Counted from the stretch's first letter, positions 1 through 64,000 are shown. The stretch: 64,000 nt of DNA from a virus (IMGVR_UViG_3300042330_000854:44077-108076), one strand, 5' to 3'. Numbers and translations: made by a program. The notes: a model not told the origin generated them from the letters alone.

Positions 1-253
1 AAGAAATGAAGGTAAAAATAGTTTCAGAGTTTGGCGCGTAGCAGAAAAACCTAAAAATGTATTTGTTGTTATTAATAAAGAAATGATAGAAAAAATTAAT
101 TAAATGTTTGAAACAAAAATGCGATTATAAAGATTTATACTGAATTAAATCATTATTTATAATTCCCATTGTTTCACTTATTTTATGCTATATTCAGACA
201 TTATTTAGTTTAAGGTTGTAAGATAATGGGTATATAAGTCAGCAACCTTTTTA

Positions 254-325
254 CGCGGGATAGTGAAGTGGTTATCACACAGGATTCATGCTCCTGTATC
301 CTAGGTTCAAATCCTAGTTCCGCTA
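254..325 (+). tRNA. tRNA-Met(CAT), initiator-like
   Basis: Cloverleaf: acceptor CGCGGGA/TTCCGCT with C1:U72 mismatch (initiator hallmark), anticodon arm CAGGA-TTCATGC-TCCTG, T arm CTAGG-TTCAAAT-CCTAG; no encoded CCA. Confidence 0.9.
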
Positions 326-492
326 CAATTAAATTTTATAATACCATAAGTCTGTTTAAGTGATTATGACGATTAACAAATAGTTAATTCATCTATGTAC
401 AAAATCCTTTTCAGCAGGTTATTTTAAAGAATGATTTCCGCAAAATTTAGCTTGGATATGCAAAAAACATCATTCTGTTTTAAACATTTTAT

Positions 493-702
493 ATGAAGGA
501 AAAAATAATGCACAAATATACAAATTTAATTATTAAAAAAACATACGACGAAACAACAAATACTTATACTGAAGTACCATTTACTGTCGTTGAAGATCAA
601 AACGATGTTTGGACTTTACTAAATTATTTTGCTAGAGATAATAATGATCCAAAAATTACATTTATAATTAAACCTATTACTGTTTCTGATGTTCCAAAAT
701 AA
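493..702 (+). CDS. small hypothetical protein
   Basis: ORF; AAGGA SD precedes internal ATG 508. Confidence 0.6.
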   Translation: MKEKIMHKYTNLIIKKTYDETTNTYTEVPFTVVEDQNDVWTLLNYFARDNNDPKITFIIKPITVSDVPK

Positions 703-703
703 T

Positions 704-937
704 TTAATCTTTTAAATCAGGATTCATTATTAACATGATTTTATTAGCTATTTCTAATGAAATAGCATCTTTTTCTTTTTGTTTAATTTGTTGAAACGCT
801 TGAATTTCCCATTTCATTAACCCTAAATTATCAAAATTATCATAAGAATTTATATTTTCTAAAATTTCTTTTATTTTGAAATTAGTTTGTGATTTTTTAA
901 GTAAAATTTTATATTGATTGTTTTCTGTGTATCTCAT
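704..937 (-). CDS. hypothetical protein
   Basis: ORF track; phage-like composition. Confidence 0.5.
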   Translation of the reverse strand: MRYTENNQYKILLKKSQTNFKIKEILENINSYDNFDNLGLMKWEIQAFQQIKQKEKDAISLEIANKIMLIMNPDLKD

Positions 938-958
938 CGATTATTTAAAGGTTATAAA

Positions 959-1276
959 ATGAATTTATTAAAAAATTCTAAATTTAAAAAATTAATTAAT
1001 AATTCTAATATTTATTGGATTGATTTGCCGATTATTGATGGGAATTTAGATTATACATACTCAGTTTTAAACTCAGAAGATTTTCTAAAAAAATTTGAAA
1101 ATGGTTATTATAAATATACCTATTTTACAAATGATGGTAGAGATTATAATGAAATACAAACCGATTTACCATCACTTAGAACTAAATTACAACAATTTTT
1201 TATTGATGATAATTATCATTTAATTTATGTTGAATTAAACAATACTGATTATTTATTATATATATTAGGAAAATAA
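959..1276 (+). CDS. hypothetical protein
   Basis: ORF; AAGG SD before ATG 959. Confidence 0.65.
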   Translation: MNLLKNSKFKKLINNSNIYWIDLPIIDGNLDYTYSVLNSEDFLKKFENGYYKYTYFTNDGRDYNEIQTDLPSLRTKLQQFFIDDNYHLIYVELNNTDYLLYILGK

Positions 1277-1277
1277 A

Positions 1278-1658
1278 ATGAACTTTGAAGATTTTAAAAA
1301 ATTAGTTAAAGAAATTAAAAATGATGATGAAGATTATTTTTATATTGAAAAAAATATATTTGATAAAGATGCTAATTTTTATTCATTTGATGATTGCTTA
1401 ACTTATGAAGGCAATTATATGGGCGATAGTTGGGATTATCCAGACAGTTCAAAATACCCAACAGAAATTAAAAAAATTGATTTATTTTTAGAAAAATATG
1501 TTCAAAATATTTCTTTTATTCAATATAAAAAACTAACAAACAAATATCGACATATTAGTCATGAAACTCGTGATATTTATTCTAATACAGTTTATAAGAT
1601 AACATATATTTCAATAAAAGAATTTTATGATTTTCTTCTTGAAAATAAATTAATTTAG
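1278..1658 (+). CDS. hypothetical protein
   Basis: ORF abutting previous gene, AGGA SD. Confidence 0.7.
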   Translation: MNFEDFKKLVKEIKNDDEDYFYIEKNIFDKDANFYSFDDCLTYEGNYMGDSWDYPDSSKYPTEIKKIDLFLEKYVQNISFIQYKKLTNKYRHISHETRDIYSNTVYKITYISIKEFYDFLLENKLI

Positions 1659-1713
1659 GTTGCTAAGATTATAATTGTTTAGTATATTATAATCTTAATA
1701 AAGGAGATATTAA

Positions 1714-1857
1714 ATGAAAATTTATTTTGATGTAAAATATAATGATAATGTAATTGCCACAAAAGATAAATTTATTTTTCTGCATGAAAAATTAAAGCAT
1801 AAAATTCTTTATTCCAAAGAATCTATTTTGCGTTTAGTTGAGAAAACCAATGAATAA
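1714..1857 (+). CDS. 47-aa protein MKIYFDVKYNDNVIATKDKF... (not in ORF track)
   Basis: AAGGAG SD, ATG 1714, TAA 1855-1857 overlapping next start. Confidence 0.6.
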   Translation: MKIYFDVKYNDNVIATKDKFIFLHEKLKHKILYSKESILRLVEKTNE

Positions 1858-2236
1858 ATTATCAATAAAAGAATTAGAATTTTTATATAATATTTTAAAT
1901 ATTGAATATCATAATATGGTTAATCAAAACAAAGATGATTTTGATGATAGATTTTATAATATTTGTATGGAAAAAATTTTACAATATCATGACAATAATA
2001 AAACATGTTTGAAATTATTAAAAGAAAAACATCAACAAATCAATTATTTTAATTCCAATATTAGAGTTATAAATCATAATTTTAACTTTAATAATTTTAA
2101 TTCAATTGATGAAAATGAACTAAATTACATCGTTATTTTAGAGCATAAAATATTAATTGTTGATTTACTATTGATTAATCCAGGATGTTATGATAAAATG
2201 AACATGAACCAAATTGTTGATATTTTACAAAATTGA
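1850..2236 (+). CDS. hypothetical protein ending ...QIVDILQN
   Basis: ORF overlapping neighbours. Confidence 0.65.
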   Translation: MNKLSIKELEFLYNILNIEYHNMVNQNKDDFDDRFYNICMEKILQYHDNNKTCLKLLKEKHQQINYFNSNIRVINHNFNFNNFNSIDENELNYIVILEHKILIVDLLLINPGCYDKMNMNQIVDILQN

Positions 2237-2589
2237 AAATAATATTATTAATTGGGCTGCCTGGAAGTGGCCAATCAACATATGGAAAAAGTTTAATCAA
2301 AGAAAATGTTTATTTCTTTGATGAAGATTTATTTAAAATTAATAATATTCCTGAAAATACAAAACTTTTAATTTTTGCCCATCCGTTGTTTTGTATAAAA
2401 GAAAAATTAAATCAATTTAAAGAAAAAATATTTTGTGAAATTGAAGAAGTTTATTTTGAAAACAATCCAGAACAATGTTTAAAAAATACAAAAAATAGAG
2501 ATGGTAAACCATGTTATTCGAGCATAAATTATTTGACTAAACAATATGTTATACCAAATAATGCTTATATTAAAAAATGTTATGAATAA
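2233..2589 (+). CDS. P-loop (AAA_33/polynucleotide-kinase-like) protein with altered Walker A
   Basis: N-terminal IILLIGLPGSGQST; C-terminal CLKNTKNRD lid-like motif. Confidence 0.65.
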   Translation: MKIILLIGLPGSGQSTYGKSLIKENVYFFDEDLFKINNIPENTKLLIFAHPLFCIKEKLNQFKEKIFCEIEEVYFENNPEQCLKNTKNRDGKPCYSSINYLTKQYVIPNNAYIKKCYE

Positions 2590-2599
2590 AATATTAAAT

Positions 2600-2686
2600 G
2601 GATAGTTAGTAGAGTGGTCGATTGCGCTACATTGGAAATGTAGAGAACCTGTAAAGGTTCCAGGGGTTCAAATCCTCTACTATCCG
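2600..2686 (+). tRNA. tRNA-Ser(GGA)
   Basis: Acceptor GGATAGT/ACTATCC+G73, anticodon arm CTACA-TTGGAAA-TGTAG, long variable arm GAACCT-GTAA-AGGTTC, TTCAAAT T-loop. Confidence 0.93.
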
Positions 2687-2735
2687 CAAAATTATTGTTG
2701 ACATGTAAATAAAATAATAGTATAGTAAAATTATT

Positions 2736-3564
2736 GGTGTGTTGGCCGAGAGTATTATAGTTATTAAATTAATAGAGAGATTATAAATGTTTATATGTGA
2801 GTTTGGTTGTGGCAAGATTGCTATTCATCAGTTTAAATCTAGTCATAAATGGTGTTGTTCAACAAACGTGAATACTTGTGTCGGTCATAGAGAAAAAATA
2901 TCTAAATCAAAAAAGGGTATAAATCCTTTTCTTGGAAGAGAACACCCAAGAGGCATGAAAGGGAAAATTCATATATTCAAGGGAAAAACTTATGAAGAAA
3001 TTTTTGGAGATAGGGCTTCTATTATTAAATCTAAAATTTCTAATAGTTTAAAAGGAAATACTAATTGGTCAAATGTCGATGAAATAATTAAAATTTTACA
3101 TGCAGAACGTGCTCGTGAACGTATATTGAAACGATATGAAGCTGGGTGGCAACCTAAAGCTGGACGCTGCACCAAATATACATATGAGAGTAAGATAGCA
3201 GGAAAAATATTAGTAGATGGTACTTGGGAATTAGAAGTAGCAAAATGGTTAGATAGCAAATGTTTAAATTGGAAACGAAACACGAAAAGATTTCCTTATA
3301 CTAATATAGAAGAAAAAATAAGTCATTATACACCTGATTTTTGGATTGAAGAATGGGATTCATATTTAGAAATTAAGGGATACGAAACAGATTTAGATCG
3401 TTGTAAATGGGCGCAATTTAAAGAAAATTTAATAGTATGGTATAAAAAAGATATAGACAAAATTATTAAAGATAATAAACTTTTATCTAGCTACATATGC
3501 ATATAGTTTTAGACGTTGAAGGTAGTAACCCTGTCTTCCAAAAGTTCAAATCTTTTACACACCG
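2736..3564 (+). pseudogene. class II (Ser-type) tRNA interrupted by a nuclease gene: 5' piece 2736-2752, 3' piece about 3511-3564
   Basis: 5' GGTGTGT-TG-GCCGAG; 3' variable arm GAAGGTAG-TAACC-CTGTCTTC, T arm AAAAG-TTCAAAT-CTTTT, then ACACACC-G exactly complementary to the 5' strand. Confidence 0.8.
2787..3506 (+). CDS. free-standing homing-type endonuclease, PD-(D/E)xK fold, with N-terminal Cys motif and NUMOD-like DNA-binding region
   Basis: CEFGCG...WCCS; KTYEEIFG...KSKISNSLKG; GTWELEVAKWLD...YTPDFWI...YLEIKG catalytic signature. Confidence 0.8.
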   Translation: MFICEFGCGKIAIHQFKSSHKWCCSTNVNTCVGHREKISKSKKGINPFLGREHPRGMKGKIHIFKGKTYEEIFGDRASIIKSKISNSLKGNTNWSNVDEIIKILHAERARERILKRYEAGWQPKAGRCTKYTYESKIAGKILVDGTWELEVAKWLDSKCLNWKRNTKRFPYTNIEEKISHYTPDFWIEEWDSYLEIKGYETDLDRCKWAQFKENLIVWYKKDIDKIIKDNKLLSSYICI

Positions 3565-3568
3565 CTTT

Positions 3569-3655
3569 GGATAATTAACTTACAGGGCTGTAAGCGCTGC
3601 CTCGAAAGCAGATGGAACGATAATATCGTTTGGGGATCGAGACCTCAGTTATCCG
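3569..3655 (+). tRNA. tRNA-Ser(CGA) with atypical D arm and T loop
   Basis: Acceptor GGATAAT/GTTATCC+G, anticodon loop CTCGAAA, long variable arm AACGAT-AAT-ATCGTT, T arm TGGGG-ATCGAGA-CCTCA. Confidence 0.88.
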
Positions 3656-3662
3656 CAATTAG

Positions 3663-3747
3663 TTTTGTTTGGAGAGTAGAATACCGTAAACTTGCGACAT
3701 AGTGTCTGTTAAAGAGATAATTGGTTCAAATCCAATCACAAACAAAA
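3663..3747 (+). ncRNA. tRNA-like element (T arm and closing stem, non-canonical interior)
   Basis: ATTGG-TTCAAAT-CCAAT T arm; TTTTGTTTG pairs with CAAACAAAA. Confidence 0.4.
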
Positions 3748-3882
3748 TTAATAACATTTCTATAAAATATTTGAACTATAATCAGAAATTAGCATAACTG
3801 ATTATATCAAATTATTAGTTGACTTTTGTTGATTCTTGGTCAAAGTCCTTTTAATTTGTGAAATATTTTTATAGAGCTAATT

Positions 3883-3954
3883 TCCGCTATAACTCAATGA
3901 GAGAGTAGCAGTTTTGTAAACTGAAAGCTGGGAGTTCAAATCTCTCTAGCGGCG
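3883..3954 (+). tRNA. tRNA-Thr(TGT)
   Basis: Acceptor (T)CCGCTA/TAGCGG(C) with 1:72 mismatch, anticodon loop TTTGTAA, T arm GGGAG-TTCAAAT-CTCTC. Confidence 0.85.
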
Positions 3955-3973
3955 CTTTTTGTGGAGGCTTAAC

Positions 3974-4627
3974 ATGAGATTAGAAGATTTAAAGCGTATA
4001 TTAAAAGAAAGTCCAGCGGCGGCATATGGTAATATGTTAGCTAGTCCAAGTTATTTTTATACTGAAATTAGCGCTCAATTTTTTCGTGAAAATTGGAATA
4101 TTGTTGGTGAAATTACTATAAATAATGATATATTAACAATAGGTCATATGAAAAATAATGATTTAGATGTTTATGTTGCCGGGTATTTTGACGAAAAAAT
4201 AGAAGACTTTGGAAGTTATAAAGAAACTAAAGAAATATTTTTTGTTTTATTACAAGCATATTTAAAAAAAGATAATTATGTTGAACAACATTTTCCTTAT
4301 AAAAATGTTTATTCTATGGCAGCAATTAAAGTTAGCTCCGATGCACAAACTCAAGGAATTGCATCAGGATTTTATACTTGGTTATTAAACCAAGGAATTA
4401 TTTTACGCTCAGATCAATTACAATATAATGGTGCTAGAAGATTATGGGCGAAATTATCAAAATACGATCATTTGGTTGTTGATGTTTTAGATATTAAAAA
4501 TAATAAAATCGTAGCTAAAAATGAACAATTATATCATGGTTTTAAAGAAGACGATTTTGATAAACGTTACTGGTCGAGAAACGATGATAAAAAAGATATT
4601 GTTTTTATTTTAACAAAAGTAGTTTAA
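3974..4627 (+). CDS. GNAT-fold acetyltransferase-like protein, possibly a virion internal protein
   Basis: GGAGG SD; IKVSSDAQTQGIASGFY (acetyl-CoA-binding motif A), SDQLQYNGARRLW; N-terminal MRLEDL..LKES. Confidence 0.6.
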   Translation: MRLEDLKRILKESPAAAYGNMLASPSYFYTEISAQFFRENWNIVGEITINNDILTIGHMKNNDLDVYVAGYFDEKIEDFGSYKETKEIFFVLLQAYLKKDNYVEQHFPYKNVYSMAAIKVSSDAQTQGIASGFYTWLLNQGIILRSDQLQYNGARRLWAKLSKYDHLVVDVLDIKNNKIVAKNEQLYHGFKEDDFDKRYWSRNDDKKDIVFILTKVV

Positions 4628-4630
4628 AAA

Positions 4631-4813
4631 ATGAATAATTTAGAATTATGTTTTAATCAATTTGTTGATTTGATTGATTATTGTTTTAATAACGATAAAA
4701 CTTTATTAAAACAAAAAATTGATAATTATACAAAAAATTATAAAAATTTAGGATTTGAACATCAAGGCGAATTAAGTTTGTTAATCAACGATTATTATAA
4801 ATTTGACAAATAA
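4631..4813 (+). CDS. hypothetical protein
   Basis: ORF. Confidence 0.55.
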   Translation: MNNLELCFNQFVDLIDYCFNNDKTLLKQKIDNYTKNYKNLGFEHQGELSLLINDYYKFDK

Positions 4814-4856
4814 ATTAATTATGGTAATATCGTATTATCAACAATAGGAGATTATC

Positions 4857-5129
4857 ATGACCATTGAAAATATGTTTAATGAAATTTATCGTTTTGTTCG
4901 CAAAGACGAAAATTTTATTCCTCGTAATTATCAAACTATTGGTGGTGGTTGGACGGTTGATACTTGGAAATTGAATGATGTAACGGTTCAATTGATGGAT
5001 GAAGGTTATACAATTGTTATTTTTAATGATAATGTGCATGTTCATCAAACTTGTACTAATCCTTTGGTTTTTACCAAAGGCGATGAAGAAAATATTAAAA
5101 ATATTTATATTGAACTGTTTCAAGAATAA
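4857..5129 (+). CDS. early hypothetical protein
   Basis: TTGACA at 4803, AGGAG SD. Confidence 0.75.
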   Translation: MTIENMFNEIYRFVRKDENFIPRNYQTIGGGWTVDTWKLNDVTVQLMDEGYTIVIFNDNVHVHQTCTNPLVFTKGDEENIKNIYIELFQE

Positions 5130-5137
5130 GTTATTAT

Positions 5138-5205
5138 GGCAAAAGATCAGGTGATCAAACAGTTTTCATACGACTGTTAGCGTGGTTCGATTCCACGTTT
5201 TGCTA
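5138..5205 (+). tRNA. tRNA with CAT anticodon (Met or Ile2), miniature D arm
   Basis: Acceptor GGCAAAA/TTTTGCT+A, D hairpin GATC-AGGT-GATC, extended anticodon stem AACAGTT-TTCATAC-GACTGTT, T arm CGTGG-TTCGATT-CCACG. Confidence 0.8.
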
Positions 5206-5226
5206 CTATTGTTTAAAGGATAAAAT

Positions 5227-5553
5227 ATGTCAACATTAGTAATTTTTAGTAGAGATTGGGCCGACGAATTCCAATGCGAAGAATTTATCATTACTGAATT
5301 ATCAAAAGATGATGCAGAAAAACTAATTTTCAATAAACTTGAAAAATCATATGAATATTATTTTGGAACCAATGAAGGTTTTGAAACAAATGATTTAAGT
5401 ATTCAAGATTTTGAAATTAAAGAAATTTCTGATCAAGAAAAAGAAACCTTAACCAAATTAATTGGTGAGCGATTTGGTACAGGTATTCTTTATACTATGT
5501 TTAATGATGAAGAAGAGTATGAAGAAGAAGATGAGGATGAAAATGAATATTAA
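5227..5553 (+). CDS. acidic hypothetical protein
   Basis: AAGGA SD; YFGTNEG motif. Confidence 0.75.
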   Translation: MSTLVIFSRDWADEFQCEEFIITELSKDDAEKLIFNKLEKSYEYYFGTNEGFETNDLSIQDFEIKEISDQEKETLTKLIGERFGTGILYTMFNDEEEYEEEDEDENEY

Positions 5554-6163
5554 TAAAAATGAAGTGCAATTTATAATGGCATTAGCTAGAATTTTAGAAC
5601 ATGAAGAAATTGATACGGTTGATGAAATTTCTGATGATACGATACAACAATTATTAGAAGATTATAATATTTCTGAAAAAAAATTTACACAAATAAAAAA
5701 ATTAATGACGGAAGACGTTGATAATGATGAAGAAAAAACATTCATTGTTAACTACAAAGACACTTTTATTACAATTAAAGAATATTCAGTTACTCGAATA
5801 TATTTACACAACTTAGCTAATAGCATTAGTGATTTTAAAGAAAATACCCCAATTAAAATTTTAGATTCTAAAACTAATGAATTGCTTGAAGAATATTTTT
5901 ATAATTTAGATAAAACAAGATATATTTGGAAAAAATATAAAAATAATAAATTATTTTCTGAACAATATTACTTTATAAAAGAATGGTATGATAGTTTAGA
6001 TCGTAATGATGGTCCTGCGGAAATTATTTATACAAATAAAAAAAATATATATAAATTTTATTGTCAAGATGCAGAATATTCATTAAAACAATGGTTAAAT
6101 GTACATGAAAACCAAGATGAGAATTTCAAAAAAGAAATGTTAGAAAAATATAAGGGAGAATAA
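5543..6163 (+). CDS. protein with C-terminal HRxxGPA-family domain (divergent family member)
   Basis: DRNDGPAEI...WLNVHENQDENFKKEMLEKY. Confidence 0.7.
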   Translation: MNINKNEVQFIMALARILEHEEIDTVDEISDDTIQQLLEDYNISEKKFTQIKKLMTEDVDNDEEKTFIVNYKDTFITIKEYSVTRIYLHNLANSISDFKENTPIKILDSKTNELLEEYFYNLDKTRYIWKKYKNNKLFSEQYYFIKEWYDSLDRNDGPAEIIYTNKKNIYKFYCQDAEYSLKQWLNVHENQDENFKKEMLEKYKGE

Positions 6164-6172
6164 TCTCCCTTA
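6151..6172. terminator. hairpin at convergent gene junction
   Basis: TAAGGGAGA-ATAA-TCTCCCTTA. Confidence 0.7.
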
Positions 6173-6880
6173 TTTTATTGCCTTATTTAATTTTTCCATC
6201 ATTGTTTCATCAAATTTAAATGAACAAATAATATAGCGTTTATTTGGTTCTGGCGCATCTGTCATTTGGATATGAGAAAAATCACTTAAATTTAATTTTT
6301 CTGTTTCAACAATATACTTAAATTCAGACTCTTGAATAAACATATAATCAGCACGCCCAAGTAAAATTTGTTTTACTCTTGCAGTGTTTTCTTCAGTTGA
6401 TTCAACCATTTTTGTATTATTTGTTTTTAATAAATTATCCAAATAATTACCATAAGATAATTCTACTTTACGAGCAAATCGCAAATTTTCATCTTTTGTT
6501 AAATCAGCAAAAGTTTTATGTGCTTTTATTTTTTCATTTGAGTTACTCAATAACACCCCAATTGGGTTATCAGTTAAAACAGGTTCGGAAAACTTACCAA
6601 TTTTTTCACGCTCTGCACGTTTAAAATAATTCAATGCACAAACTGGTTCGACATTTTCTTCTAAAGCAATTAATTGGCGAGCTAATGGTAATTCTACAAA
6701 TACAGGTTTAAATCCAGCTTTAATAAAAGCATCAGAAGATGCTTGACCAACCGAACCTGTAATTCCTGTTTCAGTTTTCATAATTAATGGCGCACGTTGA
6801 GAATAAACAACTTTTATTTCTTGTGCAAACACGGGAAAAGCAAATAATAAAGTAAGTAAAAATGTGGTTAATAATTTCAT
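6170..6880 (-). CDS. periplasmic substrate-binding protein (ABC family 3-like) with signal peptide
   Basis: MKLLTTFLLTLLFAFPVFA signal; RAPL..., ELPLARQ, KRAEREKIGKFSEP, SYGNYLD, LLGRADYMF. Confidence 0.8.
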   Translation of the reverse strand: MKLLTTFLLTLLFAFPVFAQEIKVVYSQRAPLIMKTETGITGSVGQASSDAFIKAGFKPVFVELPLARQLIALEENVEPVCALNYFKRAEREKIGKFSEPVLTDNPIGVLLSNSNEKIKAHKTFADLTKDENLRFARKVELSYGNYLDNLLKTNNTKMVESTEENTARVKQILLGRADYMFIQESEFKYIVETEKLNLSDFSHIQMTDAPEPNKRYIICSFKFDETMMEKLNKAIK

Positions 6881-6927
6881 GTTTTTGTTCCTTAAAAAAG
6901 TATTTATCAATTTTAGAAAGAGTTAAA

Positions 6928-7263
6928 ATGAGATTTATTTATTATATTGATGGTGAAAAATTTACAACTAACAATTATGATGAAGTTCCGATTTATGAAA
7001 TTTCATTTTTAGATGAAAATACACCTGCTTTAGAGGATTTAAAAACTGGTCATAAACGTTGGTGTTTTAAAGGAAGAATTTTACATCGATTAACTGGTCC
7101 TGCACATATTGCAGATAATGGAGTAGAAGATTTTTGGTTAAATGGAATTTATTACCGAAGAATAAAAGAATGGATTAAGGTTCATCCAAATCCTGATCTT
7201 TATTTTGATGCAATCGGGATAAAAACAGAAACCGATAAAGTTATTTGGTACTTACAAAATTAA
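6928..7263 (+). CDS. HRLTGPA-family protein, copy 1 (tail A)
   Basis: YYIDG...DENTPALE...HRLTGPA...HPNPDLYFDAIG..ETDKVIWYLQN. Confidence 0.9.
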   Translation: MRFIYYIDGEKFTTNNYDEVPIYEISFLDENTPALEDLKTGHKRWCFKGRILHRLTGPAHIADNGVEDFWLNGIYYRRIKEWIKVHPNPDLYFDAIGIKTETDKVIWYLQN

Positions 7264-7266
7264 TCC

Positions 7267-7295
7267 TTGACAAAAAACAGAATATTTTCTATATT
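7267..7295 (+). promoter_or_regulatory. sigma70-type early promoter cassette
   Basis: TTGACA-17-TATATT, spacer GAATATTTTC. Confidence 0.8.
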
Positions 7296-7325
7296 AAATT
7301 TATCAACTAATTAACGGAGAATGAT

Positions 7326-7517
7326 ATGTCCTATTTTACTGAAGAAAATATGGTTGGCCTCTCTAAAGAAGACCTTGAAATTCTAAATAAAACTTTTTCT
7401 AAAGAACTGAAAAAATATTATGAAGAGCATCGTGAAGTTGATACCGTGATTATTGATTCAATTGCTACAAAAGTTTTTGATGATTTTTGTGAAAAGTATG
7501 ATGCAATTTGTCAATAA
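7326..7517 (+). CDS. small early protein
   Basis: Promoter, GGAG SD and downstream terminator. Confidence 0.75.
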   Translation: MSYFTEENMVGLSKEDLEILNKTFSKELKKYYEEHREVDTVIIDSIATKVFDDFCEKYDAICQ

Positions 7518-7549
7518 AAAAGGGGGGAGAAACAATTCTCCCCCTTTTT
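7516..7549. terminator. bidirectional intrinsic terminator
   Basis: A-tract GGGGGAGAA-ACAA-TTCTCCCCC T-tract. Confidence 0.85.
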
Positions 7550-7566
7550 GTTTAATTAATTAACGA

Positions 7567-7986
7567 TTAAACTAATGAATCATTAATTGTTACGCTTACA
7601 TTGTTGCCAGTTGTTACATCTGGTGCTAATTTGTAAACAAAACCGTTTTGGCCGTCTAAGCTTTTAGCTAAACCAGGAGTTGCAGTTGACCATGAAGCTT
7701 TATGTTCTACAATAAATTTCACAACATAAACTGTATTGCCTGTTGACGCAGCAGGAAGATCAGTATCACCAGCGGCATAAAGCGCAGTTTCAACATCACC
7801 TAATACTACTGGTTGACCACGAAGAGAAACAGTACGCATTAAGGCATCAAATGCTAATTGTGTTGTTGCACCAAACGCAGCAGGAGTAATATTTACAAGT
7901 GTACGAACAGTGTAATAATCAACATTACCTGTTAAGTTTTGTCCTGGGATTGCTTTACCAGCATATTTTAAACCATTATCAATCAT
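7567..7986 (-). CDS. probable virion structural protein
   Basis: Ala/Thr/Gly/Val-rich; upstream TAAATA and GAGGA SD. Confidence 0.55.
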   Translation of the reverse strand: MIDNGLKYAGKAIPGQNLTGNVDYYTVRTLVNITPAAFGATTQLAFDALMRTVSLRGQPVVLGDVETALYAAGDTDLPAASTGNTVYVVKFIVEHKASWSTATPGLAKSLDGQNGFVYKLAPDVTTGNNVSVTINDSLV

Positions 7987-8029
7987 TTTATATATCCTCT
8001 ATTTTTAGGAATAATTTATTCCATTATAT

Positions 8030-9463
8030 TTATTTAATGTTTTTCTTAAATTTTGGTCTTTTATATATTGAATTTTCTGGATAAGGATTTGTATTACTTC
8101 CAAATGGAATAGCAGATGATGCTACACTTGATGCGGTAGTTGATTCTTTTATTATTATATTATTTTTTTCAATAAAATTTAAAATTTCATCTTTAATTTT
8201 CTTTATTTGTGGATTCTCATCAAAATATTTTGATTGATTTATTGCTGTAAAACCAACCAAATCATTTTTATTTTTTATAATAAATTTTTTAAAATCAAAG
8301 ATGAAATTTTTATCTAATTTAGAATAATCTAATTCATTTTTAATGTTTAATAAAATATAATATAAATTTGTTATTTTATTAATATATGGATTATTTTTCA
8401 TTTCATTAATTATATTGGTAAATGAAACAACTTCTTCATTATTTTCTTTATCAATATATTTTGATATTTTTTTCAAATATTCACTACGATAAGCATTTGG
8501 ATCAATGGCAACTGTTAATGCTCTTTGAACTCGTTCCATTAATTTTAAAACAACATCTAATTTTTCTTCGTAACCTATGCCACCAGGGGCGCGGATTTCT
8601 AAATAACCCAAATCTTTAAATTTTCTAAAATTTACAGCTTGATATTTTTTTCCCATATTATCTAAAACCCATTGATTAGTAAATGAATTATCTTTTGTTA
8701 TTTCATCGTTTTTATTTTGTCCATTTAAATAACCATCCAAATCAGAAATTTTATTTGAAATTATTTTTGCATAACCATTACTTTCTCTATTAAATAATTT
8801 TACAACAAAAACATCATCAAAAAATACTAAAAATTTTAATAAATCAATTTTATCAAATTCAAATGTTCCAACATTTAAATGTAAACCTGTTGTTGAATTA
8901 GTTGATAAATTATCATCATCTTGAATCATAAAAAATATTTGTTCTAATGCAACTTTGGCTTCATTATAATTTAAAACAGGTGTGACAATTTCTCTGCCTT
9001 GTGGATTAATACTATCATCGGTAACAATTTGCCATTCATTTTGTTTTGGAAGTTCTAATTCTTCTAATTTATTTGTAAAATAAGTTTGTAAATTATGTTT
9101 GTTTTTGAATAAACTTAATTGTTCATAAAATAAATCATCAATTATTTCTTTTAAGTTATAATATTCATTAACATCATAAAAACCCCAATTAAGCATATTA
9201 TGCTCGCCATTATCCCAGGGAATCATATAACTTATACTTTTACTAATTAATGGCGTATCGGAATATTCAGCATACATTTTTTTAAATTTATCTTTTTGAC
9301 CACGAATATAAATGTCATAAAAATGTTCATATAAATCATCATCATCATCTACTTCATCTAAATCACAAGCTATTTCAAATTCAAACCCCCAAGTTAAATC
9401 TAAACTTGATTGATTTTTTCTGTTTTGTGCCATATTTCTTTCTTGTAATTGTATTAAACGCAT
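8030..9463 (-). CDS. putative amidoligase (COOH-NH2 ligase) family protein
   Basis: WGFEFEI, VTDDSI, GREIVTPVL, TNSTTGLHLNVG, KYQAVNF, LEIRAPGG. Confidence 0.8.
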   Translation of the reverse strand: MRLIQLQERNMAQNRKNQSSLDLTWGFEFEIACDLDEVDDDDDLYEHFYDIYIRGQKDKFKKMYAEYSDTPLISKSISYMIPWDNGEHNMLNWGFYDVNEYYNLKEIIDDLFYEQLSLFKNKHNLQTYFTNKLEELELPKQNEWQIVTDDSINPQGREIVTPVLNYNEAKVALEQIFFMIQDDDNLSTNSTTGLHLNVGTFEFDKIDLLKFLVFFDDVFVVKLFNRESNGYAKIISNKISDLDGYLNGQNKNDEITKDNSFTNQWVLDNMGKKYQAVNFRKFKDLGYLEIRAPGGIGYEEKLDVVLKLMERVQRALTVAIDPNAYRSEYLKKISKYIDKENNEEVVSFTNIINEMKNNPYINKITNLYYILLNIKNELDYSKLDKNFIFDFKKFIIKNKNDLVGFTAINQSKYFDENPQIKKIKDEILNFIEKNNIIIKESTTASSVASSAIPFGSNTNPYPENSIYKRPKFKKNIK

Positions 9464-10128
9464 TAACGGTTCCTCCTCAAATAAGTTGCACCAATTGCAG
9501 CTAACAATGCTTGTGTTTCTGGATTTTTATGATTTTTCAGCCATGTTTCTAAATTACCACTGCGACGAATGTTCTTTTTTAAATAATCAACTTCTGTTTG
9601 ATCGATCCCCATATTTTTTAATAAACGATAAATTTCATTACTATCCATATTTTTAGGTTGGGGATTTACATGTTTATCTCTAAAATTATCAGTTGAGTTT
9701 TGGCGAGTATTTTGTTTTGATGAATTATCACTTAATTCATCTTTTGCTGCAACTTTAGCGGCTCCTGTTTCAAAAGCTTTTTTAGCAATTTGTAATAATA
9801 ACTTTCTTAAATTATTATCAGAAATTTGATGTTGTTCAAACAAAACACTTTCGCGTAAATTTGATGTAATATATTTTAAAATTTTTTCTTGATCAGCATT
9901 AGTTCCAAGTTTTTTTAAAGCCTTATGAACCCAAGAATTAGCTTGGCGACGATCCATATCATAATGTTTTAATAAAAAATCAGCAGAAGCTTTTGCATCA
10001 TACGTAAAAGATTGTCCAGTATCAGTTGTATCAACGCCCAAATAATCTAAAATATCATTTATTTTTTTCTCATCATGCGAAAGTTTATTATAAATTTCTT
10101 CGGCTATTTTTAATGCATTAAATTCCAT
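9463..10128 (-). CDS. hypothetical protein (possible head protein)
   Basis: ORF in coupled operon; LRES motif. Confidence 0.6.
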   Translation of the reverse strand: MEFNALKIAEEIYNKLSHDEKKINDILDYLGVDTTDTGQSFTYDAKASADFLLKHYDMDRRQANSWVHKALKKLGTNADQEKILKYITSNLRESVLFEQHQISDNNLRKLLLQIAKKAFETGAAKVAAKDELSDNSSKQNTRQNSTDNFRDKHVNPQPKNMDSNEIYRLLKNMGIDQTEVDYLKKNIRRSGNLETWLKNHKNPETQALLAAIGATYLRRNR

Positions 10129-10646
10129 TATTTTTTACCTTTTAACATAAGTTCTTGTAATTCGCGCGCAATTAACATTTTTTGTTTGTCAGTGTAATTT
10201 TGTTTTTTTAAATGCTCTAATGTAGAATAATTTCTTTCTTGTGGACCTTTATCTGGTTGTTTTACTTGATTATCTGTAAATTTAGGTTCTGTTTTTTTAA
10301 TTTCTTCTGAAGGTTTATTTTCTGAATTATCAGGTTTATTTTCTAATTCATTATCGTCATTAGTTTTTGTGTTATTTTCTTTTTCAGATGAATTATTTTT
10401 AATTGCATTTATAACAAATTTTTTATCAAACCCAATTTCATTAACTAAAAAATTAGCTAAAGTTTGATAATCTTTATATCCGCCAGTTTGACCTAAATAT
10501 TTTTTATATTTGTCGTACATTGTAGTTGCTAACATTTGAGCATCTAATTTACCTTCTGCATTTTTACTACCTAATTTACTCATGGCACTTAAGCCACGAG
10601 TTTTTAAATTTGTCATTAATGCATCCCAAAACCCTTCGTTTAGCAT
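10128..10646 (-). CDS. hypothetical protein (possible head protein)
   Basis: Starts MLNEGFWD. Confidence 0.6.
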   Translation of the reverse strand: MLNEGFWDALMTNLKTRGLSAMSKLGSKNAEGKLDAQMLATTMYDKYKKYLGQTGGYKDYQTLANFLVNEIGFDKKFVINAIKNNSSEKENNTKTNDDNELENKPDNSENKPSEEIKKTEPKFTDNQVKQPDKGPQERNYSTLEHLKKQNYTDKQKMLIARELQELMLKGKK

Positions 10647-10918
10647 TTTTTCTTTCCTTTTATTAATTTAGCTTCATCTATTTTTACCTGTTGTAATTTT
10701 CTTACAACTTTATCAACATCATTTTGATCGATTGCGCGAATTAATCTTCCTAAAATATCTTGACTATCTTCGCTATTATAATTTTCTTGTATGTAGGTTT
10801 TTAAGTTTTGATAAGCAGCAATCAAATTAATTGATTTTTGTTCAATAAAAACATCTTTATCGCAAAAATTTTGTCTGCGATCTAATTCTGCTAAAATACT
10901 CTCAAATTTATTCGCCAT
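10640..10918 (-). CDS. hypothetical protein
   Basis: Coupled ORF. Confidence 0.65.
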   Translation of the reverse strand: MANKFESILAELDRRQNFCDKDVFIEQKSINLIAAYQNLKTYIQENYNSEDSQDILGRLIRAIDQNDVDKVVRKLQQVKIDEAKLIKGKKKC

Positions 10919-11174
10919 TTTTTAAATCCTGTAAAGCATTATCAATAATTTCATTTAATAAAACAACAGCTTTAATAAAACCTTGTTGTTCTTCTAATGT
11001 CATAGTTTCGTCGTAAAATGAATTCATTTTATCTTTTATCATCTCTAATTTTTCATACTCAGGATTTATTTTTGTTTCAATGGGTTTTTCATGTTCATGA
11101 TGCACAAACAAATAATCATCCCAATCTTCGTAAAATAATTCCTCAATTATTTGATTTACATTTATATCAGTCAT
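10908..11174 (-). CDS. hypothetical protein
   Basis: ORF preceded by TAAATA. Confidence 0.6.
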   Translation of the reverse strand: MTDINVNQIIEELFYEDWDDYLFVHHEHEKPIETKINPEYEKLEMIKDKMNSFYDETMTLEEQQGFIKAVVLLNEIIDNALQDLKNGE

Positions 11175-11195
11175 ATTTATTATTTAAAATATTTT

Positions 11196-12518
11196 TTATG
11201 TTCTTGCTAATTTAATCTTATCCAAGATACTAGATGATTGATTATTTTGTAATATTGGTTGATTATTAGAATTTTGATTGTTTGGATCAGTAATAGTTTC
11301 ATCTACATTTAAAATTCTCATTGTATTTGGATCATAACCAAAAGTTAAACGATCACCTGTGCAACCACTACTGCGAACTTTTAAAAATTCTAATTGCATT
11401 TTACCATTAATTTTCATAACTTGAGTAGCATGAATACCAAATAAATTATCAGCAGTATTCACTTTGCTCATACCACCTGCGATATCACTATGAGAAAAAC
11501 TATCACCTTGTTTTTCAACACTTCCACGATTAAATTGACTTGCTGTAACTAATGGAATATCTAATTCACCTGCTAAAGCACGTAACTCTTCACAAACAAA
11601 TTTATCTTTAATAAACAAATTGCCACTATCAATTTTTTTATCATTTGGATACATTAAGTCCAAATAATCAACTACTAAAACATCTGGTCGAACATTATTT
11701 TGTATTTCAAATTCTTTTACTAAACTTCTTAATGTATTAGTTGTTGTTCCTGCTTCTGGCATTTTAACAACTTGAATTCTACCAGCTTGTTTACCTTGTA
11801 ATGCAACTTTTAATGCAACTGAATTTAAATTTTTGAAAATTTCTTTTGTTGGAGTTTCTGTAAACATTGTATCTAAACGTAAAGCAATTAATTCTTCAGA
11901 TAATTCCAAACTAATATAAATTACATTCAATCCATTTAATGCCCAATTTAAAGTTAGGTTTTGTAACCATAAACTTTTACCTACACCTGAGTTAGCTGCA
12001 AAGATGTTTAAAGAGCCTTTAGAGAAGCCACCATAGAGTTTAGTGTCTAAGGCGTCATAATATGTAGGAACCATGTTATCGCGCTGTAACATGCCTTCAA
12101 GGCGGTTTAAAGGGCTATCCCAATAATTAATACCCATAGTTCGTTGTAAGGAAATTGAAATTGCTTCTTTTATTCTTTTTTCAATTTCAGAATATTTTTC
12201 TTCATCTAATAAATCAACGCTATCAAGAATAACTTCTTTCATTGCTTGATAACGAGAAAATTTTTCAATATTATCCAAATACCATTCTCGATTTAATACA
12301 CCTGAATTAGTTGGAATCTGGGTATTAGTTTCAGCATAAATTTGTTCTCTTGAAGGTAATGATTTATATTGTTCAGTATAAGTTAAAATATATTTTAATG
12401 AATTTTTTACTTGTTGATCCCAATGTTTAAAATTTAAAATACTTTGACTTCTTAGAAATAATTCTGGATCATCTAACATATAAGATAAAAATATTTTTTG
12501 TGTTTCTAAATTAGCCAT
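11196..12518 (-). CDS. replicative DNA helicase (T4 gp41/DnaB-like)
   Basis: Walker A AANSGVGKS, YISLELSE, VVDYLDLM, VTASQFNR, LEFLKVRSS. Confidence 0.95.
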   Translation of the reverse strand: MANLETQKIFLSYMLDDPELFLRSQSILNFKHWDQQVKNSLKYILTYTEQYKSLPSREQIYAETNTQIPTNSGVLNREWYLDNIEKFSRYQAMKEVILDSVDLLDEEKYSEIEKRIKEAISISLQRTMGINYWDSPLNRLEGMLQRDNMVPTYYDALDTKLYGGFSKGSLNIFAANSGVGKSLWLQNLTLNWALNGLNVIYISLELSEELIALRLDTMFTETPTKEIFKNLNSVALKVALQGKQAGRIQVVKMPEAGTTTNTLRSLVKEFEIQNNVRPDVLVVDYLDLMYPNDKKIDSGNLFIKDKFVCEELRALAGELDIPLVTASQFNRGSVEKQGDSFSHSDIAGGMSKVNTADNLFGIHATQVMKINGKMQLEFLKVRSSGCTGDRLTFGYDPNTMRILNVDETITDPNNQNSNNQPILQNNQSSSILDKIKLART

Positions 12519-13509
12519 CTTTTTTCTCCAAATATTTTATTATGTTTTTTATTGTTACTTTGTTCATTGTTGCATGTTGTAATAAAGAATAAACTGTATA
12601 TATTCTTCCCATTGTTGTTGCTGCTTGATTTGCGTCTTTTATATTATCTTCCCAATAACAATTTTGTTTTGGATTTAAACCCGGATAACTTATACCAAAA
12701 TTATATTTTAATGCTTGCTCACATAATGGAATTCCTGATTTTTCTGCATCGGGAACAATAATAATTCTCTTATTTGAATTTTTTAATTGTTCAATTTGGT
12801 TTTCATTCATTTGATTACCCATTATTGCAACACCATTAATACTCATTGCATCAAACACGCCTTCAGTTACAAAAATTGTTTTTATTGGGGATTTAAGTAT
12901 ATCTTGATTGAATAAATTCTTATCTTCATAATTTGCAAAATATTTTGGTGTTTTGTTTAAAACTGTTCTACCAATCCAACCAACAGTATCCATATCTTTT
13001 ATTATAGGGATGATTAATAAATCAGGATAAGTTTTGCTCCAATAAAGTTTTGTATTGTCCCAATCGGGGATTCTATTTAACCAACTTTCTACTACTTTTT
13101 CTGATTCTAAAACTTCATTTTGAATACAATTGAAAATTGATACTGAATCTTCTGGTAATTTAAAAATTTTATTTGATTGCTTTTCTTGATTGAATATGCT
13201 AGTTTGAGGTAATAAAGTTTTTAAATTGAGAAATTTTATTTCTTGATCTGAAATACCCAAAGCACTCATAAATTGTTTTAATTTTGTTCCTAAACGACTT
13301 CCAGGTTCATAACCTGTTACAAAACCACAATTAAAACAATGTATGCGTAAAGAACCAGCTTGATGTTTAATTCCACAACGAAATCTTTTATCTGGTTTCT
13401 TTTGTCCACCTAAAGTAGTACAAACCGGACAACAAATATTATAACCATAAGATTTTCTTTGTTTTGCTATTGGTAAATGTTGTTCAATTGTTTGATATAA
13501 TGAAGTCAT
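12511..13509 (-). CDS. DNA primase (T4 gp61-like; Zn finger + TOPRIM)
   Basis: CCPVC...HCFNCG Zn finger; VTEGVFDAMS; IVPDAE; KDAN. Confidence 0.9.
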   Translation of the reverse strand: MTSLYQTIEQHLPIAKQRKSYGYNICCPVCTTLGGQKKPDKRFRCGIKHQAGSLRIHCFNCGFVTGYEPGSRLGTKLKQFMSALGISDQEIKFLNLKTLLPQTSIFNQEKQSNKIFKLPEDSVSIFNCIQNEVLESEKVVESWLNRIPDWDNTKLYWSKTYPDLLIIPIIKDMDTVGWIGRTVLNKTPKYFANYEDKNLFNQDILKSPIKTIFVTEGVFDAMSINGVAIMGNQMNENQIEQLKNSNKRIIIVPDAEKSGIPLCEQALKYNFGISYPGLNPKQNCYWEDNIKDANQAATTMGRIYTVYSLLQHATMNKVTIKNIIKYLEKKDG

Positions 13510-13575
13510 AAAAATAATATATATAAAAATTTAAATTAAACCAATATGAATTTTAAAAATATTTGAGAGGTAAAA

Positions 13576-13905
13576 ATGACATACGTTTACTATGTTGATG
13601 GTGAAAAATTTACAACCGATAATTATGATGATATTCCTTGGGATGATATTTCTTCACCCAATGAAAATACACCAGCGTTTGAAGATTTATCAACAGGTGA
13701 AAAAATTTGGTGTGAAAAAGGGTATCGTTGGCATCGATTAACTGGACCGGCGTACTTTGATAATGATAGATTTTGTTTTTGGCTAAATGATAAAGAATAT
13801 GAAAATATTGAAGAATGGATAAAAGATCATCCAAATCCCGATCTATACTTTGATGTATTAGGTTTAAATGAAACCGAAAGAGTTTTGTGGTTTTTACAAA
13901 ATTAA
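13576..13905 (+). CDS. HRLTGPA-family protein, copy 2 (tail A)
   Basis: SSPNENTPAFE...HRLTGPA...HPNPDLYF...ETERVLWFLQN. Confidence 0.9.
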   Translation: MTYVYYVDGEKFTTDNYDDIPWDDISSPNENTPAFEDLSTGEKIWCEKGYRWHRLTGPAYFDNDRFCFWLNDKEYENIEEWIKDHPNPDLYFDVLGLNETERVLWFLQN

Positions 13906-13919
13906 ATTTAAAAAACTGC

Positions 13920-13948
13920 TTGACAAGAATTAAAAAATTTTCTATGTT
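13920..13948 (+). promoter_or_regulatory. early promoter cassette
   Basis: TTGACA-17-TATGTT with AAAATTTTC. Confidence 0.75.
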
Positions 13949-13974
13949 GGTTTTATCAAGTAAGAATTAATTCA

Positions 13975-14076
13975 AATGGACAATATTATGGGATGTTAGA
14001 AGATTTTTTGAAAGATAATCCAAATAAAAATAGAATTTTTAAAATAATAATGAGATTGAAATATAAAAATGTATAA
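13975..14076 (+). pseudogene. C-terminal remnant of an HRLTGPA-family gene
   Basis: Translates NGQYYGMLEDFLKDNPNKNRIFKIIMRLKYKNV*, matching the family's LNG..Y...WLKDHPNQ...F...M.LKY tail; no start/SD at its 5' end. Confidence 0.6.
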
Positions 14077-14695
14077 TATTACTAATGAAGAATTATCAAC
14101 TGCAACATATGTAAGTTTAGATCAATCGTATGTTTATTGGATGTTGAACAATGAATTTTTTCATAGAGAAAATGGACCAGCAGAAATTATTACTATAGAA
14201 AAAACAAATAGTAGACAATTTTTATTTTATCTGTATGGTCAACATTATGTCACTATTGACGAAAATAATCCTATTAATGATCAAACTTTACATAATTTTA
14301 ATCGTTATCTAAAAAATATTCCCAATCAAAATAAAAAATTTCAAAAAGAAATGATTGAAAAATTTGTATATAATTTTTCAAATAACAAAATGGATATTAT
14401 TTATTGGACTAAAAAAGGAAGATTTGAAACTAATGATGTAGATAATATTCCTTGGAATGAATTACACTCACCAAATGATCTTCTGCCTGCTTATGTTTAT
14501 TATCCTAATAATTATAAAGAATGGCGTTCAAACGCCAAAAAACATCGATTAACTGGACCAGCAATAATTAACCCAAATGGAAAGATCATATTTTATCTTG
14601 ACGGTATAAAATATGATTCTTTAGAAGAATGGCTATCAATTCATCCAAATCAAAGTGAAATTTTTAAAAAAGAAATGATTAAACGATGGAGTTAA
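14069..14695 (+). CDS. HRLTGPA-family protein, copy 3 (two domains in tandem)
   Basis: HRENGPA...IPNQNKKFQKEM, then HSPNDLLPAY...HRLTGPA...HPNQSEIFKKEMIKRWS. Confidence 0.85.
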   Translation: MYNITNEELSTATYVSLDQSYVYWMLNNEFFHRENGPAEIITIEKTNSRQFLFYLYGQHYVTIDENNPINDQTLHNFNRYLKNIPNQNKKFQKEMIEKFVYNFSNNKMDIIYWTKKGRFETNDVDNIPWNELHSPNDLLPAYVYYPNNYKEWRSNAKKHRLTGPAIINPNGKIIFYLDGIKYDSLEEWLSIHPNQSEIFKKEMIKRWS

Positions 14696-14697
14696 AC

Positions 14698-14723
14698 AAA
14701 AGAGGGTAATTTCCCCTCTTTTT
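14698..14723. terminator. bidirectional terminator
   Basis: AAAAGAGGG-loop-CCCTCTTTT. Confidence 0.75.
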
Positions 14724-15514
14724 TAATATGTTAATAATTTTATTTCTGGAACAGTATTTCCATGATATTTAAATCGAACAAATTCAAAACTACCAGAAAT
14801 TTCATAGCCTGTTGTTCCAGTTGAACTTTCATTTATTACTAAATCATCATTATCATCAAATGGATTTATGTCTAAATCAAACCAATCACTGTTACCCATC
14901 GGGTCTAATGTTGCTTGCATTGTAATTGTACCAATAAAATTATCCAATGTTATTTGAACTGATTGAACAGTTTTATCATACCATGCTTTAGCAGCCCCAG
15001 GTAATTTATCGCTCGTCCAAACAATTGTACTCATTTCAAGCACATCGGATGAAATCCAATTAAATGTTTTGGGGAATAATGTTTTAGGTGCTGGATTTTT
15101 AATTAATTCTAACCATCCGCTTGTATTGTTATTTTGATCAGTATAAAGATAAGTTTCAATACCATCGTTTATTAATGAAACATGATAAGAAAGATAACCT
15201 AATTCCCAATTTACAGTATCTGAATTATCGATAATAATTGAAACTTTGCCTTCGTAATCGTTTTCAACTGTCATAGGTTTTTCAAATATAACATAATTTA
15301 ATTTTGGTTGAACTATCTTAAAAATAGGAGTTTGACCTAATAAATTAACAGACTTTCTATCTGAATTTTTAACAAAAAATGTTAATTTATTATGTTGGTT
15401 TTGCAAGAGTTGAAAATCAACTCTGTTTAAGGGAGAGTTATAAAGCATATTTGTTGTTTCTAATAAAAATAAAAACCCCACTTTTGGTTTTTGATAAATA
15501 GTTTGAATTATCAC
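14723..15514 (-). CDS. probable virion (baseplate/neck-associated) protein
   Basis: Beta-rich; TATAAATA just upstream of GTG start. Confidence 0.55.
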   Translation of the reverse strand: MIIQTIYQKPKVGFLFLLETTNMLYNSPLNRVDFQLLQNQHNKLTFFVKNSDRKSVNLLGQTPIFKIVQPKLNYVIFEKPMTVENDYEGKVSIIIDNSDTVNWELGYLSYHVSLINDGIETYLYTDQNNNTSGWLELIKNPAPKTLFPKTFNWISSDVLEMSTIVWTSDKLPGAAKAWYDKTVQSVQITLDNFIGTITMQATLDPMGNSDWFDLDINPFDDNDDLVINESSTGTTGYEISGSFEFVRFKYHGNTVPEIKLLTY

Positions 15515-15536
15515 TAATTATTTATAGGTTTTTACA

Positions 15537-15920
15537 ATGAACATAGACAAAATTTTAGAACAACATCCGTTTTTATCTTATGGAATATATGCAGAACAAG
15601 AAATCTTGGGAATTATCCAAGATTCAAGTGCTTTAATTATAAGCATTTACGATATTTCTAAAATCAAAGATGAAGAATCAAGATTAAGATTTTTAGAATT
15701 AGGAAATATATGGTGGTGGGAAAGTAATCGCTTAGACCCAATCGATATATTTGTTAAAAAACAATTTGAAGAATTTTATTATTGTTTAATTCATTTAAAT
15801 CAAAAAGAATTTAATTTAATAAAAGGACATGTTGTTAGTTTAACAGATGTTTGTTATAATCGTAAAAAAAGAAAAACATACATTAGTTTATCTGGTTCAA
15901 CTCATCAAAAGAAAAATTAA
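15537..15920 (+). CDS. hypothetical protein (WWWESNR motif)
   Basis: ORF with AGG SD. Confidence 0.7.
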   Translation: MNIDKILEQHPFLSYGIYAEQEILGIIQDSSALIISIYDISKIKDEESRLRFLELGNIWWWESNRLDPIDIFVKKQFEEFYYCLIHLNQKEFNLIKGHVVSLTDVCYNRKKRKTYISLSGSTHQKKN

Positions 15921-16470
15921 TTTTATATTTATTACAAAAATAATAAATTTCTTTTTTATTTTTAAAATACTCAATATGTGGAATATTAATATTTTTTATA
16001 TTAAACGTATTCTTTGGTATTGTTAAATTTTCATAGATAAATTCTTTTTTAAAATAATTTAAAAAAGAATTATAAAATAGTCTTCTTTTAAAAAAACTTC
16101 TAAATCTTTGTTCAGGAATAATAAGAGAGTTTAAATCAGGTTTTATTATTTTGTTATTAACTGTATTTGCCCATTGATTTAAAGAAAATGATATTTCTCT
16201 ACTTAAAATAGAATTTAATTCGTTTTGTCTTTTAAGACCAAATACATCAAATTGTTTTAATAACAAATTTGTTTCATTATAATTTAAATTTTTACTATGT
16301 AACTTAGCAACAAATGTATTTTTTATTTCTTTTAATTTTAACAAAATATTACTATAAGAATCATTAAAAAATTCTTCTTTATTTTCAATATTAAGATTAT
16401 TTGATAATATTTCACATAATATTGATGAACCAGAACGAGGATAAATTGTAAAAATTAATATATTTTTCAT
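15883..16470 (-). CDS. sulfotransferase-like protein
   Basis: PRSGSS PAPS-binding-like loop; EEFFN; LKRQN..SILS; YEN. Confidence 0.55.
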   Translation of the reverse strand: MKNILIFTIYPRSGSSILCEILSNNLNIENKEEFFNDSYSNILLKLKEIKNTFVAKLHSKNLNYNETNLLLKQFDVFGLKRQNELNSILSREISFSLNQWANTVNNKIIKPDLNSLIIPEQRFRSFFKRRLFYNSFLNYFKKEFIYENLTIPKNTFNIKNINIPHIEYFKNKKEIYYFCNKYKINFSFDELNQIN

Positions 16471-16471
16471 A

Positions 16472-16777
16472 TTAGCTGTATTTTAAAAGCATTTCAACTT
16501 GGAATGTATTGTCTTGATTAGGGTGGTCTTTTAACCAAGAATGAATATTATTAAAATAATACCCAGATAACCAAAATTGTACTCTGTCGTCAGTATAAAT
16601 AACCGCTGGGCCAGTTAATCGATGATAAATTCTTCCTTTTTTACACCAAAATTTAAATCTTGATTCTTTTTCATAAGCAGGTGTACTTTCATCAGGTGAT
16701 GATATTTGATAAATAATAATTTCACTGGGATAATTTGTTGTAAATTTTTCACCATCAATATAATAAATATATTTCAT
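16472..16777 (-). CDS. HRLTGPA-family protein, copy 4 (tail B)
   Basis: SSPDESTPAYE...HRLTGPA...HPNQDNTFQVEMLLKYS. Confidence 0.9.
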   Translation of the reverse strand: MKYIYYIDGEKFTTNYPSEIIIYQISSPDESTPAYEKESRFKFWCKKGRIYHRLTGPAVIYTDDRVQFWLSGYYFNNIHSWLKDHPNQDNTFQVEMLLKYS

Positions 16778-17187
16778 TGTTTAAGAGCCAACAAAACAGG
16801 CATTGTATCATCTTTAAAATAAAATCTATAAATTGTTTTAACTGTAACATAAGCATGAGGGTCTTTATCTAAATCTAAAGCTTTATCGATTTTGAATCCC
16901 CATTTATTACAATCTTTAACATCATCAATGATAAAAATTTCACTATCATAATAATAAGGAGATATAAAATCTTTATCAAAATTTTTAAATCTTCCATCGT
17001 TTAAATTTAGTTCATTTAGGTTTAATGAAATAATGGTAATATCATTGATGGTTTTATTAGTAATTTCTTTTTCTTTAATTTTATATTTTAATATTGATTT
17101 ATCAACATAACGGTCAATATACATTGTATGTTCAAATTTTTTAAAATCTAATAATCCAAAACTTCCAAATGTAAAATACTTGCTCAT
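16774..17187 (-). CDS. hypothetical protein ending YRFYFKDDTMPVLLALKQ
   Basis: Coupled ORF. Confidence 0.7.
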   Translation of the reverse strand: MSKYFTFGSFGLLDFKKFEHTMYIDRYVDKSILKYKIKEKEITNKTINDITIISLNLNELNLNDGRFKNFDKDFISPYYYDSEIFIIDDVKDCNKWGFKIDKALDLDKDPHAYVTVKTIYRFYFKDDTMPVLLALKQ

Positions 17188-17762
17188 TGTTGTTCCTTTA
17201 ATGTTGAAAGTTGTATTATAATTGCAGCAGCATATGCAAACGCATGTGATTTTTTAAATCCAACATATCCTTCTTCTACTTCCCAAATTTTATTTGAAAA
17301 TTCTTCATTAGTTAAATTACTGTTAATTAATTTTTGTCCCCAAGGTCGAATTATAGCTAAAACTAACGCTAAATCATCAATTGATTTTGGTTTAAATTCT
17401 TTTAATAAATTAGCATGTTCATGAATATGAAATAATTGTTCTACAATTTCTGGATATTCAAACAATTCCCATTCATCGAAGGTTTCCAATAAAAGTCTTT
17501 TATTTTTATTTTTTAAATTTTCATACGGAACGGGATTATTAAGAATATCTAATTTCCAATAACCTCGTTGTTTGGCTTCTTGATAATCAAAAGAACATAA
17601 ATTTGTTTTAAAATCAGCAGAAATTCTTTGAACATGAATGCCAGGGCCATGTTCAATTAAAATGTCATCTTTTTTTCTACTTGCATTTACATGTGGTATT
17701 AAAGATAACAAATGCTTACGATCTAAAACATCTATGTCAATATCTGGTAAATTACAAGTCAT
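17184..17762 (-). CDS. DNA polymerase III alpha (family C) catalytic fragment B
   Basis: PDIDID catalytic motif, HGPG, KLDIL, PKSIDDLALVLAIIRP, FKKSHAFAYA. Confidence 0.9.
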   Translation of the reverse strand: MTCNLPDIDIDVLDRKHLLSLIPHVNASRKKDDILIEHGPGIHVQRISADFKTNLCSFDYQEAKQRGYWKLDILNNPVPYENLKNKNKRLLLETFDEWELFEYPEIVEQLFHIHEHANLLKEFKPKSIDDLALVLAIIRPWGQKLINSNLTNEEFSNKIWEVEEGYVGFKKSHAFAYAAAIIIQLSTLKEQQ

Positions 17763-18198
17763 TATCTACTACCAATTTTGGTGAGAATTTTTTTGGTGTT
17801 TTAGGCCATTGAACATGTAAAGAAACATTAGCGTTAAAAATAACATCAGTTTCTTTTAAACGTTGAATGTTTAAACAATCAATATTTACATTTGTATGTT
17901 CTTTTAAAATACAAACATAACTTGTACAACAAAATAGAAAATCATCTAAGTGTTCTTTTGAAGTTTTATTTTTTAAAAATTCTAATGTGGAAAATACTAA
18001 TATTCCAGTATGATTTTTGGGTGTTATATCAGACCATTTTTTAACATTTTGATAATTAATATTTCTTTTTGCTAAATCAATAAGAAAAAAATCATCAATA
18101 TCTTTTCTGGTATGCCAAAAATCAATTAAATTTTGTTGAACATGAAAATTTGATTTTTGATTTATTTCGTGATCTTGTAATGTAATAAAAAAACTCAT
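17752..18198 (-). CDS. hypothetical protein
   Basis: ORF with AAGGA SD. Confidence 0.65.
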   Translation of the reverse strand: MSFFITLQDHEINQKSNFHVQQNLIDFWHTRKDIDDFFLIDLAKRNINYQNVKKWSDITPKNHTGILVFSTLEFLKNKTSKEHLDDFLFCCTSYVCILKEHTNVNIDCLNIQRLKETDVIFNANVSLHVQWPKTPKKFSPKLVVDNDL

Positions 18199-18207
18199 TG
18201 TTTATCC

Positions 18208-18516
18208 TTAACTATATTTTAATAACATTTCTACTTGAAAAGCATTATCTTGATTTGGATGTTCTTCTAACCAATCCTTAACATTATTATATCTTTTATT
18301 GTTTAAATCAAAATATTCTATTCCGTCACCCGCAATAACTGCTGGTCCCGTTAATCGATGACAACGCCAACCTTTTAAACACCAAAATTTAAACCCATTT
18401 GATAAATTTTCATAAGCAGGCGTACTTTCATCTGGGGAAGAAATATCATCTAAAGGAATTTCATAATAATTATCGGTTGTATATTTTTCATCATCAACGT
18501 AATAAATAAAATTCAT
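18208..18516 (-). CDS. HRLTGPA-family protein, copy 5 (tail B)
   Basis: SSPDESTPAYE...HRLTGPA...HPNQDNAFQVEMLLKYS. Confidence 0.9.
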   Translation of the reverse strand: MNFIYYVDDEKYTTDNYYEIPLDDISSPDESTPAYENLSNGFKFWCLKGWRCHRLTGPAVIAGDGIEYFDLNNKRYNNVKDWLEEHPNQDNAFQVEMLLKYS

Positions 18517-18761
18517 CTAAACGTCTTTCTTTGATTTTGTAAATCGTTAATCTTTCGTTCCAAATCATCCAAACGATTTAATCTTAAAATTTTCTGTTCT
18601 AAAAAAGCAATTCTTGTTTCTAAATTTTTTATTGTTAATTCTAAATTATTAACAACAATTCCCTGAGTAACAATTAATTTTTTATTATCATCTAAAGGTT
18701 CTTTTTGCTTTACTTTTTTTCTAGGAAACTTTTTATCTAATTTTGAATATATGCCGCTCAT
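18513..18761 (-). CDS. small coiled-coil protein
   Basis: Heptad-like LETRIAFLEQKILRL. Confidence 0.65.
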   Translation of the reverse strand: MSGIYSKLDKKFPRKKVKQKEPLDDNKKLIVTQGIVVNNLELTIKNLETRIAFLEQKILRLNRLDDLERKINDLQNQRKTFR

Positions 18762-19435
18762 TATAAACCTTCTTCTAATAATAAATTATGAATTAAATCG
18801 AATTCAGCTTTTTTTAAATTAAACATTTGAAACCAATACTCAGAATCCATTGTATTTTTAATATATGCTTTTTGTTCTTCTGCCATATTAGCGATTTTTT
18901 GTAATCCATTTTCGCTACCATAAACTACCCAAGGACTTATCATCCCTTGGTTTAATAATAAAGCTAGATAACTATCACCAATTTTATTAAAAAAATCTTT
19001 TAATTCTACTTGATTAGTATAACACCAGTTTAAGATAAATTCAATACTTCTTTTAGCTGCGTCTAAATAATTTTCATTTCTTACAAAATGTTTTATAAAA
19101 CTATTCCAAGTTTCAGGACGTTTCCATTTTGTTGTTGGTATATTTTTTTCAATGATATAATCAAAAAATTCTCGATAAGAATGCGAATAATTTTTCAATA
19201 CAAAATCAGAAAATTCATAAAACACATTGTAAAAACGATTGTTAATAAAAGTTTCAAATAATGGATTTTTTAAATTTTGATTTTTCTTCATCCAAATTGA
19301 CCAAAAATCAAACGCAATTTTAGAAACTTCTAAATCTTTTTTTTCAAATCGCTCTTTTTGTAAGCAATGATGAGAATTTAATGTGGTTTCTTTTTTAAAT
19401 TCTTTTTGGCAATAATTACATTTGTACACTTTCAA
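18761..19435 (-). CDS. C2H2-type Zn-finger protein of the replication cluster
   Basis: YKCNYCQKEFKKETTLNSHHC; G.ISPW. Confidence 0.7.
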   Translation of the reverse strand: MKVYKCNYCQKEFKKETTLNSHHCLQKERFEKKDLEVSKIAFDFWSIWMKKNQNLKNPLFETFINNRFYNVFYEFSDFVLKNYSHSYREFFDYIIEKNIPTTKWKRPETWNSFIKHFVRNENYLDAAKRSIEFILNWCYTNQVELKDFFNKIGDSYLALLLNQGMISPWVVYGSENGLQKIANMAEEQKAYIKNTMDSEYWFQMFNLKKAEFDLIHNLLLEEGL

Positions 19436-19901
19436 ATTCCTTTAAAATCTTTTTAATTAAATCATCATCAATGGCATTTCTTTGTAAAAAATCTTCTAAT
19501 TGATCTTTTGTTATAATTTTAATCATCATATCAATTTCTTGATCTTTAGCATGAGGATAAACATTATACATAAAATTGTATAAATTAGAACTTGATTTAT
19601 TTTTTGATATTGGATTAATCCAATGATGGCGTTGTTTTCTACCAATACCAATTGCGCTCATTAATTTCCAAAATAATTCTGGATGTTTTGTTAATAATTG
19701 ATTATCTACATTTAATAATTCATTTACGCTTGTTAGATAATATTCGCTTAAATGCCCATCTATTCCAGAAAACCATCTCATGATTTGAAATGGCGAAAAT
19801 TGTTTTTTTTCTTCATCTGTTAAATTATTATAATAATTTTTATTATTTAAATCTGCTTTTTCAAGCAATTCAAAAATATTTATTTTGTATTCTTTGCTCA
19901 T
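19416..19901 (-). CDS. clamp-loader small subunit-like (T4 gp62-like)
   Basis: FSPFQIMRWFS...VNE..N...KHPEL...GRKQRHHWI pattern. Confidence 0.6.
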   Translation of the reverse strand: MSKEYKINIFELLEKADLNNKNYYNNLTDEEKKQFSPFQIMRWFSGIDGHLSEYYLTSVNELLNVDNQLLTKHPELFWKLMSAIGIGRKQRHHWINPISKNKSSSNLYNFMYNVYPHAKDQEIDMMIKIITKDQLEDFLQRNAIDDDLIKKILKEFESVQM

Positions 19902-19971
19902 AAATTTACCTCTAATCTAATTCTATCTTAAATAAAAAGAGATACTTTATCAATTTCTTTTGGAGAAAAAC

Positions 19972-20781
19972 ATGACTATTGATCGTAAAATTTTAGGAAA
20001 CATTGCCAACACAGGACAACAATTAACTGTAACTGAATTTTGGCTTCCTGGTGAAATAAGTTCTGCCACAAATGGCTGGATTAAAAAACAATTAGGTGTT
20101 AGTAAATTCTTAGTTGTTAATCCTAACACAAGCAATGAAGGTATTGTTGTTTTACAAAACAGCACTTTAACCGCTGCTGGACAAGCTAGAATAGCAGTTG
20201 TGCCAAGTGGCAATGGTAGTGGTGCCGTTTTATCACCACGCTATCGTGCGCTTTCAGGAACGGTTGCTGCTGGTGGTAGCGGTTATGCAGTTAATGATAC
20301 CTTAACCGTAACGGGTGGTGTTGTATTAACTGTTGCAACGGTAAATGGCGGTGGCGCTATTTTAACCTTTACTGTTACTACAAAAGGCAACGTAACAAAT
20401 ATTCCTGCTGATCCTGTAACTCCAACTGGAACTTCTGGGGCAGGTGTAAATGCCACAGTTAATTTAACTTGGGAAGTTAATACTGTAACTATTTCAAATG
20501 GTGGTACTGGTTATACAGCAGCTAATGTTGTATTTTCTGGCGGAACATCAAATGCAACTGGTACAGCAACAATTACATCTGGTGTAGTAACTGGTATTAC
20601 TGTTGCAACTCGTGGCAGCTATGAAGCAAATGGAACTGCTGTAATTACAACTGTTGGTACAACTGAATATTTAAAATCTTTACAATATCGCAAAGCTATT
20701 ACTTTTAATGGTAATAGTTATATTTGGGATAAAAACGAAACCGCCGATGAAGTTGGTGAAGCAAACGTAGATTTTTCATAA
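19972..20781 (+). CDS. Gly/Thr-rich virion structural protein
   Basis: GGSGY/GGTGY/RGSY repeats; upstream TAAATA and GGAG. Confidence 0.75.
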   Translation: MTIDRKILGNIANTGQQLTVTEFWLPGEISSATNGWIKKQLGVSKFLVVNPNTSNEGIVVLQNSTLTAAGQARIAVVPSGNGSGAVLSPRYRALSGTVAAGGSGYAVNDTLTVTGGVVLTVATVNGGGAILTFTVTTKGNVTNIPADPVTPTGTSGAGVNATVNLTWEVNTVTISNGGTGYTAANVVFSGGTSNATGTATITSGVVTGITVATRGSYEANGTAVITTVGTTEYLKSLQYRKAITFNGNSYIWDKNETADEVGEANVDFS

Positions 20782-20785
20782 AACT

Positions 20786-20814
20786 AAAAAGGGGAGAATT
20801 AATTCTCCCCTTTT
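20786..20814. terminator. bidirectional terminator
   Basis: A5-GGGGAGAATTAATTCTCCCC-T4. Confidence 0.85.
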
Positions 20815-20816
20815 AA

Positions 20817-21143
20817 TTAAAACCGAACTAGAATCCGATATTTAAAAATATCACAATAATCTTGTTCCCAAGCAGTTTCGGCATTATGTCCCAATTCTTT
20901 TAGTTTGTTTACCACAAACAAAGAATAATCTTGAGTTGTTTCCCAATTACCAACTTCAACAAAATCTTCACCTTCACGATAAGCTTTTACAATTTTATCA
21001 AAATATTTTTGTTTTGTTTTTTCATACCTAAGTTCAAATTTTTGTTCTTTAGTAAGAACCGATTTTTGTTTATTACTTGTGATCTTAGACAAACTTTGCT
21101 TACGGGCAGAAACATGTTGGGAAATCAAATCATCATAATTCAT
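20817..21143 (-). CDS. early hypothetical protein
   Basis: Promoter cassette and AAGGAG SD. Confidence 0.75.
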   Translation of the reverse strand: MNYDDLISQHVSARKQSLSKITSNKQKSVLTKEQKFELRYEKTKQKYFDKIVKAYREGEDFVEVGNWETTQDYSLFVVNKLKELGHNAETAWEQDYCDIFKYRILVRF

Positions 21144-21190
21144 TATTATTCTCCTTGTTTGTAGTTTGACATTTCCGTCTTGATGAACTC

Positions 21191-21219
21191 ATAATAGAAA
21201 ATTTTACTGTTTTTGTCAA
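21191..21219 (-). promoter_or_regulatory. early promoter cassette with downstream GAC-GGAAAT-GTC stem-loop
   Basis: TTGACA-17-TATTAT with AAAATTTTC. Confidence 0.85.
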
Positions 21220-21233
21220 GCAGTTTTTTAAAT

Positions 21234-21551
21234 TTAATTTTGTAAAAACCACAAAATTTTATCGGTTTCATTCATACCTAAAGCATCAAAATATAAATCT
21301 GGATTTGGGTGTTCATTAATCCATTCTTTTACATTGTTATAACGTTTATTATGTAACCAATATGATTTTTCACCTGTACAATCAATATATGCTGGTCCCG
21401 TTAAACGATGCCAACAACAGTTTTCACTCCAAATTTTCTCCCAATAAGAAATGTTTTCAAATACAGGCGTATCAACATCCGATGGATTATCCCCATGTTT
21501 TTCAAACGTATATCTTTTATAATCAATGTAATATATAAATCTATATTTCAT
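21234..21551 (-). CDS. HRLTGPA-family protein, copy 6 (tail A)
   Basis: HRLTGPA...HPNPDLYFDALGMNETDKILWFLQN. Confidence 0.9.
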   Translation of the reverse strand: MKYRFIYYIDYKRYTFEKHGDNPSDVDTPVFENISYWEKIWSENCCWHRLTGPAYIDCTGEKSYWLHNKRYNNVKEWINEHPNPDLYFDALGMNETDKILWFLQN

Positions 21552-23594
21552 TTAATCACCAAAATATTCTTTTAAATCTCTTAATTTTTTATTATCAACA
21601 ATTATTTGTCCCCATTTTGATAATAATATATTAACTAATGGATAATCATCAATTAATTTTAAACATTGATTTTTATAACATTCATCTGTTTTTATATCAA
21701 TTAATGAAAAGTATTGTAATAACTCAATTGTTGATTGTTCATCAATGGTTAAACTATTTTGTTGCTTGTTTTTAAAAATATCTTGCCAACAATTAACATC
21801 TTTAAAGTTTTGTTCAAATTCTTCAATTTCATAAGAACCTAAACTAAAAATACTATAAAATTGATTATAGTTTAAACTTTTATTATGTTTTTCTAATAAT
21901 TCATCAGTAATTTTTTCTTTTAATTGTTCAATTAATTTATCATTCATTACTGTAAATTTAAATTGTTTAGATAATTTTTTATACATTGTTTCATTAATAA
22001 ATAAATCATTTTTATTAATCAAATTCAATCGCATTAATTTAGTTAAATTAAGCGGACTTAATGTTCGATCATTAATTGTTAATTCATTTCTTTCAGTAAT
22101 CCAAACATTATATTCTTCTTGTTCCTCTAAAGAATACATTTTATAAAAACAACCAATAGACGATAGTTTATTAACTACAATAGAAGGCGAAATTAATTTT
22201 TCATTTTTCTCTTCAGAAAAAGATTTTGCTTGTTTAAAAGTCCAACCAATTAATTTTTCTTTAAATTGATTTAATTCACGCAATGCTAATTCATATAATG
22301 ATTTATTTTTATATTCGCCCTTTTTTAAAACAATACCAACGTAGTCGCCAATACGATTACATATTTGTTTTTTATTTGGATTTCTACCTAAATCAAAAAC
22401 AACAAATTTTTGATTTGCTTTCGCATGATAAAATTTATTGCTTTCATATTTTTTATAATTAACTTCAATTAATTCCCAATGAGTTAAATTATTTGAGATT
22501 TTAATAGTATTGAAGCCACTTAATTCTTCAAATTTATTTTTAATATAAAAATGATTTTTATCCCATAAAATTTTTAATAAAATAGATTCTTTATAATAAG
22601 AATCAGTTAATTTTAAATAATCATAAACAGTTGAACAATTATCAACTAATAATTCAGCACTATCAATAATTTTTTGATGAATTTGTTTTAATCGATTTTG
22701 TAAAACATTATGAGTTGAAAATTCACTAATATTTCTTACATCGAAGTCTAAATTTTCTCTACTTGGAGAAACTTGTAATTCACCAATATCAAATTTAATT
22801 GCTAATTTTTTTGTTAAATCATATCGAAAGAAATTTAAAATATCATCTTGAAATGGAATTTCATCAAAATTAACTTCATAAGGAATTTCACCAATAATAC
22901 AAATACAAGAATTATAAGTTATATTACTATGATTTATAAGATAAAAATCTTTAAAATTAAAATCAATAATATCATTATTAAAATTATTAAAAGGATTTAC
23001 GCCAATAAATTCTGGTTTTACATCCCACCATTTAAAAATTTTAATTGCATTGGGGATAAATTCACTGATGTTTTGTTGAGGAACGATCATTGAAATTTTC
23101 ACACCATTTGTTTTATCAGTTTTTTCTTCGCTGATTAAACTATAATCTGGCTCACCTGAACCAGCTTTAAAACAAGAATAAGTGTACATTTTACCGTTAT
23201 ATCGATTTTCAACAGTAAAATTATTCACTAGGCAAAATGGTACTTTAAATCCTAATCCAAACCCACCAATTAATTGATTGCTTTTTGTTTTATCAGATGC
23301 AAAATATGTACAAACTTCAGAAAATCTTTCTGGATCAATTCCAGTTCCACGATCTTCAACCCAAAAAATAGGATTATCAACCGTTGGTAAATTAATTTTA
23401 ATTGGAGTATTAGGATCGAGTTGTTGCTGTGCATCTTTTGCATTGCTTGCAACTTCACGAATGATTGCTTCAACTTTTCTTGAATATAATTTATTTGATA
23501 AAATATCAAATGCTTTACCGTTAATTGAAATCCCAAATGATTTAGTATTGTCAAATGGTGAATTTAATTTTTCTTGATGTTCGTCTAACTTCAT
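21552..23594 (-). CDS. rIIA: rIIA-like protein (N-terminal GHKL/HATPase)
   Basis: KAFDILSNKLYS...IREVASNAKDA, VEDRGTG, SDK, GGFGLGFK, SPSRENL. Confidence 0.85.
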   Translation of the reverse strand: MKLDEHQEKLNSPFDNTKSFGISINGKAFDILSNKLYSRKVEAIIREVASNAKDAQQQLDPNTPIKINLPTVDNPIFWVEDRGTGIDPERFSEVCTYFASDKTKSNQLIGGFGLGFKVPFCLVNNFTVENRYNGKMYTYSCFKAGSGEPDYSLISEEKTDKTNGVKISMIVPQQNISEFIPNAIKIFKWWDVKPEFIGVNPFNNFNNDIIDFNFKDFYLINHSNITYNSCICIIGEIPYEVNFDEIPFQDDILNFFRYDLTKKLAIKFDIGELQVSPSRENLDFDVRNISEFSTHNVLQNRLKQIHQKIIDSAELLVDNCSTVYDYLKLTDSYYKESILLKILWDKNHFYIKNKFEELSGFNTIKISNNLTHWELIEVNYKKYESNKFYHAKANQKFVVFDLGRNPNKKQICNRIGDYVGIVLKKGEYKNKSLYELALRELNQFKEKLIGWTFKQAKSFSEEKNEKLISPSIVVNKLSSIGCFYKMYSLEEQEEYNVWITERNELTINDRTLSPLNLTKLMRLNLINKNDLFINETMYKKLSKQFKFTVMNDKLIEQLKEKITDELLEKHNKSLNYNQFYSIFSLGSYEIEEFEQNFKDVNCWQDIFKNKQQNSLTIDEQSTIELLQYFSLIDIKTDECYKNQCLKLIDDYPLVNILLSKWGQIIVDNKKLRDLKEYFGD

Positions 23595-23645
23595 AATAAC
23601 CCTCTTAATTTGGTTTATTATGCTTTAAACTAATAATTTGTCAAG

Positions 23646-23671
23646 AAAAAAGGAGGAAATTTCCTCCTTTT
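23646..23671 (-). terminator. intrinsic terminator
   Basis: AAAAGGAGGA-loop-TCCTCCTTTT. Confidence 0.75.
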
Positions 23672-23674
23672 AAA

Positions 23675-23992
23675 TTAACCCCAACGTTCAAGCATTTCTT
23701 TTTGAAATGTTTCATCTTGGTTTGGATGGTGTTTTAAAAAATCTTGAATTGTACGGAATTGGCGATGATTATACCAATAAACTTTAGTGCCATCAACAAA
23801 CATAGCAGCCGGGCCATTTTCTCGATGCCAAATCCATCCTTTTTTACACCATAATGAAAATCCTAATTTGCGATTAATCAAAGCAGGCGTTTCATCATTG
23901 GGCGAGCAAAGTTCAAAAATTCCTGGTAATTCATTAATATCATTAGTGTTAATTTCTTCACCATCAACATAACAAGTATATAAAAATTCCAT
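23675..23992 (-). CDS. HRLTGPA-family protein, copy 7 (tail B variant)
   Basis: CSPNDETPAL...HRENGPA...HPNQDETFQKEMLERWG. Confidence 0.85.
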   Translation of the reverse strand: MEFLYTCYVDGEEINTNDINELPGIFELCSPNDETPALINRKLGFSLWCKKGWIWHRENGPAAMFVDGTKVYWYNHRQFRTIQDFLKHHPNQDETFQKEMLERWG

Positions 23993-24005
23993 TATTATTT
24001 CCTTT

Positions 24006-24161
24006 TTAATCTTTAAGTTCATTAACAAGTTCAGCCTTCAGCTTCCGACGAATTTTACGGAATTCTTTCTTCCGTTTGCCAGCAGCAGGAAAACAACAAC
24101 TGCATTTGATGCCGCCAGGACCAACATTCAAATGCTTCATGAAATTACGCTTTGCGCTCAT
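24006..24161 (-). CDS. 51-aa basic Cys-motif protein MSAKRNFMKHLNVGPGGIKCSCCFPAAGKRKKEFRKIRRKLKAELVNELKD (not in ORF track)
   Basis: First gene after promoter 24191-24219, AGGAG SD. Confidence 0.8.
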   Translation of the reverse strand: MSAKRNFMKHLNVGPGGIKCSCCFPAAGKRKKEFRKIRRKLKAELVNELKD

Positions 24162-24190
24162 TGTTAATCTCCTAATCAGTTGATAAATTT

Positions 24191-24219
24191 ACTATAAAAA
24201 ATTTTTTGATTATTGTCAA
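24191..24219 (-). promoter_or_regulatory. early promoter cassette
   Basis: TTGACA-17-TATAGT with AAAATTTT. Confidence 0.8.
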
Positions 24220-24232
24220 CTTTATTTGTTTT

Positions 24233-24538
24233 TTAGTTAATATATTTTATTAGCTTCATATACACCGAAACCCGAAAGTTAAACCAATTTATTTTTAGTT
24301 CTTGTAGATTGCTTACCTTGCACAAATAATTAATAATCTCCGCTATTGTCATAATAGGTAACATGATCATCACACCCAATCCAAAAATTGGGCTGAGAAT
24401 GATTGTACTTACTACGTTAAAAAACAAAATTCCAGGACTAGATTTGCGGCGTTCAAACAACATGCGGATCATACCGACTACACCAATAACACAACAAACA
24501 ACGTAATAAATTACGACTACGTAATCAGATATACTCAT
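24233..24538 (-). CDS. early membrane protein
   Basis: Two hydrophobic segments; AAGGAG SD. Confidence 0.7.
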   Translation of the reverse strand: MSISDYVVVIYYVVCCVIGVVGMIRMLFERRKSSPGILFFNVVSTIILSPIFGLGVMIMLPIMTIAEIINYLCKVSNLQELKINWFNFRVSVYMKLIKYIN

Positions 24539-24588
24539 TTGATTTCTCCTTGGTTGTGTTTTGATGTTTTTACCTTGTTGATGAAACC

Positions 24589-24617
24589 ATTATAGAAAAT
24601 TTTCCTGTCTTTGTCAA
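24589..24617 (-). promoter_or_regulatory. early promoter cassette
   Basis: TTGACA-17-TATAAT with GAAAATTTTC. Confidence 0.9.
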
Positions 24618-24919
24618 ATACTTTTTACAAAAAATTCTTGAAGACTGGCCCCAAAATCAATCAGTTGTTCTTTAGTTAATTCCTTACCACGAAATTCTTG
24701 TGGAAGATTTTTAATAGAGAGATAAATAAATCGAGCACCCCGGTTGTTAATTTCAGCAATAATATCGATTGGTAAAATACCAATAACAATATCGCCTTGT
24801 TTTAGTTTAGAAGTATTATTATCAACCCAATGCGTAATAATTTCTGGCGCATCAAAACCTTTTTCGTTAAGCCATTCCAATGCCCCAGAATGGCGGGTAA
24901 TAAAATAAACATTGCTCAT
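24614..24919 (-). CDS. csx16: Csx16 (VVA1548)-family protein
   Basis: YFITRHSGALEWL...GDIVIGILP...AEI..RGARF..LS...LP.EFRGKELT.EQL...GA.LQEF family signature. Confidence 0.85.
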   Translation of the reverse strand: MSNVYFITRHSGALEWLNEKGFDAPEIITHWVDNNTSKLKQGDIVIGILPIDIIAEINNRGARFIYLSIKNLPQEFRGKELTKEQLIDFGASLQEFFVKSI

Positions 24920-24948
24920 TTCATTTCTCCTAATCAGTTGATAAACTT

Positions 24949-24977
24949 ACTATAGAAAATTTTTTAATTGTTGTCAA
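24949..24977 (-). promoter_or_regulatory. early promoter cassette driving csx16
   Basis: TTGACA-17-TATAGT with AAAATTTTC; leader TTTATCAACTGATTAGGAGA shared with the 24191 cassette. Confidence 0.85.
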
Positions 24978-24979
24978 CA

Positions 24980-25246
24980 TTATTGTTTAAAAATAACTTC
25001 TAAATATTTTTCATAAAAATAATAAGTAGAAGAAAGTAAAACGGATGATATTAAACAACATAAGATGAAAATAAATGTATTTGATCCAAATAACATAAAA
25101 ATCGTTATAGGCAAGAAAATAGTTAAAAAATATAAAATTGTTAATAAAACAAAATATTTTTTCTTTAATTTAGTTAAATCCGTAAATTTATTCATTTTAT
25201 GAAAAATTATTTTGATTAATATTTTTAACAACGTGATAAACTTCAC
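24980..25246 (-). CDS. small membrane protein (start uncertain)
   Basis: Two transmembrane segments. Confidence 0.5.
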   Translation of the reverse strand: MKFITLLKILIKIIFHKMNKFTDLTKLKKKYFVLLTILYFLTIFLPITIFMLFGSNTFIFILCCLISSVLLSSTYYFYEKYLEVIFKQ

Positions 25247-25601
25247 TTGAAATTTGCATTTTTACTTTATCAATTTCTTTTATTTTGTTGTTTAAATATC
25301 GATCAACTTCATTAAAAACATCTTCAAAAAATTTGTCTTGAATAAAAACTTTATTTTTATCAACAAATAACGAATGAAACAATCCGTCTTTTCGATAATA
25401 GCTATAAATTTCTGTTTTTTGTACAGAAATTGAAATTTCTGGTGGAATATGTGCAAATCGTTGAATAACTGTAAAACAAAATTCTGTTTTAACACCATCA
25501 ATTTCACGAGTAAAAAAATAATTAAAAAACCTAGATGGATTGTTTACAATCTTAGCTTTTTGTAAAATTTCATCAAATTGTTTATATGTAATACCTGACA
25601 T
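25197..25601 (-). CDS. hypothetical protein
   Basis: AAGGA SD; TTGACA upstream. Confidence 0.7.
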   Translation of the reverse strand: MSGITYKQFDEILQKAKIVNNPSRFFNYFFTREIDGVKTEFCFTVIQRFAHIPPEISISVQKTEIYSYYRKDGLFHSLFVDKNKVFIQDKFFEDVFNEVDRYLNNKIKEIDKVKMQISSEVYHVVKNINQNNFS

Positions 25602-25663
25602 GTTAATATCCTTTATGTTAATAAGCTACATAAAATATTACATATTGTGTTTTTTGTCAATAA

Positions 25664-26116
25664 TTATTTTATTAAGCCTACTTGAGTGCCTTTTGAATTT
25701 ATGGTTAAAGTTTGACTTCTTGGATTATCTGTATATGAAACATGAACCCAACCAGAATTTTTACCTTTAGCACTTTCATAAAATTCTAAAATCAATTGAT
25801 CAAATGGAAAATTTTCTTCTATAAATTTTGCTAAATCATAATTACTCATACCATTAATTTCAATATCGGCTGCTTGACCTTTTACATGTTGTGATGTTGG
25901 TTTGCTTCCAACCGCACTATTAACTAATAAACTACGATAACCAGAATTAATTGTTAATTTCTGATTTAACAAATCAGTTAAAGGATCAAGAATAGCTTGA
26001 CATAATTTTTTTATATTTTCTATTTCTTGTTGTCCTGGCGTATTGTCTAAATTTCTTCTTGTTGCTTCATAAGAACGAGTAAAATCTTGTAAAGTATAAT
26101 ATTTGCTAATTTCCAT
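25664..26116 (-). CDS. peptidase M15A Zn metallopeptidase (candidate endolysin)
   Basis: INSGYRS..VN.AVG...SQH.KG.AADI...WVHVS. Confidence 0.9.
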   Translation of the reverse strand: MEISKYYTLQDFTRSYEATRRNLDNTPGQQEIENIKKLCQAILDPLTDLLNQKLTINSGYRSLLVNSAVGSKPTSQHVKGQAADIEINGMSNYDLAKFIEENFPFDQLILEFYESAKGKNSGWVHVSYTDNPRSQTLTINSKGTQVGLIK

Positions 26117-26155
26117 CTAAATAACCTCTTGTTTAAGATTATTTAGATTTTTATT

Positions 26156-26464
26156 TTATCCATATTTTAACAACATTTCAATTTGAAAAGCATTATCTTG
26201 ATTTGGATGCGCGTTTAACCAAGCTTGAAAATTTTTATATTCTTTCCCATTTAACCAAAAATATTCAGTCCCATCAAAATCAATTAAAGCTGGTCCAGTT
26301 AATCGATGCCAAATTCTTCCTTTTTTACACCATTCTTTAGACCCATCAGTTAAATCTTCCCAAGCTGGTGTGTTTTCATCTAGCGATGACATTTCATCCC
26401 AGGGTATTTCATCCCAAACATCAGTTGTAAATTTTTCACCATCGACGTAATAAATAAACTTCAT
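26156..26464 (-). CDS. HRLTGPA-family protein, copy 8 (tail B)
   Basis: DENTPAWE...HRLTGPA...HPNQDNAFQIEMLLKYG. Confidence 0.9.
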   Translation of the reverse strand: MKFIYYVDGEKFTTDVWDEIPWDEMSSLDENTPAWEDLTDGSKEWCKKGRIWHRLTGPALIDFDGTEYFWLNGKEYKNFQAWLNAHPNQDNAFQIEMLLKYG

Positions 26465-26832
26465 TTTTTCAACTCCCAAAGAACATAATCAGTATTATTT
26501 TCAAAAATAACTTCAATCCAATAAATTAAAAAACAAGAATTAAATCCTTGACTTTTATGTTTCATACAAAATTTAATTTTACCTAATGGTAAAATTTCAA
26601 TTAAAAAATTATGCAAATTATGCAAACTTAAAGTTAATCCATAATAACTAGATAATAACGTTATTAAATCATCATTATCAATAAATTTATCAAATAATTT
26701 TAAAATATAATCTTCATCATCCGAATGATACTCAAAAACATTTATTGATTGGCGATTTTCAATTACTGTTAATTCTTCAATTAATTCTTTTAAAAAATAC
26801 TGATTTTCTTTTTGTAAAAGTATAAATCTCAT
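26461..26832 (-). CDS. hypothetical protein ending IFENNTDYVLWELKK
   Basis: Coupled ORF. Confidence 0.7.
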   Translation of the reverse strand: MRFILLQKENQYFLKELIEELTVIENRQSINVFEYHSDDEDYILKLFDKFIDNDDLITLLSSYYGLTLSLHNLHNFLIEILPLGKIKFCMKHKSQGFNSCFLIYWIEVIFENNTDYVLWELKK

Positions 26833-27455
26833 TTTTTCTTTAATAATAAATCATAAACTGTCGCCAAATAAGGCTCTAAACCAATGGTTTCAATTTTACT
26901 TGTATGCGGAATTGAATTTTTCATAATTTGGCTTAAACTAATTGTACGTTTTACTGTAGTTTGTTTACCACGTAATAAATCATTTATTGTTGTTCCTGAA
27001 ACTTTAAAACCAGTTATGATTTTACATAAATCAACTGAATATAAAACAACACCTGTTGTTTTATTATGATGTTGATGATCAGTTCCATTATGAACTTCAA
27101 AATTAACTCTTAATGTTTTAGCAAAACTATCATTATTATAAAACAAAGATTTTTTTTCGCTTAAAGAAAAATTCTTTGCTTTCATACAAATTAATTTTAC
27201 TTCCATTGTTTCACCATTTGCAGCAATAACATCATCACCGGATAAATGATCGATTGCTAAACTATCCCAATAAAGACCAGCTACCCAATCTTCCCAACGT
27301 TGAGGAAAATTTCCTGATTTTTTTGCTGCGTTTGTGTTTGGGCACCAAAGTTTAGCATTTTGATAATCATGATTACGTAAGGCTAAAGGCAAAATTGCTT
27401 GCTGTTCACGAATTGTTCTATCCAATAATTTGTTTTTTGAGAATTTCAATGTCAT
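26829..27455 (-). CDS. possible PD-(D/E)xK nuclease
   Basis: WE...GDD...MEVK pattern. Confidence 0.4.
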   Translation of the reverse strand: MTLKFSKNKLLDRTIREQQAILPLALRNHDYQNAKLWCPNTNAAKKSGNFPQRWEDWVAGLYWDSLAIDHLSGDDVIAANGETMEVKLICMKAKNFSLSEKKSLFYNNDSFAKTLRVNFEVHNGTDHQHHNKTTGVVLYSVDLCKIITGFKVSGTTINDLLRGKQTTVKRTISLSQIMKNSIPHTSKIETIGLEPYLATVYDLLLKKK

Positions 27456-27765
27456 GTGTTTCTAGCTTTCTGTTTAATTGAATTGTTGTGTTTGGTATTT
27501 GAGGGAAAATATTAATTAAGATATTATTTTCATCATAACAAAAAATTTTATGTTCTAAATTATCTACTGATTTAGTATTTTTTTTAGGTATTTCTAAAAT
27601 TAAATGTGATTTTGTTTTTTTAATTGGAAAAGTGTTTTTTTCAAAATCAATTAAAATTTTATCATTTAAAATTGTATATGAAAAAAATTGATGTTTATTC
27701 CATTCTGGCAATTTTGATAATTTTAAAATTGTTTTTGTTGTTAATCTTGTAATTTGTGCATTCAT
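27418..27765 (-). CDS. hypothetical protein
   Basis: GAGGA SD. Confidence 0.6.
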   Translation of the reverse strand: MNAQITRLTTKTILKLSKLPEWNKHQFFSYTILNDKILIDFEKNTFPIKKTKSHLILEIPKKNTKSVDNLEHKIFCYDENNILINIFPQIPNTTIQLNRKLETHDIEILKKQIIG

Positions 27766-27843
27766 TCTTACATCCTCATTTTTAATGATAATAAATGAAT
27801 ATTTTAAAAATTACAAAATAAAAAAGAGAGGGAATCCCCTCTC

Positions 27844-28020
27844 TTAATTAATTTCAGACTTTAATTCTTGTTTTAAACGATGACGACCAATTCGGTGCAT
27901 AAGTTTATTATCACGAGAATGGGCACGTTTAGAACGGCGACTATTATAAGTTTCACGAGGAAAACGATCATGACCAGGACAACAGCCATGATCTTCGCGT
28001 TTCATACCATAAGGTTTCAT
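27844..28020 (-). CDS. 58-aa Arg/His-rich protein MKPYGMKREDHGCCPGHDRFPRETYNSRRSKRAHSRDNKLMHRIGRHRLKQELKSEIN (not in ORF track)
   Basis: AAGGAG SD; followed by terminator at 27820-27845. Confidence 0.8.
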   Translation of the reverse strand: MKPYGMKREDHGCCPGHDRFPRETYNSRRSKRAHSRDNKLMHRIGRHRLKQELKSEIN

Positions 28021-28195
28021 TTTTTATCACTCCTTGTCATTGTTATTATAAACATCGCTCATGTCATAAACCGAATAATCTTCTTTATCACCTAGCCCTT
28101 GTAACAGAAACATAATGACAAAAAATAAGAGGCCGATTGTAATAAACATAATATTCTCCTTGTTTTTATTTTGACATTTCTGTCTTGATGTATTT

Positions 28196-28224
28196 ATTAT
28201 AGAAAATTTTTTATTTCTTGTCAA
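28196..28224 (-). promoter_or_regulatory. early promoter cassette
   Basis: TTGACA-17-TATAAT with AAAATTTTC. Confidence 0.88.
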
Positions 28225-28230
28225 GTATTT

Positions 28231-28425
28231 TTAAAGAAATTGAAGAATAATTCCTAAAACTAAAAAACTAATAATCCAAAATTTTGCGAGTTTATCTCCT
28301 TGTTCTTTTGAAATGTTTTTAGTTTTTAATTGTTTATAATAAATTTCTCGTTTAAATGTAAACTGATAAGTTAGAAAAGCGGAAAACGCAATCATTAAAA
28401 TACCAATGATGTTAAAAATAATCAT
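28231..28425 (-). CDS. small membrane protein
   Basis: Two hydrophobic segments, AAGGAG SD. Confidence 0.7.
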   Translation of the reverse strand: MIIFNIIGILMIAFSAFLTYQFTFKREIYYKQLKTKNISKEQGDKLAKFWIISFLVLGIILQFL

Positions 28426-28436
28426 AATTAATCTCC

Positions 28437-28784
28437 TTAAATATTTGCTGTATTTGTTTTAATACATTGACGAAGTTGTAGATAAGTATCATAAAACAAT
28501 TTTGCTTGTTCTTGATCAATTGTTTTTTGAATTCCTGTTTCAATTGCGATTTTTTGCATTGAAAATTCAATCCATGATAAACTACAAATTTTTGGAATTT
28601 TAATTTGAGTAATATCATAATCAATATCAGGAATAACCAAATTTACAGCAGATTGTAATTTTTGTGCTGCTTGCTTACTTTCATAAACCGTTGTTTGAGT
28701 TGTAATAGTTGCATTACGATTATCTTGATAATTAACCGAACAACCAGCCAACAAAATCATCGACAAAACAGAAAAAATCTTCAT
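28437..28784 (-). CDS. putative lipoprotein
   Basis: MKIFSVLSMILLAGC lipobox. Confidence 0.75.
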   Translation of the reverse strand: MKIFSVLSMILLAGCSVNYQDNRNATITTQTTVYESKQAAQKLQSAVNLVIPDIDYDITQIKIPKICSLSWIEFSMQKIAIETGIQKTIDQEQAKLFYDTYLQLRQCIKTNTANI

Positions 28785-28816
28785 TTGTTATCTCCTTGTT
28801 AAGTTTCAATAACATT

Positions 28817-28845
28817 ATATTAGAAAATTTTCTGTTTTTTGTCAA
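28817..28845 (-). promoter_or_regulatory. early promoter cassette
   Basis: TTGACA-17-TAATAT with GAAAATTTTC. Confidence 0.85.
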
Positions 28846-28848
28846 TGA

Positions 28849-29178
28849 TTAATTTTGTAAAAACCACAAAACTCTTTCAGTTTCATTTAAACCAATGGCA
28901 TCAAAATAAATATCGGGATTTGGATGATCTTTAATCCAATCATGAACGTTATCGTAATCTTTTCCATTTAAAAAATATTGTTCTATTCCATTTCTCGAAA
29001 TATAAGCAGGGCCAATTAATCGATGTAAAATTCTTCCTTTTTTACACCACAATTTTGTACCACTTGTACTTTCATAAGCAGGCGCATTTTCATCTAAAGA
29101 AGATATGTCTTTCCAAGGAATTTCTCCATACTTATTTGTAGTAAATTTCTTTTTATCAATAAAATAAATATAAGTCAT
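28849..29178 (-). CDS. HRLTGPA-family protein, copy 9 (tail A)
   Basis: HRLIGPA...HPNPDIYFDAIGLNETERVLWFLQN. Confidence 0.9.
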   Translation of the reverse strand: MTYIYFIDKKKFTTNKYGEIPWKDISSLDENAPAYESTSGTKLWCKKGRILHRLIGPAYISRNGIEQYFLNGKDYDNVHDWIKDHPNPDIYFDAIGLNETERVLWFLQN

Positions 29179-29224
29179 TTTGTATTTCTTAAATAAAATT
29201 AAGGGCTTTAACAAGCCCTTAATC

Positions 29225-29461
29225 TTACCGATCTTTTAATTTGTTTTGTTTTTGTGCAAGTTTTTGTCGCGCAATACTTTTTTCTTTTTCTTGGCGGCGA
29301 GATTCACCAGGGCGAACGTAAAATTCTCTACGACGCAATTCTTCCATTAACCCATCATTGCGAATTTTTTTATTTAATACTCGTAATGCTGAACTTACAT
29401 CATTACCAAATACTTGTACACTTAAACCTGACATATTACCCCAATTTTTTACATGTTTCAT
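29225..29461 (-). CDS. rpsU: ribosomal protein bS21
   Basis: VQVFGNDVSSALRVLNKKIRNDGLMEELRRREFYVRPGESRR..K..SIAR. Confidence 0.88.
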   Translation of the reverse strand: MKHVKNWGNMSGLSVQVFGNDVSSALRVLNKKIRNDGLMEELRRREFYVRPGESRRQEKEKSIARQKLAQKQNKLKDR

Positions 29462-29473
29462 ATTTTTCTCTTT

Positions 29474-29872
29474 CTAAGATTTTAAAATTACATCTAAATT
29501 ACATTTTAATGTTACTGGATTATCTGAAGCATAATCTAAACCAACAGAATAATTCAATAATCCATTTTCTACAACAACGATGGTATCTAAAATTTTATCA
29601 CCATTATCTAAAAATTCAATTTGATATTTACTAATATTTCTTAACTCATCAACGATTTCCTTTATTGTTTTAATTTGTGGAACCCTTAACTCAAAAAATA
29701 ATTTAGCTGATCCATTTTCTACAACCAAATTACTTTTTTCAACTTGTTGTGTTAACAACAAGTTATTATTATTTTCTTTATCGTAAAACATAACTCTAAA
29801 ACGCCATTGTGGATTAGGAGCTAATATTCCTGAACCCTGAGTTGGTACTCCAAACTTTTCTAATGTTGCCAT
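29474..29872 (-). CDS. tail-tube-like (gp19-like) short protein
   Basis: MATLEKFGVP..GIL.P...RFRV.F...LTQQV...IEFLD...LDYASDNPVT. Confidence 0.6.
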   Translation of the reverse strand: MATLEKFGVPTQGSGILAPNPQWRFRVMFYDKENNNNLLLTQQVEKSNLVVENGSAKLFFELRVPQIKTIKEIVDELRNISKYQIEFLDNGDKILDTIVVVENGLLNYSVGLDYASDNPVTLKCNLDVILKS

Positions 29873-29938
29873 TTTTATTCCTCTAATTTTTATTATCTTA
29901 ATTGACTAAAATTGTTAATTCAATAATAATTTGAAAAA

Positions 29939-30265
29939 TTAATTTTTTTGTAAATCAAATAAAATTAAATCAACATATTCTAATTCTACAATTATTAAAC
30001 AAAAAACATTAGAACCATTCGGCATACCAACAACGGGTATATAATCTAAGCGCTCATCACAATAATAAATTTCAAACTCTTTATCTTTTAAAACTTTAGA
30101 CAACAATGAAATATTTTTAATTTGTTCTATCCATCGATCATTTATAATCGAAAAATAATCTTGTATATAATATTTTTCGTCAAACTTTTCTTTTGAATAA
30201 ACTCCACGATAACTATCTATTAAATTATCATGTCGGTCTAAATTAACAAGTATGTATGATTTCAT
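29939..30265 (-). CDS. hypothetical protein ending VDLILFDLQKN
   Basis: ORF. Confidence 0.65.
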   Translation of the reverse strand: MKSYILVNLDRHDNLIDSYRGVYSKEKFDEKYYIQDYFSIINDRWIEQIKNISLLSKVLKDKEFEIYYCDERLDYIPVVGMPNGSNVFCLIIVELEYVDLILFDLQKN

Positions 30266-30570
30266 GATTGCAATAATGCCAATGTTTGATCTACTTGACG
30301 ATAAAAATTTAATTTTACTAAAATACTATAACAAAGCGTTCCTCTTATATCACTGTAAAATTTTAATTTTATATTTCTTGTTTTATAAATTTTATATAAA
30401 TGTTCAATTATTAAATCTTCTATTTTATAATAAGAAAAATAATATTTAGTATAAATGGTACTTTTTTGTTTTTCTTTATTTAATTCACGAAAATATTTAC
30501 GAGAAATTTTTTCAATATCATAATGATTGTTCATTATATCGGCTTTAACTAATAAAAATATTGGATACAA
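30262..30570 (-). CDS. hypothetical protein ending QVDQTLALLQS
   Basis: ORF coupled to next. Confidence 0.55.
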   Translation of the reverse strand: MYPIFLLVKADIMNNHYDIEKISRKYFRELNKEKQKSTIYTKYYFSYYKIEDLIIEHLYKIYKTRNIKLKFYSDIRGTLCYSILVKLNFYRQVDQTLALLQS

Positions 30571-30640
30571 ATTCTTATTTCCTTATTCATATATTTTATC
30601 AACTCCAATTTAAATAATAGTATATATTTGGAGTTTTAAA

Positions 30641-33520
30641 ATGGCATTATTATCACCCGGCGTTGAAGTGCAAATTATTGATGAAAGTTTTTCTGGTTCC
30701 GCACCAGCAGGAACAATTCCTTTAATTATCGTAGCAACTCAACAAGACAAAATTATAGCAAATTCTAACACAATTGCTCAAGGAACGCAAACTGTTAATA
30801 ACGATAAAGTTTGGAATATTTCTTCACAACGCGAATTAAGAGAAATTTTTGGTGATCCTGTTTTTTATAATGTGCAAGGTACTCCTATGCATGGTTATGA
30901 ATTAAATGAACAAGGATTGTTTGCTGCTTATTCCGTTTTAGGCTTATCAAATAGTTGTTATGTGTTGCGTGCTGATATTGACACCAAACAATTAGAACCA
31001 AGTGTAGAAGCCCCAAGAGGACCAGCATTGCCAGGAACTTATTGGCTTGATACCTCAAATACTGTTTGGGGATTATTTGTTAGTAATGGTAATTCTGTTC
31101 CTGGTTCAGCTTGGCAACCTCAAACAGTTAAAGTAGTTAATTCAACTGATTATACAGATAACGTTTTTGTTCCATTACCTTCATATGGAAATAATGGCGA
31201 GTATGCAGTTGTAACATTAGATGATTCAAATAGAATTTATCAAAAAATTTCTGGAAATTGGTATCGTTTAGGTTCAACCGCTTGGAAAACCGCAAATCCA
31301 ACAGTTATTACTGGATCAAATACTGTTTCTGCAACTACTCCTGGTGATCAATTAACAATTAATACAGTTAAGGTTACTTTAACTGGTACAACTGTAGCAC
31401 AAGCAATTGTTAACATTAATAATGCTGCAATTGCAAATATTACAGCAAGTGCATTTGGTGCAGCTATTAGAATTACTAATACAGCAGGCGAAACAATTAC
31501 AATTACAGATTTTAACGGTACTCCTTTGAATAATTTAGGATTGGTTCCCCAAACTAAAAAAGGCTTAACCGTAAAATATTCACCACATTTTCAAGTGCCA
31601 ACTGGTTCTGTTGCTGGCGATATTTGGTTTAAAACAACTAATCCAAACTTAGGTGCAAATATAGTTGTTAAATTTATGAATGCTGCTACAAACGCTTGGC
31701 AATTGCTTTCAGCGCCACTTTATGAAAACGATGCTGCTGCCAATGCTTCAACTGCTTTGGGAAGTAATCCTGCAACTGGAACAGTTTATGTTCGTTATAA
31801 TTTAGATGGTACAACAAATAACCCATTAGCAAGTATGCAATTACGTAGATGGAATGGCAACGTTTGGGAAGCTTTAACTTATGAAGCCAATGCTGAAGAA
31901 CCAAGCACAAGACCTGAAGCAAATACTCTTTGGTATAATACTGATTTCAGGGCCGATATTATGGTTGGTGATGGTCAAAATTGGATTTCTTATCGTAGAA
32001 AATTCCCATTAACAAATAAATTTGGGCCAATTATTAGCGGTTCACAACCAATTTTACAAGATGATGGTAATCCCTTAGTTGAAAATGATCTTTGGATTAA
32101 TTCAAGTGATTTAGAAAATTATCCTAAAATTTATCGCTATTCAACTACAACTAGAAAATGGAATTTGATTGATAATACTGATCAAACAACTCCATTTGGT
32201 ATTGTTTTTGCTGATGCTCGTGAAAATTCAGGAACAACTTTTACTGGTATTCCAAATCCTGGCACTTATGCTTATGAAAGTGAAGATAGAGAAGCAATGA
32301 CTTTATCTGATTTCTTAGACCCTGATGCGCCTGATCCAAGAGTTTACCCGGACGGTATGCTTTTATTCAATACTCGTTACTCAACTTACAACGTAAAACG
32401 TTGGTTGCCAACTTGGTTTGAAGCTGGTGGTTATGATGAAAATCAAGACTTTACAAATGATTCTTATACTGTTGGCGATCCACTTTATGAATTCCCACCA
32501 CTTTATTCAAATGGCGGACGTTGGGTTACAGCAAGTGGTAATCGTGAAAACGGTAGTCCTTATATGGGTAGAAAAGCACAACGTAGAATGATTGTTACTG
32601 CAATGCAAGCGGTAGTTACAACCAATGAAAATATTCGTTCAGAATTGGTTTATTATAACTTACTTGCTGCCCCAGGTTATCCAGAATTATTGGATGAATT
32701 ACGTACATTAAACGTAGATCAAAAACAATATTCATTTATCGTTGGCGATACACCTTCACGTTTAAAACCAAATTCAACCTCAATTCAATATTGGGCTAAA
32801 AATCAAGGTAATTCTGCAACAATGGGAGAAGATGGATTAACAATTAGTTCTGAATACATTGGCGTTTATTACCCTTGGGGATTAAGTACAAATACTGATG
32901 GTTTGGAAATTATGATTGCACCAAGCACAATGGGATTACGTACTTTAATTTATAATGATAGTGTAGCTTATCCTTGGTTTGCTCCATTTGGCTATAATCG
33001 CGGTATTGTAACAAACGCGCAAAGTGTTGGTTATTTGAACGGTGAAGGTGAATACACACCAGTTATTCTTAATCAAGGACAACGCGATACTCTTTATGTC
33101 AATAAAATTAATCCAATTGCTTTTGAACCAAATCGTGGATTGATTGTAATGGGTCAAAAAACACTTTATGCTTTGGAAACTTCTGCACTTTCACGTATAA
33201 ATGTTGCTCGTTTAACCAATTATCTTCGTTATTACTTAGAACGTTTAACAAAACCATTCTTAGGTGAACCAAACGATGATCAAACAAGATTGGCTGCAAA
33301 AACCGTAGTTGAACGTTTTTATGTTGGCTTAGTTGGCTTACGCGCATTAGAAGACTTTGCTGTTGTTTGCGATTTAAGTAATAATACTCCTGAAAGACGT
33401 AATAGAAATGAACTATATATCGACTCAGCAATTATACCCGTTAAGTCGATTGAGTTCATATTCCTTCCTGTAAGAATTCGTCCTTCAGGAGATAGTTTAG
33501 AGTTCAATTTTACACAATAA
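30641..33520 (+). CDS. contractile tail sheath protein (gp18-like)
   Basis: LLSPGVEVQIIDES start; YPWFAP.G..RG, LYVNKINPI, GQKTL, SRINVARL, EPND..TR, CD.SNNTP, P.KSIEFI. Confidence 0.96.
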   Translation: MALLSPGVEVQIIDESFSGSAPAGTIPLIIVATQQDKIIANSNTIAQGTQTVNNDKVWNISSQRELREIFGDPVFYNVQGTPMHGYELNEQGLFAAYSVLGLSNSCYVLRADIDTKQLEPSVEAPRGPALPGTYWLDTSNTVWGLFVSNGNSVPGSAWQPQTVKVVNSTDYTDNVFVPLPSYGNNGEYAVVTLDDSNRIYQKISGNWYRLGSTAWKTANPTVITGSNTVSATTPGDQLTINTVKVTLTGTTVAQAIVNINNAAIANITASAFGAAIRITNTAGETITITDFNGTPLNNLGLVPQTKKGLTVKYSPHFQVPTGSVAGDIWFKTTNPNLGANIVVKFMNAATNAWQLLSAPLYENDAAANASTALGSNPATGTVYVRYNLDGTTNNPLASMQLRRWNGNVWEALTYEANAEEPSTRPEANTLWYNTDFRADIMVGDGQNWISYRRKFPLTNKFGPIISGSQPILQDDGNPLVENDLWINSSDLENYPKIYRYSTTTRKWNLIDNTDQTTPFGIVFADARENSGTTFTGIPNPGTYAYESEDREAMTLSDFLDPDAPDPRVYPDGMLLFNTRYSTYNVKRWLPTWFEAGGYDENQDFTNDSYTVGDPLYEFPPLYSNGGRWVTASGNRENGSPYMGRKAQRRMIVTAMQAVVTTNENIRSELVYYNLLAAPGYPELLDELRTLNVDQKQYSFIVGDTPSRLKPNSTSIQYWAKNQGNSATMGEDGLTISSEYIGVYYPWGLSTNTDGLEIMIAPSTMGLRTLIYNDSVAYPWFAPFGYNRGIVTNAQSVGYLNGEGEYTPVILNQGQRDTLYVNKINPIAFEPNRGLIVMGQKTLYALETSALSRINVARLTNYLRYYLERLTKPFLGEPNDDQTRLAAKTVVERFYVGLVGLRALEDFAVVCDLSNNTPERRNRNELYIDSAIIPVKSIEFIFLPVRIRPSGDSLEFNFTQ

Positions 33521-33545
33521 AAAATAATTTAAATTTATTTTAATT

Positions 33546-33575
33546 AAAAAGAGCTTGACTTTCAGGCTCTTTTTT
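33546..33575 (+). terminator. terminator after sheath gene; loop contains TTGACT -35 for next gene
   Basis: AAAAAGAGC-TTGACTTTCAG-GCTCTTTTT. Confidence 0.75.
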
Positions 33576-33612
33576 CTTTATACTATAAGAAATTAATGAA
33601 AGCAAATAAAAA

Positions 33613-34086
33613 ATGATATTAAATGAAAAAATAAATTGTGCAGTATGTGGGAAAGAAATGAGTTTAATAACTAATACTCATTTAAAATCTCATAATATGA
33701 CATTAGATGAATACCGAACAACATATCCAAATGCTCGTTGGCGTAGTGAAAAAATTGAAGAACAACAAAAAATTCATGGTAAAATTTCAAATGAAAAAAG
33801 AATCAATGTTCCTCGTTCAGATGAAACAAAAAAGAAAATTTCTGAAAAATCTAAAGGTCATATTTCACCAACAAAAGGTTTAACTATGACACCAGAACAA
33901 AAAATTAATCATCAAAAAGCAATTGATTTACGAGAACAAAAACGATTAGAAGAAAATAAAAATGGAAATCGTAAAGGTGAAAAACATACTGAAGAAACAA
34001 AAGAAAAAATACGTCAAGCTAATTTAGGAAAAATATTATCAAATGAAACTAAAGAAAAAATGAGTAAAGCAAAAAAGGGAGAATAA
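33613..34086 (+). CDS. Zn-finger + NUMOD3 DNA-binding protein lacking a nuclease domain
   Basis: CAVCGK...THLKSHNMT..EY; RSDETKKKIS, HTEETKEKIR, LSNETKEKMS. Confidence 0.8.
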   Translation: MILNEKINCAVCGKEMSLITNTHLKSHNMTLDEYRTTYPNARWRSEKIEEQQKIHGKISNEKRINVPRSDETKKKISEKSKGHISPTKGLTMTPEQKINHQKAIDLREQKRLEENKNGNRKGEKHTEETKEKIRQANLGKILSNETKEKMSKAKKGE

Positions 34087-34102
34087 CTATTCTCCCTTTT
34101 TT
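34071..34102. terminator. bidirectional terminator containing the NUMOD3 gene stop codon
   Basis: A6-GGGAGAATA-AC-TATTCTCCC-T6. Confidence 0.85.
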
Positions 34103-34120
34103 ATTAATTATAAAAGAAAA

Positions 34121-34609
34121 TTAATCTCCTTTTTCTACTTTACAAATAGCATAATATTCATCAAGTAAACTTGTTTTTGTCGTTCGATACCAAAGAGTTA
34201 ATAAAATATGTTTCTGTTCTTCAAAAACATTGAGGAAAAAACTGTTTATTTTGTCATTATATTCTTCGATTCTTTTATGATGCTCTTTATTAATTATTTT
34301 CTTTTTTGTATTATATTCAAATAATTCTTTTTCAAAATTAGGATTATTATGATAATTTGGTTTAGTTAAACTTGAATAATCAATAACAGGTTTTGGATTA
34401 TTTTTGATATATTCTTTTAATTCAGCATTTGCAATTTGACGTGATTCATCAATAATTTTAGATTTCTCAATTTCTAATTTTTTCTTTTTTTCATTTAAAG
34501 ATAAAAGATATTCATCTGCTTTTGTTTCGTCATCAAAAACTTTTGCAATAGATTCAATATCACCAAATTTAGAATATTTTGATACTACTACATATGAATA
34601 ATTAGGCAT
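34121..34609 (-). CDS. early hypothetical coiled-coil protein
   Basis: AAGGAG SD and promoter. Confidence 0.75.
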   Translation of the reverse strand: MPNYSYVVVSKYSKFGDIESIAKVFDDETKADEYLLSLNEKKKKLEIEKSKIIDESRQIANAELKEYIKNNPKPVIDYSSLTKPNYHNNPNFEKELFEYNTKKKIINKEHHKRIEEYNDKINSFFLNVFEEQKHILLTLWYRTTKTSLLDEYYAICKVEKGD

Positions 34610-34637
34610 TTTATATCTCCTTTAAAATGATAAAATC

Positions 34638-34666
34638 ATAATATCAAAAAATTTTCTATCTGTCAA
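34638..34666 (-). promoter_or_regulatory. early promoter cassette
   Basis: TTGACA-17-TATTAT with GAAAATTTT. Confidence 0.75.
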
Positions 34667-35011
34667 CTAATTTTGTAACAACCATAAACTTTCATCCAAT
34701 TCATTTTTAAACTCAAGCCATAAATGTATGTAATTAATATTATCATTTTTATTATTAATAATATCATAACATAAATTCATATTTAATTTTTTAGTTGCTA
34801 ATATTAATCCGATAATAAACGGCATATTATCAGCTTGAAATTCATAATAATTTAGGATTACGTTTTCAATAAAAATATTATTATTTGTATATTTTTTAAA
34901 ATTATTAATATCATCATCATTAACTTTATATCTATAACTTTCTGATATATCAATTTTAGATAATTTTAATTTATCTAATCTTATTCTATCATTTAATGTA
35001 AATTTTAACAT
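34667..35011 (-). CDS. hypothetical protein ending FKNELDESLWLLQN
   Basis: Coupled ORF. Confidence 0.7.
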   Translation of the reverse strand: MLKFTLNDRIRLDKLKLSKIDISESYRYKVNDDDINNFKKYTNNNIFIENVILNYYEFQADNMPFIIGLILATKKLNMNLCYDIINNKNDNINYIHLWLEFKNELDESLWLLQN

Positions 35012-35661
35012 TTATCGTCTTTCAAGTTATTCTGAGTCCAATTTTTACTCCAATGTTCATTTGTTTGAACATGATTTTTTCTAACATATTTTGCCACATT
35101 TAATTTAAAATTATCATAATGAAAACTATCGACTGTTCTAATTACAAATCCTTCATTGTTAATTGTATCAAAATTTTTAATTAATTGTTGGATAGTTTTT
35201 TCAGAATAAATTCCACGATAAATTGTTTCTACTGAAACGATATTTAATAATTCAAACCATTCTAATGTAGTGTTCCAATCAAGACAAATCTTATTATCCC
35301 AAACTGAAAAACTATAAAAGAAAGATTTCAAATCTTGATAATCGATACTATGTTTTGCAAATAAATTTTCACCACAAATACGAAAATTTTCTGGAATATT
35401 ATGTTTTATTTGAGAATGGTAATTTTTAACCCAATCTCTACTTGGATGATGTTTTGAATCCAAAGAACGTGCATGAAAATAATCATGATAAAAATTTGTA
35501 TTTTCCCCATCCATTTTCAAAGTTATAACAACTTCTTTATTTTCAAAGAAAGAAATATCTGGATGAATTTTATCGTCATCGGTAAATCCTTCGCTTAAAG
35601 GATGATGATAAGTTCTTGGATATTTTATTTTTTCAGAAACCATGATTTTATTTCTTTCCAA
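35005..35661 (-). CDS. ATP-dependent RNA ligase family protein
   Basis: KYPRTYH, motif I KMDGEN, ICGENL, EGFVIR, AKYVR. Confidence 0.9.
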   Translation of the reverse strand: MERNKIMVSEKIKYPRTYHHPLSEGFTDDDKIHPDISFFENKEVVITLKMDGENTNFYHDYFHARSLDSKHHPSRDWVKNYHSQIKHNIPENFRICGENLFAKHSIDYQDLKSFFYSFSVWDNKICLDWNTTLEWFELLNIVSVETIYRGIYSEKTIQQLIKNFDTINNEGFVIRTVDSFHYDNFKLNVAKYVRKNHVQTNEHWSKNWTQNNLKDDKC

Positions 35662-35852
35662 ATTGAAATCTTTTCTTTTTCTTCAATAATTTCAATGTAA
35701 CAATCTACAATATACATTTCAGGAAAAGAATCCATAGTGTTTTTAAAATATTGTAAAAATTGATTTGCCTCTTCTGAACTTTTTTTAATAGCTATTGTGA
35801 TTTCTTTATTATCAAAACGACTACGAACTTTAATAGCATATTTTTTATTCAT
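35625..35852 (-). CDS. small early protein
   Basis: AAGGAG SD. Confidence 0.7.
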   Translation of the reverse strand: MNKKYAIKVRSRFDNKEITIAIKKSSEEANQFLQYFKNTMDSFPEMYIVDCYIEIIEEKEKISIWKEIKSWFLKK

Positions 35853-35880
35853 AATTTTTCTCCTTTAAAATGATAATAAT

Positions 35881-35909
35881 ATATTAGAAAATTTTCTGAT
35901 TTTTGTCAA
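35881..35909 (-). promoter_or_regulatory. early promoter cassette
   Basis: TTGACA-17-TAATAT with GAAAATTTTC. Confidence 0.85.
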
Positions 35910-35912
35910 TGT

Positions 35913-36644
35913 TTATTTCCAAGGATGATTACGTTGATCTGGACTACGAACTGACATATCCCAATTATAATCAAAAAGATTATTTTTTGTATTACCAATT
36001 CGAGAATATTTTTTAGTTGAAAAAGAAACTTTTAAGAAAGTTCTATAATGATCTTCTTCAACAATTGCACAACGATGAACAACATAAGGTGTCATTTTCA
36101 ATAAAGTAAAATTATCATATGTGATTGGCGTTGTTTCATTTGCAATTTCATCAAATGTTTTCAAAGAACCTTGACAAGTTGTATTTTCCAATGGAAAAGG
36201 AACTGCAAAAAATTCTGTAGGAGTTGAAGAATGTGCAATATAAGTATGTGATACTTTTTCATCGATTGTTTTAATAAAATCAGCATGATCTAATGTTACA
36301 TCAATTTGTGCATTTTCTTTTTCAATGTATGCGTCTGAATGAGCACCAGCACGCCGACCAGTTTTTCCTTTTTTAACTTGTTTTTGATCAACCGTAACAT
36401 AAACAAAATGGTCAATTGAAAAACCATAATTATTTTCTTCAAAATTTAAAGCCATAAAAATAGGCTCTAAAAATGGTTGTAAGATATGTGGAATGCGAAG
36501 TCCTTGATCGGGCATGTAAATTGGCATGTCCAAAACTCTAACATCGTTTTCAGTTGAAAAAGGAATAGGTGAAAATTTCCCAATTACTTCGGGAAGATTA
36601 ATTTGATTAAAAAGATTATAATCAAAATTTTCACGAACTTTCAT
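35913..36644 (-). CDS. 2OG-Fe(II) dioxygenase-like (DSBH) protein
   Basis: RRAGAHSD (HxD)...VVHRC (distal H)...RTFLKVS (Arg). Confidence 0.6.
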   Translation of the reverse strand: MKVRENFDYNLFNQINLPEVIGKFSPIPFSTENDVRVLDMPIYMPDQGLRIPHILQPFLEPIFMALNFEENNYGFSIDHFVYVTVDQKQVKKGKTGRRAGAHSDAYIEKENAQIDVTLDHADFIKTIDEKVSHTYIAHSSTPTEFFAVPFPLENTTCQGSLKTFDEIANETTPITYDNFTLLKMTPYVVHRCAIVEEDHYRTFLKVSFSTKKYSRIGNTKNNLFDYNWDMSVRSPDQRNHPWK

Positions 36645-36672
36645 GATTTTCTCCTAACTGATTAATAAAATT

Positions 36673-36701
36673 ATTATAGAAAATTTTCTGATTTTTGTCA
36701 A
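36673..36701 (-). promoter_or_regulatory. early promoter cassette
   Basis: TTGACA-17-TATAAT with GAAAATTTTC. Confidence 0.9.
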
Positions 36702-36704
36702 GGA

Positions 36705-37040
36705 TTAATTTTTCAAATACCACAAGATTTTATCGGTTTCAGTAAAAACACCAATTTTATGAAAATACAAATCGGGATTTGGATGATCTTTAATCCATTC
36801 TTTAATATTGTCATAATGTTTGTCGTTTAACCAAAATCCTTCTTTTCCATTAGACCAAATATATACCGGGCCGGATAATCGATGATAAATCCACCATTTG
36901 TTACACCAATATTTTTCACCTGTTTGTGTATTCTCAAAAGCGGGCGTATCTTCATTTGGCGAAGAAATCCAACGCCAATAAATATCATCAGCATTATCAG
37001 TTGTATATTTCTTACCGTCAACATAATATATAAATTTCAT
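36705..37040 (-). CDS. HRLTGPA-family protein, copy 10 (tail A)
   Basis: HRLSGPV...HPNPDLYFHKIGVFTETDKILWYLKN. Confidence 0.9.
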   Translation of the reverse strand: MKFIYYVDGKKYTTDNADDIYWRWISSPNEDTPAFENTQTGEKYWCNKWWIYHRLSGPVYIWSNGKEGFWLNDKHYDNIKEWIKDHPNPDLYFHKIGVFTETDKILWYLKN

Positions 37041-37252
37041 TTTTGTAATAACCACAAAATATTTTTACCTTCCTTATAACAACTTTTTAATTCTCCTAAA
37101 TTATGAATTTTATTTATTTTTTGCTTTTCTCGATGTACTATTCTTTGATAAAATTTTTCTTTATCAATTTTTATAAAATCTTTATGTTCGCAATAATATT
37201 CTGTTTCTTCTTCGGTTAAATTTCTATAATAGTCAAGATAAAGTTTAATCAT
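37037..37252 (-). CDS. hypothetical protein ending NILWLLQK
   Basis: ATGA overlap with copy 10. Confidence 0.65.
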   Translation of the reverse strand: MIKLYLDYYRNLTEEETEYYCEHKDFIKIDKEKFYQRIVHREKQKINKIHNLGELKSCYKEGKNILWLLQK

Positions 37253-37290
37253 AATTTGTAATTTCTTTTAATATTTGATATACATAATAT

Positions 37291-37869
37291 ATGAAAAATG
37301 TTAGAAATGCAACAAAAAACCAATTAGATTACTATCCAACACCACCATCAGCAACATATGCGTTATGTGAAGATGTTTTAAAAGATTTTGATTTAAAAAA
37401 TTACTCATGTTGGGAACCGGCTTGTGGTGAAAATTATATGAGTGATATTTTAAAAAAATATTTTAAAACTGTAAGAAACTCAGATATTGAAAATTATGGC
37501 AATAATGAAATAATTGATTTTTTAAATCATAAAGAACAAAATTATGATTGGGTTATTACTAATCCACCATATAATTTAAGTTTAGAATTTGCTTTAAAAA
37601 GTTTAGACAGCGTTAATGTTGGTGTTAGTTTTCTTGTAAGAACTGCTTGGTTGGAAAGTAAAACTCGTTATGATAATTTATTTTCAAAACATCCACCTTT
37701 TAGAATTTCACAATTTGTTCAAAGAGTGCAAATGCAGAAAAATACAATTGAAAAAACATCTGGAAGTTCAACAATAGCATATTGTTGGATTACTTGGCTT
37801 AAAAATTATACTGGAAAAACAGAATTTACCTGGATTGAACCACATGTAGAAAAATTTAAAGGAAGATAA
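37291..37869 (+). CDS. DNA amino-methyltransferase (probably N6-adenine)
   Basis: DYYPTP, WEPACG (SAM binding), VITNPPY catalytic motif. Confidence 0.88.
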   Translation: MKNVRNATKNQLDYYPTPPSATYALCEDVLKDFDLKNYSCWEPACGENYMSDILKKYFKTVRNSDIENYGNNEIIDFLNHKEQNYDWVITNPPYNLSLEFALKSLDSVNVGVSFLVRTAWLESKTRYDNLFSKHPPFRISQFVQRVQMQKNTIEKTSGSSTIAYCWITWLKNYTGKTEFTWIEPHVEKFKGR

Positions 37870-37879
37870 TTATCTTCCT

Positions 37880-38344
37880 TTAATCATAATAATTATGTGG
37901 TTGAAATTTTTTCCACTTTAAGCAATATTCAATATCATCTCGATTTATTAGATATAAAACTTTACCATCTTTCTTACCTGTACCAAAGCGATAAATTATA
38001 CTTAGTGATTGAAAACCGTCAACAAAATTATCAATAGCTTCTAAAGCTGAACAAATATTCTTTTCATCAATACCTTCAATGTTAGATTGTTTTTGAGGAT
38101 CACGAGAATTTATTGCAGACCTAATCCAATTGTTTTTCATAGCTGCATATAAAACTTCACCATTATAATCTGTATATTCAGTGATATTATCCATATTAAT
38201 TTTAGACAAATCAACATTAAAAATATCAGGATGATTTAATACATCCTGAGTATGATTTCTACTACCTTCTTCTAATACAAATCTCATTGTTTTTGTTGGC
38301 ACATGATACCAAATTCTAGTTTGATTTCTTGAATTAAATTTCAT
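37880..38344 (-). CDS. hypothetical protein
   Basis: ORF. Confidence 0.7.
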   Translation of the reverse strand: MKFNSRNQTRIWYHVPTKTMRFVLEEGSRNHTQDVLNHPDIFNVDLSKINMDNITEYTDYNGEVLYAAMKNNWIRSAINSRDPQKQSNIEGIDEKNICSALEAIDNFVDGFQSLSIIYRFGTGKKDGKVLYLINRDDIEYCLKWKKFQPHNYYD

Positions 38345-38345
38345 T

Positions 38346-38963
38346 TTAAATCCATAATCCTAAATATTCTAATTTTAAAGACTCAATTTGTGATGTTGGA
38401 ACAGCAATCCCTTGCAAATAAAAATTTTCTGAAATTGCATCTTTTTCATCTTTTCCACGTTGAAATTTAAAACGGCGCTTTTTTAGTCCAGAATAAATAT
38501 CTCCCAAATCAGATTGAGTTAATTGATTGGTATTACCAATTTTAACAAATACATAAGGCGTTGCCGTTTCAATAGCATTAACAAATTTTTGATCACCAAA
38601 TAATAATGCTTCTTGATTGAATTGTTTTGCTAATTCAATTGCAAAATCTAAAAATTCACTTGGAGTTAAATTGGCTTTTGCCAATAAAGGCACAAAAAAA
38701 CTTAATTCTTCTACCTTGTTAGTTTCACCATTTTCTAAGGTTTCAATCCAGTGTCCAACCAATTGAATTCCGCCGTAACCTAATCGATTACGAACTTTAT
38801 TAATCAATTGATTAGTTCGTTTCAAATTTTCTTCTCGTGTAAATTCTGATCGAAATGCACTAAGAATAAAAAATTCTGTTGAATTCATAAAATGATAAAG
38901 ACGTGAAAGTTTTGCCCCACCAGTTTCATTAATTGAATTATCGCCAATTTTTTTAATTTTCAT
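38346..38963 (-). CDS. phage protein with SAFR...N..R...GHW.E...E.SFF...FNQE motifs (DUF3293-like)
   Basis: Motif pattern; AAGGAG SD. Confidence 0.55.
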   Translation of the reverse strand: MKIKKIGDNSINETGGAKLSRLYHFMNSTEFFILSAFRSEFTREENLKRTNQLINKVRNRLGYGGIQLVGHWIETLENGETNKVEELSFFVPLLAKANLTPSEFLDFAIELAKQFNQEALLFGDQKFVNAIETATPYVFVKIGNTNQLTQSDLGDIYSGLKKRRFKFQRGKDEKDAISENFYLQGIAVPTSQIESLKLEYLGLWI

Positions 38964-39026
38964 TAATTTTCTCCTTTAATATTTAATAAATTATATATGA
39001 AAAATTTTAATTTGTAAACCTAAAAA

Positions 39027-39326
39027 TTAGCTGTATTTTAACAACATTTCAATTTGAAAAGAATTGTCTTGATTTGGGTGATCTTTTAACCAATCATGAA
39101 TATTTTCATATCTTTTCCCATTTAAATAAAAATATTTAGTTCCATTTGATGCAATATATGCGGGTCCAGTTAATCGATGATAAGTATAACCTTTAACAAC
39201 CCATTCTTTTACACCTGTAATTAAGTTTTCAAGTGCTGGTGTTTGTTCATTTGGGGATGATATCTCAAACCAAAGAACTTTATCTGAAATAAATTTTTCA
39301 CCATCAATATAATAAATATATGTCAT
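39027..39326 (-). CDS. HRLTGPA-family protein, copy 11 (tail B)
   Basis: HRLTGPA...HPNQDNSFQIEMLLKYS. Confidence 0.9.
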   Translation of the reverse strand: MTYIYYIDGEKFISDKVLWFEISSPNEQTPALENLITGVKEWVVKGYTYHRLTGPAYIASNGTKYFYLNGKRYENIHDWLKDHPNQDNSFQIEMLLKYS

Positions 39327-39344
39327 TTCTTTTTAAATACTTTC

Positions 39345-39857
39345 ATGGATAATAATTTACTTGAAAAAATCGAAAATAATCCACACTTAAAAGATATTCT
39401 TGTTTCTTTAGAAGATGTATTGGATAATTTCGATATTTATGTTTATAAAAATTGGTATAAAGGAATATTAGTTAATGGTCCTTTATTTCGTCGCCATTGG
39501 ATTAGTATTATTTTAGAATATGATTTAGATAGTAAACCTGATCCTCTTTTTGCTGAAAGAGTTGAACCATTAGGTATTAAAATAAATACTAAAAAACGAA
39601 TAATAAAATTACAACAACCAAAACCACAATTATTAGTTAAACCTTTAGGAACAGAAGATAGCTTAACTGATTTAAACAATCAAGAAGAAAAAGAAACAAA
39701 AACAACTTGGCTTGTTGAACTTATGTTTCCTAAAAGATTAATTGGCGATGTTACAGGTTTGGATTTAGAACAATATGATCAACACTTTGATTTAAGCGAT
39801 TTAGAACAAGCAGAAGAACAAAATATTGATAATACAGCAATGGCAGAAGAACGATGA
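39345..39857 (+). CDS. late hypothetical protein
   Basis: TAAATA 5 nt upstream of ATG; YVYKNW..G..V.GP motif. Confidence 0.75.
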   Translation: MDNNLLEKIENNPHLKDILVSLEDVLDNFDIYVYKNWYKGILVNGPLFRRHWISIILEYDLDSKPDPLFAERVEPLGIKINTKKRIIKLQQPKPQLLVKPLGTEDSLTDLNNQEEKETKTTWLVELMFPKRLIGDVTGLDLEQYDQHFDLSDLEQAEEQNIDNTAMAEER

Positions 39858-40357
39858 TAACAGAAGGATTACATAATAAAGATTTGGAATATATGGTTAG
39901 ACCTGTTATTTCATTAGATGAATATATTAGTAAAATTGATACAACTGCAATTGTAGTTGGTTTTTATTGTGATGACCGCGATAGCGCTAATGATTTAAAT
40001 AAATTTATTCAACGTTGCCCAATAAACCTTTTAGATTCTGAAGTTTCATTAAGTCCAAACGCACAAGGCGAATATATGGTTTTTGTTGAATTTTTAAATA
40101 ATAAAAATTTGATTAATGAATTAAAAAAAGTATTTTCACATTTAAAAAACTTAACTAATATAAATGATTGGCAAATAAGATATAAAACTAAAACTTATTC
40201 AATTGATAATTTACAATTATCAGAAACTTTAACATATAATAATATTCAAAGATTTGATTTAATTGAATCTATTAGTTATAATAATAAATTGATTATGAAA
40301 TTAAAAAATGGCTATTTTGTTTTAGAAAATAACATTATTAGAAAGGTTATTAAATGA
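39854..40357 (+). CDS. hypothetical protein
   Basis: Coupled; IS.DEY.SKI...VFVEF. Confidence 0.75.
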   Translation: MITEGLHNKDLEYMVRPVISLDEYISKIDTTAIVVGFYCDDRDSANDLNKFIQRCPINLLDSEVSLSPNAQGEYMVFVEFLNNKNLINELKKVFSHLKNLTNINDWQIRYKTKTYSIDNLQLSETLTYNNIQRFDLIESISYNNKLIMKLKNGYFVLENNIIRKVIK

Positions 40358-40560
40358 TTGTAGATGTTCCTTTTGATCGAGCAACTGTATTAAAAACTCA
40401 ACCTTTGTTTAAACAAATTCATTTTGAATTAAAACCTGAATTAGAAAAATATTTAAATCACGCAAAAATAGAACATATCGTTGAAAACAAACATCATTTT
40501 ATCCGTTTTGTTTTCAACGATATTACAGATTTTACTGTTTTTGCATTGCAATTTAGTTAA
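40354..40560 (+). CDS. small protein ending RFVFNDITDFTVFALQFS
   Basis: Coupled ORF. Confidence 0.65.
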   Translation: MIVDVPFDRATVLKTQPLFKQIHFELKPELEKYLNHAKIEHIVENKHHFIRFVFNDITDFTVFALQFS

Positions 40561-41206
40561 TAGTTAATTTAACAATTTTCAAAATTTCATCAACAGGTTT
40601 TTTATATTGAACTATATTTCCTAAATTTTGTTCGTGTGGAATAAAATACCCAACTTTTACATTTTGATTAATTACAATGCTGTAAAAATATTTTGGAATA
40701 ACAACACCATTTATAGCGCCAATTTCACCATAAGTTCCTTTGATTACCAAAGAAGGAGTTTGACGATAAATTTTCTGAATTTCATTGTCAATGCGATTCC
40801 AAATTCCACGATTAAAATTTGGCAATTGAGGAACAATGTTACTCATCAGATATGTTTCTTTGCGTAATTGATTATTTCCACAAAAATCTTCATCTGAAAC
40901 CATATGTCCACGATCATAACCTGAATTAGAATAATTAGAACTTAAACTGCGCGAACCTGGAACAATTCGATCATCAATGATAAATTGATTGTTTTCACGA
41001 ACCGAACATTTACCCCAATCTTTTCCTAAAAAAGCAACAAATTCAGGAATCTTTTTTCTATTATTATATCCAACTTCATAACCTTGATTACAAAGTAATA
41101 CAATTTGATCAGTTGATTGGATATCGTACTTTAAACCCAAATTACATGTTTGGGCTAAAGATAAATTACTAAACAATAATACAACAAAAAACAAAACATA
41201 TTTCAT
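40553..41206 (-). CDS. secreted DNA/RNA non-specific endonuclease (NucA/EndA type)
   Basis: Signal peptide; YSNSGYDRGH; TYLMSNIVPQ..FNRGIW. Confidence 0.92.
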   Translation of the reverse strand: MKYVLFFVVLLFSNLSLAQTCNLGLKYDIQSTDQIVLLCNQGYEVGYNNRKKIPEFVAFLGKDWGKCSVRENNQFIIDDRIVPGSRSLSSNYSNSGYDRGHMVSDEDFCGNNQLRKETYLMSNIVPQLPNFNRGIWNRIDNEIQKIYRQTPSLVIKGTYGEIGAINGVVIPKYFYSIVINQNVKVGYFIPHEQNLGNIVQYKKPVDEILKIVKLTIN

Positions 41207-41342
41207 CGTTTTCTCCTTTAATGAATTTTCATCTTACCGATATTTTTTCTAATAATCAACAAAATAATTTAAAAATTTTTTCTCTTGTTTAAAAAAAGAT
41301 TGATGTTAAGATTTTCCAATAAACAAAAAGGAGGAATTTAAA

Positions 41343-41735
41343 ATGCGATTTAACGATAAACTTCAAAGAAAATTTTATCAATTAGAACGAGAAAAGCGTT
41401 TGGTGGAACAAAATTATCAATGCTTTTATTGTAAAGAAATTATCACTAAAAATGAAGTAACTGCCGATCATGTAATTCCAATTAAACAAACAAAACGACA
41501 TAGCGATTGTAATATTGTTGCTAGTTGCATAAATTGTAATAGAAAAAAAGCAGCAATGACAATTGACGAATTTAAAAATTATAATTTTAAAAAAGTTCCT
41601 AATGAACTAAAAGAATTTTTTGAAATTTTAGAAACAAGAACGCGCAAAGCAGAATTTAATCTTGATATTAAAACTCACTTTACAAGTTTTCGCCATTGGC
41701 AAACTTATTGGCAAAAAAGGAATAAATGGAAATGA
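41343..41735 (+). CDS. HNH endonuclease
   Basis: CFYC...TADHVIP...NIVASCINCN.KK. Confidence 0.9.
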   Translation: MRFNDKLQRKFYQLEREKRLVEQNYQCFYCKEIITKNEVTADHVIPIKQTKRHSDCNIVASCINCNRKKAAMTIDEFKNYNFKKVPNELKEFFEILETRTRKAEFNLDIKTHFTSFRHWQTYWQKRNKWK

Positions 41736-42067
41736 GTAAAGTTTTTTATATTGATGGAATGAAAGTACCAGATGATGAATTTCCAGTTACTCCTTGGGAA
41801 CTTATTTCTTCACCCGACGAAAACACACCTGCTTTTGAAAATTTAGAAACAGGTTTTAAATCTTGGTGCTTAAAACATTATGTCTTGCATCGATTAACTG
41901 GACCAGCAAGAATTTTACCAAATGGGGCTTGTCAATTTTATCTTAATGGTAAAAATTATGAAACCGTAAAAGAATGGATTGTGGATCATCCAAATCCCGA
42001 TTTATATTTTCATAAAATTGGTGTTTTTACAGAAACCGATAAAATTTTGTGGTTTTTACAAAATTAG
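41732..42067 (+). CDS. HRLTGPA-family protein, copy 12 (tail A)
   Basis: HRLTGPA...HPNPDLYFHKIGVFTETDKILWFLQN. Confidence 0.9.
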   Translation: MSKVFYIDGMKVPDDEFPVTPWELISSPDENTPAFENLETGFKSWCLKHYVLHRLTGPARILPNGACQFYLNGKNYETVKEWIVDHPNPDLYFHKIGVFTETDKILWFLQN

Positions 42068-42184
42068 TTTTAAAGCGATTTAAAGCCTATTAATCTAATT
42101 AGCTACCCAACTACCTAAATCAATTTAAAACTGCTGTAACATGCCTCTAAATGCAATTAAACACCTATTTGAAAGAAAATATAA
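42068..42184 (+). repeat. intergenic element X, copy 1 (imperfect inverted repeat)
   Basis: TTTTAAAGCGATTTAAAGCC...GCTGTAACATGCCTCTAA...CTATTTGAAA shared with 57400-57517. Confidence 0.85.
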
Positions 42185-42514
42185 ATGATCATTTATTATA
42201 TCGATGGCAAAAAATATATAGCTAAAAAATATCAAAATATTCCTATATATAAAATTTCTTCACCTGATGAAAATATACCTGCTTATGAAAATTTAGATTC
42301 AGGTTTTAAATATTGGTGTAAAAAAGGAGATATTTTTCATCGATTAACTGGGCCATCAACAATTTTGGCTGATGGAACAAATTATTTTTATCTTAATAAT
42401 AAAAGATATATGAATATTCGAGAATGGATTAATAACCATCCAAATCCAGATTTATACTTCGATGCAATTGGATTGAATGAAACCGATAAAGTTTTATGGT
42501 TTTTACAAAATTAA
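42185..42514 (+). CDS. HRLTGPA-family protein, copy 13 (tail A)
   Basis: HRLTGPS...HPNPDLYFDAIGLNETDKVLWFLQN. Confidence 0.9.
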   Translation: MIIYYIDGKKYIAKKYQNIPIYKISSPDENIPAYENLDSGFKYWCKKGDIFHRLTGPSTILADGTNYFYLNNKRYMNIREWINNHPNPDLYFDAIGLNETDKVLWFLQN

Positions 42515-42537
42515 AACTGATATTTGAAAGAAAATAA

Positions 42538-42852
42538 ATGACAATTATTTATTATATTGATGGTGAAAAATTTATTGTTGATGATTGGTTTAAAATTGAA
42601 AACATGCTATTTGATTTTTCTTCACCAAATGAAGAAACGCCCGCTTGGGAAAACTTAGAAACTGGTAAAAAAGTATGGTGCTTAAAAGGATATCGTTATC
42701 ATCGCTTAACAGGACCAGCAATTTATTGGGCATCTGGTGATTATTCTTTTGGGCTATATGGTATTTTTTATGATGATATTTATGATTGGTTAAAAATACA
42801 TCCAAATCAAGATAACTCTTTTCAAATTGAAATGTTGTTAAAATACACATAA
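42538..42852 (+). CDS. HRLTGPA-family protein, copy 14 (tail B)
   Basis: HRLTGPA...HPNQDNSFQIEMLLKYT. Confidence 0.9.
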   Translation: MTIIYYIDGEKFIVDDWFKIENMLFDFSSPNEETPAWENLETGKKVWCLKGYRYHRLTGPAIYWASGDYSFGLYGIFYDDIYDWLKIHPNQDNSFQIEMLLKYT

Positions 42853-42960
42853 TTTGATTATATGAATAAATTTTCTATTCATGGAGAGCCGCAGAAAACA
42901 AAGAAATATTGAGAGTGTTCGTACAACTGCAACTTAACAAAAATTAAATTTAAAAATTAC
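42853..42960 (+). repeat. intergenic element Y, copy 1
   Basis: 48-nt block AATAAATTTTCTATTCATGGAGAGCCGCAGAAAACAAAGAAATATTGA and 35-nt block TACAACTGCAACTTAACAAAAATTAAATTTAAAAA identical at 57830-57938. Confidence 0.9.
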
Positions 42961-42989
42961 TTGACAAAGATCAGAAAATTTTTAATATT
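42961..42989 (+). promoter_or_regulatory. early promoter cassette with no gene before the next terminator
   Basis: TTGACA...GAAAATTTT-TAATAT. Confidence 0.7.
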
Positions 42990-43006
42990 GGGTTCACGTC
43001 TAAATT

Positions 43007-43033
43007 AATGGGAGCTTATAATCTCCCATTTTT
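43007..43033 (+). terminator. intrinsic terminator
   Basis: AATGGGAG-loop-CTCCCATT-TTT. Confidence 0.75.
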
Positions 43034-43048
43034 CTTTTAAATATTCTT

Positions 43049-46000
43049 ATGTCAAATAGTTTAAAACAATCAGAATTATACGCGGCACAAGATTGGCGCA
43101 CACTTTATCAAGCATTTACAAATATTAATTTTAATGCAACTGATCCAGTTAGTATAAATCAAAGTTTACGTGAGTATGCACAAAAAGCTTATCCAGAAGA
43201 TTTTAATGATTGGAATGAAGCTTCTAGCTTTGTTGCTCATATAGATTTATTAAGTTGGTTAGCTGGTACAGTTGCTTTTCGTCAAGATGTTGCCGCAAGA
43301 GAAAATTTTCTTGAAACTGCGGAATCAAGAGAAAGTATTTTAAAATTAGCTAGATTTTTAAGTTATGTGCCAAGTAGAAATATTCCTTTACGTGGATTAG
43401 CTAAAATAGTTCAAATTCAATCAGATGATGATTTAATTGATTCAAGTGGTAATAATTTAAACAATCAAATTGTATTATGGAATGATCCTGATAATTTAGA
43501 TTGGTATGAACAATTTACTTTAATTATGAATTCGGCTTTTATTCAAACTAACCCGTTTGGTGTTCCATTAGAAACAGCAAATATTGGTAATATTAAAACA
43601 CAAAATTATCGCGTTAATACACCAAATACTGCATTGCCTTTATATGGTTTTCAATGTCAAGTTAATTCAAGAAATTTACCTTTTGAATTAACTACAGTTG
43701 ATATTTCAGCATCAAATGGATTTACAGAATTATTCCCAAGCAATAATAATAGTTTTCAATTAACTTATAGAAATGATGGTCAAGGTTTTGCCAGTAACAA
43801 TACTGGTTTTTTTGCATATTGGACTCAAGGTACTTTACAAAATCAAGTATTTAATATTGATAATCCAAGAGAAAATACTATTATAGATGTTAATGTTCCT
43901 AATATTAATAATAATGATATTTGGGTTGAAACAATTGATGAAAATGGAAATAGTTTAATCACTTGGACTAAAGTTCCCGGCTTGTTTACAGATAATGTTG
44001 TTTTTAATGCGGTTCCGCCAGCTAATAGAAATATTTTTCAAGTTATTACAAGAGATAATGATCAAATTTCATTAAAATTTTCTGATGGTTTATTTGGAAA
44101 TATCCCAACAGGCAGAATTAGAGTTTGGTATCGTGTTTCAAATGGTGATAATCAAATTTTATATCCAAAAGATATGACAAGAACAACTGTAACAATTCCT
44201 TATGTTAATTCTGCTGGATTATTAAAAAGATTATTTGTTTATTTTTCATTAACTTCATCAGTTGCAAATTCTGCACCTTCTGAAACTACAGAACAAATTC
44301 GTCGCAGAGCCAATCAAACATATTTGGCACAAGGAAGAATGGTTACTGGTGAAGATTATAATTTATTTCCATTGCAAACAAATTTAGCAACAAAAATAAA
44401 ATCGGTTAATAGAACTTATAGTGGACACAGTACATACTTGGATTTAAATGATCCAACTGGAAATCATAATACAGTAAACATTTTAGGTTCAGATGGTATT
44501 TTAGCTTATGAAATGGTTGAAGAATATAACGAATATTTTGATATTGGTAGCGTTGATATTGATTTAGTTATTGCTAATACATTAAATCAAATGTTAATTA
44601 AATCAACTGTAAAAACTTATATGCTAAATGAAATGAAAAAATTAAATATTATTCCAAGTACGCCGCTATATTGGAAAAATGTTATTGTTGATAATGATTC
44701 ATCATCTGGTGTTTTTTCAGATACAAGAAATTCTCAATATTTTCCTTTTTCTGTTGGCGTAGGTGTTGGTTTAGGTCAACAATTTATTTCATCAGGCAGT
44801 TATTTAATATTTGATGATAAAGTTTGTTATGTTAATAATTTATCAGGAAATGGAACAAATCAAGAACAAGGTGGAATTGTTGTACTTCCTGCCATTGAAA
44901 ATAATCGTGAATTAACACAAATTATTCCTGCTTGGAGAAATTCATTTAATGCTTTAGAATATTCAACATTAGTTTCTTTATTAACTAATCGTGCAAATAC
45001 TGAAATTTTTTGGGATTATTTAAGTCAAAATTATATTATAAGAGAAATTGTATTAAATCAACAAAATCCAATGAATAGTATTTTAATTGGTACTGTAAAA
45101 TACATAGGTAATAGTTGGTGTTTTACCTTGTTTGGTTTAAGAATGTTTTTTGAAAGTGTGCAAGAAACACGTTGGTATTTTGAAAATGAAAATTTAGGAT
45201 TAGACCCAAATACAGGTGAATTAAAAAGAGATACTATAACTTTATTACCTCAAAATTTAATAAAAATTGTAGGTGAAAATTGGCAACAAAATAAATCTTA
45301 TCAAAAAAATGATATTGTTTATTATAATAATCAAACTTTTGAATGCTTGACCAATCATGTTTCTGGTAATATCTTTGTTGAACAATTAACTGATATTGAT
45401 AGTTTAAAAGTAAATCCACAACCATTTGATGTAACTGTAACCAATATTGATGTTCCAGATATTTTCATTCCAAATAATACAAATATCGGCTATTTTGTAA
45501 GATTTTTAGAATTTACTGCAACATCATTAGAAGATGATAATGATATTTCTATTAATACAGTTGAAATAGAATTTAATATTCCAATATTAACTACAACTCA
45601 AACATTAGTTTTAAATCCAATTGTTCAAATTTTAGACGGCATTAATACAACAATTACTGCTAGAATTAATATTGATAACTTATCAGTTACTATTTCAATT
45701 GATGATATTGCTGTAACTGATATTTCAGGAACCGTTAATTTTTCATTTCCAACATTAACTTTTAATCGAGATGATTTAACAGAAACTAATTTACAAAATA
45801 ATCCTCTTAAAATATCAAATAATAGTGGAGAAGTTTATTATAAAAATACCCAAGAATTAACAGTTCCGCCATTTTCTATAATTAAAAATGTTGATTTGGG
45901 TGTTATTGAAATTGATCCAAGTAGTGAATTATCAATTACTACTTTATGGAAACCAATTGTTTATCAAAATAATAAAGAAAGTAATTTAGTTATTGAACGA

Positions 46001-47059
46001 TTATATGAATATTTGGATGGATATTCTGAACCAAGAAGAATTATTGTTAATTCAACAGATGAAAATAATGATGGGCAGTTAGATGAACCTTTTGTTTATT
46101 TGAAATATTTGGCTGAAAATAACGAAAATTTTAATTTATTATTTTGGGAAAAATACACAGATCAAAACGATTATGTTTATCGTAAACCTTTGATTGACGT
46201 TTGGGTGTTTGATTTATTATCGAGCAAAGACGATTATAATAGTATTTTAACTGGCGTTGCTCCAAGTGTTAATACTATTGCTTATGTTATTGAAAATAAA
46301 ACTTTTTGGAAATTTAATGTAGATAATGAATGGGAACAAATATCATCCGATAATTATTTTGTTGGTCAAGGTTATGGTTTGAATAACCCAAAATATTTTA
46401 TTACTGAAAATAATTTTTATAGTATCGATCCAAAAGGATTATATTATAGATGGAAACGATATGCTCCATTTGAAAATAGAATTGATCCTTCGGTTAGTAA
46501 TATAATTGATATTTTCGTATTATCAAATGAATATGATCAATTATATCGTAATTGGATCGGTTCTGGTGCTGACATTAATTCTCGCCCTATTCCACCAACT
46601 GCTACAGATTTAAAAATAGCTTTTTCTTCTTTTGAACAATTTAAAATGTTTTCTGATGAAATTGTTTGGCGACCTGTTATGTTTAAAGATATTTTTGGTG
46701 ATAGTTCTTTGCCTGAATATCAAGGTAAATTTGTTGTGGTAAAAAATCCAACTTCACAATTAAGTGATGGTGAAATTAAATCAAGAATTTTAAATGCAAT
46801 TGCTGAATTTTTTGATGCAAGTCGTTGGGATTTTGGCGAAACTTTTTATTTTCAAACAATGAGTGCTTATGTAATGTTAAGTTTAGCTACACACATTGAT
46901 AGCTTTACCGTTGTGCCAATGATGCAAAATAGTGCTTATGGTAATTTATTTGAAATGAAATGTAATTCAGATGAATTGTTTATTAGTACAGCACAACCAA
47001 AAGATATACAGTTTGTTAAATCAAATACTGCTGATATATTACGTGTTGGTAAAATATAA
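43049..47059 (+). CDS. baseplate wedge subunit (T4 gp6-like)
   Basis: RENFLETAESRESILKLARFLSYVPSR; FSDGLFGNIP.G.IRVWYR; ET.EQIRRRA...QGRMVTGEDY; WDFGETFYF. Confidence 0.9.
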   Translation: MSNSLKQSELYAAQDWRTLYQAFTNINFNATDPVSINQSLREYAQKAYPEDFNDWNEASSFVAHIDLLSWLAGTVAFRQDVAARENFLETAESRESILKLARFLSYVPSRNIPLRGLAKIVQIQSDDDLIDSSGNNLNNQIVLWNDPDNLDWYEQFTLIMNSAFIQTNPFGVPLETANIGNIKTQNYRVNTPNTALPLYGFQCQVNSRNLPFELTTVDISASNGFTELFPSNNNSFQLTYRNDGQGFASNNTGFFAYWTQGTLQNQVFNIDNPRENTIIDVNVPNINNNDIWVETIDENGNSLITWTKVPGLFTDNVVFNAVPPANRNIFQVITRDNDQISLKFSDGLFGNIPTGRIRVWYRVSNGDNQILYPKDMTRTTVTIPYVNSAGLLKRLFVYFSLTSSVANSAPSETTEQIRRRANQTYLAQGRMVTGEDYNLFPLQTNLATKIKSVNRTYSGHSTYLDLNDPTGNHNTVNILGSDGILAYEMVEEYNEYFDIGSVDIDLVIANTLNQMLIKSTVKTYMLNEMKKLNIIPSTPLYWKNVIVDNDSSSGVFSDTRNSQYFPFSVGVGVGLGQQFISSGSYLIFDDKVCYVNNLSGNGTNQEQGGIVVLPAIENNRELTQIIPAWRNSFNALEYSTLVSLLTNRANTEIFWDYLSQNYIIREIVLNQQNPMNSILIGTVKYIGNSWCFTLFGLRMFFESVQETRWYFENENLGLDPNTGELKRDTITLLPQNLIKIVGENWQQNKSYQKNDIVYYNNQTFECLTNHVSGNIFVEQLTDIDSLKVNPQPFDVTVTNIDVPDIFIPNNTNIGYFVRFLEFTATSLEDDNDISINTVEIEFNIPILTTTQTLVLNPIVQILDGINTTITARINIDNLSVTISIDDIAVTDISGTVNFSFPTLTFNRDDLTETNLQNNPLKISNNSGEVYYKNTQELTVPPFSIIKNVDLGVIEIDPSSELSITTLWKPIVYQNNKESNLVIERLYEYLDGYSEPRRIIVNSTDENNDGQLDEPFVYLKYLAENNENFNLLFWEKYTDQNDYVYRKPLIDVWVFDLLSSKDDYNSILTGVAPSVNTIAYVIENKTFWKFNVDNEWEQISSDNYFVGQGYGLNNPKYFITENNFYSIDPKGLYYRWKRYAPFENRIDPSVSNIIDIFVLSNEYDQLYRNWIGSGADINSRPIPPTATDLKIAFSSFEQFKMFSDEIVWRPVMFKDIFGDSSLPEYQGKFVVVKNPTSQLSDGEIKSRILNAIAEFFDASRWDFGETFYFQTMSAYVMLSLATHIDSFTVVPMMQNSAYGNLFEMKCNSDELFISTAQPKDIQFVKSNTADILRVGKI

Positions 47060-47083
47060 AGGGGAGCTAAATAGCTCCCCTTT
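47058..47083. terminator. bidirectional terminator
   Basis: AAAGGGGAGCTA-AA-TAGCTCCCCTTT. Confidence 0.8.
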
Positions 47084-47378
47084 ATTTTGAAATTTTAATT
47101 GTTTTAAAATATCTATATTCATCTAAATCACCTTCAATACTTTCATGTTGTTCAACTTTCCAACCATTGTTTTTCAGGTAATCAATAACAAGATCAATTA
47201 ACTCTTGATCATCATCAAAAATATCACCAAAAGTATCACCTTTAGAATTTCGTTCAACAAAATTAATAAGATGATAATAAAGTTGTGGTAAAATAATATT
47301 GAATTTATCATAAATCGTCATTGTAAATTCTCGATTTACAATGCTTTTAATATTTTCTCGTGATAAGTCATAATGCAT
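47082..47378 (-). CDS. hypothetical protein
   Basis: AAGGA SD. Confidence 0.7.
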   Translation of the reverse strand: MHYDLSRENIKSIVNREFTMTIYDKFNIILPQLYYHLINFVERNSKGDTFGDIFDDDQELIDLVIDYLKNNGWKVEQHESIEGDLDEYRYFKTIKISK

Positions 47379-47396
47379 TTTTGTTTCCTTCTTTTA

Positions 47397-47762
47397 TTAA
47401 TTTAACATATCATTATAACCAAATAAATTAGTCATTTTTGATTTAAAAGATTCACTTTTATTTGGGTGATCTTTAAGCCAATCTTGTAAATTATTATAAT
47501 AACATTTATCATTTAAATAAAATTCATATGTTGCATTATAGCGAATAGCTGCTGGTCCAGTTAAGCGATGAAATTTATTTCCTTTTAAACACCAAATTTT
47601 TTCACCTGTTTTTAAATTTTCAAAAGCAGGTGTATTTTCATTTGGTGATGAAATTTTATACCAAGGAATTACCAAATAATTATCGCTTGAAAATTTCTTA
47701 CCATCGATATAGTAAATATATCGATTATTTTTTTTAAATAAATTAAAAATGTATTTTAACAT
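47397..47762 (-). CDS. HRLTGPA-family protein, copy 15 (tail B variant)
   Basis: SSPNENTPAFE...HRLTGPA...HPNKSESF. Confidence 0.88.
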   Translation of the reverse strand: MLKYIFNLFKKNNRYIYYIDGKKFSSDNYLVIPWYKISSPNENTPAFENLKTGEKIWCLKGNKFHRLTGPAAIRYNATYEFYLNDKCYYNNLQDWLKDHPNKSESFKSKMTNLFGYNDMLN

Positions 47763-47789
47763 AATATTTTATCCTTCTTGTATTATTTT

Positions 47790-47818
47790 ATAATAGAAAA
47801 TTTTTTATAATTTGTCAA
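47790..47818 (-). promoter_or_regulatory. early promoter cassette
   Basis: TTGACA-17-TATTAT with AAAATTTTC. Confidence 0.85.
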
Positions 47819-47822
47819 CTAA

Positions 47823-48164
47823 TTAATTTTGTAAAAACCATAAAACTCGTTCTGTTTCTGTTAAATTGATTACATCAAAATAAAGATCGGGATTTGGATG
47901 ATTATTAAGCCAATCCTGAATATTTTTATATGGTTTTCCATTTAAATAAAATTCTCCAAAACCATCACCCCAAATTCTTGCTGGGCCGCTTAATCGATGC
48001 AAATACGAATGTTTATTGCGCCATTCTTTATATCCAGTTTCTAAATCTTCTAAAGCAGGTGTATTATCATCAGGCGAGGAAATTTTAATATAAGTTCTGA
48101 GGTTATAAAGTATATTAGTTTTATTTTGAATACCGTTTTCATAATATACATAAATATATTTCAT
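47823..48164 (-). CDS. HRLTGPA-family protein, copy 16 (tail A)
   Basis: HRLSGPA...HPNPDLYF...ETERVLWFLQN. Confidence 0.9.
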   Translation of the reverse strand: MKYIYVYYENGIQNKTNILYNLRTYIKISSPDDNTPALEDLETGYKEWRNKHSYLHRLSGPARIWGDGFGEFYLNGKPYKNIQDWLNNHPNPDLYFDVINLTETERVLWFLQN

Positions 48165-48238
48165 AAAATTTTATCCTTTTTTATTGATTTATAAAACAAA
48201 TATTAGCATAATCAAAGAAATAAAACAATAGGTTAAAA

Positions 48239-48952
48239 ATGGAAAATTTAGAAACAGAAGATATTGATTATATTACCGAATTAAAACTAAAAACCACAGT
48301 AGTTAGAATAATCGATAAAATGTTTATTCCTTGCACATTAAGATTAAAAGCAGAATTGTTTATTAATCCAGATAGTGATCCAGAACAAACAGATTTGGCC
48401 TTAACAAAAATAAAATACTGGTTTGAACATATTGTTAGCCGTTGTGTTATTTTTGATCATCTTAATAGTTTCGCAATTAATGCATTAATAAAAGATGGCA
48501 AATCTTTAACAACAAATATTTTAATGGTAACACCTAGAAATCCAAACGATCAACACTTAGCTGAATTATTTCAATGTAAAGCTGAATTATTTCAATGTAA
48601 ATTAGCGGCATTAAGTGCAGGACATTTGGGAATTGGTATGGTTGAAATTACATCAGATAACGTTATGGGATTAACTTTTACTTTTATTGGAAGTGGTTTT
48701 GAATCATTACCAACAATTGAACAATGGGTTGGAAAAATTCGTTATTTTGATGAACCTTGGTGGGCAAGAGATGATTCTAGTACATTAGATATTCAACCAA
48801 ACGAAGATGCAGATTTAAACATAAAACCCGCATTTGCTCAAAATTTAGATTTCTTAGGAAATATTATGAACCCATCAAATATTCCTCAAGATTCAAAAAT
48901 TATTAAAACAACTTTTAAACCAAAAATTATAAATCCAAATGACAGAAAATAA
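48239..48952 (+). CDS. hypothetical protein upstream of DnaE fragment A
   Basis: PWWARDD motif; contains 21-bp tandem duplication. Confidence 0.75.
   Translation: MENLETEDIDYITELKLKTTVVRIIDKMFIPCTLRLKAELFINPDSDPEQTDLALTKIKYWFEHIVSRCVIFDHLNSFAINALIKDGKSLTTNILMVTPRNPNDQHLAELFQCKAELFQCKLAALSAGHLGIGMVEITSDNVMGLTFTFIGSGFESLPTIEQWVGKIRYFDEPWWARDDSSTLDIQPNEDADLNIKPAFAQNLDFLGNIMNPSNIPQDSKIIKTTFKPKIINPNDRK
48560..48601 (+). repeat. perfect 21-bp tandem duplication (AELFQCK x2)
   Basis: GCTGAATTATTTCAATGTAAA twice. Confidence 0.95.
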
Positions 48953-49394
48953 TACTATTTTAGGTTTATTAAATGGATTAGATTTAGAAATGATTGTTTG
49001 TGAAAAACAAACAATCATTTCTTTAAATGAACAAATGAAAAAACATTATAATGATATTTTTAAATTTGAAGATTATTCAGATAGAGAAAATCAAAAAATT
49101 TGGATGATGCCTGAAAAATATTATAATCTTGATATTGAAAATTATTTTGAAAAATTTAAAAATAATAAAAATAAAATAAGAATCGAAGAAGAGTTACAAA
49201 TTTATAAAGAAAAAGATTTGTTTGTTCTTTTAAAATATTTAATTTTTTTGGTTGATGTTATGAAAGAAAACAATGTTGTTTGGGGAGTAGGTCGTGGAAG
49301 TAGTTGTGCAAGTTATTTGCTATATTTAATTGAACTACATGATATTGATTCGGATAAATATGATATATCTATAAATGAATTTTTAAGAGGATAA
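48939..49394 (+). CDS. DNA polymerase III alpha (family C) fragment A
   Basis: RIEEEL...VWGVGRGSSCASYLLYLIELHDIDSDKYDI...EFLR matches the DnaE GRGS...IDP..Y.L.FERFL segment. Confidence 0.9.
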   Translation: MTENNTILGLLNGLDLEMIVCEKQTIISLNEQMKKHYNDIFKFEDYSDRENQKIWMMPEKYYNLDIENYFEKFKNNKNKIRIEEELQIYKEKDLFVLLKYLIFLVDVMKENNVVWGVGRGSSCASYLLYLIELHDIDSDKYDISINEFLRG

Positions 49395-49397
49395 CAA

Positions 49398-49715
49398 ATG
49401 GCTCAAATTTACACTTCAATTAAACGCATACCAGTTCCAGAAACACTTTTTCAAAATTCCGACACTTTGGCTATTAGTCATGGTGGCAGATTTAACGCAG
49501 CAGGCGATTTAATAGGCCCAAACGGTAGAATAATTAAAACTTATGAAGATTTTAATGCTGAATATAATCGTAATAACCCACAATCAGTTGTAAAAGCAGA
49601 TTTAACACCAAATACCGAACCTAAAGAAGATATGGTTTTTGAAACCCCTCAACAAGCATTACAACGTTTAGAAAAAATGATGATGGATGAAAAAGCCAAA
49701 GCGAAAAGAAAATAA
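49398..49715 (+). CDS. hypothetical protein
   Basis: NAAGDLIGPNGRIIK motif; GAGGA SD. Confidence 0.7.
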   Translation: MAQIYTSIKRIPVPETLFQNSDTLAISHGGRFNAAGDLIGPNGRIIKTYEDFNAEYNRNNPQSVVKADLTPNTEPKEDMVFETPQQALQRLEKMMMDEKAKAKRK

Positions 49716-50164
49716 TGATTAAACAAAACTTATCAGGAACTACATTAGATACATTTCAAATAGGAAAAAACGGCCCTACAATGCGTTGGGGATTAATAAT
49801 GCCTGTTACATTATTTAATGATGGCGATTATTATTTTAAAACCGCTTATCCTCAAGGATTATATCAACAAATTGATAATTCTTGGAAATTAATTGGTGCA
49901 AATTATTCAATTGAAGTTCCGGTTAATTTTGGAACTAATAAACATTTTGTAAAAACAACCGTTAGTGTTGATTGGGCTGAATTTGTTTCCGATATTTTTG
50001 TTTCCGATATTTATGTTGGTAATTCTAGTAAATCAGCCGAAGATTTGTTATTAGAACAAATCTCATTTAAAATAACAAATATTACCAATACGGGTTTTGA
50101 TTTGTTGGCTTATGCGCCAACTGGAACTTTTGGTATTTTTAATTTAATTATAAGAGGAAAATAA
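49715..50164 (+). CDS. probable tail-fibre-associated protein
   Basis: GTT..TFQIGKNGP; DGDYYF. Confidence 0.5.
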   Translation: MIKQNLSGTTLDTFQIGKNGPTMRWGLIMPVTLFNDGDYYFKTAYPQGLYQQIDNSWKLIGANYSIEVPVNFGTNKHFVKTTVSVDWAEFVSDIFVSDIYVGNSSKSAEDLLLEQISFKITNITNTGFDLLAYAPTGTFGIFNLIIRGK

Positions 50165-50165
50165 A

Positions 50166-51593
50166 ATGTCAATTCAAGTTGAAAATGGAAGTACCAATGC
50201 TCAATTAACTATTACCAATGGTGCTGCAAATATTAAAGATGTAACACCAAGAGAGGCGGGATTTTCAGCTTTAATAGCAGAAAGCGATGCTGGTACGGTT
50301 ACTGGAACAAGAAAACTTCGTGAATTAGAAGCAAGTGAGGATTTTCGTTTACGTGTTGGTGTAGATAGCATCTTATGGCAAGATGCTTTTCATTATAGTT
50401 CAGTTAATGCGCGTCGTTATCGTATAGTTAATTCTGGTATGACTATTATTCAAGCAGGCGGTTTTTTAATTCTTAATTCCAATAACTCAGTTACTGCTAA
50501 TCAATTTGTTAATTTAAGAACTGCTCGAACATTTCCAATTTTTGGTTCGTACTCTCTTTATTGCCAATTTGACGCATTGGTTATTAATTCGGCTGCTTCA
50601 AATGTATTTGGTGAAGTAGGACTTGGTTATTCTACTCAGGGTAATGTCCCTACAGATGGCGCATTTTTTCGTTGGGGTATAAACGGAACCTTAAAAGGTG
50701 TAGTTGTTAATAATAACGTGGCAGTTGAAACTGCCGAAATAACACTGCCTCCTGATAATGAAACTCATCAATATCTTATTGTTGTTGGTGATAAAAGTGT
50801 TCATTTTTGGATTGATCAAGTTTTAGTTGGAACAATTGAATTATTGGTTAACGTTAGTGGCGCAGGATCAGTACTAATCGCCGAACAACCATTTATGGCT
50901 CGTATGTTCGTTAACGGCGTACCAACTGCTGCAAAACGTATTCAGATTGCTAATCTTAATATTTCTTTAGGTGACGCCAACATCACCCGCTCATGGGCTA
51001 CTACAATGGCTGGAATGGAACTAGGTAGTTATCAAAGTATTCCTGGGGCTGCTGCTACACAAACTGCACAATGGGCAAATAGTGCGGCTCCTGCAAACGC
51101 CACATTATCAAATACAGCAGCAGGTTATACTACATTGGGTGGTCAATTTTCTTTTGCAGCGGTTGCTGGTGCAGAAACAGATTATGCTCTTTTTGCTTTC
51201 CAAATTCCAGTAGGTTCAGTAGCACAACCAGGAAAAAATTTAATTATTAGAAATATTCGTATTGATACATTTAATACCGGGGCAGCAGTAGCAACTACCG
51301 GCCATGTTTTAATGTGGGCATTGGGTGTTGGATCAACTCTGGCTAACTTGGCTACCGTAGATAATGGAAATACTGGCGTCACCTCGCCAGTTAGGATACC
51401 TCTTGGCGTCCAATCAATGCCTGTTGGCGCGGCTATTGGTTATCGTGCAGAAACTATTGACGTTAATTTAGATGCTGCTGTTTATGTGCCAAATGGTACA
51501 TTCGTTCATGTCATATTGCGTATGCCAATTGCAACTGCAACTGCTTCTCAAGTAATAAGAGGAATTGTTCATATAAATGGATTTTATGAATAA
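50166..51593 (+). CDS. probable virion fibre/receptor-binding protein
   Basis: Ala/Gly/Thr-rich, beta-sandwich-like; visibly higher GC than neighbours. Confidence 0.6.
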   Translation: MSIQVENGSTNAQLTITNGAANIKDVTPREAGFSALIAESDAGTVTGTRKLRELEASEDFRLRVGVDSILWQDAFHYSSVNARRYRIVNSGMTIIQAGGFLILNSNNSVTANQFVNLRTARTFPIFGSYSLYCQFDALVINSAASNVFGEVGLGYSTQGNVPTDGAFFRWGINGTLKGVVVNNNVAVETAEITLPPDNETHQYLIVVGDKSVHFWIDQVLVGTIELLVNVSGAGSVLIAEQPFMARMFVNGVPTAAKRIQIANLNISLGDANITRSWATTMAGMELGSYQSIPGAAATQTAQWANSAAPANATLSNTAAGYTTLGGQFSFAAVAGAETDYALFAFQIPVGSVAQPGKNLIIRNIRIDTFNTGAAVATTGHVLMWALGVGSTLANLATVDNGNTGVTSPVRIPLGVQSMPVGAAIGYRAETIDVNLDAAVYVPNGTFVHVILRMPIATATASQVIRGIVHINGFYE

Positions 51594-51623
51594 AAAAAGG
51601 GAGAATTAATTCTCCCTTTTTTT
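51592..51623. terminator. bidirectional terminator
   Basis: A7-GGGAGAATTAATTCTCCC-T7. Confidence 0.88.
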
Positions 51624-52209
51624 ATAATTTGTTTTTACATTGAATGATCATATGATTAATCGCCATATGAACGATTTCACGATGATTAATTTTTTCTTCA
51701 TCATTTTTAATGTCAATTGTTTGTTTTTCTTTATCAATAAAAACAGTTGCAATTGTTTTTGATTTATAATTAGTGCCTCTTGTTAATAGACTAATATCAA
51801 ATGATGTATAATATGGATCACGAGGACTGCTACTCAAATATATAGGTTCTCGTGTATTTTTATACCAGTAATTGCCAATTTTATAATATGAAGAGCGACT
51901 ACTAAAATCGCGCGCATTACTTCTAATTAAAATTTCATATTTTGGTAATGATACTGTATTAAAAATAAATTTTTCGTCACCATATGGAATATCAAATCGT
52001 AAACTACAAGAATCTTGTTTATTATTGATTTTCTTAAACTTTTCATAAGTTTTATAAAGTTCTTCAACTTTATTTGAGTTTGTAGATTTCTTATGAGCTT
52101 CAACTATTGTTGCGGTTTGTTGATTTTCTTTATAAGTAATATTATGAAAAAATATTCCAATACTAACAATAACAAATAATACAACCGATGCTAAAAGTGC
52201 TTGTTTCAT
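51622..52209 (-). CDS. early membrane-anchored protein
   Basis: N-terminal TM; AAGGAG SD; promoter 52238-52266. Confidence 0.75.
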   Translation of the reverse strand: MKQALLASVVLFVIVSIGIFFHNITYKENQQTATIVEAHKKSTNSNKVEELYKTYEKFKKINNKQDSCSLRFDIPYGDEKFIFNTVSLPKYEILIRSNARDFSSRSSYYKIGNYWYKNTREPIYLSSSPRDPYYTSFDISLLTRGTNYKSKTIATVFIDKEKQTIDIKNDEEKINHREIVHMAINHMIIQCKNKL

Positions 52210-52237
52210 TTTTAGATTCTCCTTGTTAATTTTAATG

Positions 52238-52266
52238 AATATAGAAAATTTTCGCATTTTTGTCAA
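52238..52266 (-). promoter_or_regulatory. early promoter cassette
   Basis: TTGACA-17-TATATT with GAAAATTTTC. Confidence 0.88.
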
Positions 52267-52362
52267 GTAGTTTTCTTAAAAAATATATTATTAGTTGTTA
52301 TCAAAATGTCACAAAATATCAATTTGTTAATAAATATTAATAATAGATTTTTGGTGATTTAA

Positions 52363-52623
52363 ATGTTTGAAACTGCTTCTAATTTCTTTTTTAAAATTGT
52401 TACTGCATTAACAAGTGGTTCTGTAGAATCAATTATAGTCATCTTAATTTTAATTGTTTGTTATTTTGTTTATGAAAATTGGCGATTAAAAAAAGATAAC
52501 AAATATTATGCTGAACGTACAGATAAAATTATTGATGATTACTACAAAGGAAACCTCTCAATTAGTGACGCCTTAAATGGATTAAGACATGTGCTTAGTG
52601 AAATTAAAGGTAAAATAAAATGA
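52363..52623 (+). CDS. small single-TM protein (holin-like or sensor partner)
   Basis: One TM and coiled tail; coupled to PAS gene. Confidence 0.55.
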   Translation: MFETASNFFFKIVTALTSGSVESIIVILILIVCYFVYENWRLKKDNKYYAERTDKIIDDYYKGNLSISDALNGLRHVLSEIKGKIK

Positions 52624-53882
52624 TATGGGGCATCTTTAAGAAAAATAATAATAAAGATATTAAACGTGAAGAACAAGACAAAAAAATCTTGTTAAGTCAA
52701 CAATTTCTTATGGATGCTGCCATGTCAACTGCTGAAACTGCACGAGAAATAACAGCTTTTATAAAACAACAACTTTTAAATTCTCAAGCAGAATTATCAA
52801 GCACAGTAAAAATAATTCAAGATGCTTTAATTATTAGTAATGAAAAAAATGAAATAATTGGATTTAACCCAGCAGCAGAAAATATTTTTGATTGTAAAGC
52901 TGAAACGGTTTTAGGAAAAAATTTACTAACTTTATTTGTACAAACAAATAATAAACCAATTAATGATGGTAATTTTTGGAGTATTTTAAAAAAAGAAGAA
53001 GTTTGGGATCATAATTTTGATGGTGAACCTATGAAAAATATATTAGGTAAACGTCAACGTGGAGAAACTTTTTGGATTGATTTAACTGTTAGTGAATTGC
53101 CTTTACATGATGAAAAGAAATTTTTATTTATTGTTAGAGATTTAAATTCAGAAATGCGAATTCGCCAATCAGAATTTGATCATAAAAGTATTTTTCATAA
53201 TGCAAAAGATTCTATTTTAATTTTACACAATCATAAAATTTTAAAAACAAATAAAACATTTTGTGATTTATTAGGTGTTAAATCAGAAGAAATTGAAGGT
53301 GGATTATTTGAACATTTAATTGATTTAAATGAAAGAGAAAATATTTTTAATATACAAGAAAAACATTTATCGGGAAATATTTCAAATGCCAATTATGCAT
53401 TTACTTTAAATTATAATAATATAAAATTAAAAATGGTTGCTACTGAATTTCCATTTGTTTGGCAAAATAAAAAATGCATTCTTTGTACTTTAAATTCATC
53501 TTATGAAATGGAAATTATTAACGATTTCTTAAAATTGGATAATAATCAATTTTGTAATGTAAGTGATAATACGCCAGATTTAGTTTGTATTTTTGATAAA
53601 GATTTAAAAATAAAATACGTTAATAATTCTTTTAAAGATTTTTATCAAACAACCGAATTGGATTTAATTTCTGATTATTTGCCCTTTACCAGAAGAAATA
53701 ATTTTACTCAATTTTTAAAAGAATTAGTCTCAACAAAAAGAAATCAATTTTCATGTAGAAATGGAGATAGAGAAAATATTCAAGATTGGTGTTTTTATCC
53801 AATTGTAAAAAATAATGAAATCGTAGAATATCATGGAATAGGTCGAGATATAACACATATAATAAATGAATTTAATAAATGA
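52620..53882 (+). CDS. multi-PAS domain protein without kinase/output domain
   Basis: DALIISNE..EI.GFNPAAE.IF...GKN...GETFWIDL...FIVRD; second PAS DSILIL...N.TFC.LLG; third PAS PDLVC.FD...KYVN...GIGRDIT. Confidence 0.85.
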   Translation: MIWGIFKKNNNKDIKREEQDKKILLSQQFLMDAAMSTAETAREITAFIKQQLLNSQAELSSTVKIIQDALIISNEKNEIIGFNPAAENIFDCKAETVLGKNLLTLFVQTNNKPINDGNFWSILKKEEVWDHNFDGEPMKNILGKRQRGETFWIDLTVSELPLHDEKKFLFIVRDLNSEMRIRQSEFDHKSIFHNAKDSILILHNHKILKTNKTFCDLLGVKSEEIEGGLFEHLIDLNERENIFNIQEKHLSGNISNANYAFTLNYNNIKLKMVATEFPFVWQNKKCILCTLNSSYEMEIINDFLKLDNNQFCNVSDNTPDLVCIFDKDLKIKYVNNSFKDFYQTTELDLISDYLPFTRRNNFTQFLKELVSTKRNQFSCRNGDRENIQDWCFYPIVKNNEIVEYHGIGRDITHIINEFNK

Positions 53883-54196
53883 ATATATTAAAAAAATTAT
53901 TTAATTATCCATTAACTGCTGATGAAAAACCTGGATTTTATGAAAAAAAATATTCAGGCAAACAAACTCATGTTTTTATTGCACCAACAAATATAAGAGC
54001 ATTAAAAATATCTTTGTATAATGACGAAGATAATTTATTTTATGAATTTGTTCATACTGTTTTTGGTGGAGAACAATTTACATTTGTTGTAGAAGAAAAT
54101 TATAGTTATTTTCATTATTCAAATGCCTTTCCAATTACTGTAAAAAATACTAATGCTTTTTCTGCACAACTTATTGTAAACTATCAAACTTTTTAA
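53879..54196 (+). CDS. hypothetical protein
   Basis: Coupled ORF. Confidence 0.6.
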   Translation: MNILKKLFNYPLTADEKPGFYEKKYSGKQTHVFIAPTNIRALKISLYNDEDNLFYEFVHTVFGGEQFTFVVEENYSYFHYSNAFPITVKNTNAFSAQLIVNYQTF

Positions 54197-54204
54197 ATAC
54201 TACT

Positions 54205-56229
54205 ATGGTAAACAATTTTACACTCTCAGCAGTTGGAGATAAATTACAATTAGGTAAACAAGGTGGAAAAATTGTTTTAGAAAATGGTAAAATTGTTTTT
54301 AAAAATAATCAAGAAACACAATTAATTAATATTCAAGCCGCTAGTCCAACTAATAACAATGATGTTGCTACAAAACAATATGTAGATGGATTAACTTTTA
54401 ATTTAGCTTCTGCTGTTTTACAAAATCCAGACGCAAATGCACAAATTTTATACACAAATTCTCTTAATGAATTGTATAAAACATCAATTAATAAAAGTTT
54501 ATATTATCCTGCTGTTGCTGGTGAAATTGGAATTTTAAATTATGAATATGTTCCTGGCGATTGTCGTCGTTATGGTATTTTTCCAGATGGTATTACAAAT
54601 TGGGAAGGTAGTAATTTATCCGGTAGAGTTATTAATTTTATGACTAATTGCGCATTGCCTAATATTATAGGATATATGCCTCCAGGAATTTATAATACAA
54701 GTATGAATTGGAGCAATACTGCTTATTCTGGCGCAAAAGTTATTATGGACGGTGTACAGTTAAATGGTATTTTTCATGTTCAATCTTCAGCAGAACCCGC
54801 AATAAATGATCCTAAATTAACTAATTTAAGATTTTATGGTAATATTACAATACTTGATAGATTGGGGTTAAACAATATTCAAGATGTTATTTTTGATAAT
54901 GTTAGAATGAAATCCGATGCTGCAAATAATTTAGCAACACCAGGAAGCAAAGGCCGAGGAATTCATATTTATTTTGGCTGCGATGATGTTAGAATAAACT
55001 CATTAATTGTTGATGATTGCGAAAATGGTAATAATACTGATGCTGCGTTGGCTATTGATGGAAATGGCGCTAACCCAACTAATATAAGAATTAATCGTGT
55101 TTGGATTAAAAAATCAGATTGTCATGGCGCTTATATTACTGGATTTAATCATTTTATTGATGAATTAAGAATTGATGAATATGCAAAATTACAACCAACA
55201 AGAGGAATCCAAGATTCAGATGGTTTGGCACAATCTCAACAAGGTTGTGGTGTTTGGCTAAATCGTGTAACTGGAACCATTAATAAAATTATAACAAATC
55301 AAGCAAATGAAACTAGAGTACATGCAATTTATGATGTTAGAATTGATGAAACTGGTTTAAACAATTCAAATGAATTAACTATCGGTTCTATAACAATGCT
55401 TAATGTTGGCGTTGGTGGATCAGGAAGAGGTATGTGTATTGGTGATCGAGAATATGCAACAGGTTCTGGACAAGTAAATGTTAATATAAATGATATTACT
55501 GCTTATGTTGCAACAAATGCAGTTTTAACTTCTGGTTTTGAAATTGTTCAAATTAATCAAAGAACAAGTAATACAAGAGCAAATATAAAAAACAATATTA
55601 ATCTTTATAATCCAAATACAAATACGGGCTTAAAAGTTGAAGTAGGGGCCAGGTTTTTATTAAATGGTATTTTGCGTTATACAAATTTGGGAAGTGGTAT
55701 TTCTCGCGGAACAGCTTTAAATGTTTTAGGTTATGCTAAAATAATCGGTGGTGTTGATTATTTTCATAATGGAAGTTCTTTGGATGTTCCGGCTGTAAAT
55801 TGGGCAGCAACCAATGGATCATTTTGCGGTCCTATATTTTGTGATGCTAGTTTGGTTAATAATAAAAAAGCATTGGCTATTACTGGTTCTGGAACTGAAA
55901 TTGGACCATTAACAAGCAATAATTTACGTTCGGCTGCTGGTACAATTGCAATTAATATTCTTTCAAATACAATTATTAAATTAGGAAATATATCTTCAGG
56001 CAGTACAATTTTAGCTGGAACATTAGGAATACGATTAACTGGTACTATTTCAGATGTTTCATTAATAGGTGGCAGAATTACTGGGTTTGATACTGGAATT
56101 ACTAAAGGAACTGCAACTTTAACTCGATTAAGCGCATTGAATACTGTTTCTACAGGAAATACAACTAATACAACCTTAACTGTTTCAGATGGAACAAATA
56201 TAGGAACTGCTACAAACATATTTGCATAA
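54205..56229 (+). CDS. tail spike / right-handed beta-helix protein (depolymerase-like)
   Basis: LQLGKQGG..., PTNNNDVATKQYVD fibre motif, GDCRRYG, long Asn/Gly/Ile beta-helix-like region. Confidence 0.75.
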   Translation: MVNNFTLSAVGDKLQLGKQGGKIVLENGKIVFKNNQETQLINIQAASPTNNNDVATKQYVDGLTFNLASAVLQNPDANAQILYTNSLNELYKTSINKSLYYPAVAGEIGILNYEYVPGDCRRYGIFPDGITNWEGSNLSGRVINFMTNCALPNIIGYMPPGIYNTSMNWSNTAYSGAKVIMDGVQLNGIFHVQSSAEPAINDPKLTNLRFYGNITILDRLGLNNIQDVIFDNVRMKSDAANNLATPGSKGRGIHIYFGCDDVRINSLIVDDCENGNNTDAALAIDGNGANPTNIRINRVWIKKSDCHGAYITGFNHFIDELRIDEYAKLQPTRGIQDSDGLAQSQQGCGVWLNRVTGTINKIITNQANETRVHAIYDVRIDETGLNNSNELTIGSITMLNVGVGGSGRGMCIGDREYATGSGQVNVNINDITAYVATNAVLTSGFEIVQINQRTSNTRANIKNNINLYNPNTNTGLKVEVGARFLLNGILRYTNLGSGISRGTALNVLGYAKIIGGVDYFHNGSSLDVPAVNWAATNGSFCGPIFCDASLVNNKKALAITGSGTEIGPLTSNNLRSAAGTIAINILSNTIIKLGNISSGSTILAGTLGIRLTGTISDVSLIGGRITGFDTGITKGTATLTRLSALNTVSTGNTTNTTLTVSDGTNIGTATNIFA

Positions 56230-56292
56230 TTTTCTTGACAAAAATTGTTTATCAATCATAATTGTAAATTATTTTGTCAAAGGAAAATTATA

Positions 56293-57066
56293 ATGAAAAT
56301 TTCATACGCAAGCGATATCCACCTTGAATTTGGTGGCTTTAAAATCTCTAAATTAGAAACTGATTTAATCATTTTAGCAGGCGATATATCAACTATCAAT
56401 AAAAATCAAATTTTAGAAAATTTAATTGTTGAATTAAGTGAATTTGCACCAATTGTTTTTGTACCAGGAAATCATGATTATTATAATAATCAAAATGGTT
56501 TAAACCATGCAAAATATTCTTTAATGAATTTAGAGTATCACTTAAACCGTTTATATTTAAAAAATAAAGTTGATATTTGTTATAAAGCAAAAAAATTAAC
56601 AATCAATGATATTGATTTTATCGGTTGTACGTTATGGACAGATTTAAACAAAAATAATCCATTGGATCGTAGATTATCTTTTCAATCAATGAACGATTAC
56701 GGCCAAATCAATATGACTGTTGATGAATGGATTATTGAAAATAATGCTCACTTTAATTTTATTAAAGAAAATTATAACCCAAATAACAAAACCGTTTTAA
56801 TTACCCATCATTTACCAACTGAACAAGCAATTGGAGAATTTTATAAAAATGATCCTTTAAATTTTAGTTTTTGTAATACACAATTAGATGAAATTTTAAT
56901 TGAAGCAAACAAAGAATTATATTGCATTCATGGACATTCTCATTCGCAATTAGATGAATATTATAAATTTAACAATAATGTAAGATTATTAAGAAATCCA
57001 AGAGGATATATTAATTATGAACCTTTTGCTGAAAATTGGCTTGGATTTAAAACGATAGAGATTTAA
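56293..57066 (+). CDS. metallophosphoesterase
   Basis: SDIHLE, LAGDI, VPGNHD, GCTLWTD, THHLP, HGHSH, NPRGY. Confidence 0.93.
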   Translation: MKISYASDIHLEFGGFKISKLETDLIILAGDISTINKNQILENLIVELSEFAPIVFVPGNHDYYNNQNGLNHAKYSLMNLEYHLNRLYLKNKVDICYKAKKLTINDIDFIGCTLWTDLNKNNPLDRRLSFQSMNDYGQINMTVDEWIIENNAHFNFIKENYNPNNKTVLITHHLPTEQAIGEFYKNDPLNFSFCNTQLDEILIEANKELYCIHGHSHSQLDEYYKFNNNVRLLRNPRGYINYEPFAENWLGFKTIEI

Positions 57067-57399
57067 ATGCATATTATTTATTACGTTGACGGAAAACAAT
57101 ATAAAACCGATTATTATTCTAATGTTCCTTGGGAAGATATTTCATCACCTGATGAAAATACACCTGCAATTGAAAATTTAGAAACTGGACTTAAATTTTG
57201 GTGTAAAAAACAATTTTTTCGGCATCGATTAACTGGACCAGCAAGAATTCGATCAGATGGAAAAGAAGAATTTTATTTAAATGAAAAAAGATATGAAAAT
57301 ATACGGGAATGGATTAATGATCATCCAAATCCCGATCTTTATTTCAATGCATTAGGAATGACGGAAACCGATAAAGTTCTATGGTTTTTACAAAATTAA
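57067..57399 (+). CDS. HRLTGPA-family protein, copy 17 (tail A)
   Basis: HRLTGPA...HPNPDLYFNALGMTETDKVLWFLQN. Confidence 0.9.
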   Translation: MHIIYYVDGKQYKTDYYSNVPWEDISSPDENTPAIENLETGLKFWCKKQFFRHRLTGPARIRSDGKEEFYLNEKRYENIREWINDHPNPDLYFNALGMTETDKVLWFLQN

Positions 57400-57517
57400 T
57401 TTTAAAGCGATTTAAAGCCGAGTTAGGTAATTAGTCACTCCAAATACCTAACTTAATCTAAAACCGCTGTAACATGCCTCTAATCGCATTTAAACCGCTA
57501 TTTGAAAAAAAAGATAA
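57400..57517 (+). repeat. intergenic element X, copy 2
   Basis: Homologous to 42068-42184; inner perfect stem AGTTAGGTA/TACCTAACT. Confidence 0.85.
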
Positions 57518-57829
57518 ATGAAATATATTTATTATATTAATAATATAAAATACGAAACCGATTATAAAAATCAAATTCCTTTTTATAAAATTTCATCACC
57601 TGATGAAAATACACCTGCTTATGAAGTTTTAGAAACAGGTCAAAAACTTTGGTGTGAAAAAGACGGAATTTGGCATCGATTAACGGGACCAGCGCATATT
57701 TTTCCTAATGGAGATAAATGGTTTTATTTAAATGGAAGGCATTATGGGGATGATGTTACATTTTGGCTTAAACATCATCCAAATCAAACAAATGCCTTCC
57801 AAGTGGAAATGTTGCTAAAATACACATAA
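57518..57829 (+). CDS. HRLTGPA-family protein, copy 18 (tail B)
   Basis: HRLTGPA...HPNQTNAFQVEMLLKYT. Confidence 0.9.
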   Translation: MKYIYYINNIKYETDYKNQIPFYKISSPDENTPAYEVLETGQKLWCEKDGIWHRLTGPAHIFPNGDKWFYLNGRHYGDDVTFWLKHHPNQTNAFQVEMLLKYT

Positions 57830-57938
57830 TTTGATATTTCTAATAAATTTTCTATTCATGGAGAGCCGCAGAAAACAAAGAAATATTGAATGAGTTCTTA
57901 CAACTGCAACTTAACAAAAATTAAATTTAAAAAAGTGC
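57830..57938 (+). repeat. intergenic element Y, copy 2
   Basis: Near-identical to 42853-42960. Confidence 0.9.
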
Positions 57939-57990
57939 TTGACAAGAACAGGAAAATTTTCTATATTGGTTTCATCAAGACGGAAACGTC
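57939..57990 (+). promoter_or_regulatory. early promoter cassette plus GACG-GAAA-CGTC stem-loop
   Basis: TTGACA-17-TATATT with GAAAATTTTC; GNRA hairpin. Confidence 0.88.
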
Positions 57991-58015
57991 GCAACCGAAC
58001 AAAGGAGAATGAATT

Positions 58016-58293
58016 ATGGAACTTCGCTTTAATGCCGCCGCTGTGGAATTGCTGAACCTTAATGCCGTTCGCGCCCTTCGTTACGATTCCCTTGAACGCA
58101 AGCGACCAAATCCCGTGCCATATTTACCGAAACAACGGTAAATGTTTCGCGCGAACTTTTGAACGCCCTTGGCGTTACTTCGGTTCAAAAGGGTAAATTT
58201 GTTCTGAAGTTTTTCGGTGCAGGCTTTTATGAATTGCTACCCATTCCTGTGAGCGAAATTCAAGTTGGTGATGCGATTGTAACCGTTCGTTAA
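58016..58293 (+). pseudogene. frameshifted early gene (MELRFNAAAVELL... continuing as ...RAIFTETTVNVSRELL...DAIVTVR)
   Basis: AAGGAG SD; frame 0 stops at 58141; the -1 frame is open 58096-58293 with the same GC-richer codon style. Confidence 0.65.
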
Positions 58294-58324
58294 GAAAAAC
58301 TTCTAATTTATAATGGAGAATTAA

Positions 58325-58783
58325 ATGTTTAAAAATAAAAAAATTTTTATAATTGGGGGAATCTGTTTACTTCAATTTGTCTTATTTTTATTGGTTATAG
58401 GTATAGTAAAAAACAATAGATTGCGGAATGATAATCTAACTGAGTTTTACAATCAAAAAAATATTTTAGAAAATAGTTCAATCATTCGTTGTTCAACTAA
58501 TTCTGTTACTGAGTTAGCTAATTTCCAAATTATTACAAGCAGCGCTAGTAATCAAGGCAATTATCGAATTAAAGTAATTGTTAAAACTTCATCTAATGAG
58601 TATGAAATTTTACATATTGATCATGATTATTATTATGTAATTGCTTATTATGAAAAATTATTTTCAAATGATGAAATTAACGAAATTGTTGGTATTGCTT
58701 CAAAAAAATTACTAGAAAATTGTAAAGTTAAATTTAAAAATAATCATGATGATTTAAATCAACTAAAACAATTGTTAAACTAA
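58325..58783 (+). CDS. membrane-anchored hypothetical protein
   Basis: GGAG SD, N-terminal TM. Confidence 0.7.
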   Translation: MFKNKKIFIIGGICLLQFVLFLLVIGIVKNNRLRNDNLTEFYNQKNILENSSIIRCSTNSVTELANFQIITSSASNQGNYRIKVIVKTSSNEYEILHIDHDYYYVIAYYEKLFSNDEINEIVGIASKKLLENCKVKFKNNHDDLNQLKQLLN

Positions 58784-58812
58784 AAAGGGGGAGAATTAAT
58801 TCTCCCCCTTTT
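58782..58812. terminator. bidirectional terminator
   Basis: A-tract GGGGGAGAATTAATTCTCCCCC T-tract. Confidence 0.88.
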
Positions 58813-58815
58813 CTT

Positions 58816-61092
58816 TTATAATCCAGCACGACGAAAAATATTTTCTTCGTCTAAAGTAAATTCTGTATCTTGTAATAAATCCAAACCTTCATGATCGATA
58901 AATTCTGGACCACTAACAACACCTTCGTCTTCTTCATGTAAATCATCAATTACATTAAATCCTTTTATTTCAATCATTGGTACAATTTCTTGATATAAAC
59001 TGCGAATTTGTTGAGGATAATTATCAGCATCTGCACCTGGAATTCCTAAATCACTTAATGCATTTTCAGTAAAATGATTTAATGCAGAAATTATATCACT
59101 TTTATATAAAGTTTTTTCTTCATCCATTAAATCAACTCCATTGGTGTGAAATAATCCATGACCCAAGTCTTGATCAATATAATTTAAAAATTCTTCAATT
59201 GGGAAGTTTTCAAAAAATGCTTCAGCATCTTGATCATAATAATCTTCATCCGTTGCATACGGATCAGCATATGCTTCTTCAATTTCAAAATCTTCAGCAG
59301 TTAATTCTAAATCATTATTTTCTAAAATTTCATCTTCTTCTGAAGGCGATGTATCAGAACTTTCTTTAACATTAGCCCAAGCAGAATCTAATTCATCTTC
59401 TAAATTGTCTAAATCATCTTCAGATAATGCAGCTTTTTTAGTTAATAATAAAGGTTTTTCTCGTTCATCTTTTTTCTTATCACGAGGCTTACCATTATGA
59501 TTTAACCAATCAGTAGGAGCTTCCTCAACAAAATCATCATCACTTAAACCTAAATCGAATTCTTCTTCAATTGCGTCTTCAGTTAACCAATTTTCAAAAT
59601 CTTCCATTTCATCACTTGAAACTTCATCTTCATTTAATGCCCAATCTTGTAATGCTTTTATTTCTGGATTTTTAGTTTCTAAACTTATATTTGCAGTTTC
59701 AACTAATTTTCCACCTGCTGCTTTAATAAACATACCAGCTAATGCTTGTAAATTTTTCAAAGAACCGGGTTTAATTCTACCGGGATTTTCCAATTGATCG
59801 CCAACCCAACTTGCTAAATTACCTAATTCACTGTCTGAAACATAAGCGGTTAAATCACTTAATTTTTGACTTAATTGATCATTTAAATTAAAAAATTTAG
59901 TGCGTTCGTGCCATTTTACAGGTCGAGTAAATTTTACATCTCCACGTTGTAAAAGTTCAATTAAACGACGCGGCCATTCACGATCAGCAATTTTAATTGT
60001 TGGTTCAGAATAAGAAAAATCTTTATCATCATCTTCAAACAAATTCCAAACGCGAGCTAATGAATTTAATTGGCTTTCAGTTAAATCAATTTTTAAAGTT
60101 TCAACAATTTCATTAGTTAAAGTATCTAAAGCATCACCTTCTAATAATGGATATTCTGGTAAATTAGCAACAGCACTTTCATAAGTGCGACCACCACGAC
60201 CAATTTTTCTAAATGTGTTTTTTGTTTTACTACAATTTTCAGAAATTTTATTAGCAATTGGATTGGTTTTTGGTAATTGATTTAATACTTGATTTAAATT
60301 TTGAAAATCTTTTGCCATATTTGCGATTTGGCAACCAATGGCATCGGCAAAACTTCCACCTTGATTAACGTGTTGTGTCATTGCACGACCAGCATGTAAA
60401 TTATTTGTTGGCATTAAAAATCTTTCTAATTGTGAATTTTCAATAAAAACTTGTGAAACATTTCTTCCACGACCACCAATAATATCTTCTCTGATTGGAC
60501 GGGAATGACGAACAATCATGCGCGCATTTTCCAATTTTAAATAAGAACTTTTAGAAGTGCCATGCATACTTTCATAAAGATTTAAATCTTTATCAGAAAC
60601 ATTATCATAACGCACACATAAAATTTCTGCGTCTGGATAACCTAAATTTTTACGGCGTGAAATTGCATTTTGATAAACATCGCCTGCGGTTTCAAAAATC
60701 ATTACTGGATGATCTTTACATTTAAAATCAACTTTTACTTTCATCTTTTCTTCCTCAATTATTGCACCAGTAGAAAAATTTTTTGGTGTGATTTGATTGT
60801 TACTGCGCTGGAAATTAAATAGTAAACCAAACTTATTTGATAATATTCTTAATTGACGGGTTAATACTAATAATTCAGCATATTCAACATCTTGATTAAT
60901 ATAAAATCTTAAACTAGATGTTTCAGGGTCTTCATTAATACTAACCATTATTCCAGGTTCAGGAATATAAAACTTGCGCGCACCTGAAGGTTCATAAACA
61001 TGATTGCCTTCTTGATCATACATAGTTATCCTGAAACTTCTTGAATGTAAAATACGAAATATTTCTTCCGCAATTACCGAATAATTAGCCAT
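58816..61092 (-). CDS. large late protein with acidic C-terminus (probably head/virion-related)
   Basis: GTSKSSY...IVRHS...R.R....FIEN...ERF...AGRAM..HV..GG; divergent from terminase across a TAAATA palindrome. Confidence 0.7.
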   Translation of the reverse strand: MANYSVIAEEIFRILHSRSFRITMYDQEGNHVYEPSGARKFYIPEPGIMVSINEDPETSSLRFYINQDVEYAELLVLTRQLRILSNKFGLLFNFQRSNNQITPKNFSTGAIIEEEKMKVKVDFKCKDHPVMIFETAGDVYQNAISRRKNLGYPDAEILCVRYDNVSDKDLNLYESMHGTSKSSYLKLENARMIVRHSRPIREDIIGGRGRNVSQVFIENSQLERFLMPTNNLHAGRAMTQHVNQGGSFADAIGCQIANMAKDFQNLNQVLNQLPKTNPIANKISENCSKTKNTFRKIGRGGRTYESAVANLPEYPLLEGDALDTLTNEIVETLKIDLTESQLNSLARVWNLFEDDDKDFSYSEPTIKIADREWPRRLIELLQRGDVKFTRPVKWHERTKFFNLNDQLSQKLSDLTAYVSDSELGNLASWVGDQLENPGRIKPGSLKNLQALAGMFIKAAGGKLVETANISLETKNPEIKALQDWALNEDEVSSDEMEDFENWLTEDAIEEEFDLGLSDDDFVEEAPTDWLNHNGKPRDKKKDEREKPLLLTKKAALSEDDLDNLEDELDSAWANVKESSDTSPSEEDEILENNDLELTAEDFEIEEAYADPYATDEDYYDQDAEAFFENFPIEEFLNYIDQDLGHGLFHTNGVDLMDEEKTLYKSDIISALNHFTENALSDLGIPGADADNYPQQIRSLYQEIVPMIEIKGFNVIDDLHEEDEGVVSGPEFIDHEGLDLLQDTEFTLDEENIFRRAGL

Positions 61093-61144
61093 TTAATTAC
61101 CTACACTTTTTAAATATTTAAAGAATTAATCAAGGAAAACGCAA

Positions 61145-61510
61145 ATGGTAGAAAATACAAACATAAAATCACCAAATATCATTCAAGAATTTACTGAATT
61201 TCAAAAAGAAGAAATTCTTAAAAGTAAACATGATCCACTTTACTTTATCCAAAATTATGTGAAAATTAACACGCGCCAAGGTTTAAAACTTTTTGATATG
61301 CATGATTACCAAAAAGAAATTATCGATAATGTTCATAATTATGATAACAGCCTAATTTTAGCCGGGCGTCAACTCGGAAAATGCTGTGATTTCAATGGGT
61401 TAGTAGATGTTCTTAAAGTAAAACATGAAGAACGAACAATTTTAGGATTACTAAAAAGATTTTTATTGAAAATATTCTTTCGATCTGTATATACTAAAAT
61501 ATATAACTAG
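61145..61510 (+). CDS. terL: large terminase N-terminal fragment (79 aa) plus 42-aa split-intein N-part
   Basis: gp17-like DPLYFIQNYVKI...LF.M.DYQKE...GRQLGK, then C at 61382: CCDFNGLVDV...ERTILGLLKRF; stop at 61510. Confidence 0.85.
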   Translation: MVENTNIKSPNIIQEFTEFQKEEILKSKHDPLYFIQNYVKINTRQGLKLFDMHDYQKEIIDNVHNYDNSLILAGRQLGKCCDFNGLVDVLKVKHEERTILGLLKRFLLKIFFRSVYTKIYN

Positions 61511-61519
61511 AAAGTAAAA

Positions 61520-62218
61520 TTGATGATAAAATTAACTAAACAAGAACTTAAAATTTTAATTGATTGTAAAGAAGGCAATTCGTTTAAAATTCAAAAATTA
61601 AAAAAATCACATAATGACTTATTTGAGAAATTAAAAATTCTTCCAGAAAGCTCAAGCAAAAGAAATATTATTTTAGAAGCATATGTTGAAGAATATAGTT
61701 TTCTTCAACAAAGTAATAATTTAAGAAACTTTTTCAAAGTGTTAAATGAAAAAGGAGTTTCAAGACAAAAACGCGCCTTAGAAAAATATCCTTATTTATA
61801 TGAACAAATTATTACCTATATTAATAGTTTACCAACTATAATACAAGAAAATGTATCATTTGGTGAATTATTAGATTGTTGGATTGAAAATTCATATGAA
61901 AAATACGCTTGGTTAGTTGGACAAGAAGGTTATGACTACTTAGTTTGCCCAGAATGCGGGAAACGAGTTCAAGAAATAAATCTAAGTCATGCTAAAATGC
62001 ATGGATTTAATTCAATCGCAGAATTATTAGAAAAACATAATATGCGTTCAGGTAAAGCACAAAGCCAACACGATAGAATAAAAGGAGAAAACAATCCAGC
62101 TTATCAACATGGCGGTAAAAATTCTCCGTTTAGTGAAAAATACATTGCTTATGAAAATCTAACAGAAGACGAAAAAAAGCAAAAAATTAAAAATACTTAT
62201 AGCAAAATACATAGTTAA
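61520..62218 (+). CDS. homing-endonuclease-associated DNA-binding protein (truncated paralog of the next gene)
   Basis: YLVCPECG...H.KMHG...KGENNPAYQHGGK.SP shared with 62229-63560; no nuclease domain. Confidence 0.75.
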   Translation: MMIKLTKQELKILIDCKEGNSFKIQKLKKSHNDLFEKLKILPESSSKRNIILEAYVEEYSFLQQSNNLRNFFKVLNEKGVSRQKRALEKYPYLYEQIITYINSLPTIIQENVSFGELLDCWIENSYEKYAWLVGQEGYDYLVCPECGKRVQEINLSHAKMHGFNSIAELLEKHNMRSGKAQSQHDRIKGENNPAYQHGGKNSPFSEKYIAYENLTEDEKKQKIKNTYSKIHS

Positions 62219-62228
62219 GGAAAACAAT

Positions 62229-63560
62229 ATGCTTACAAATGAAGAAATATTACAAATAAAAAATGATATTATAAATCAAACATTTAATATATCAAAAGTA
62301 AATCAACCATTACAAAACAAAATAAAAAGTTTTACTACTAAACATAATATAATTAAAATACTAACATGTATAGTTTTAGAATATGAATTTATTTCTAATA
62401 ATAATAATTTCAGAGATTTTTATAAATTTTTAGAAATACCAAAAAAATCAAAACAAGAAATAAATTTTAAGAAATATCCAAATTTATATGCAGAAATTAA
62501 AAACTATATAGAAACTATGCCAATAGAAATTAGAAATAAAATTACTTTTGGTGAACAAATTGATTGTTGGTTAGACAATTCATATGAAAAATATTCTTGG
62601 ATAGTAGGTAAAGAAGGTTATGACTACTTAGTATGTCCTGTTTGTAATTCTCGGTTACAAGAAATATCATTTAATCATGTTAAAATGCATGGGTTTAATT
62701 CAGTTGCAGAATTTCTTAAAAAATATAATATGAAAACAAATAAAGCGCAATATCATTGTGACAGATTAAAAGGCGAAAATAATCCTGGTTATCAACACGG
62801 CGGAAAATATTCACCATATAGCGAAAAATTTATTAATTATCAACATTTGGATGAACAAGAACGTAAAAAAGTAGCGCATGAAAAAATGATATGCGCGCTC
62901 GATAGTATTCCAGTTGAAAAACAAAACACAAGAATTGAATATTATATGCACAAAGGTATGACTTATGAAGAAGCAGTTAAGGCAAGAGCAAATCGCCAAT
63001 CAACTTTTTCTTTAGACAAGTGCATTGATCGATTAGGCCAAGAAGAAGGACAAAAACGTTTTCTTAAAAGACAAACGCAATGGTTGAAAACATTAGATGA
63101 TAAAACCGAAGAAGAAAAAGAAAGAATTTTACGATTAAAAGCAACAACTAAAAAAGGCGGTAAAAGTAAAATTGCCATTGAGTTATGTAAAGCCTTAGAT
63201 CGTCCTGGCGCATTTTGGGGCACCGTTGATAAAAATCAACCAGGAGAAAAAATGTTTGCGGTTAATGAAGGCGCGGTAAAAAGAATAATGGTTGATTTTT
63301 GTTTTGAAAATAAAATTATTGAATTTTATGGTGATTACTGGCATCAAAATCCTGTTAGATTTAAACCAACAAATAAAATAATTTCAAGGAGCGACGGCGA
63401 TAAAAAATTTATTACAGCCCAAGAAAAATGGAATTTAGACGCGCAAAGAGTTCATTGGTTAGAAAACAAAGGATATATGGTTAAAATTATTTGGGAACAT
63501 GATTATAGAAAAAACTCAGATAAGATTGTAAAAGAATGTTTAGAGTTCTTATCCAATTAA
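62229..63560 (+). CDS. homing endonuclease with C-terminal Vsr/DUF559-like nuclease
   Basis: SKIA.E...VDF...IIEFYGDYWH.NP...D..R...GY.V.IIWEHDY. Confidence 0.85.
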   Translation: MLTNEEILQIKNDIINQTFNISKVNQPLQNKIKSFTTKHNIIKILTCIVLEYEFISNNNNFRDFYKFLEIPKKSKQEINFKKYPNLYAEIKNYIETMPIEIRNKITFGEQIDCWLDNSYEKYSWIVGKEGYDYLVCPVCNSRLQEISFNHVKMHGFNSVAEFLKKYNMKTNKAQYHCDRLKGENNPGYQHGGKYSPYSEKFINYQHLDEQERKKVAHEKMICALDSIPVEKQNTRIEYYMHKGMTYEEAVKARANRQSTFSLDKCIDRLGQEEGQKRFLKRQTQWLKTLDDKTEEEKERILRLKATTKKGGKSKIAIELCKALDRPGAFWGTVDKNQPGEKMFAVNEGAVKRIMVDFCFENKIIEFYGDYWHQNPVRFKPTNKIISRSDGDKKFITAQEKWNLDAQRVHWLENKGYMVKIIWEHDYRKNSDKIVKECLEFLSN

Positions 63561-63589
63561 AAAAATTTTATAAAAATTAACGATTATGC

Positions 63590-63620
63590 AAGAAGAGAAA
63601 ATTATAATTTTCTCTTCTTG
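63590..63620 (+). terminator. hairpin after endonuclease genes
   Basis: AAGAAGAGAAAATT-AT-AATTTTCTCTTCTT. Confidence 0.7.
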
Positions 63621-63652
63621 TTTTTCTTTGTAGATAATGGTATAATTTTAAG

Positions 63653-63970
63653 ATGATAACTTTATTAGAAAAAATTCATTTATTAATTGATAGTTTACAA
63701 GATATGGGTTTTGAAACTTTTAGATACAATACACCTGAAAAGAAATTTACAATTGAATATTTTGATGAGCGTTTGACTATTATTGTTAATAATAACTTTG
63801 TTATAGATTTTTTAAGCCCAAATGAAGAAAAATTTATCGATCAATATGAATTTAATAAATTTTTAAAATATTATTTTTTAAATTTTGGTGATCTTTCTTT
63901 AGATGAATATTATAATTTAATGCAAATGAATGAAACAGAAATAATATTGGATTTATTACAAGATGAATAA
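63653..63970 (+). CDS. hypothetical protein ending YNLMQMNETEIILDLLQDE
   Basis: ORF; tail-A-like C-terminus. Confidence 0.7.
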   Translation: MITLLEKIHLLIDSLQDMGFETFRYNTPEKKFTIEYFDERLTIIVNNNFVIDFLSPNEEKFIDQYEFNKFLKYYFLNFGDLSLDEYYNLMQMNETEIILDLLQDE

Positions 63971-64000
63971 TTTAGAAAAATATTAAAAATATATTATGAA

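Follow-up and report, generated by a model that had tools for sequence, protein, structure and literature searches.

A jumbo myophage, uncultivated and related to Agrobacterium phage Atu_ph07, carries an old, dispersed and recombined family of small, soluble β-hairpin repeat proteins, some copies of which are decaying. On balance, and with modest confidence, we read this family as a lineage-specific expansion that arose long ago and supplies a set of specialised binders that act inside the cell in host takeover or counter-defence, a function that we infer from how the copies vary and how that variation is kept.

A dispersed gene family in a jumbo myophage

The window, which is the whole 64,000-nucleotide stretch analyzed here, contains 18 intact family copies and three partial ones, together 9.6% of its DNA (Table 1). 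All 18 are ORFs that align over their full length, are 33–63% identical to the first copy (at 6928) and match the family profile at E values of 1e-36 to 1e-50; P33, W45, H53, R54, G57, P58, H85, P86, N87 and F92 are invariant in their alignment. These ORFs confirm the 18 intact genes reported in a first-pass annotation of this DNA. Its further observations hold as well: the two-domain copy at 14069 comprises a degenerate and a full copy, the fused domain placed near 5543-6163 is the C-terminal third of a longer ORF, the remnant at 13975 is a real tail piece, and the coordinates of the ATGA overlaps and direct abutments with neighboring genes agree with ours.

By profile search, the 108-kb contig on which the window lies holds 29 family matches, and a sister contig set (a non-overlapping supercontig of ~194 kb) holds ~57 family places or 51 ORFs. 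The total across about 302 kb of non-overlapping contigs is 78 family ORFs, 71 of them full length, spaced about one per 3.6–4 kb on both strands; pseudogenised copies are present in the sister contigs. Gene content is complementary between the two contig sets, which are probably parts of one ~325-kb Atu_ph07-like jumbo myophage genome, with a GC content of 27%. Among cultured phages, Atu_ph07 is the closest relative, with 49% identity in the sheath, and full-length family members are absent from Atu_ph07, Phosso and MIJ3. With a median pI of 5.5 and net charges from −15 to +4, the family is acidic.

Table 1 Family copies and associated elements, in window coordinates
Feature	Position	Strand	Remarks
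Family-like C-terminal part: last hairpin and B-type cap	5969..6163	+	End of ORF 5462-6163, after an unrelated 170-residue N-terminus; residues 170-231 match profile positions 40-102, E about 1e-8
Type A copy	6928..7263	+	Ends WYLQN; promoter 4 bp past stop
Type A copy	13576..13905	+	Promoter 15 bp past stop
Tail remnant, profile positions 72-102	13975..14067	+	E 2e-4; in leader of next gene; 58051-58143 on the 108-kb contig
Two-domain gene	14069..14695	+	Degenerate copy 14069-14380 fused to full type-B copy 14384-14695
Type B copy	16472..16777	-	Ends LLKYS; ATGA overlap with upstream gene 16774-17187
Type B copy	18208..18516	-	ATGA overlap with 18513-18761
Type A copy	21234..21551	-	Directly after rIIA-like gene 21552-23594; promoter 15 bp past stop
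Type B copy, divergent (HRENGPA)	23675..23992	-	Followed by hairpin with T-run and promoter-like site
Type B copy	26156..26464	-	ATGA overlap with 26461-26832
Type A copy	28849..29178	-	Promoter 4 bp past stop
Type A copy	36705..37040	-	ATGA overlap with 37037-37252; promoter 4 bp past stop
Type B copy	39027..39326	-	
Type A copy	41732..42067	+	ATGA overlap with HNH endonuclease gene 41343-41735; first gene of three-copy module
Conserved 117-bp spacer of 'A copy - spacer - next copy' module	42068..42184	+	Again at 57400-57517
Type A copy	42185..42514	+	
Type B copy	42538..42852	+	Followed by 95-nt conserved element and promoter
Copy with divergent B-like tail (HPNKSESF...)	47397..47762	-	First gene behind promoter 47790-47818
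Type A copy	47823..48164	-	Promoter 5 bp past stop
Type A copy	57067..57399	+	Abuts metallophosphoesterase gene 56245-57066; modelled, pLDDT 94.7
Type B copy	57518..57829	+	Modelled, pLDDT 97.5
95-nt conserved non-coding element after type-B copies	57830..57925	+	Also 42853-42950

A minimal hairpin-repeat fold with a helical cap

AF2 models of a type-A and a type-B copy consist of three hairpins and C-terminal helices (pLDDT of 94.7 and 97.5, respectively). At ~100 residues, the proteins are minimal β-hairpin repeat proteins of the HRxDGPA (MORN-like) kind; each has about 2.5 degenerate repeats followed by a helical W..HPN cap. The features of the HRxDGPA superfamily (an HR-x-(D/T/N)-G-P-A motif and, after it, a G.k.(W/F/Y).lNGk hairpin) are present, namely invariant H53, R54, G57 and P58 and the LNGK.Y hairpin; the central 50 residues match the repeat unit (...K.W..kG...HRLTGPA.I..dG...F.LNGK.Y), and the family profile, through its positions 30–80, reaches 11,906 HRxDGPA cluster representatives, in which a single protein can have as many as 22 repeats. 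The proteins most alike in structure come from phages and giant viruses, six of them from Atu_ph07; they are ~100 residues long and uncharacterised. Profile and structure searches thus bear out the earlier link between the HRxxGPA motif and hairpin-repeat proteins of giant viruses and large phages.

Pfam returned no match at E ≤ 1 for six family members (DUF6745, MORN PF02493 and MORN_2/YwqK PF07661 included), NCBIfam and PHROGs models gave no family match, and no solved structure matched significantly (best Z 3.7). Some of the long repeat proteins that the family profile picks up reach the Pfam DUF6745 (PF20530) cut-off of 27 bits; HRxDGPA/DUF6745 proteins are uncharacterised and occur in phages, giant viruses and bacteria. 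In contrast to DUF6745 proteins, those in the window do not match PF20530, are minimal at ~2.5 repeats and carry the W..HPN helical cap, which appears in 1 of 132 long repeat proteins, that one being the family's own two-domain form. We liken the family to MORN proteins (PF02493), whose ~23-residue repeats form consecutive β-hairpins in an elongated sheet with a protein-binding surface, as in MORN4–Myo3a (PDB 6jle) and the SET7/9 N-domain (PDB 1n6c). Matches to these structures are far below significance (Foldseek E of 6.6 for 6jle; Z of 2.5 for 1n6c), giant-virus models labeled 'MORN repeat' in BFVD match below significance at E 0.015–1.4, and the family differs from MORN in its motif (HR.dGPA rather than YxGxW..G..hG.G) and in its helical cap. 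We rejected a WD40 propeller: no single stretch passes within the summed 86.6-bit profile match to PDB 2ymu, the AF2 models do not have the fold of a blade, and no propeller appears in the Foldseek PDB or VIA-align results.

Hypervariable positions alternate with invariant residues

Seventeen hypervariable sites, with entropies of about 2.7–3.6 bits, alternate with invariant residues along the strands, as expected of the fixed scaffold with hypervariable positions that had first been described. Positions 42/44, 50/52, 60/62, 66/68 and 75/77 vary, whereas K43, W45, H53, I61, F69 and Y76 are fixed; the variable positions comprise alternate strand residues and two loops, and they differ in nearly every paralogue. 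Judged by this strand alternation, the variable residues would be displayed on one face. At these positions, Trp, Tyr, Arg and acidic residues are abundant, with W (7.3% versus 1.5% in the proteome), Y (11.5% versus 4.5%) and R (7.9% versus 3.6%) enriched 2–5-fold despite the 27% GC.

By a crude parsimony count, dN at variable sites is 1.2–1.8 times mean dS, compared with 0.58 overall, for silent sites that are near saturation and biased at 27% GC and in a family that recombines. The scaffold and tails are under strong purifying selection at the protein level, with normal silent-site change. Across the five closest outside proteins (87–94% identical), 4 of 53 differences fall at variable sites, where paralogue rates predict about 21 if the compared pairs are orthologous (p = 1e-7). 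Because the variable residues are kept in these closest relatives, every copy seems to possess a specificity of its own that is conserved. This conservation is not uniform, because less close relatives (81–87% identical) differ preferentially at variable sites (6 of 17 versus 7 of 85 other sites for P0173; 7 of 17 versus 12 of 85 for P0157). Composition enrichment and conservation in the closest relatives establish that the variable sites are not neutral.

Exchangeable tails and linked promoters

The proteins end in one of two interchangeable cap tails, A and B, with nine copies each in the window. Both are conserved to the last residue (WFLQN in A; LLKYS/T in B) and form the domain's helical cap in the two models. 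Because their dN is low and their silent-site change is average, selection acts on the tail protein. Tails have also been exchanged between otherwise closest cores (support of 0.975 and 0.988), and the family has therefore recombined.

We found 16 consensus σ70-type promoters, compared with 1.24 expected by chance; a promoter lies 4–15 bp after the stop codon in six of nine type-A copies, and a Csx16-type gene stands under the same kind of promoter. The family is thus linked to these promoters, and its copies may be expressed early. A type-A gene followed by a type-B gene recurs as a pair in eight or more places, and the 117-bp spacer module has at least eight instances in about 302 kb. The repeated ~1-kb two-gene module includes non-coding flanks, and the 95-nt element (13 copies, 85–95% identity) is part of it. 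This arrangement resembles the PeSL promoter–terminator cassettes of T4-type phages, in which early promoters flank small variable genes and could serve recombination (Arbiol et al. 2010, PMC2839356; Comeau et al. 2014, PMC4122927), but most copies here have the promoter after the gene and lack a stem-loop.

An old family without signs of autonomous mobility

The closest paralogue pair shares 84% core DNA identity and 74% protein identity, with a pS of about 0.3, and the nearest relative lies next door for only 3 of 71 copies. No reverse transcriptase (RVT_1) was detected in the contigs (about 300 kb), in a search to which control genomes responded, so that the absence first noted in the window extends well beyond it; no near-identical template copies occur among the family paralogues. 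On these two grounds, the copies do not look like targets of a diversity-generating retroelement. Family proteins contain no nuclease, recombinase or reverse transcriptase domain (Pfam, PHROGs, NCBIfam). No GIY-YIG nuclease was found, and there are only two or three HNH genes in about 300 kb versus 78 family copies, one of which (41732) adjoins and overlaps such a gene. Copy boundaries have no terminal inverted repeats or target duplications. A homing endonuclease or autonomous mobile gene is not supported, given the missing domains, the lack of a consistent nuclease partner and the lack of recent copies. The non-autonomous mobile gene offered in the first-pass annotation is likewise not supported, in view of the last two of these points, the rarity of neighboring relatives and the missing reverse transcriptase. 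Nor is active amplification supported, as the family is old and answers to the 'old static family' that the annotation had set against it; age is no argument against a binder repertoire.

A selfish cassette, in which a ~330-bp gene or ~1-kb module with its promoter copies itself through homing or promoter recombination and the protein is of little use, is in our judgment very unlikely. It would suit the dispersal of copies over both strands at one per 3.6–4 kb, the repetition of the ~1-kb module together with its non-coding flanks, the PeSL-like promoters behind six type-A copies, the overlap with an HNH gene and the pseudogenised copies in the sister contigs. Against this reading stand the divergence of even the best pair, the plain boundaries and the scarcity of mobility enzymes described above, as well as purifying selection on scaffold and tails at normal silent change and the retention of paralogue-specific residues in close relatives. 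Copy positions are also identical in five assemblies of one clone; the related assemblies available for a PeSL-type insertion/deletion comparison are clonal (99.99–100% identical).

Discussion

We favor a repertoire of specialised binders, which the set resembles because the variable residues peculiar to each paralogue seem to be maintained by purifying selection. The ancient spread of copies would have proceeded through single genes and the roughly 1-kb two-gene module, probably aided by recombination at conserved promoter and leader sequences. Later, tails were exchanged, and some copies are decaying; the family would evolve by birth and death. The host or competitor macromolecule that is bound most likely differs from one paralogue to the next. 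The binders would be made in the infected cell from host-type (σ70 consensus) promoters or by translational coupling.

Comparable expansions are the Zn-ribbon family of Bacillus phage G (~35 copies; Iyer et al. 2021, PMC7824862) and the ankyrin, MORN and F-box families of giant viruses (PMC6418002), in which one small domain has likewise been amplified to tens of diverged, scattered copies with a presumed role in host interaction. The present family differs in its fold, its higher copy number (71 full-length copies in ~302 kb; 27–29 in the 108-kb contig), its two interchangeable tails and its defined hypervariable positions. It may be the largest gene-family expansion so far in any phage.

Two other readings assign the proteins a different use. 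We think it quite improbable that the copies bind no host proteins and instead have a structural or bulk role, as virion decoration or as internal, nucleic-acid-binding or regulatory proteins. Atu_ph07 is a 'hairy' virion, with hair-like fibres on its head and tail sheath (Iyer et al., PMC7824862), some copies are flanked by structural genes (those adjoining the sheath and baseplate genes are a case in point), and the phage G Zn-ribbons have been suggested to be transcription factors or DNA-binding proteins (PMC7824862). However, no full-length member occurs in Atu_ph07, Phosso or MIJ3, σ70-type promoters are linked to the copies, and a bulk part would not be expected to diversify its exposed residues to such an extreme; the acidity of most copies argues against nucleic-acid binding.

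It is also possible, if unlikely, that the family is an adaptor library, in which the variable sheet would bind varied targets and the constant tail would dock on one or two shared partners, candidates being a host protease, a chaperone or a phage machine. This would agree with the conservation of both tails to their very ends at ordinary silent change, with their exchange between closest cores and with the recurrent A-then-B gene pair. Tail conservation can, however, be explained by structure, because the tails pack as a helical cap in both models. By analogy with the poxvirus ankyrin/PRANC and F-box adaptor families, ~70–90 recognition domains might each engage a different host protein while the tails plug into shared effector machinery, a scheme that we hold to be improbable. 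If true, that machinery would act in degradation, sequestration or relocalisation, and the poxvirus ankyrin/PRANC and F-box expansions would have in this family a counterpart from a virus of bacteria, with more paralogues than any other known phage repertoire.

A dispersed family in a jumbo phage genome

All 18 full copies in the window are intact open reading frames (ORFs), as the first-pass annotation had claimed; they align end to end and share ten invariant residues. A profile built from these copies finds 29 places in the 108,076-bp IMG/VR virus contig whose bases 44077-108076 form the window, with E values down to 4e-50, and also matches the two partial copies proposed earlier, a fused domain and a tail remnant. 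Family copies take up 9.6% of the window's DNA, and their base composition is native, since their GC content (28.5%) is close to that of the window (27.2%). Across the non-redundant ~302 kb of both contig sets considered here, 78 ORFs match the family, 71 of them full-length, and several additional copies are broken by stops or frameshifts. The broken copies in sister contigs, which come from the same phage population, are evidence of ongoing decay, that is, of birth-and-death turnover.

The phage belongs to the T4-like jumbo myoviruses, and its genes in the window include those for rIIA, a 959-residue tail sheath, a baseplate wedge protein, a DnaB-type helicase and a primase. Among cultured phages, the one with the most similar sheath is Agrobacterium phage Atu_ph07 (49% identical along the entire protein), followed by Sinorhizobium phage Phosso and then the Pseudomonas MIJ3 group. 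Searches of Atu_ph07, Phosso and MIJ3 returned no full-length family member and 0-3 weak repeat-level matches, and four contigs (27 kb) from distant relatives reached through the helicase or sheath contain zero copies. Because CheckV rates the 108,076-bp contig as 33% complete, we estimate a genome of ~325 kb. Five further IMG/VR contigs with the family represent one clone (99.99-100% identical in overlaps) and combine into a ~194-kb supercontig, which does not overlap the window's contig and has almost nothing in common with it but the family. The two are likely parts of one genome, given their complementary genes (the sheath only in the window's contig, G000; a weak gp23-like match only in sister contigs G001 and G003), a summed size of ~302 kb that falls under the ~325-kb estimate, promoter and non-coding elements common to both sets at 85-95% identity, and the full interleaving of their copies in the tree (20 label changes versus 20.7 with shuffled labels). 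The window also encodes a 420-residue sensor-type protein with three PAS domains (52620-53882, + strand; Pfam E 3e-18), unusual for a phage, and a 477-residue Amidoligase_2 protein (8030-9463, - strand; Pfam E 1e-7) that adjoins replication genes.

Features of the family and its surroundings (window coordinates unless a contig is named)
Feature	Location	Strand	Description
Family-like part	C-terminal third of ORF 5462-6163		profile match
Family tail remnant	13975-14067		profile match
Two-domain gene	ORF 14069-14695		degenerate copy fused ahead of a full copy
Csx16/Cas_VVA1548 homologue	24614-24919	-	101 residues; Pfam E 1e-27
HNH endonuclease gene	41343-41735	+	Pfam E 2e-7; stop overlaps start of copy 41732 by ATGA
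Spacer between type-A copy and next copy	42068-42184, 57400-57517		conserved 115-118 bp; at least 8 places
95-nt non-coding element	42853-42950, 57830-57925; G000 29916-30010		directly 3' of type-B copies; 13 copies in ~302 kb
Consensus promoter sites (examples among 16)	7267, 13920, 21191, 24589, 28196, 28817, 35881, 36673, 47790, 52238, 57939
Broken or mutually fused copies, sister contigs	G003 20661-20987, G003 4578-4887, G001 99299-99605, G001 64988-65258, G001 138982-139691		stop codons/frameshifts
Variable positions	residues 17-19, 22-24, 39, 42, 44, 50, 52, 60, 62, 63, 66, 68, 75		numbering of copy 57067

A hairpin-repeat scaffold with a helical cap

The family proteins match no model in Pfam, PHROG or NCBIfam, and GenBank phages yielded neither a tblastn match to a family member nor a megablast match to the region. 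With a threshold of E <= 0.001, an exhaustive profile search returned 11,906 cluster representatives, almost all of them long proteins in which up to 22 stretches each are matched by profile positions 30-80 only. These positions are a widespread HR.DGPA hairpin repeat, and some of the long repeat proteins reach Pfam DUF6745. Judged by sequence, HRLTGPA.I..dG...F.LNGK.Y appears to be a good second repeat unit and the N-terminal YYIDG.KFTT half a unit, while the SSP(D/N)ENTPA.E..TG.K.WC.KG segment reads as a degenerate first one.

AlphaFold2 models of a type-A and a type-B copy, which differ in their C-terminal tails, have pLDDT values of 94.7 and 97.5, respectively, and consist of three beta-hairpins followed by helices, of which the type-A model has three and the type-B model two. 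Among solved structures, Foldseek found nothing at E <= 0.001, the best VIA match, to Rhs-type hairpin sheets, has a Z of just 3.7, and the MORN-type structures MORN4 and SET7/9 match the models weakly. The look-alikes that BFVD and the ESM Atlas offer are uncharacterised ~100-residue proteins from uncultured phages, giant-virus proteins and six proteins of Atu_ph07. Together with the repeat matches, these predicted structures bear out the link to hairpin-repeat proteins of phages and giant viruses first drawn from the HRxxGPA motif. Full-length members with the W..HPN cap form 205 clusters among 5.8 billion, mostly from short metagenome contigs and every one annotated as 'hypothetical'. Of 132 long repeat proteins, a single one has the cap, namely the family's own two-domain form. 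A literature search on the HRxDGPA motif and DUF6745 found no paper on either.

Two other assignments were rejected. Kinship with WD40 proteins came from weak motif similarity (SPD..T.A...K.W..G...LTG) summed over 14 repeats, with no single stretch passing. An HNH-nuclease reading of H53...N72...H86 fails because HR belongs to the structural repeat of multi-repeat proteins that are not enzymes, and also because in the model H53, N72 and H86 lie outside any beta-beta-alpha arrangement.

An old expansion with exchanged tails

The tree of copies is star-like. The best core identity between any two copies is 74% for protein and 84% for DNA, with a median of 52%, and pS is ~0.3 even in the best pairs. 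With the nearest relative physically adjacent (<2 kb away) for 3 of 71 copies and no DNA pair closer than 84%, we rejected recent tandem duplication. A diversity-generating retroelement was likewise rejected, as a search of ~300 kb found no reverse transcriptase. The contigs contain no GIY-YIG nuclease, and their HNH genes number just two or three, including one that overlaps copy 41732; a 36%-identical homologue of this gene in a sister contig (G001 123812-124372) has no adjoining family copy. Neither inverted repeats nor target duplications were seen at the gene boundaries inspected. The suggestion that the family might be a mobile gene is thus not supported, and the diverged copies and absent signs of active mobility indicate that an old expansion was later shuffled and partly decayed, rather than that an element is still active.

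A module of ~0.9-1.1 kb recurs at at least eight places with 72-76% DNA identity, in the order type-A copy, spacer, next copy, 95-nt element and promoter. The spacer has no promoter, and an RNA-structure search of its 117-bp A-to-B form gave no convincing covariation; the same was true of the 95-nt element. Copies of this element are 85-95% identical, versus 70-75% for the flanking genes. It begins with a promoter-like TTGATA-16-TATTCA, has constant ends (GAGCCGCAG ... CTGCAACTTAACAAAAATT) around a variable middle, and does not conserve an ATG. It may act as a small RNA, in regulation or as a site of recombination.

The copies divide in halves between a type-A tail (...HPNPDLYF.a.G..ET..vLWFLQN) and a type-B tail (...HPNQDN.FQvEMLLKY(S/T)), with A/B counts of 9/9 in the window and 38/33 in the full set. 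Tail type is nearly random on the core tree (20 changes versus 23.9 with shuffled labels), and the two closest pairs of cores that carry different tails are strongly supported: G003 4100 (A) with G001 58072 (B), at 84% DNA identity and support 0.975, and G001 40450 (B) with G000 86261 (A; window copy 42185), at 81% and 0.988. These observations show that recombination at the conserved junction exchanged tails. Because tail residues show very low dN with ordinary silent-site change, selection acts on the protein sequence of the tail and not on its DNA.

Seventeen hypervariable positions do not evolve neutrally

An alignment of the 71 copies has 17 positions with an entropy of ~2.7-3.6 bits. Within the strands they alternate with the near-invariant K43, W45, H53, I61, F69 and Y76, which in a hairpin sheet would place the variable sites on one face and leave the conserved face free for helix packing. 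By parsimony counts on the tree, dN/dS is 0.58 overall and 1.2-1.8 at the 17 sites, and between the closest paralogues the variable sites mostly have a pN of 0.5-0.65 versus a pS of ~0.3, all of these figures being crude because of saturation, AT bias and recombination. Relative to the proteome, the variable sites are rich in W (7.3% versus 1.5%), Y (11.5% versus 4.5%) and R (7.9% versus 3.6%), and W and R are enriched despite their codons being disfavoured at 27% GC. At protein-protein interfaces, hot spots are enriched above all in Trp, Tyr and Arg.

Likely orthologues among outside proteins, from short contigs, are 81-94% identical, closer than any paralogue pair. The five closest (87-94%) show 53 differences, of which only 4 affect the 17 sites, where ~21 are expected from paralogue rates (p = 1e-7), suggesting that each paralogue keeps its own variable residues. 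By both residue composition and conservation in close relatives, the variable sites are not neutral. Some less close outside proteins have a disproportionate share of their differences at these sites (P0173, p = 0.008; P0157, p = 0.016), and the overall pattern is one of specialisation punctuated by episodes of change rather than of uniform drift.

Promoters and operon coupling of the copies

The window has 16 occurrences of a host-type consensus promoter, TTGACA-N9-WWWTTTTC-TAWDWT, versus 1.24 expected by chance. It is highly uniform, with a conserved leader, and its match to the sigma-70 consensus suggests that these are early promoters. Six of the sites begin 4-15 bp downstream of the stop codon of a type-A copy, another two follow a type-B copy at a distance of ~110 bp, and one is directly 5' of copy 47397; each type-A copy in the window is followed by a consensus promoter or another copy. 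ORF coordinates confirm the ATGA overlaps and direct abutment with neighbouring genes noted in the first-pass annotation: six copies are coupled in this way to unrelated upstream genes, including those for the HNH nuclease and a metallophosphoesterase, and most of the remaining copies show a purine-rich ribosome site. A Csx16-type gene, with no cas genes nearby, has its own consensus promoter of the kind found beside the copies, and its product is a candidate counter-defence protein, a putative anti-type-III-CRISPR ring nuclease. Behind another consensus promoter lies a 308-bp stretch (window 58017-58324) of 43.5% GC in a genome of 27%, with no ORF of >=60 residues; it resembles a small gene that a frameshift has broken in two and has homologous pieces at G003 5077-5435 (84-91% identical) and G001 100903-100994.

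A candidate repertoire of recognition proteins

The reading with the best support, toward which we lean by a little, is that the family forms a repertoire of small, stable proteins with distinct conserved recognition surfaces. The common hairpin scaffold would display one such surface in each paralogue, and each protein, made inside the infected cell, would bind a different host or competitor macromolecule. The tails, selected as protein and exchanged among cores, could instead dock the copies to shared machinery as an adaptor library, which we consider unlikely. A structural or nucleic-acid-binding role for these mostly acidic proteins (median pI 5.5) seems quite improbable to us. We give least credence to a selfish cassette: a module does recur across the contigs, and the family's copies are old and bear no marks of active mobility. 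A heterodimer prediction for an adjacent type-A and type-B copy scored 0.01, which is no evidence in either direction.

A survey of 224 jumbo phages described the expansion of a Zn-ribbon family to ~35 copies in phage G as unprecedented (Iyer et al. 2021, PMC7824862). With 27-29 copies in a single 108-kb contig, the present family is at least comparable, and per genome it is probably twice as large, with >70 copies on ~8-10% of the DNA; if true, this would be the largest gene-family expansion known in a phage. It is an extreme case of lineage-specific repeat-protein expansion in very large viruses, not a new kind. The HRxDGPA/DUF6745-like class is uncharacterised, though it comprises thousands of clusters in phages and giant viruses. 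The family amounts to a natural 'mutational scan' of a ~100-residue scaffold (pLDDT 95-97) with 17 specificity positions and at least 70 natural variants, a set that could aid in finding targets, for example proteins of host defence or housekeeping, and the scaffold might be usable as a compact binder scaffold. Our results suggest that very large phages can, in the manner of giant eukaryotic viruses, assemble large, diversified repertoires of recognition proteins.
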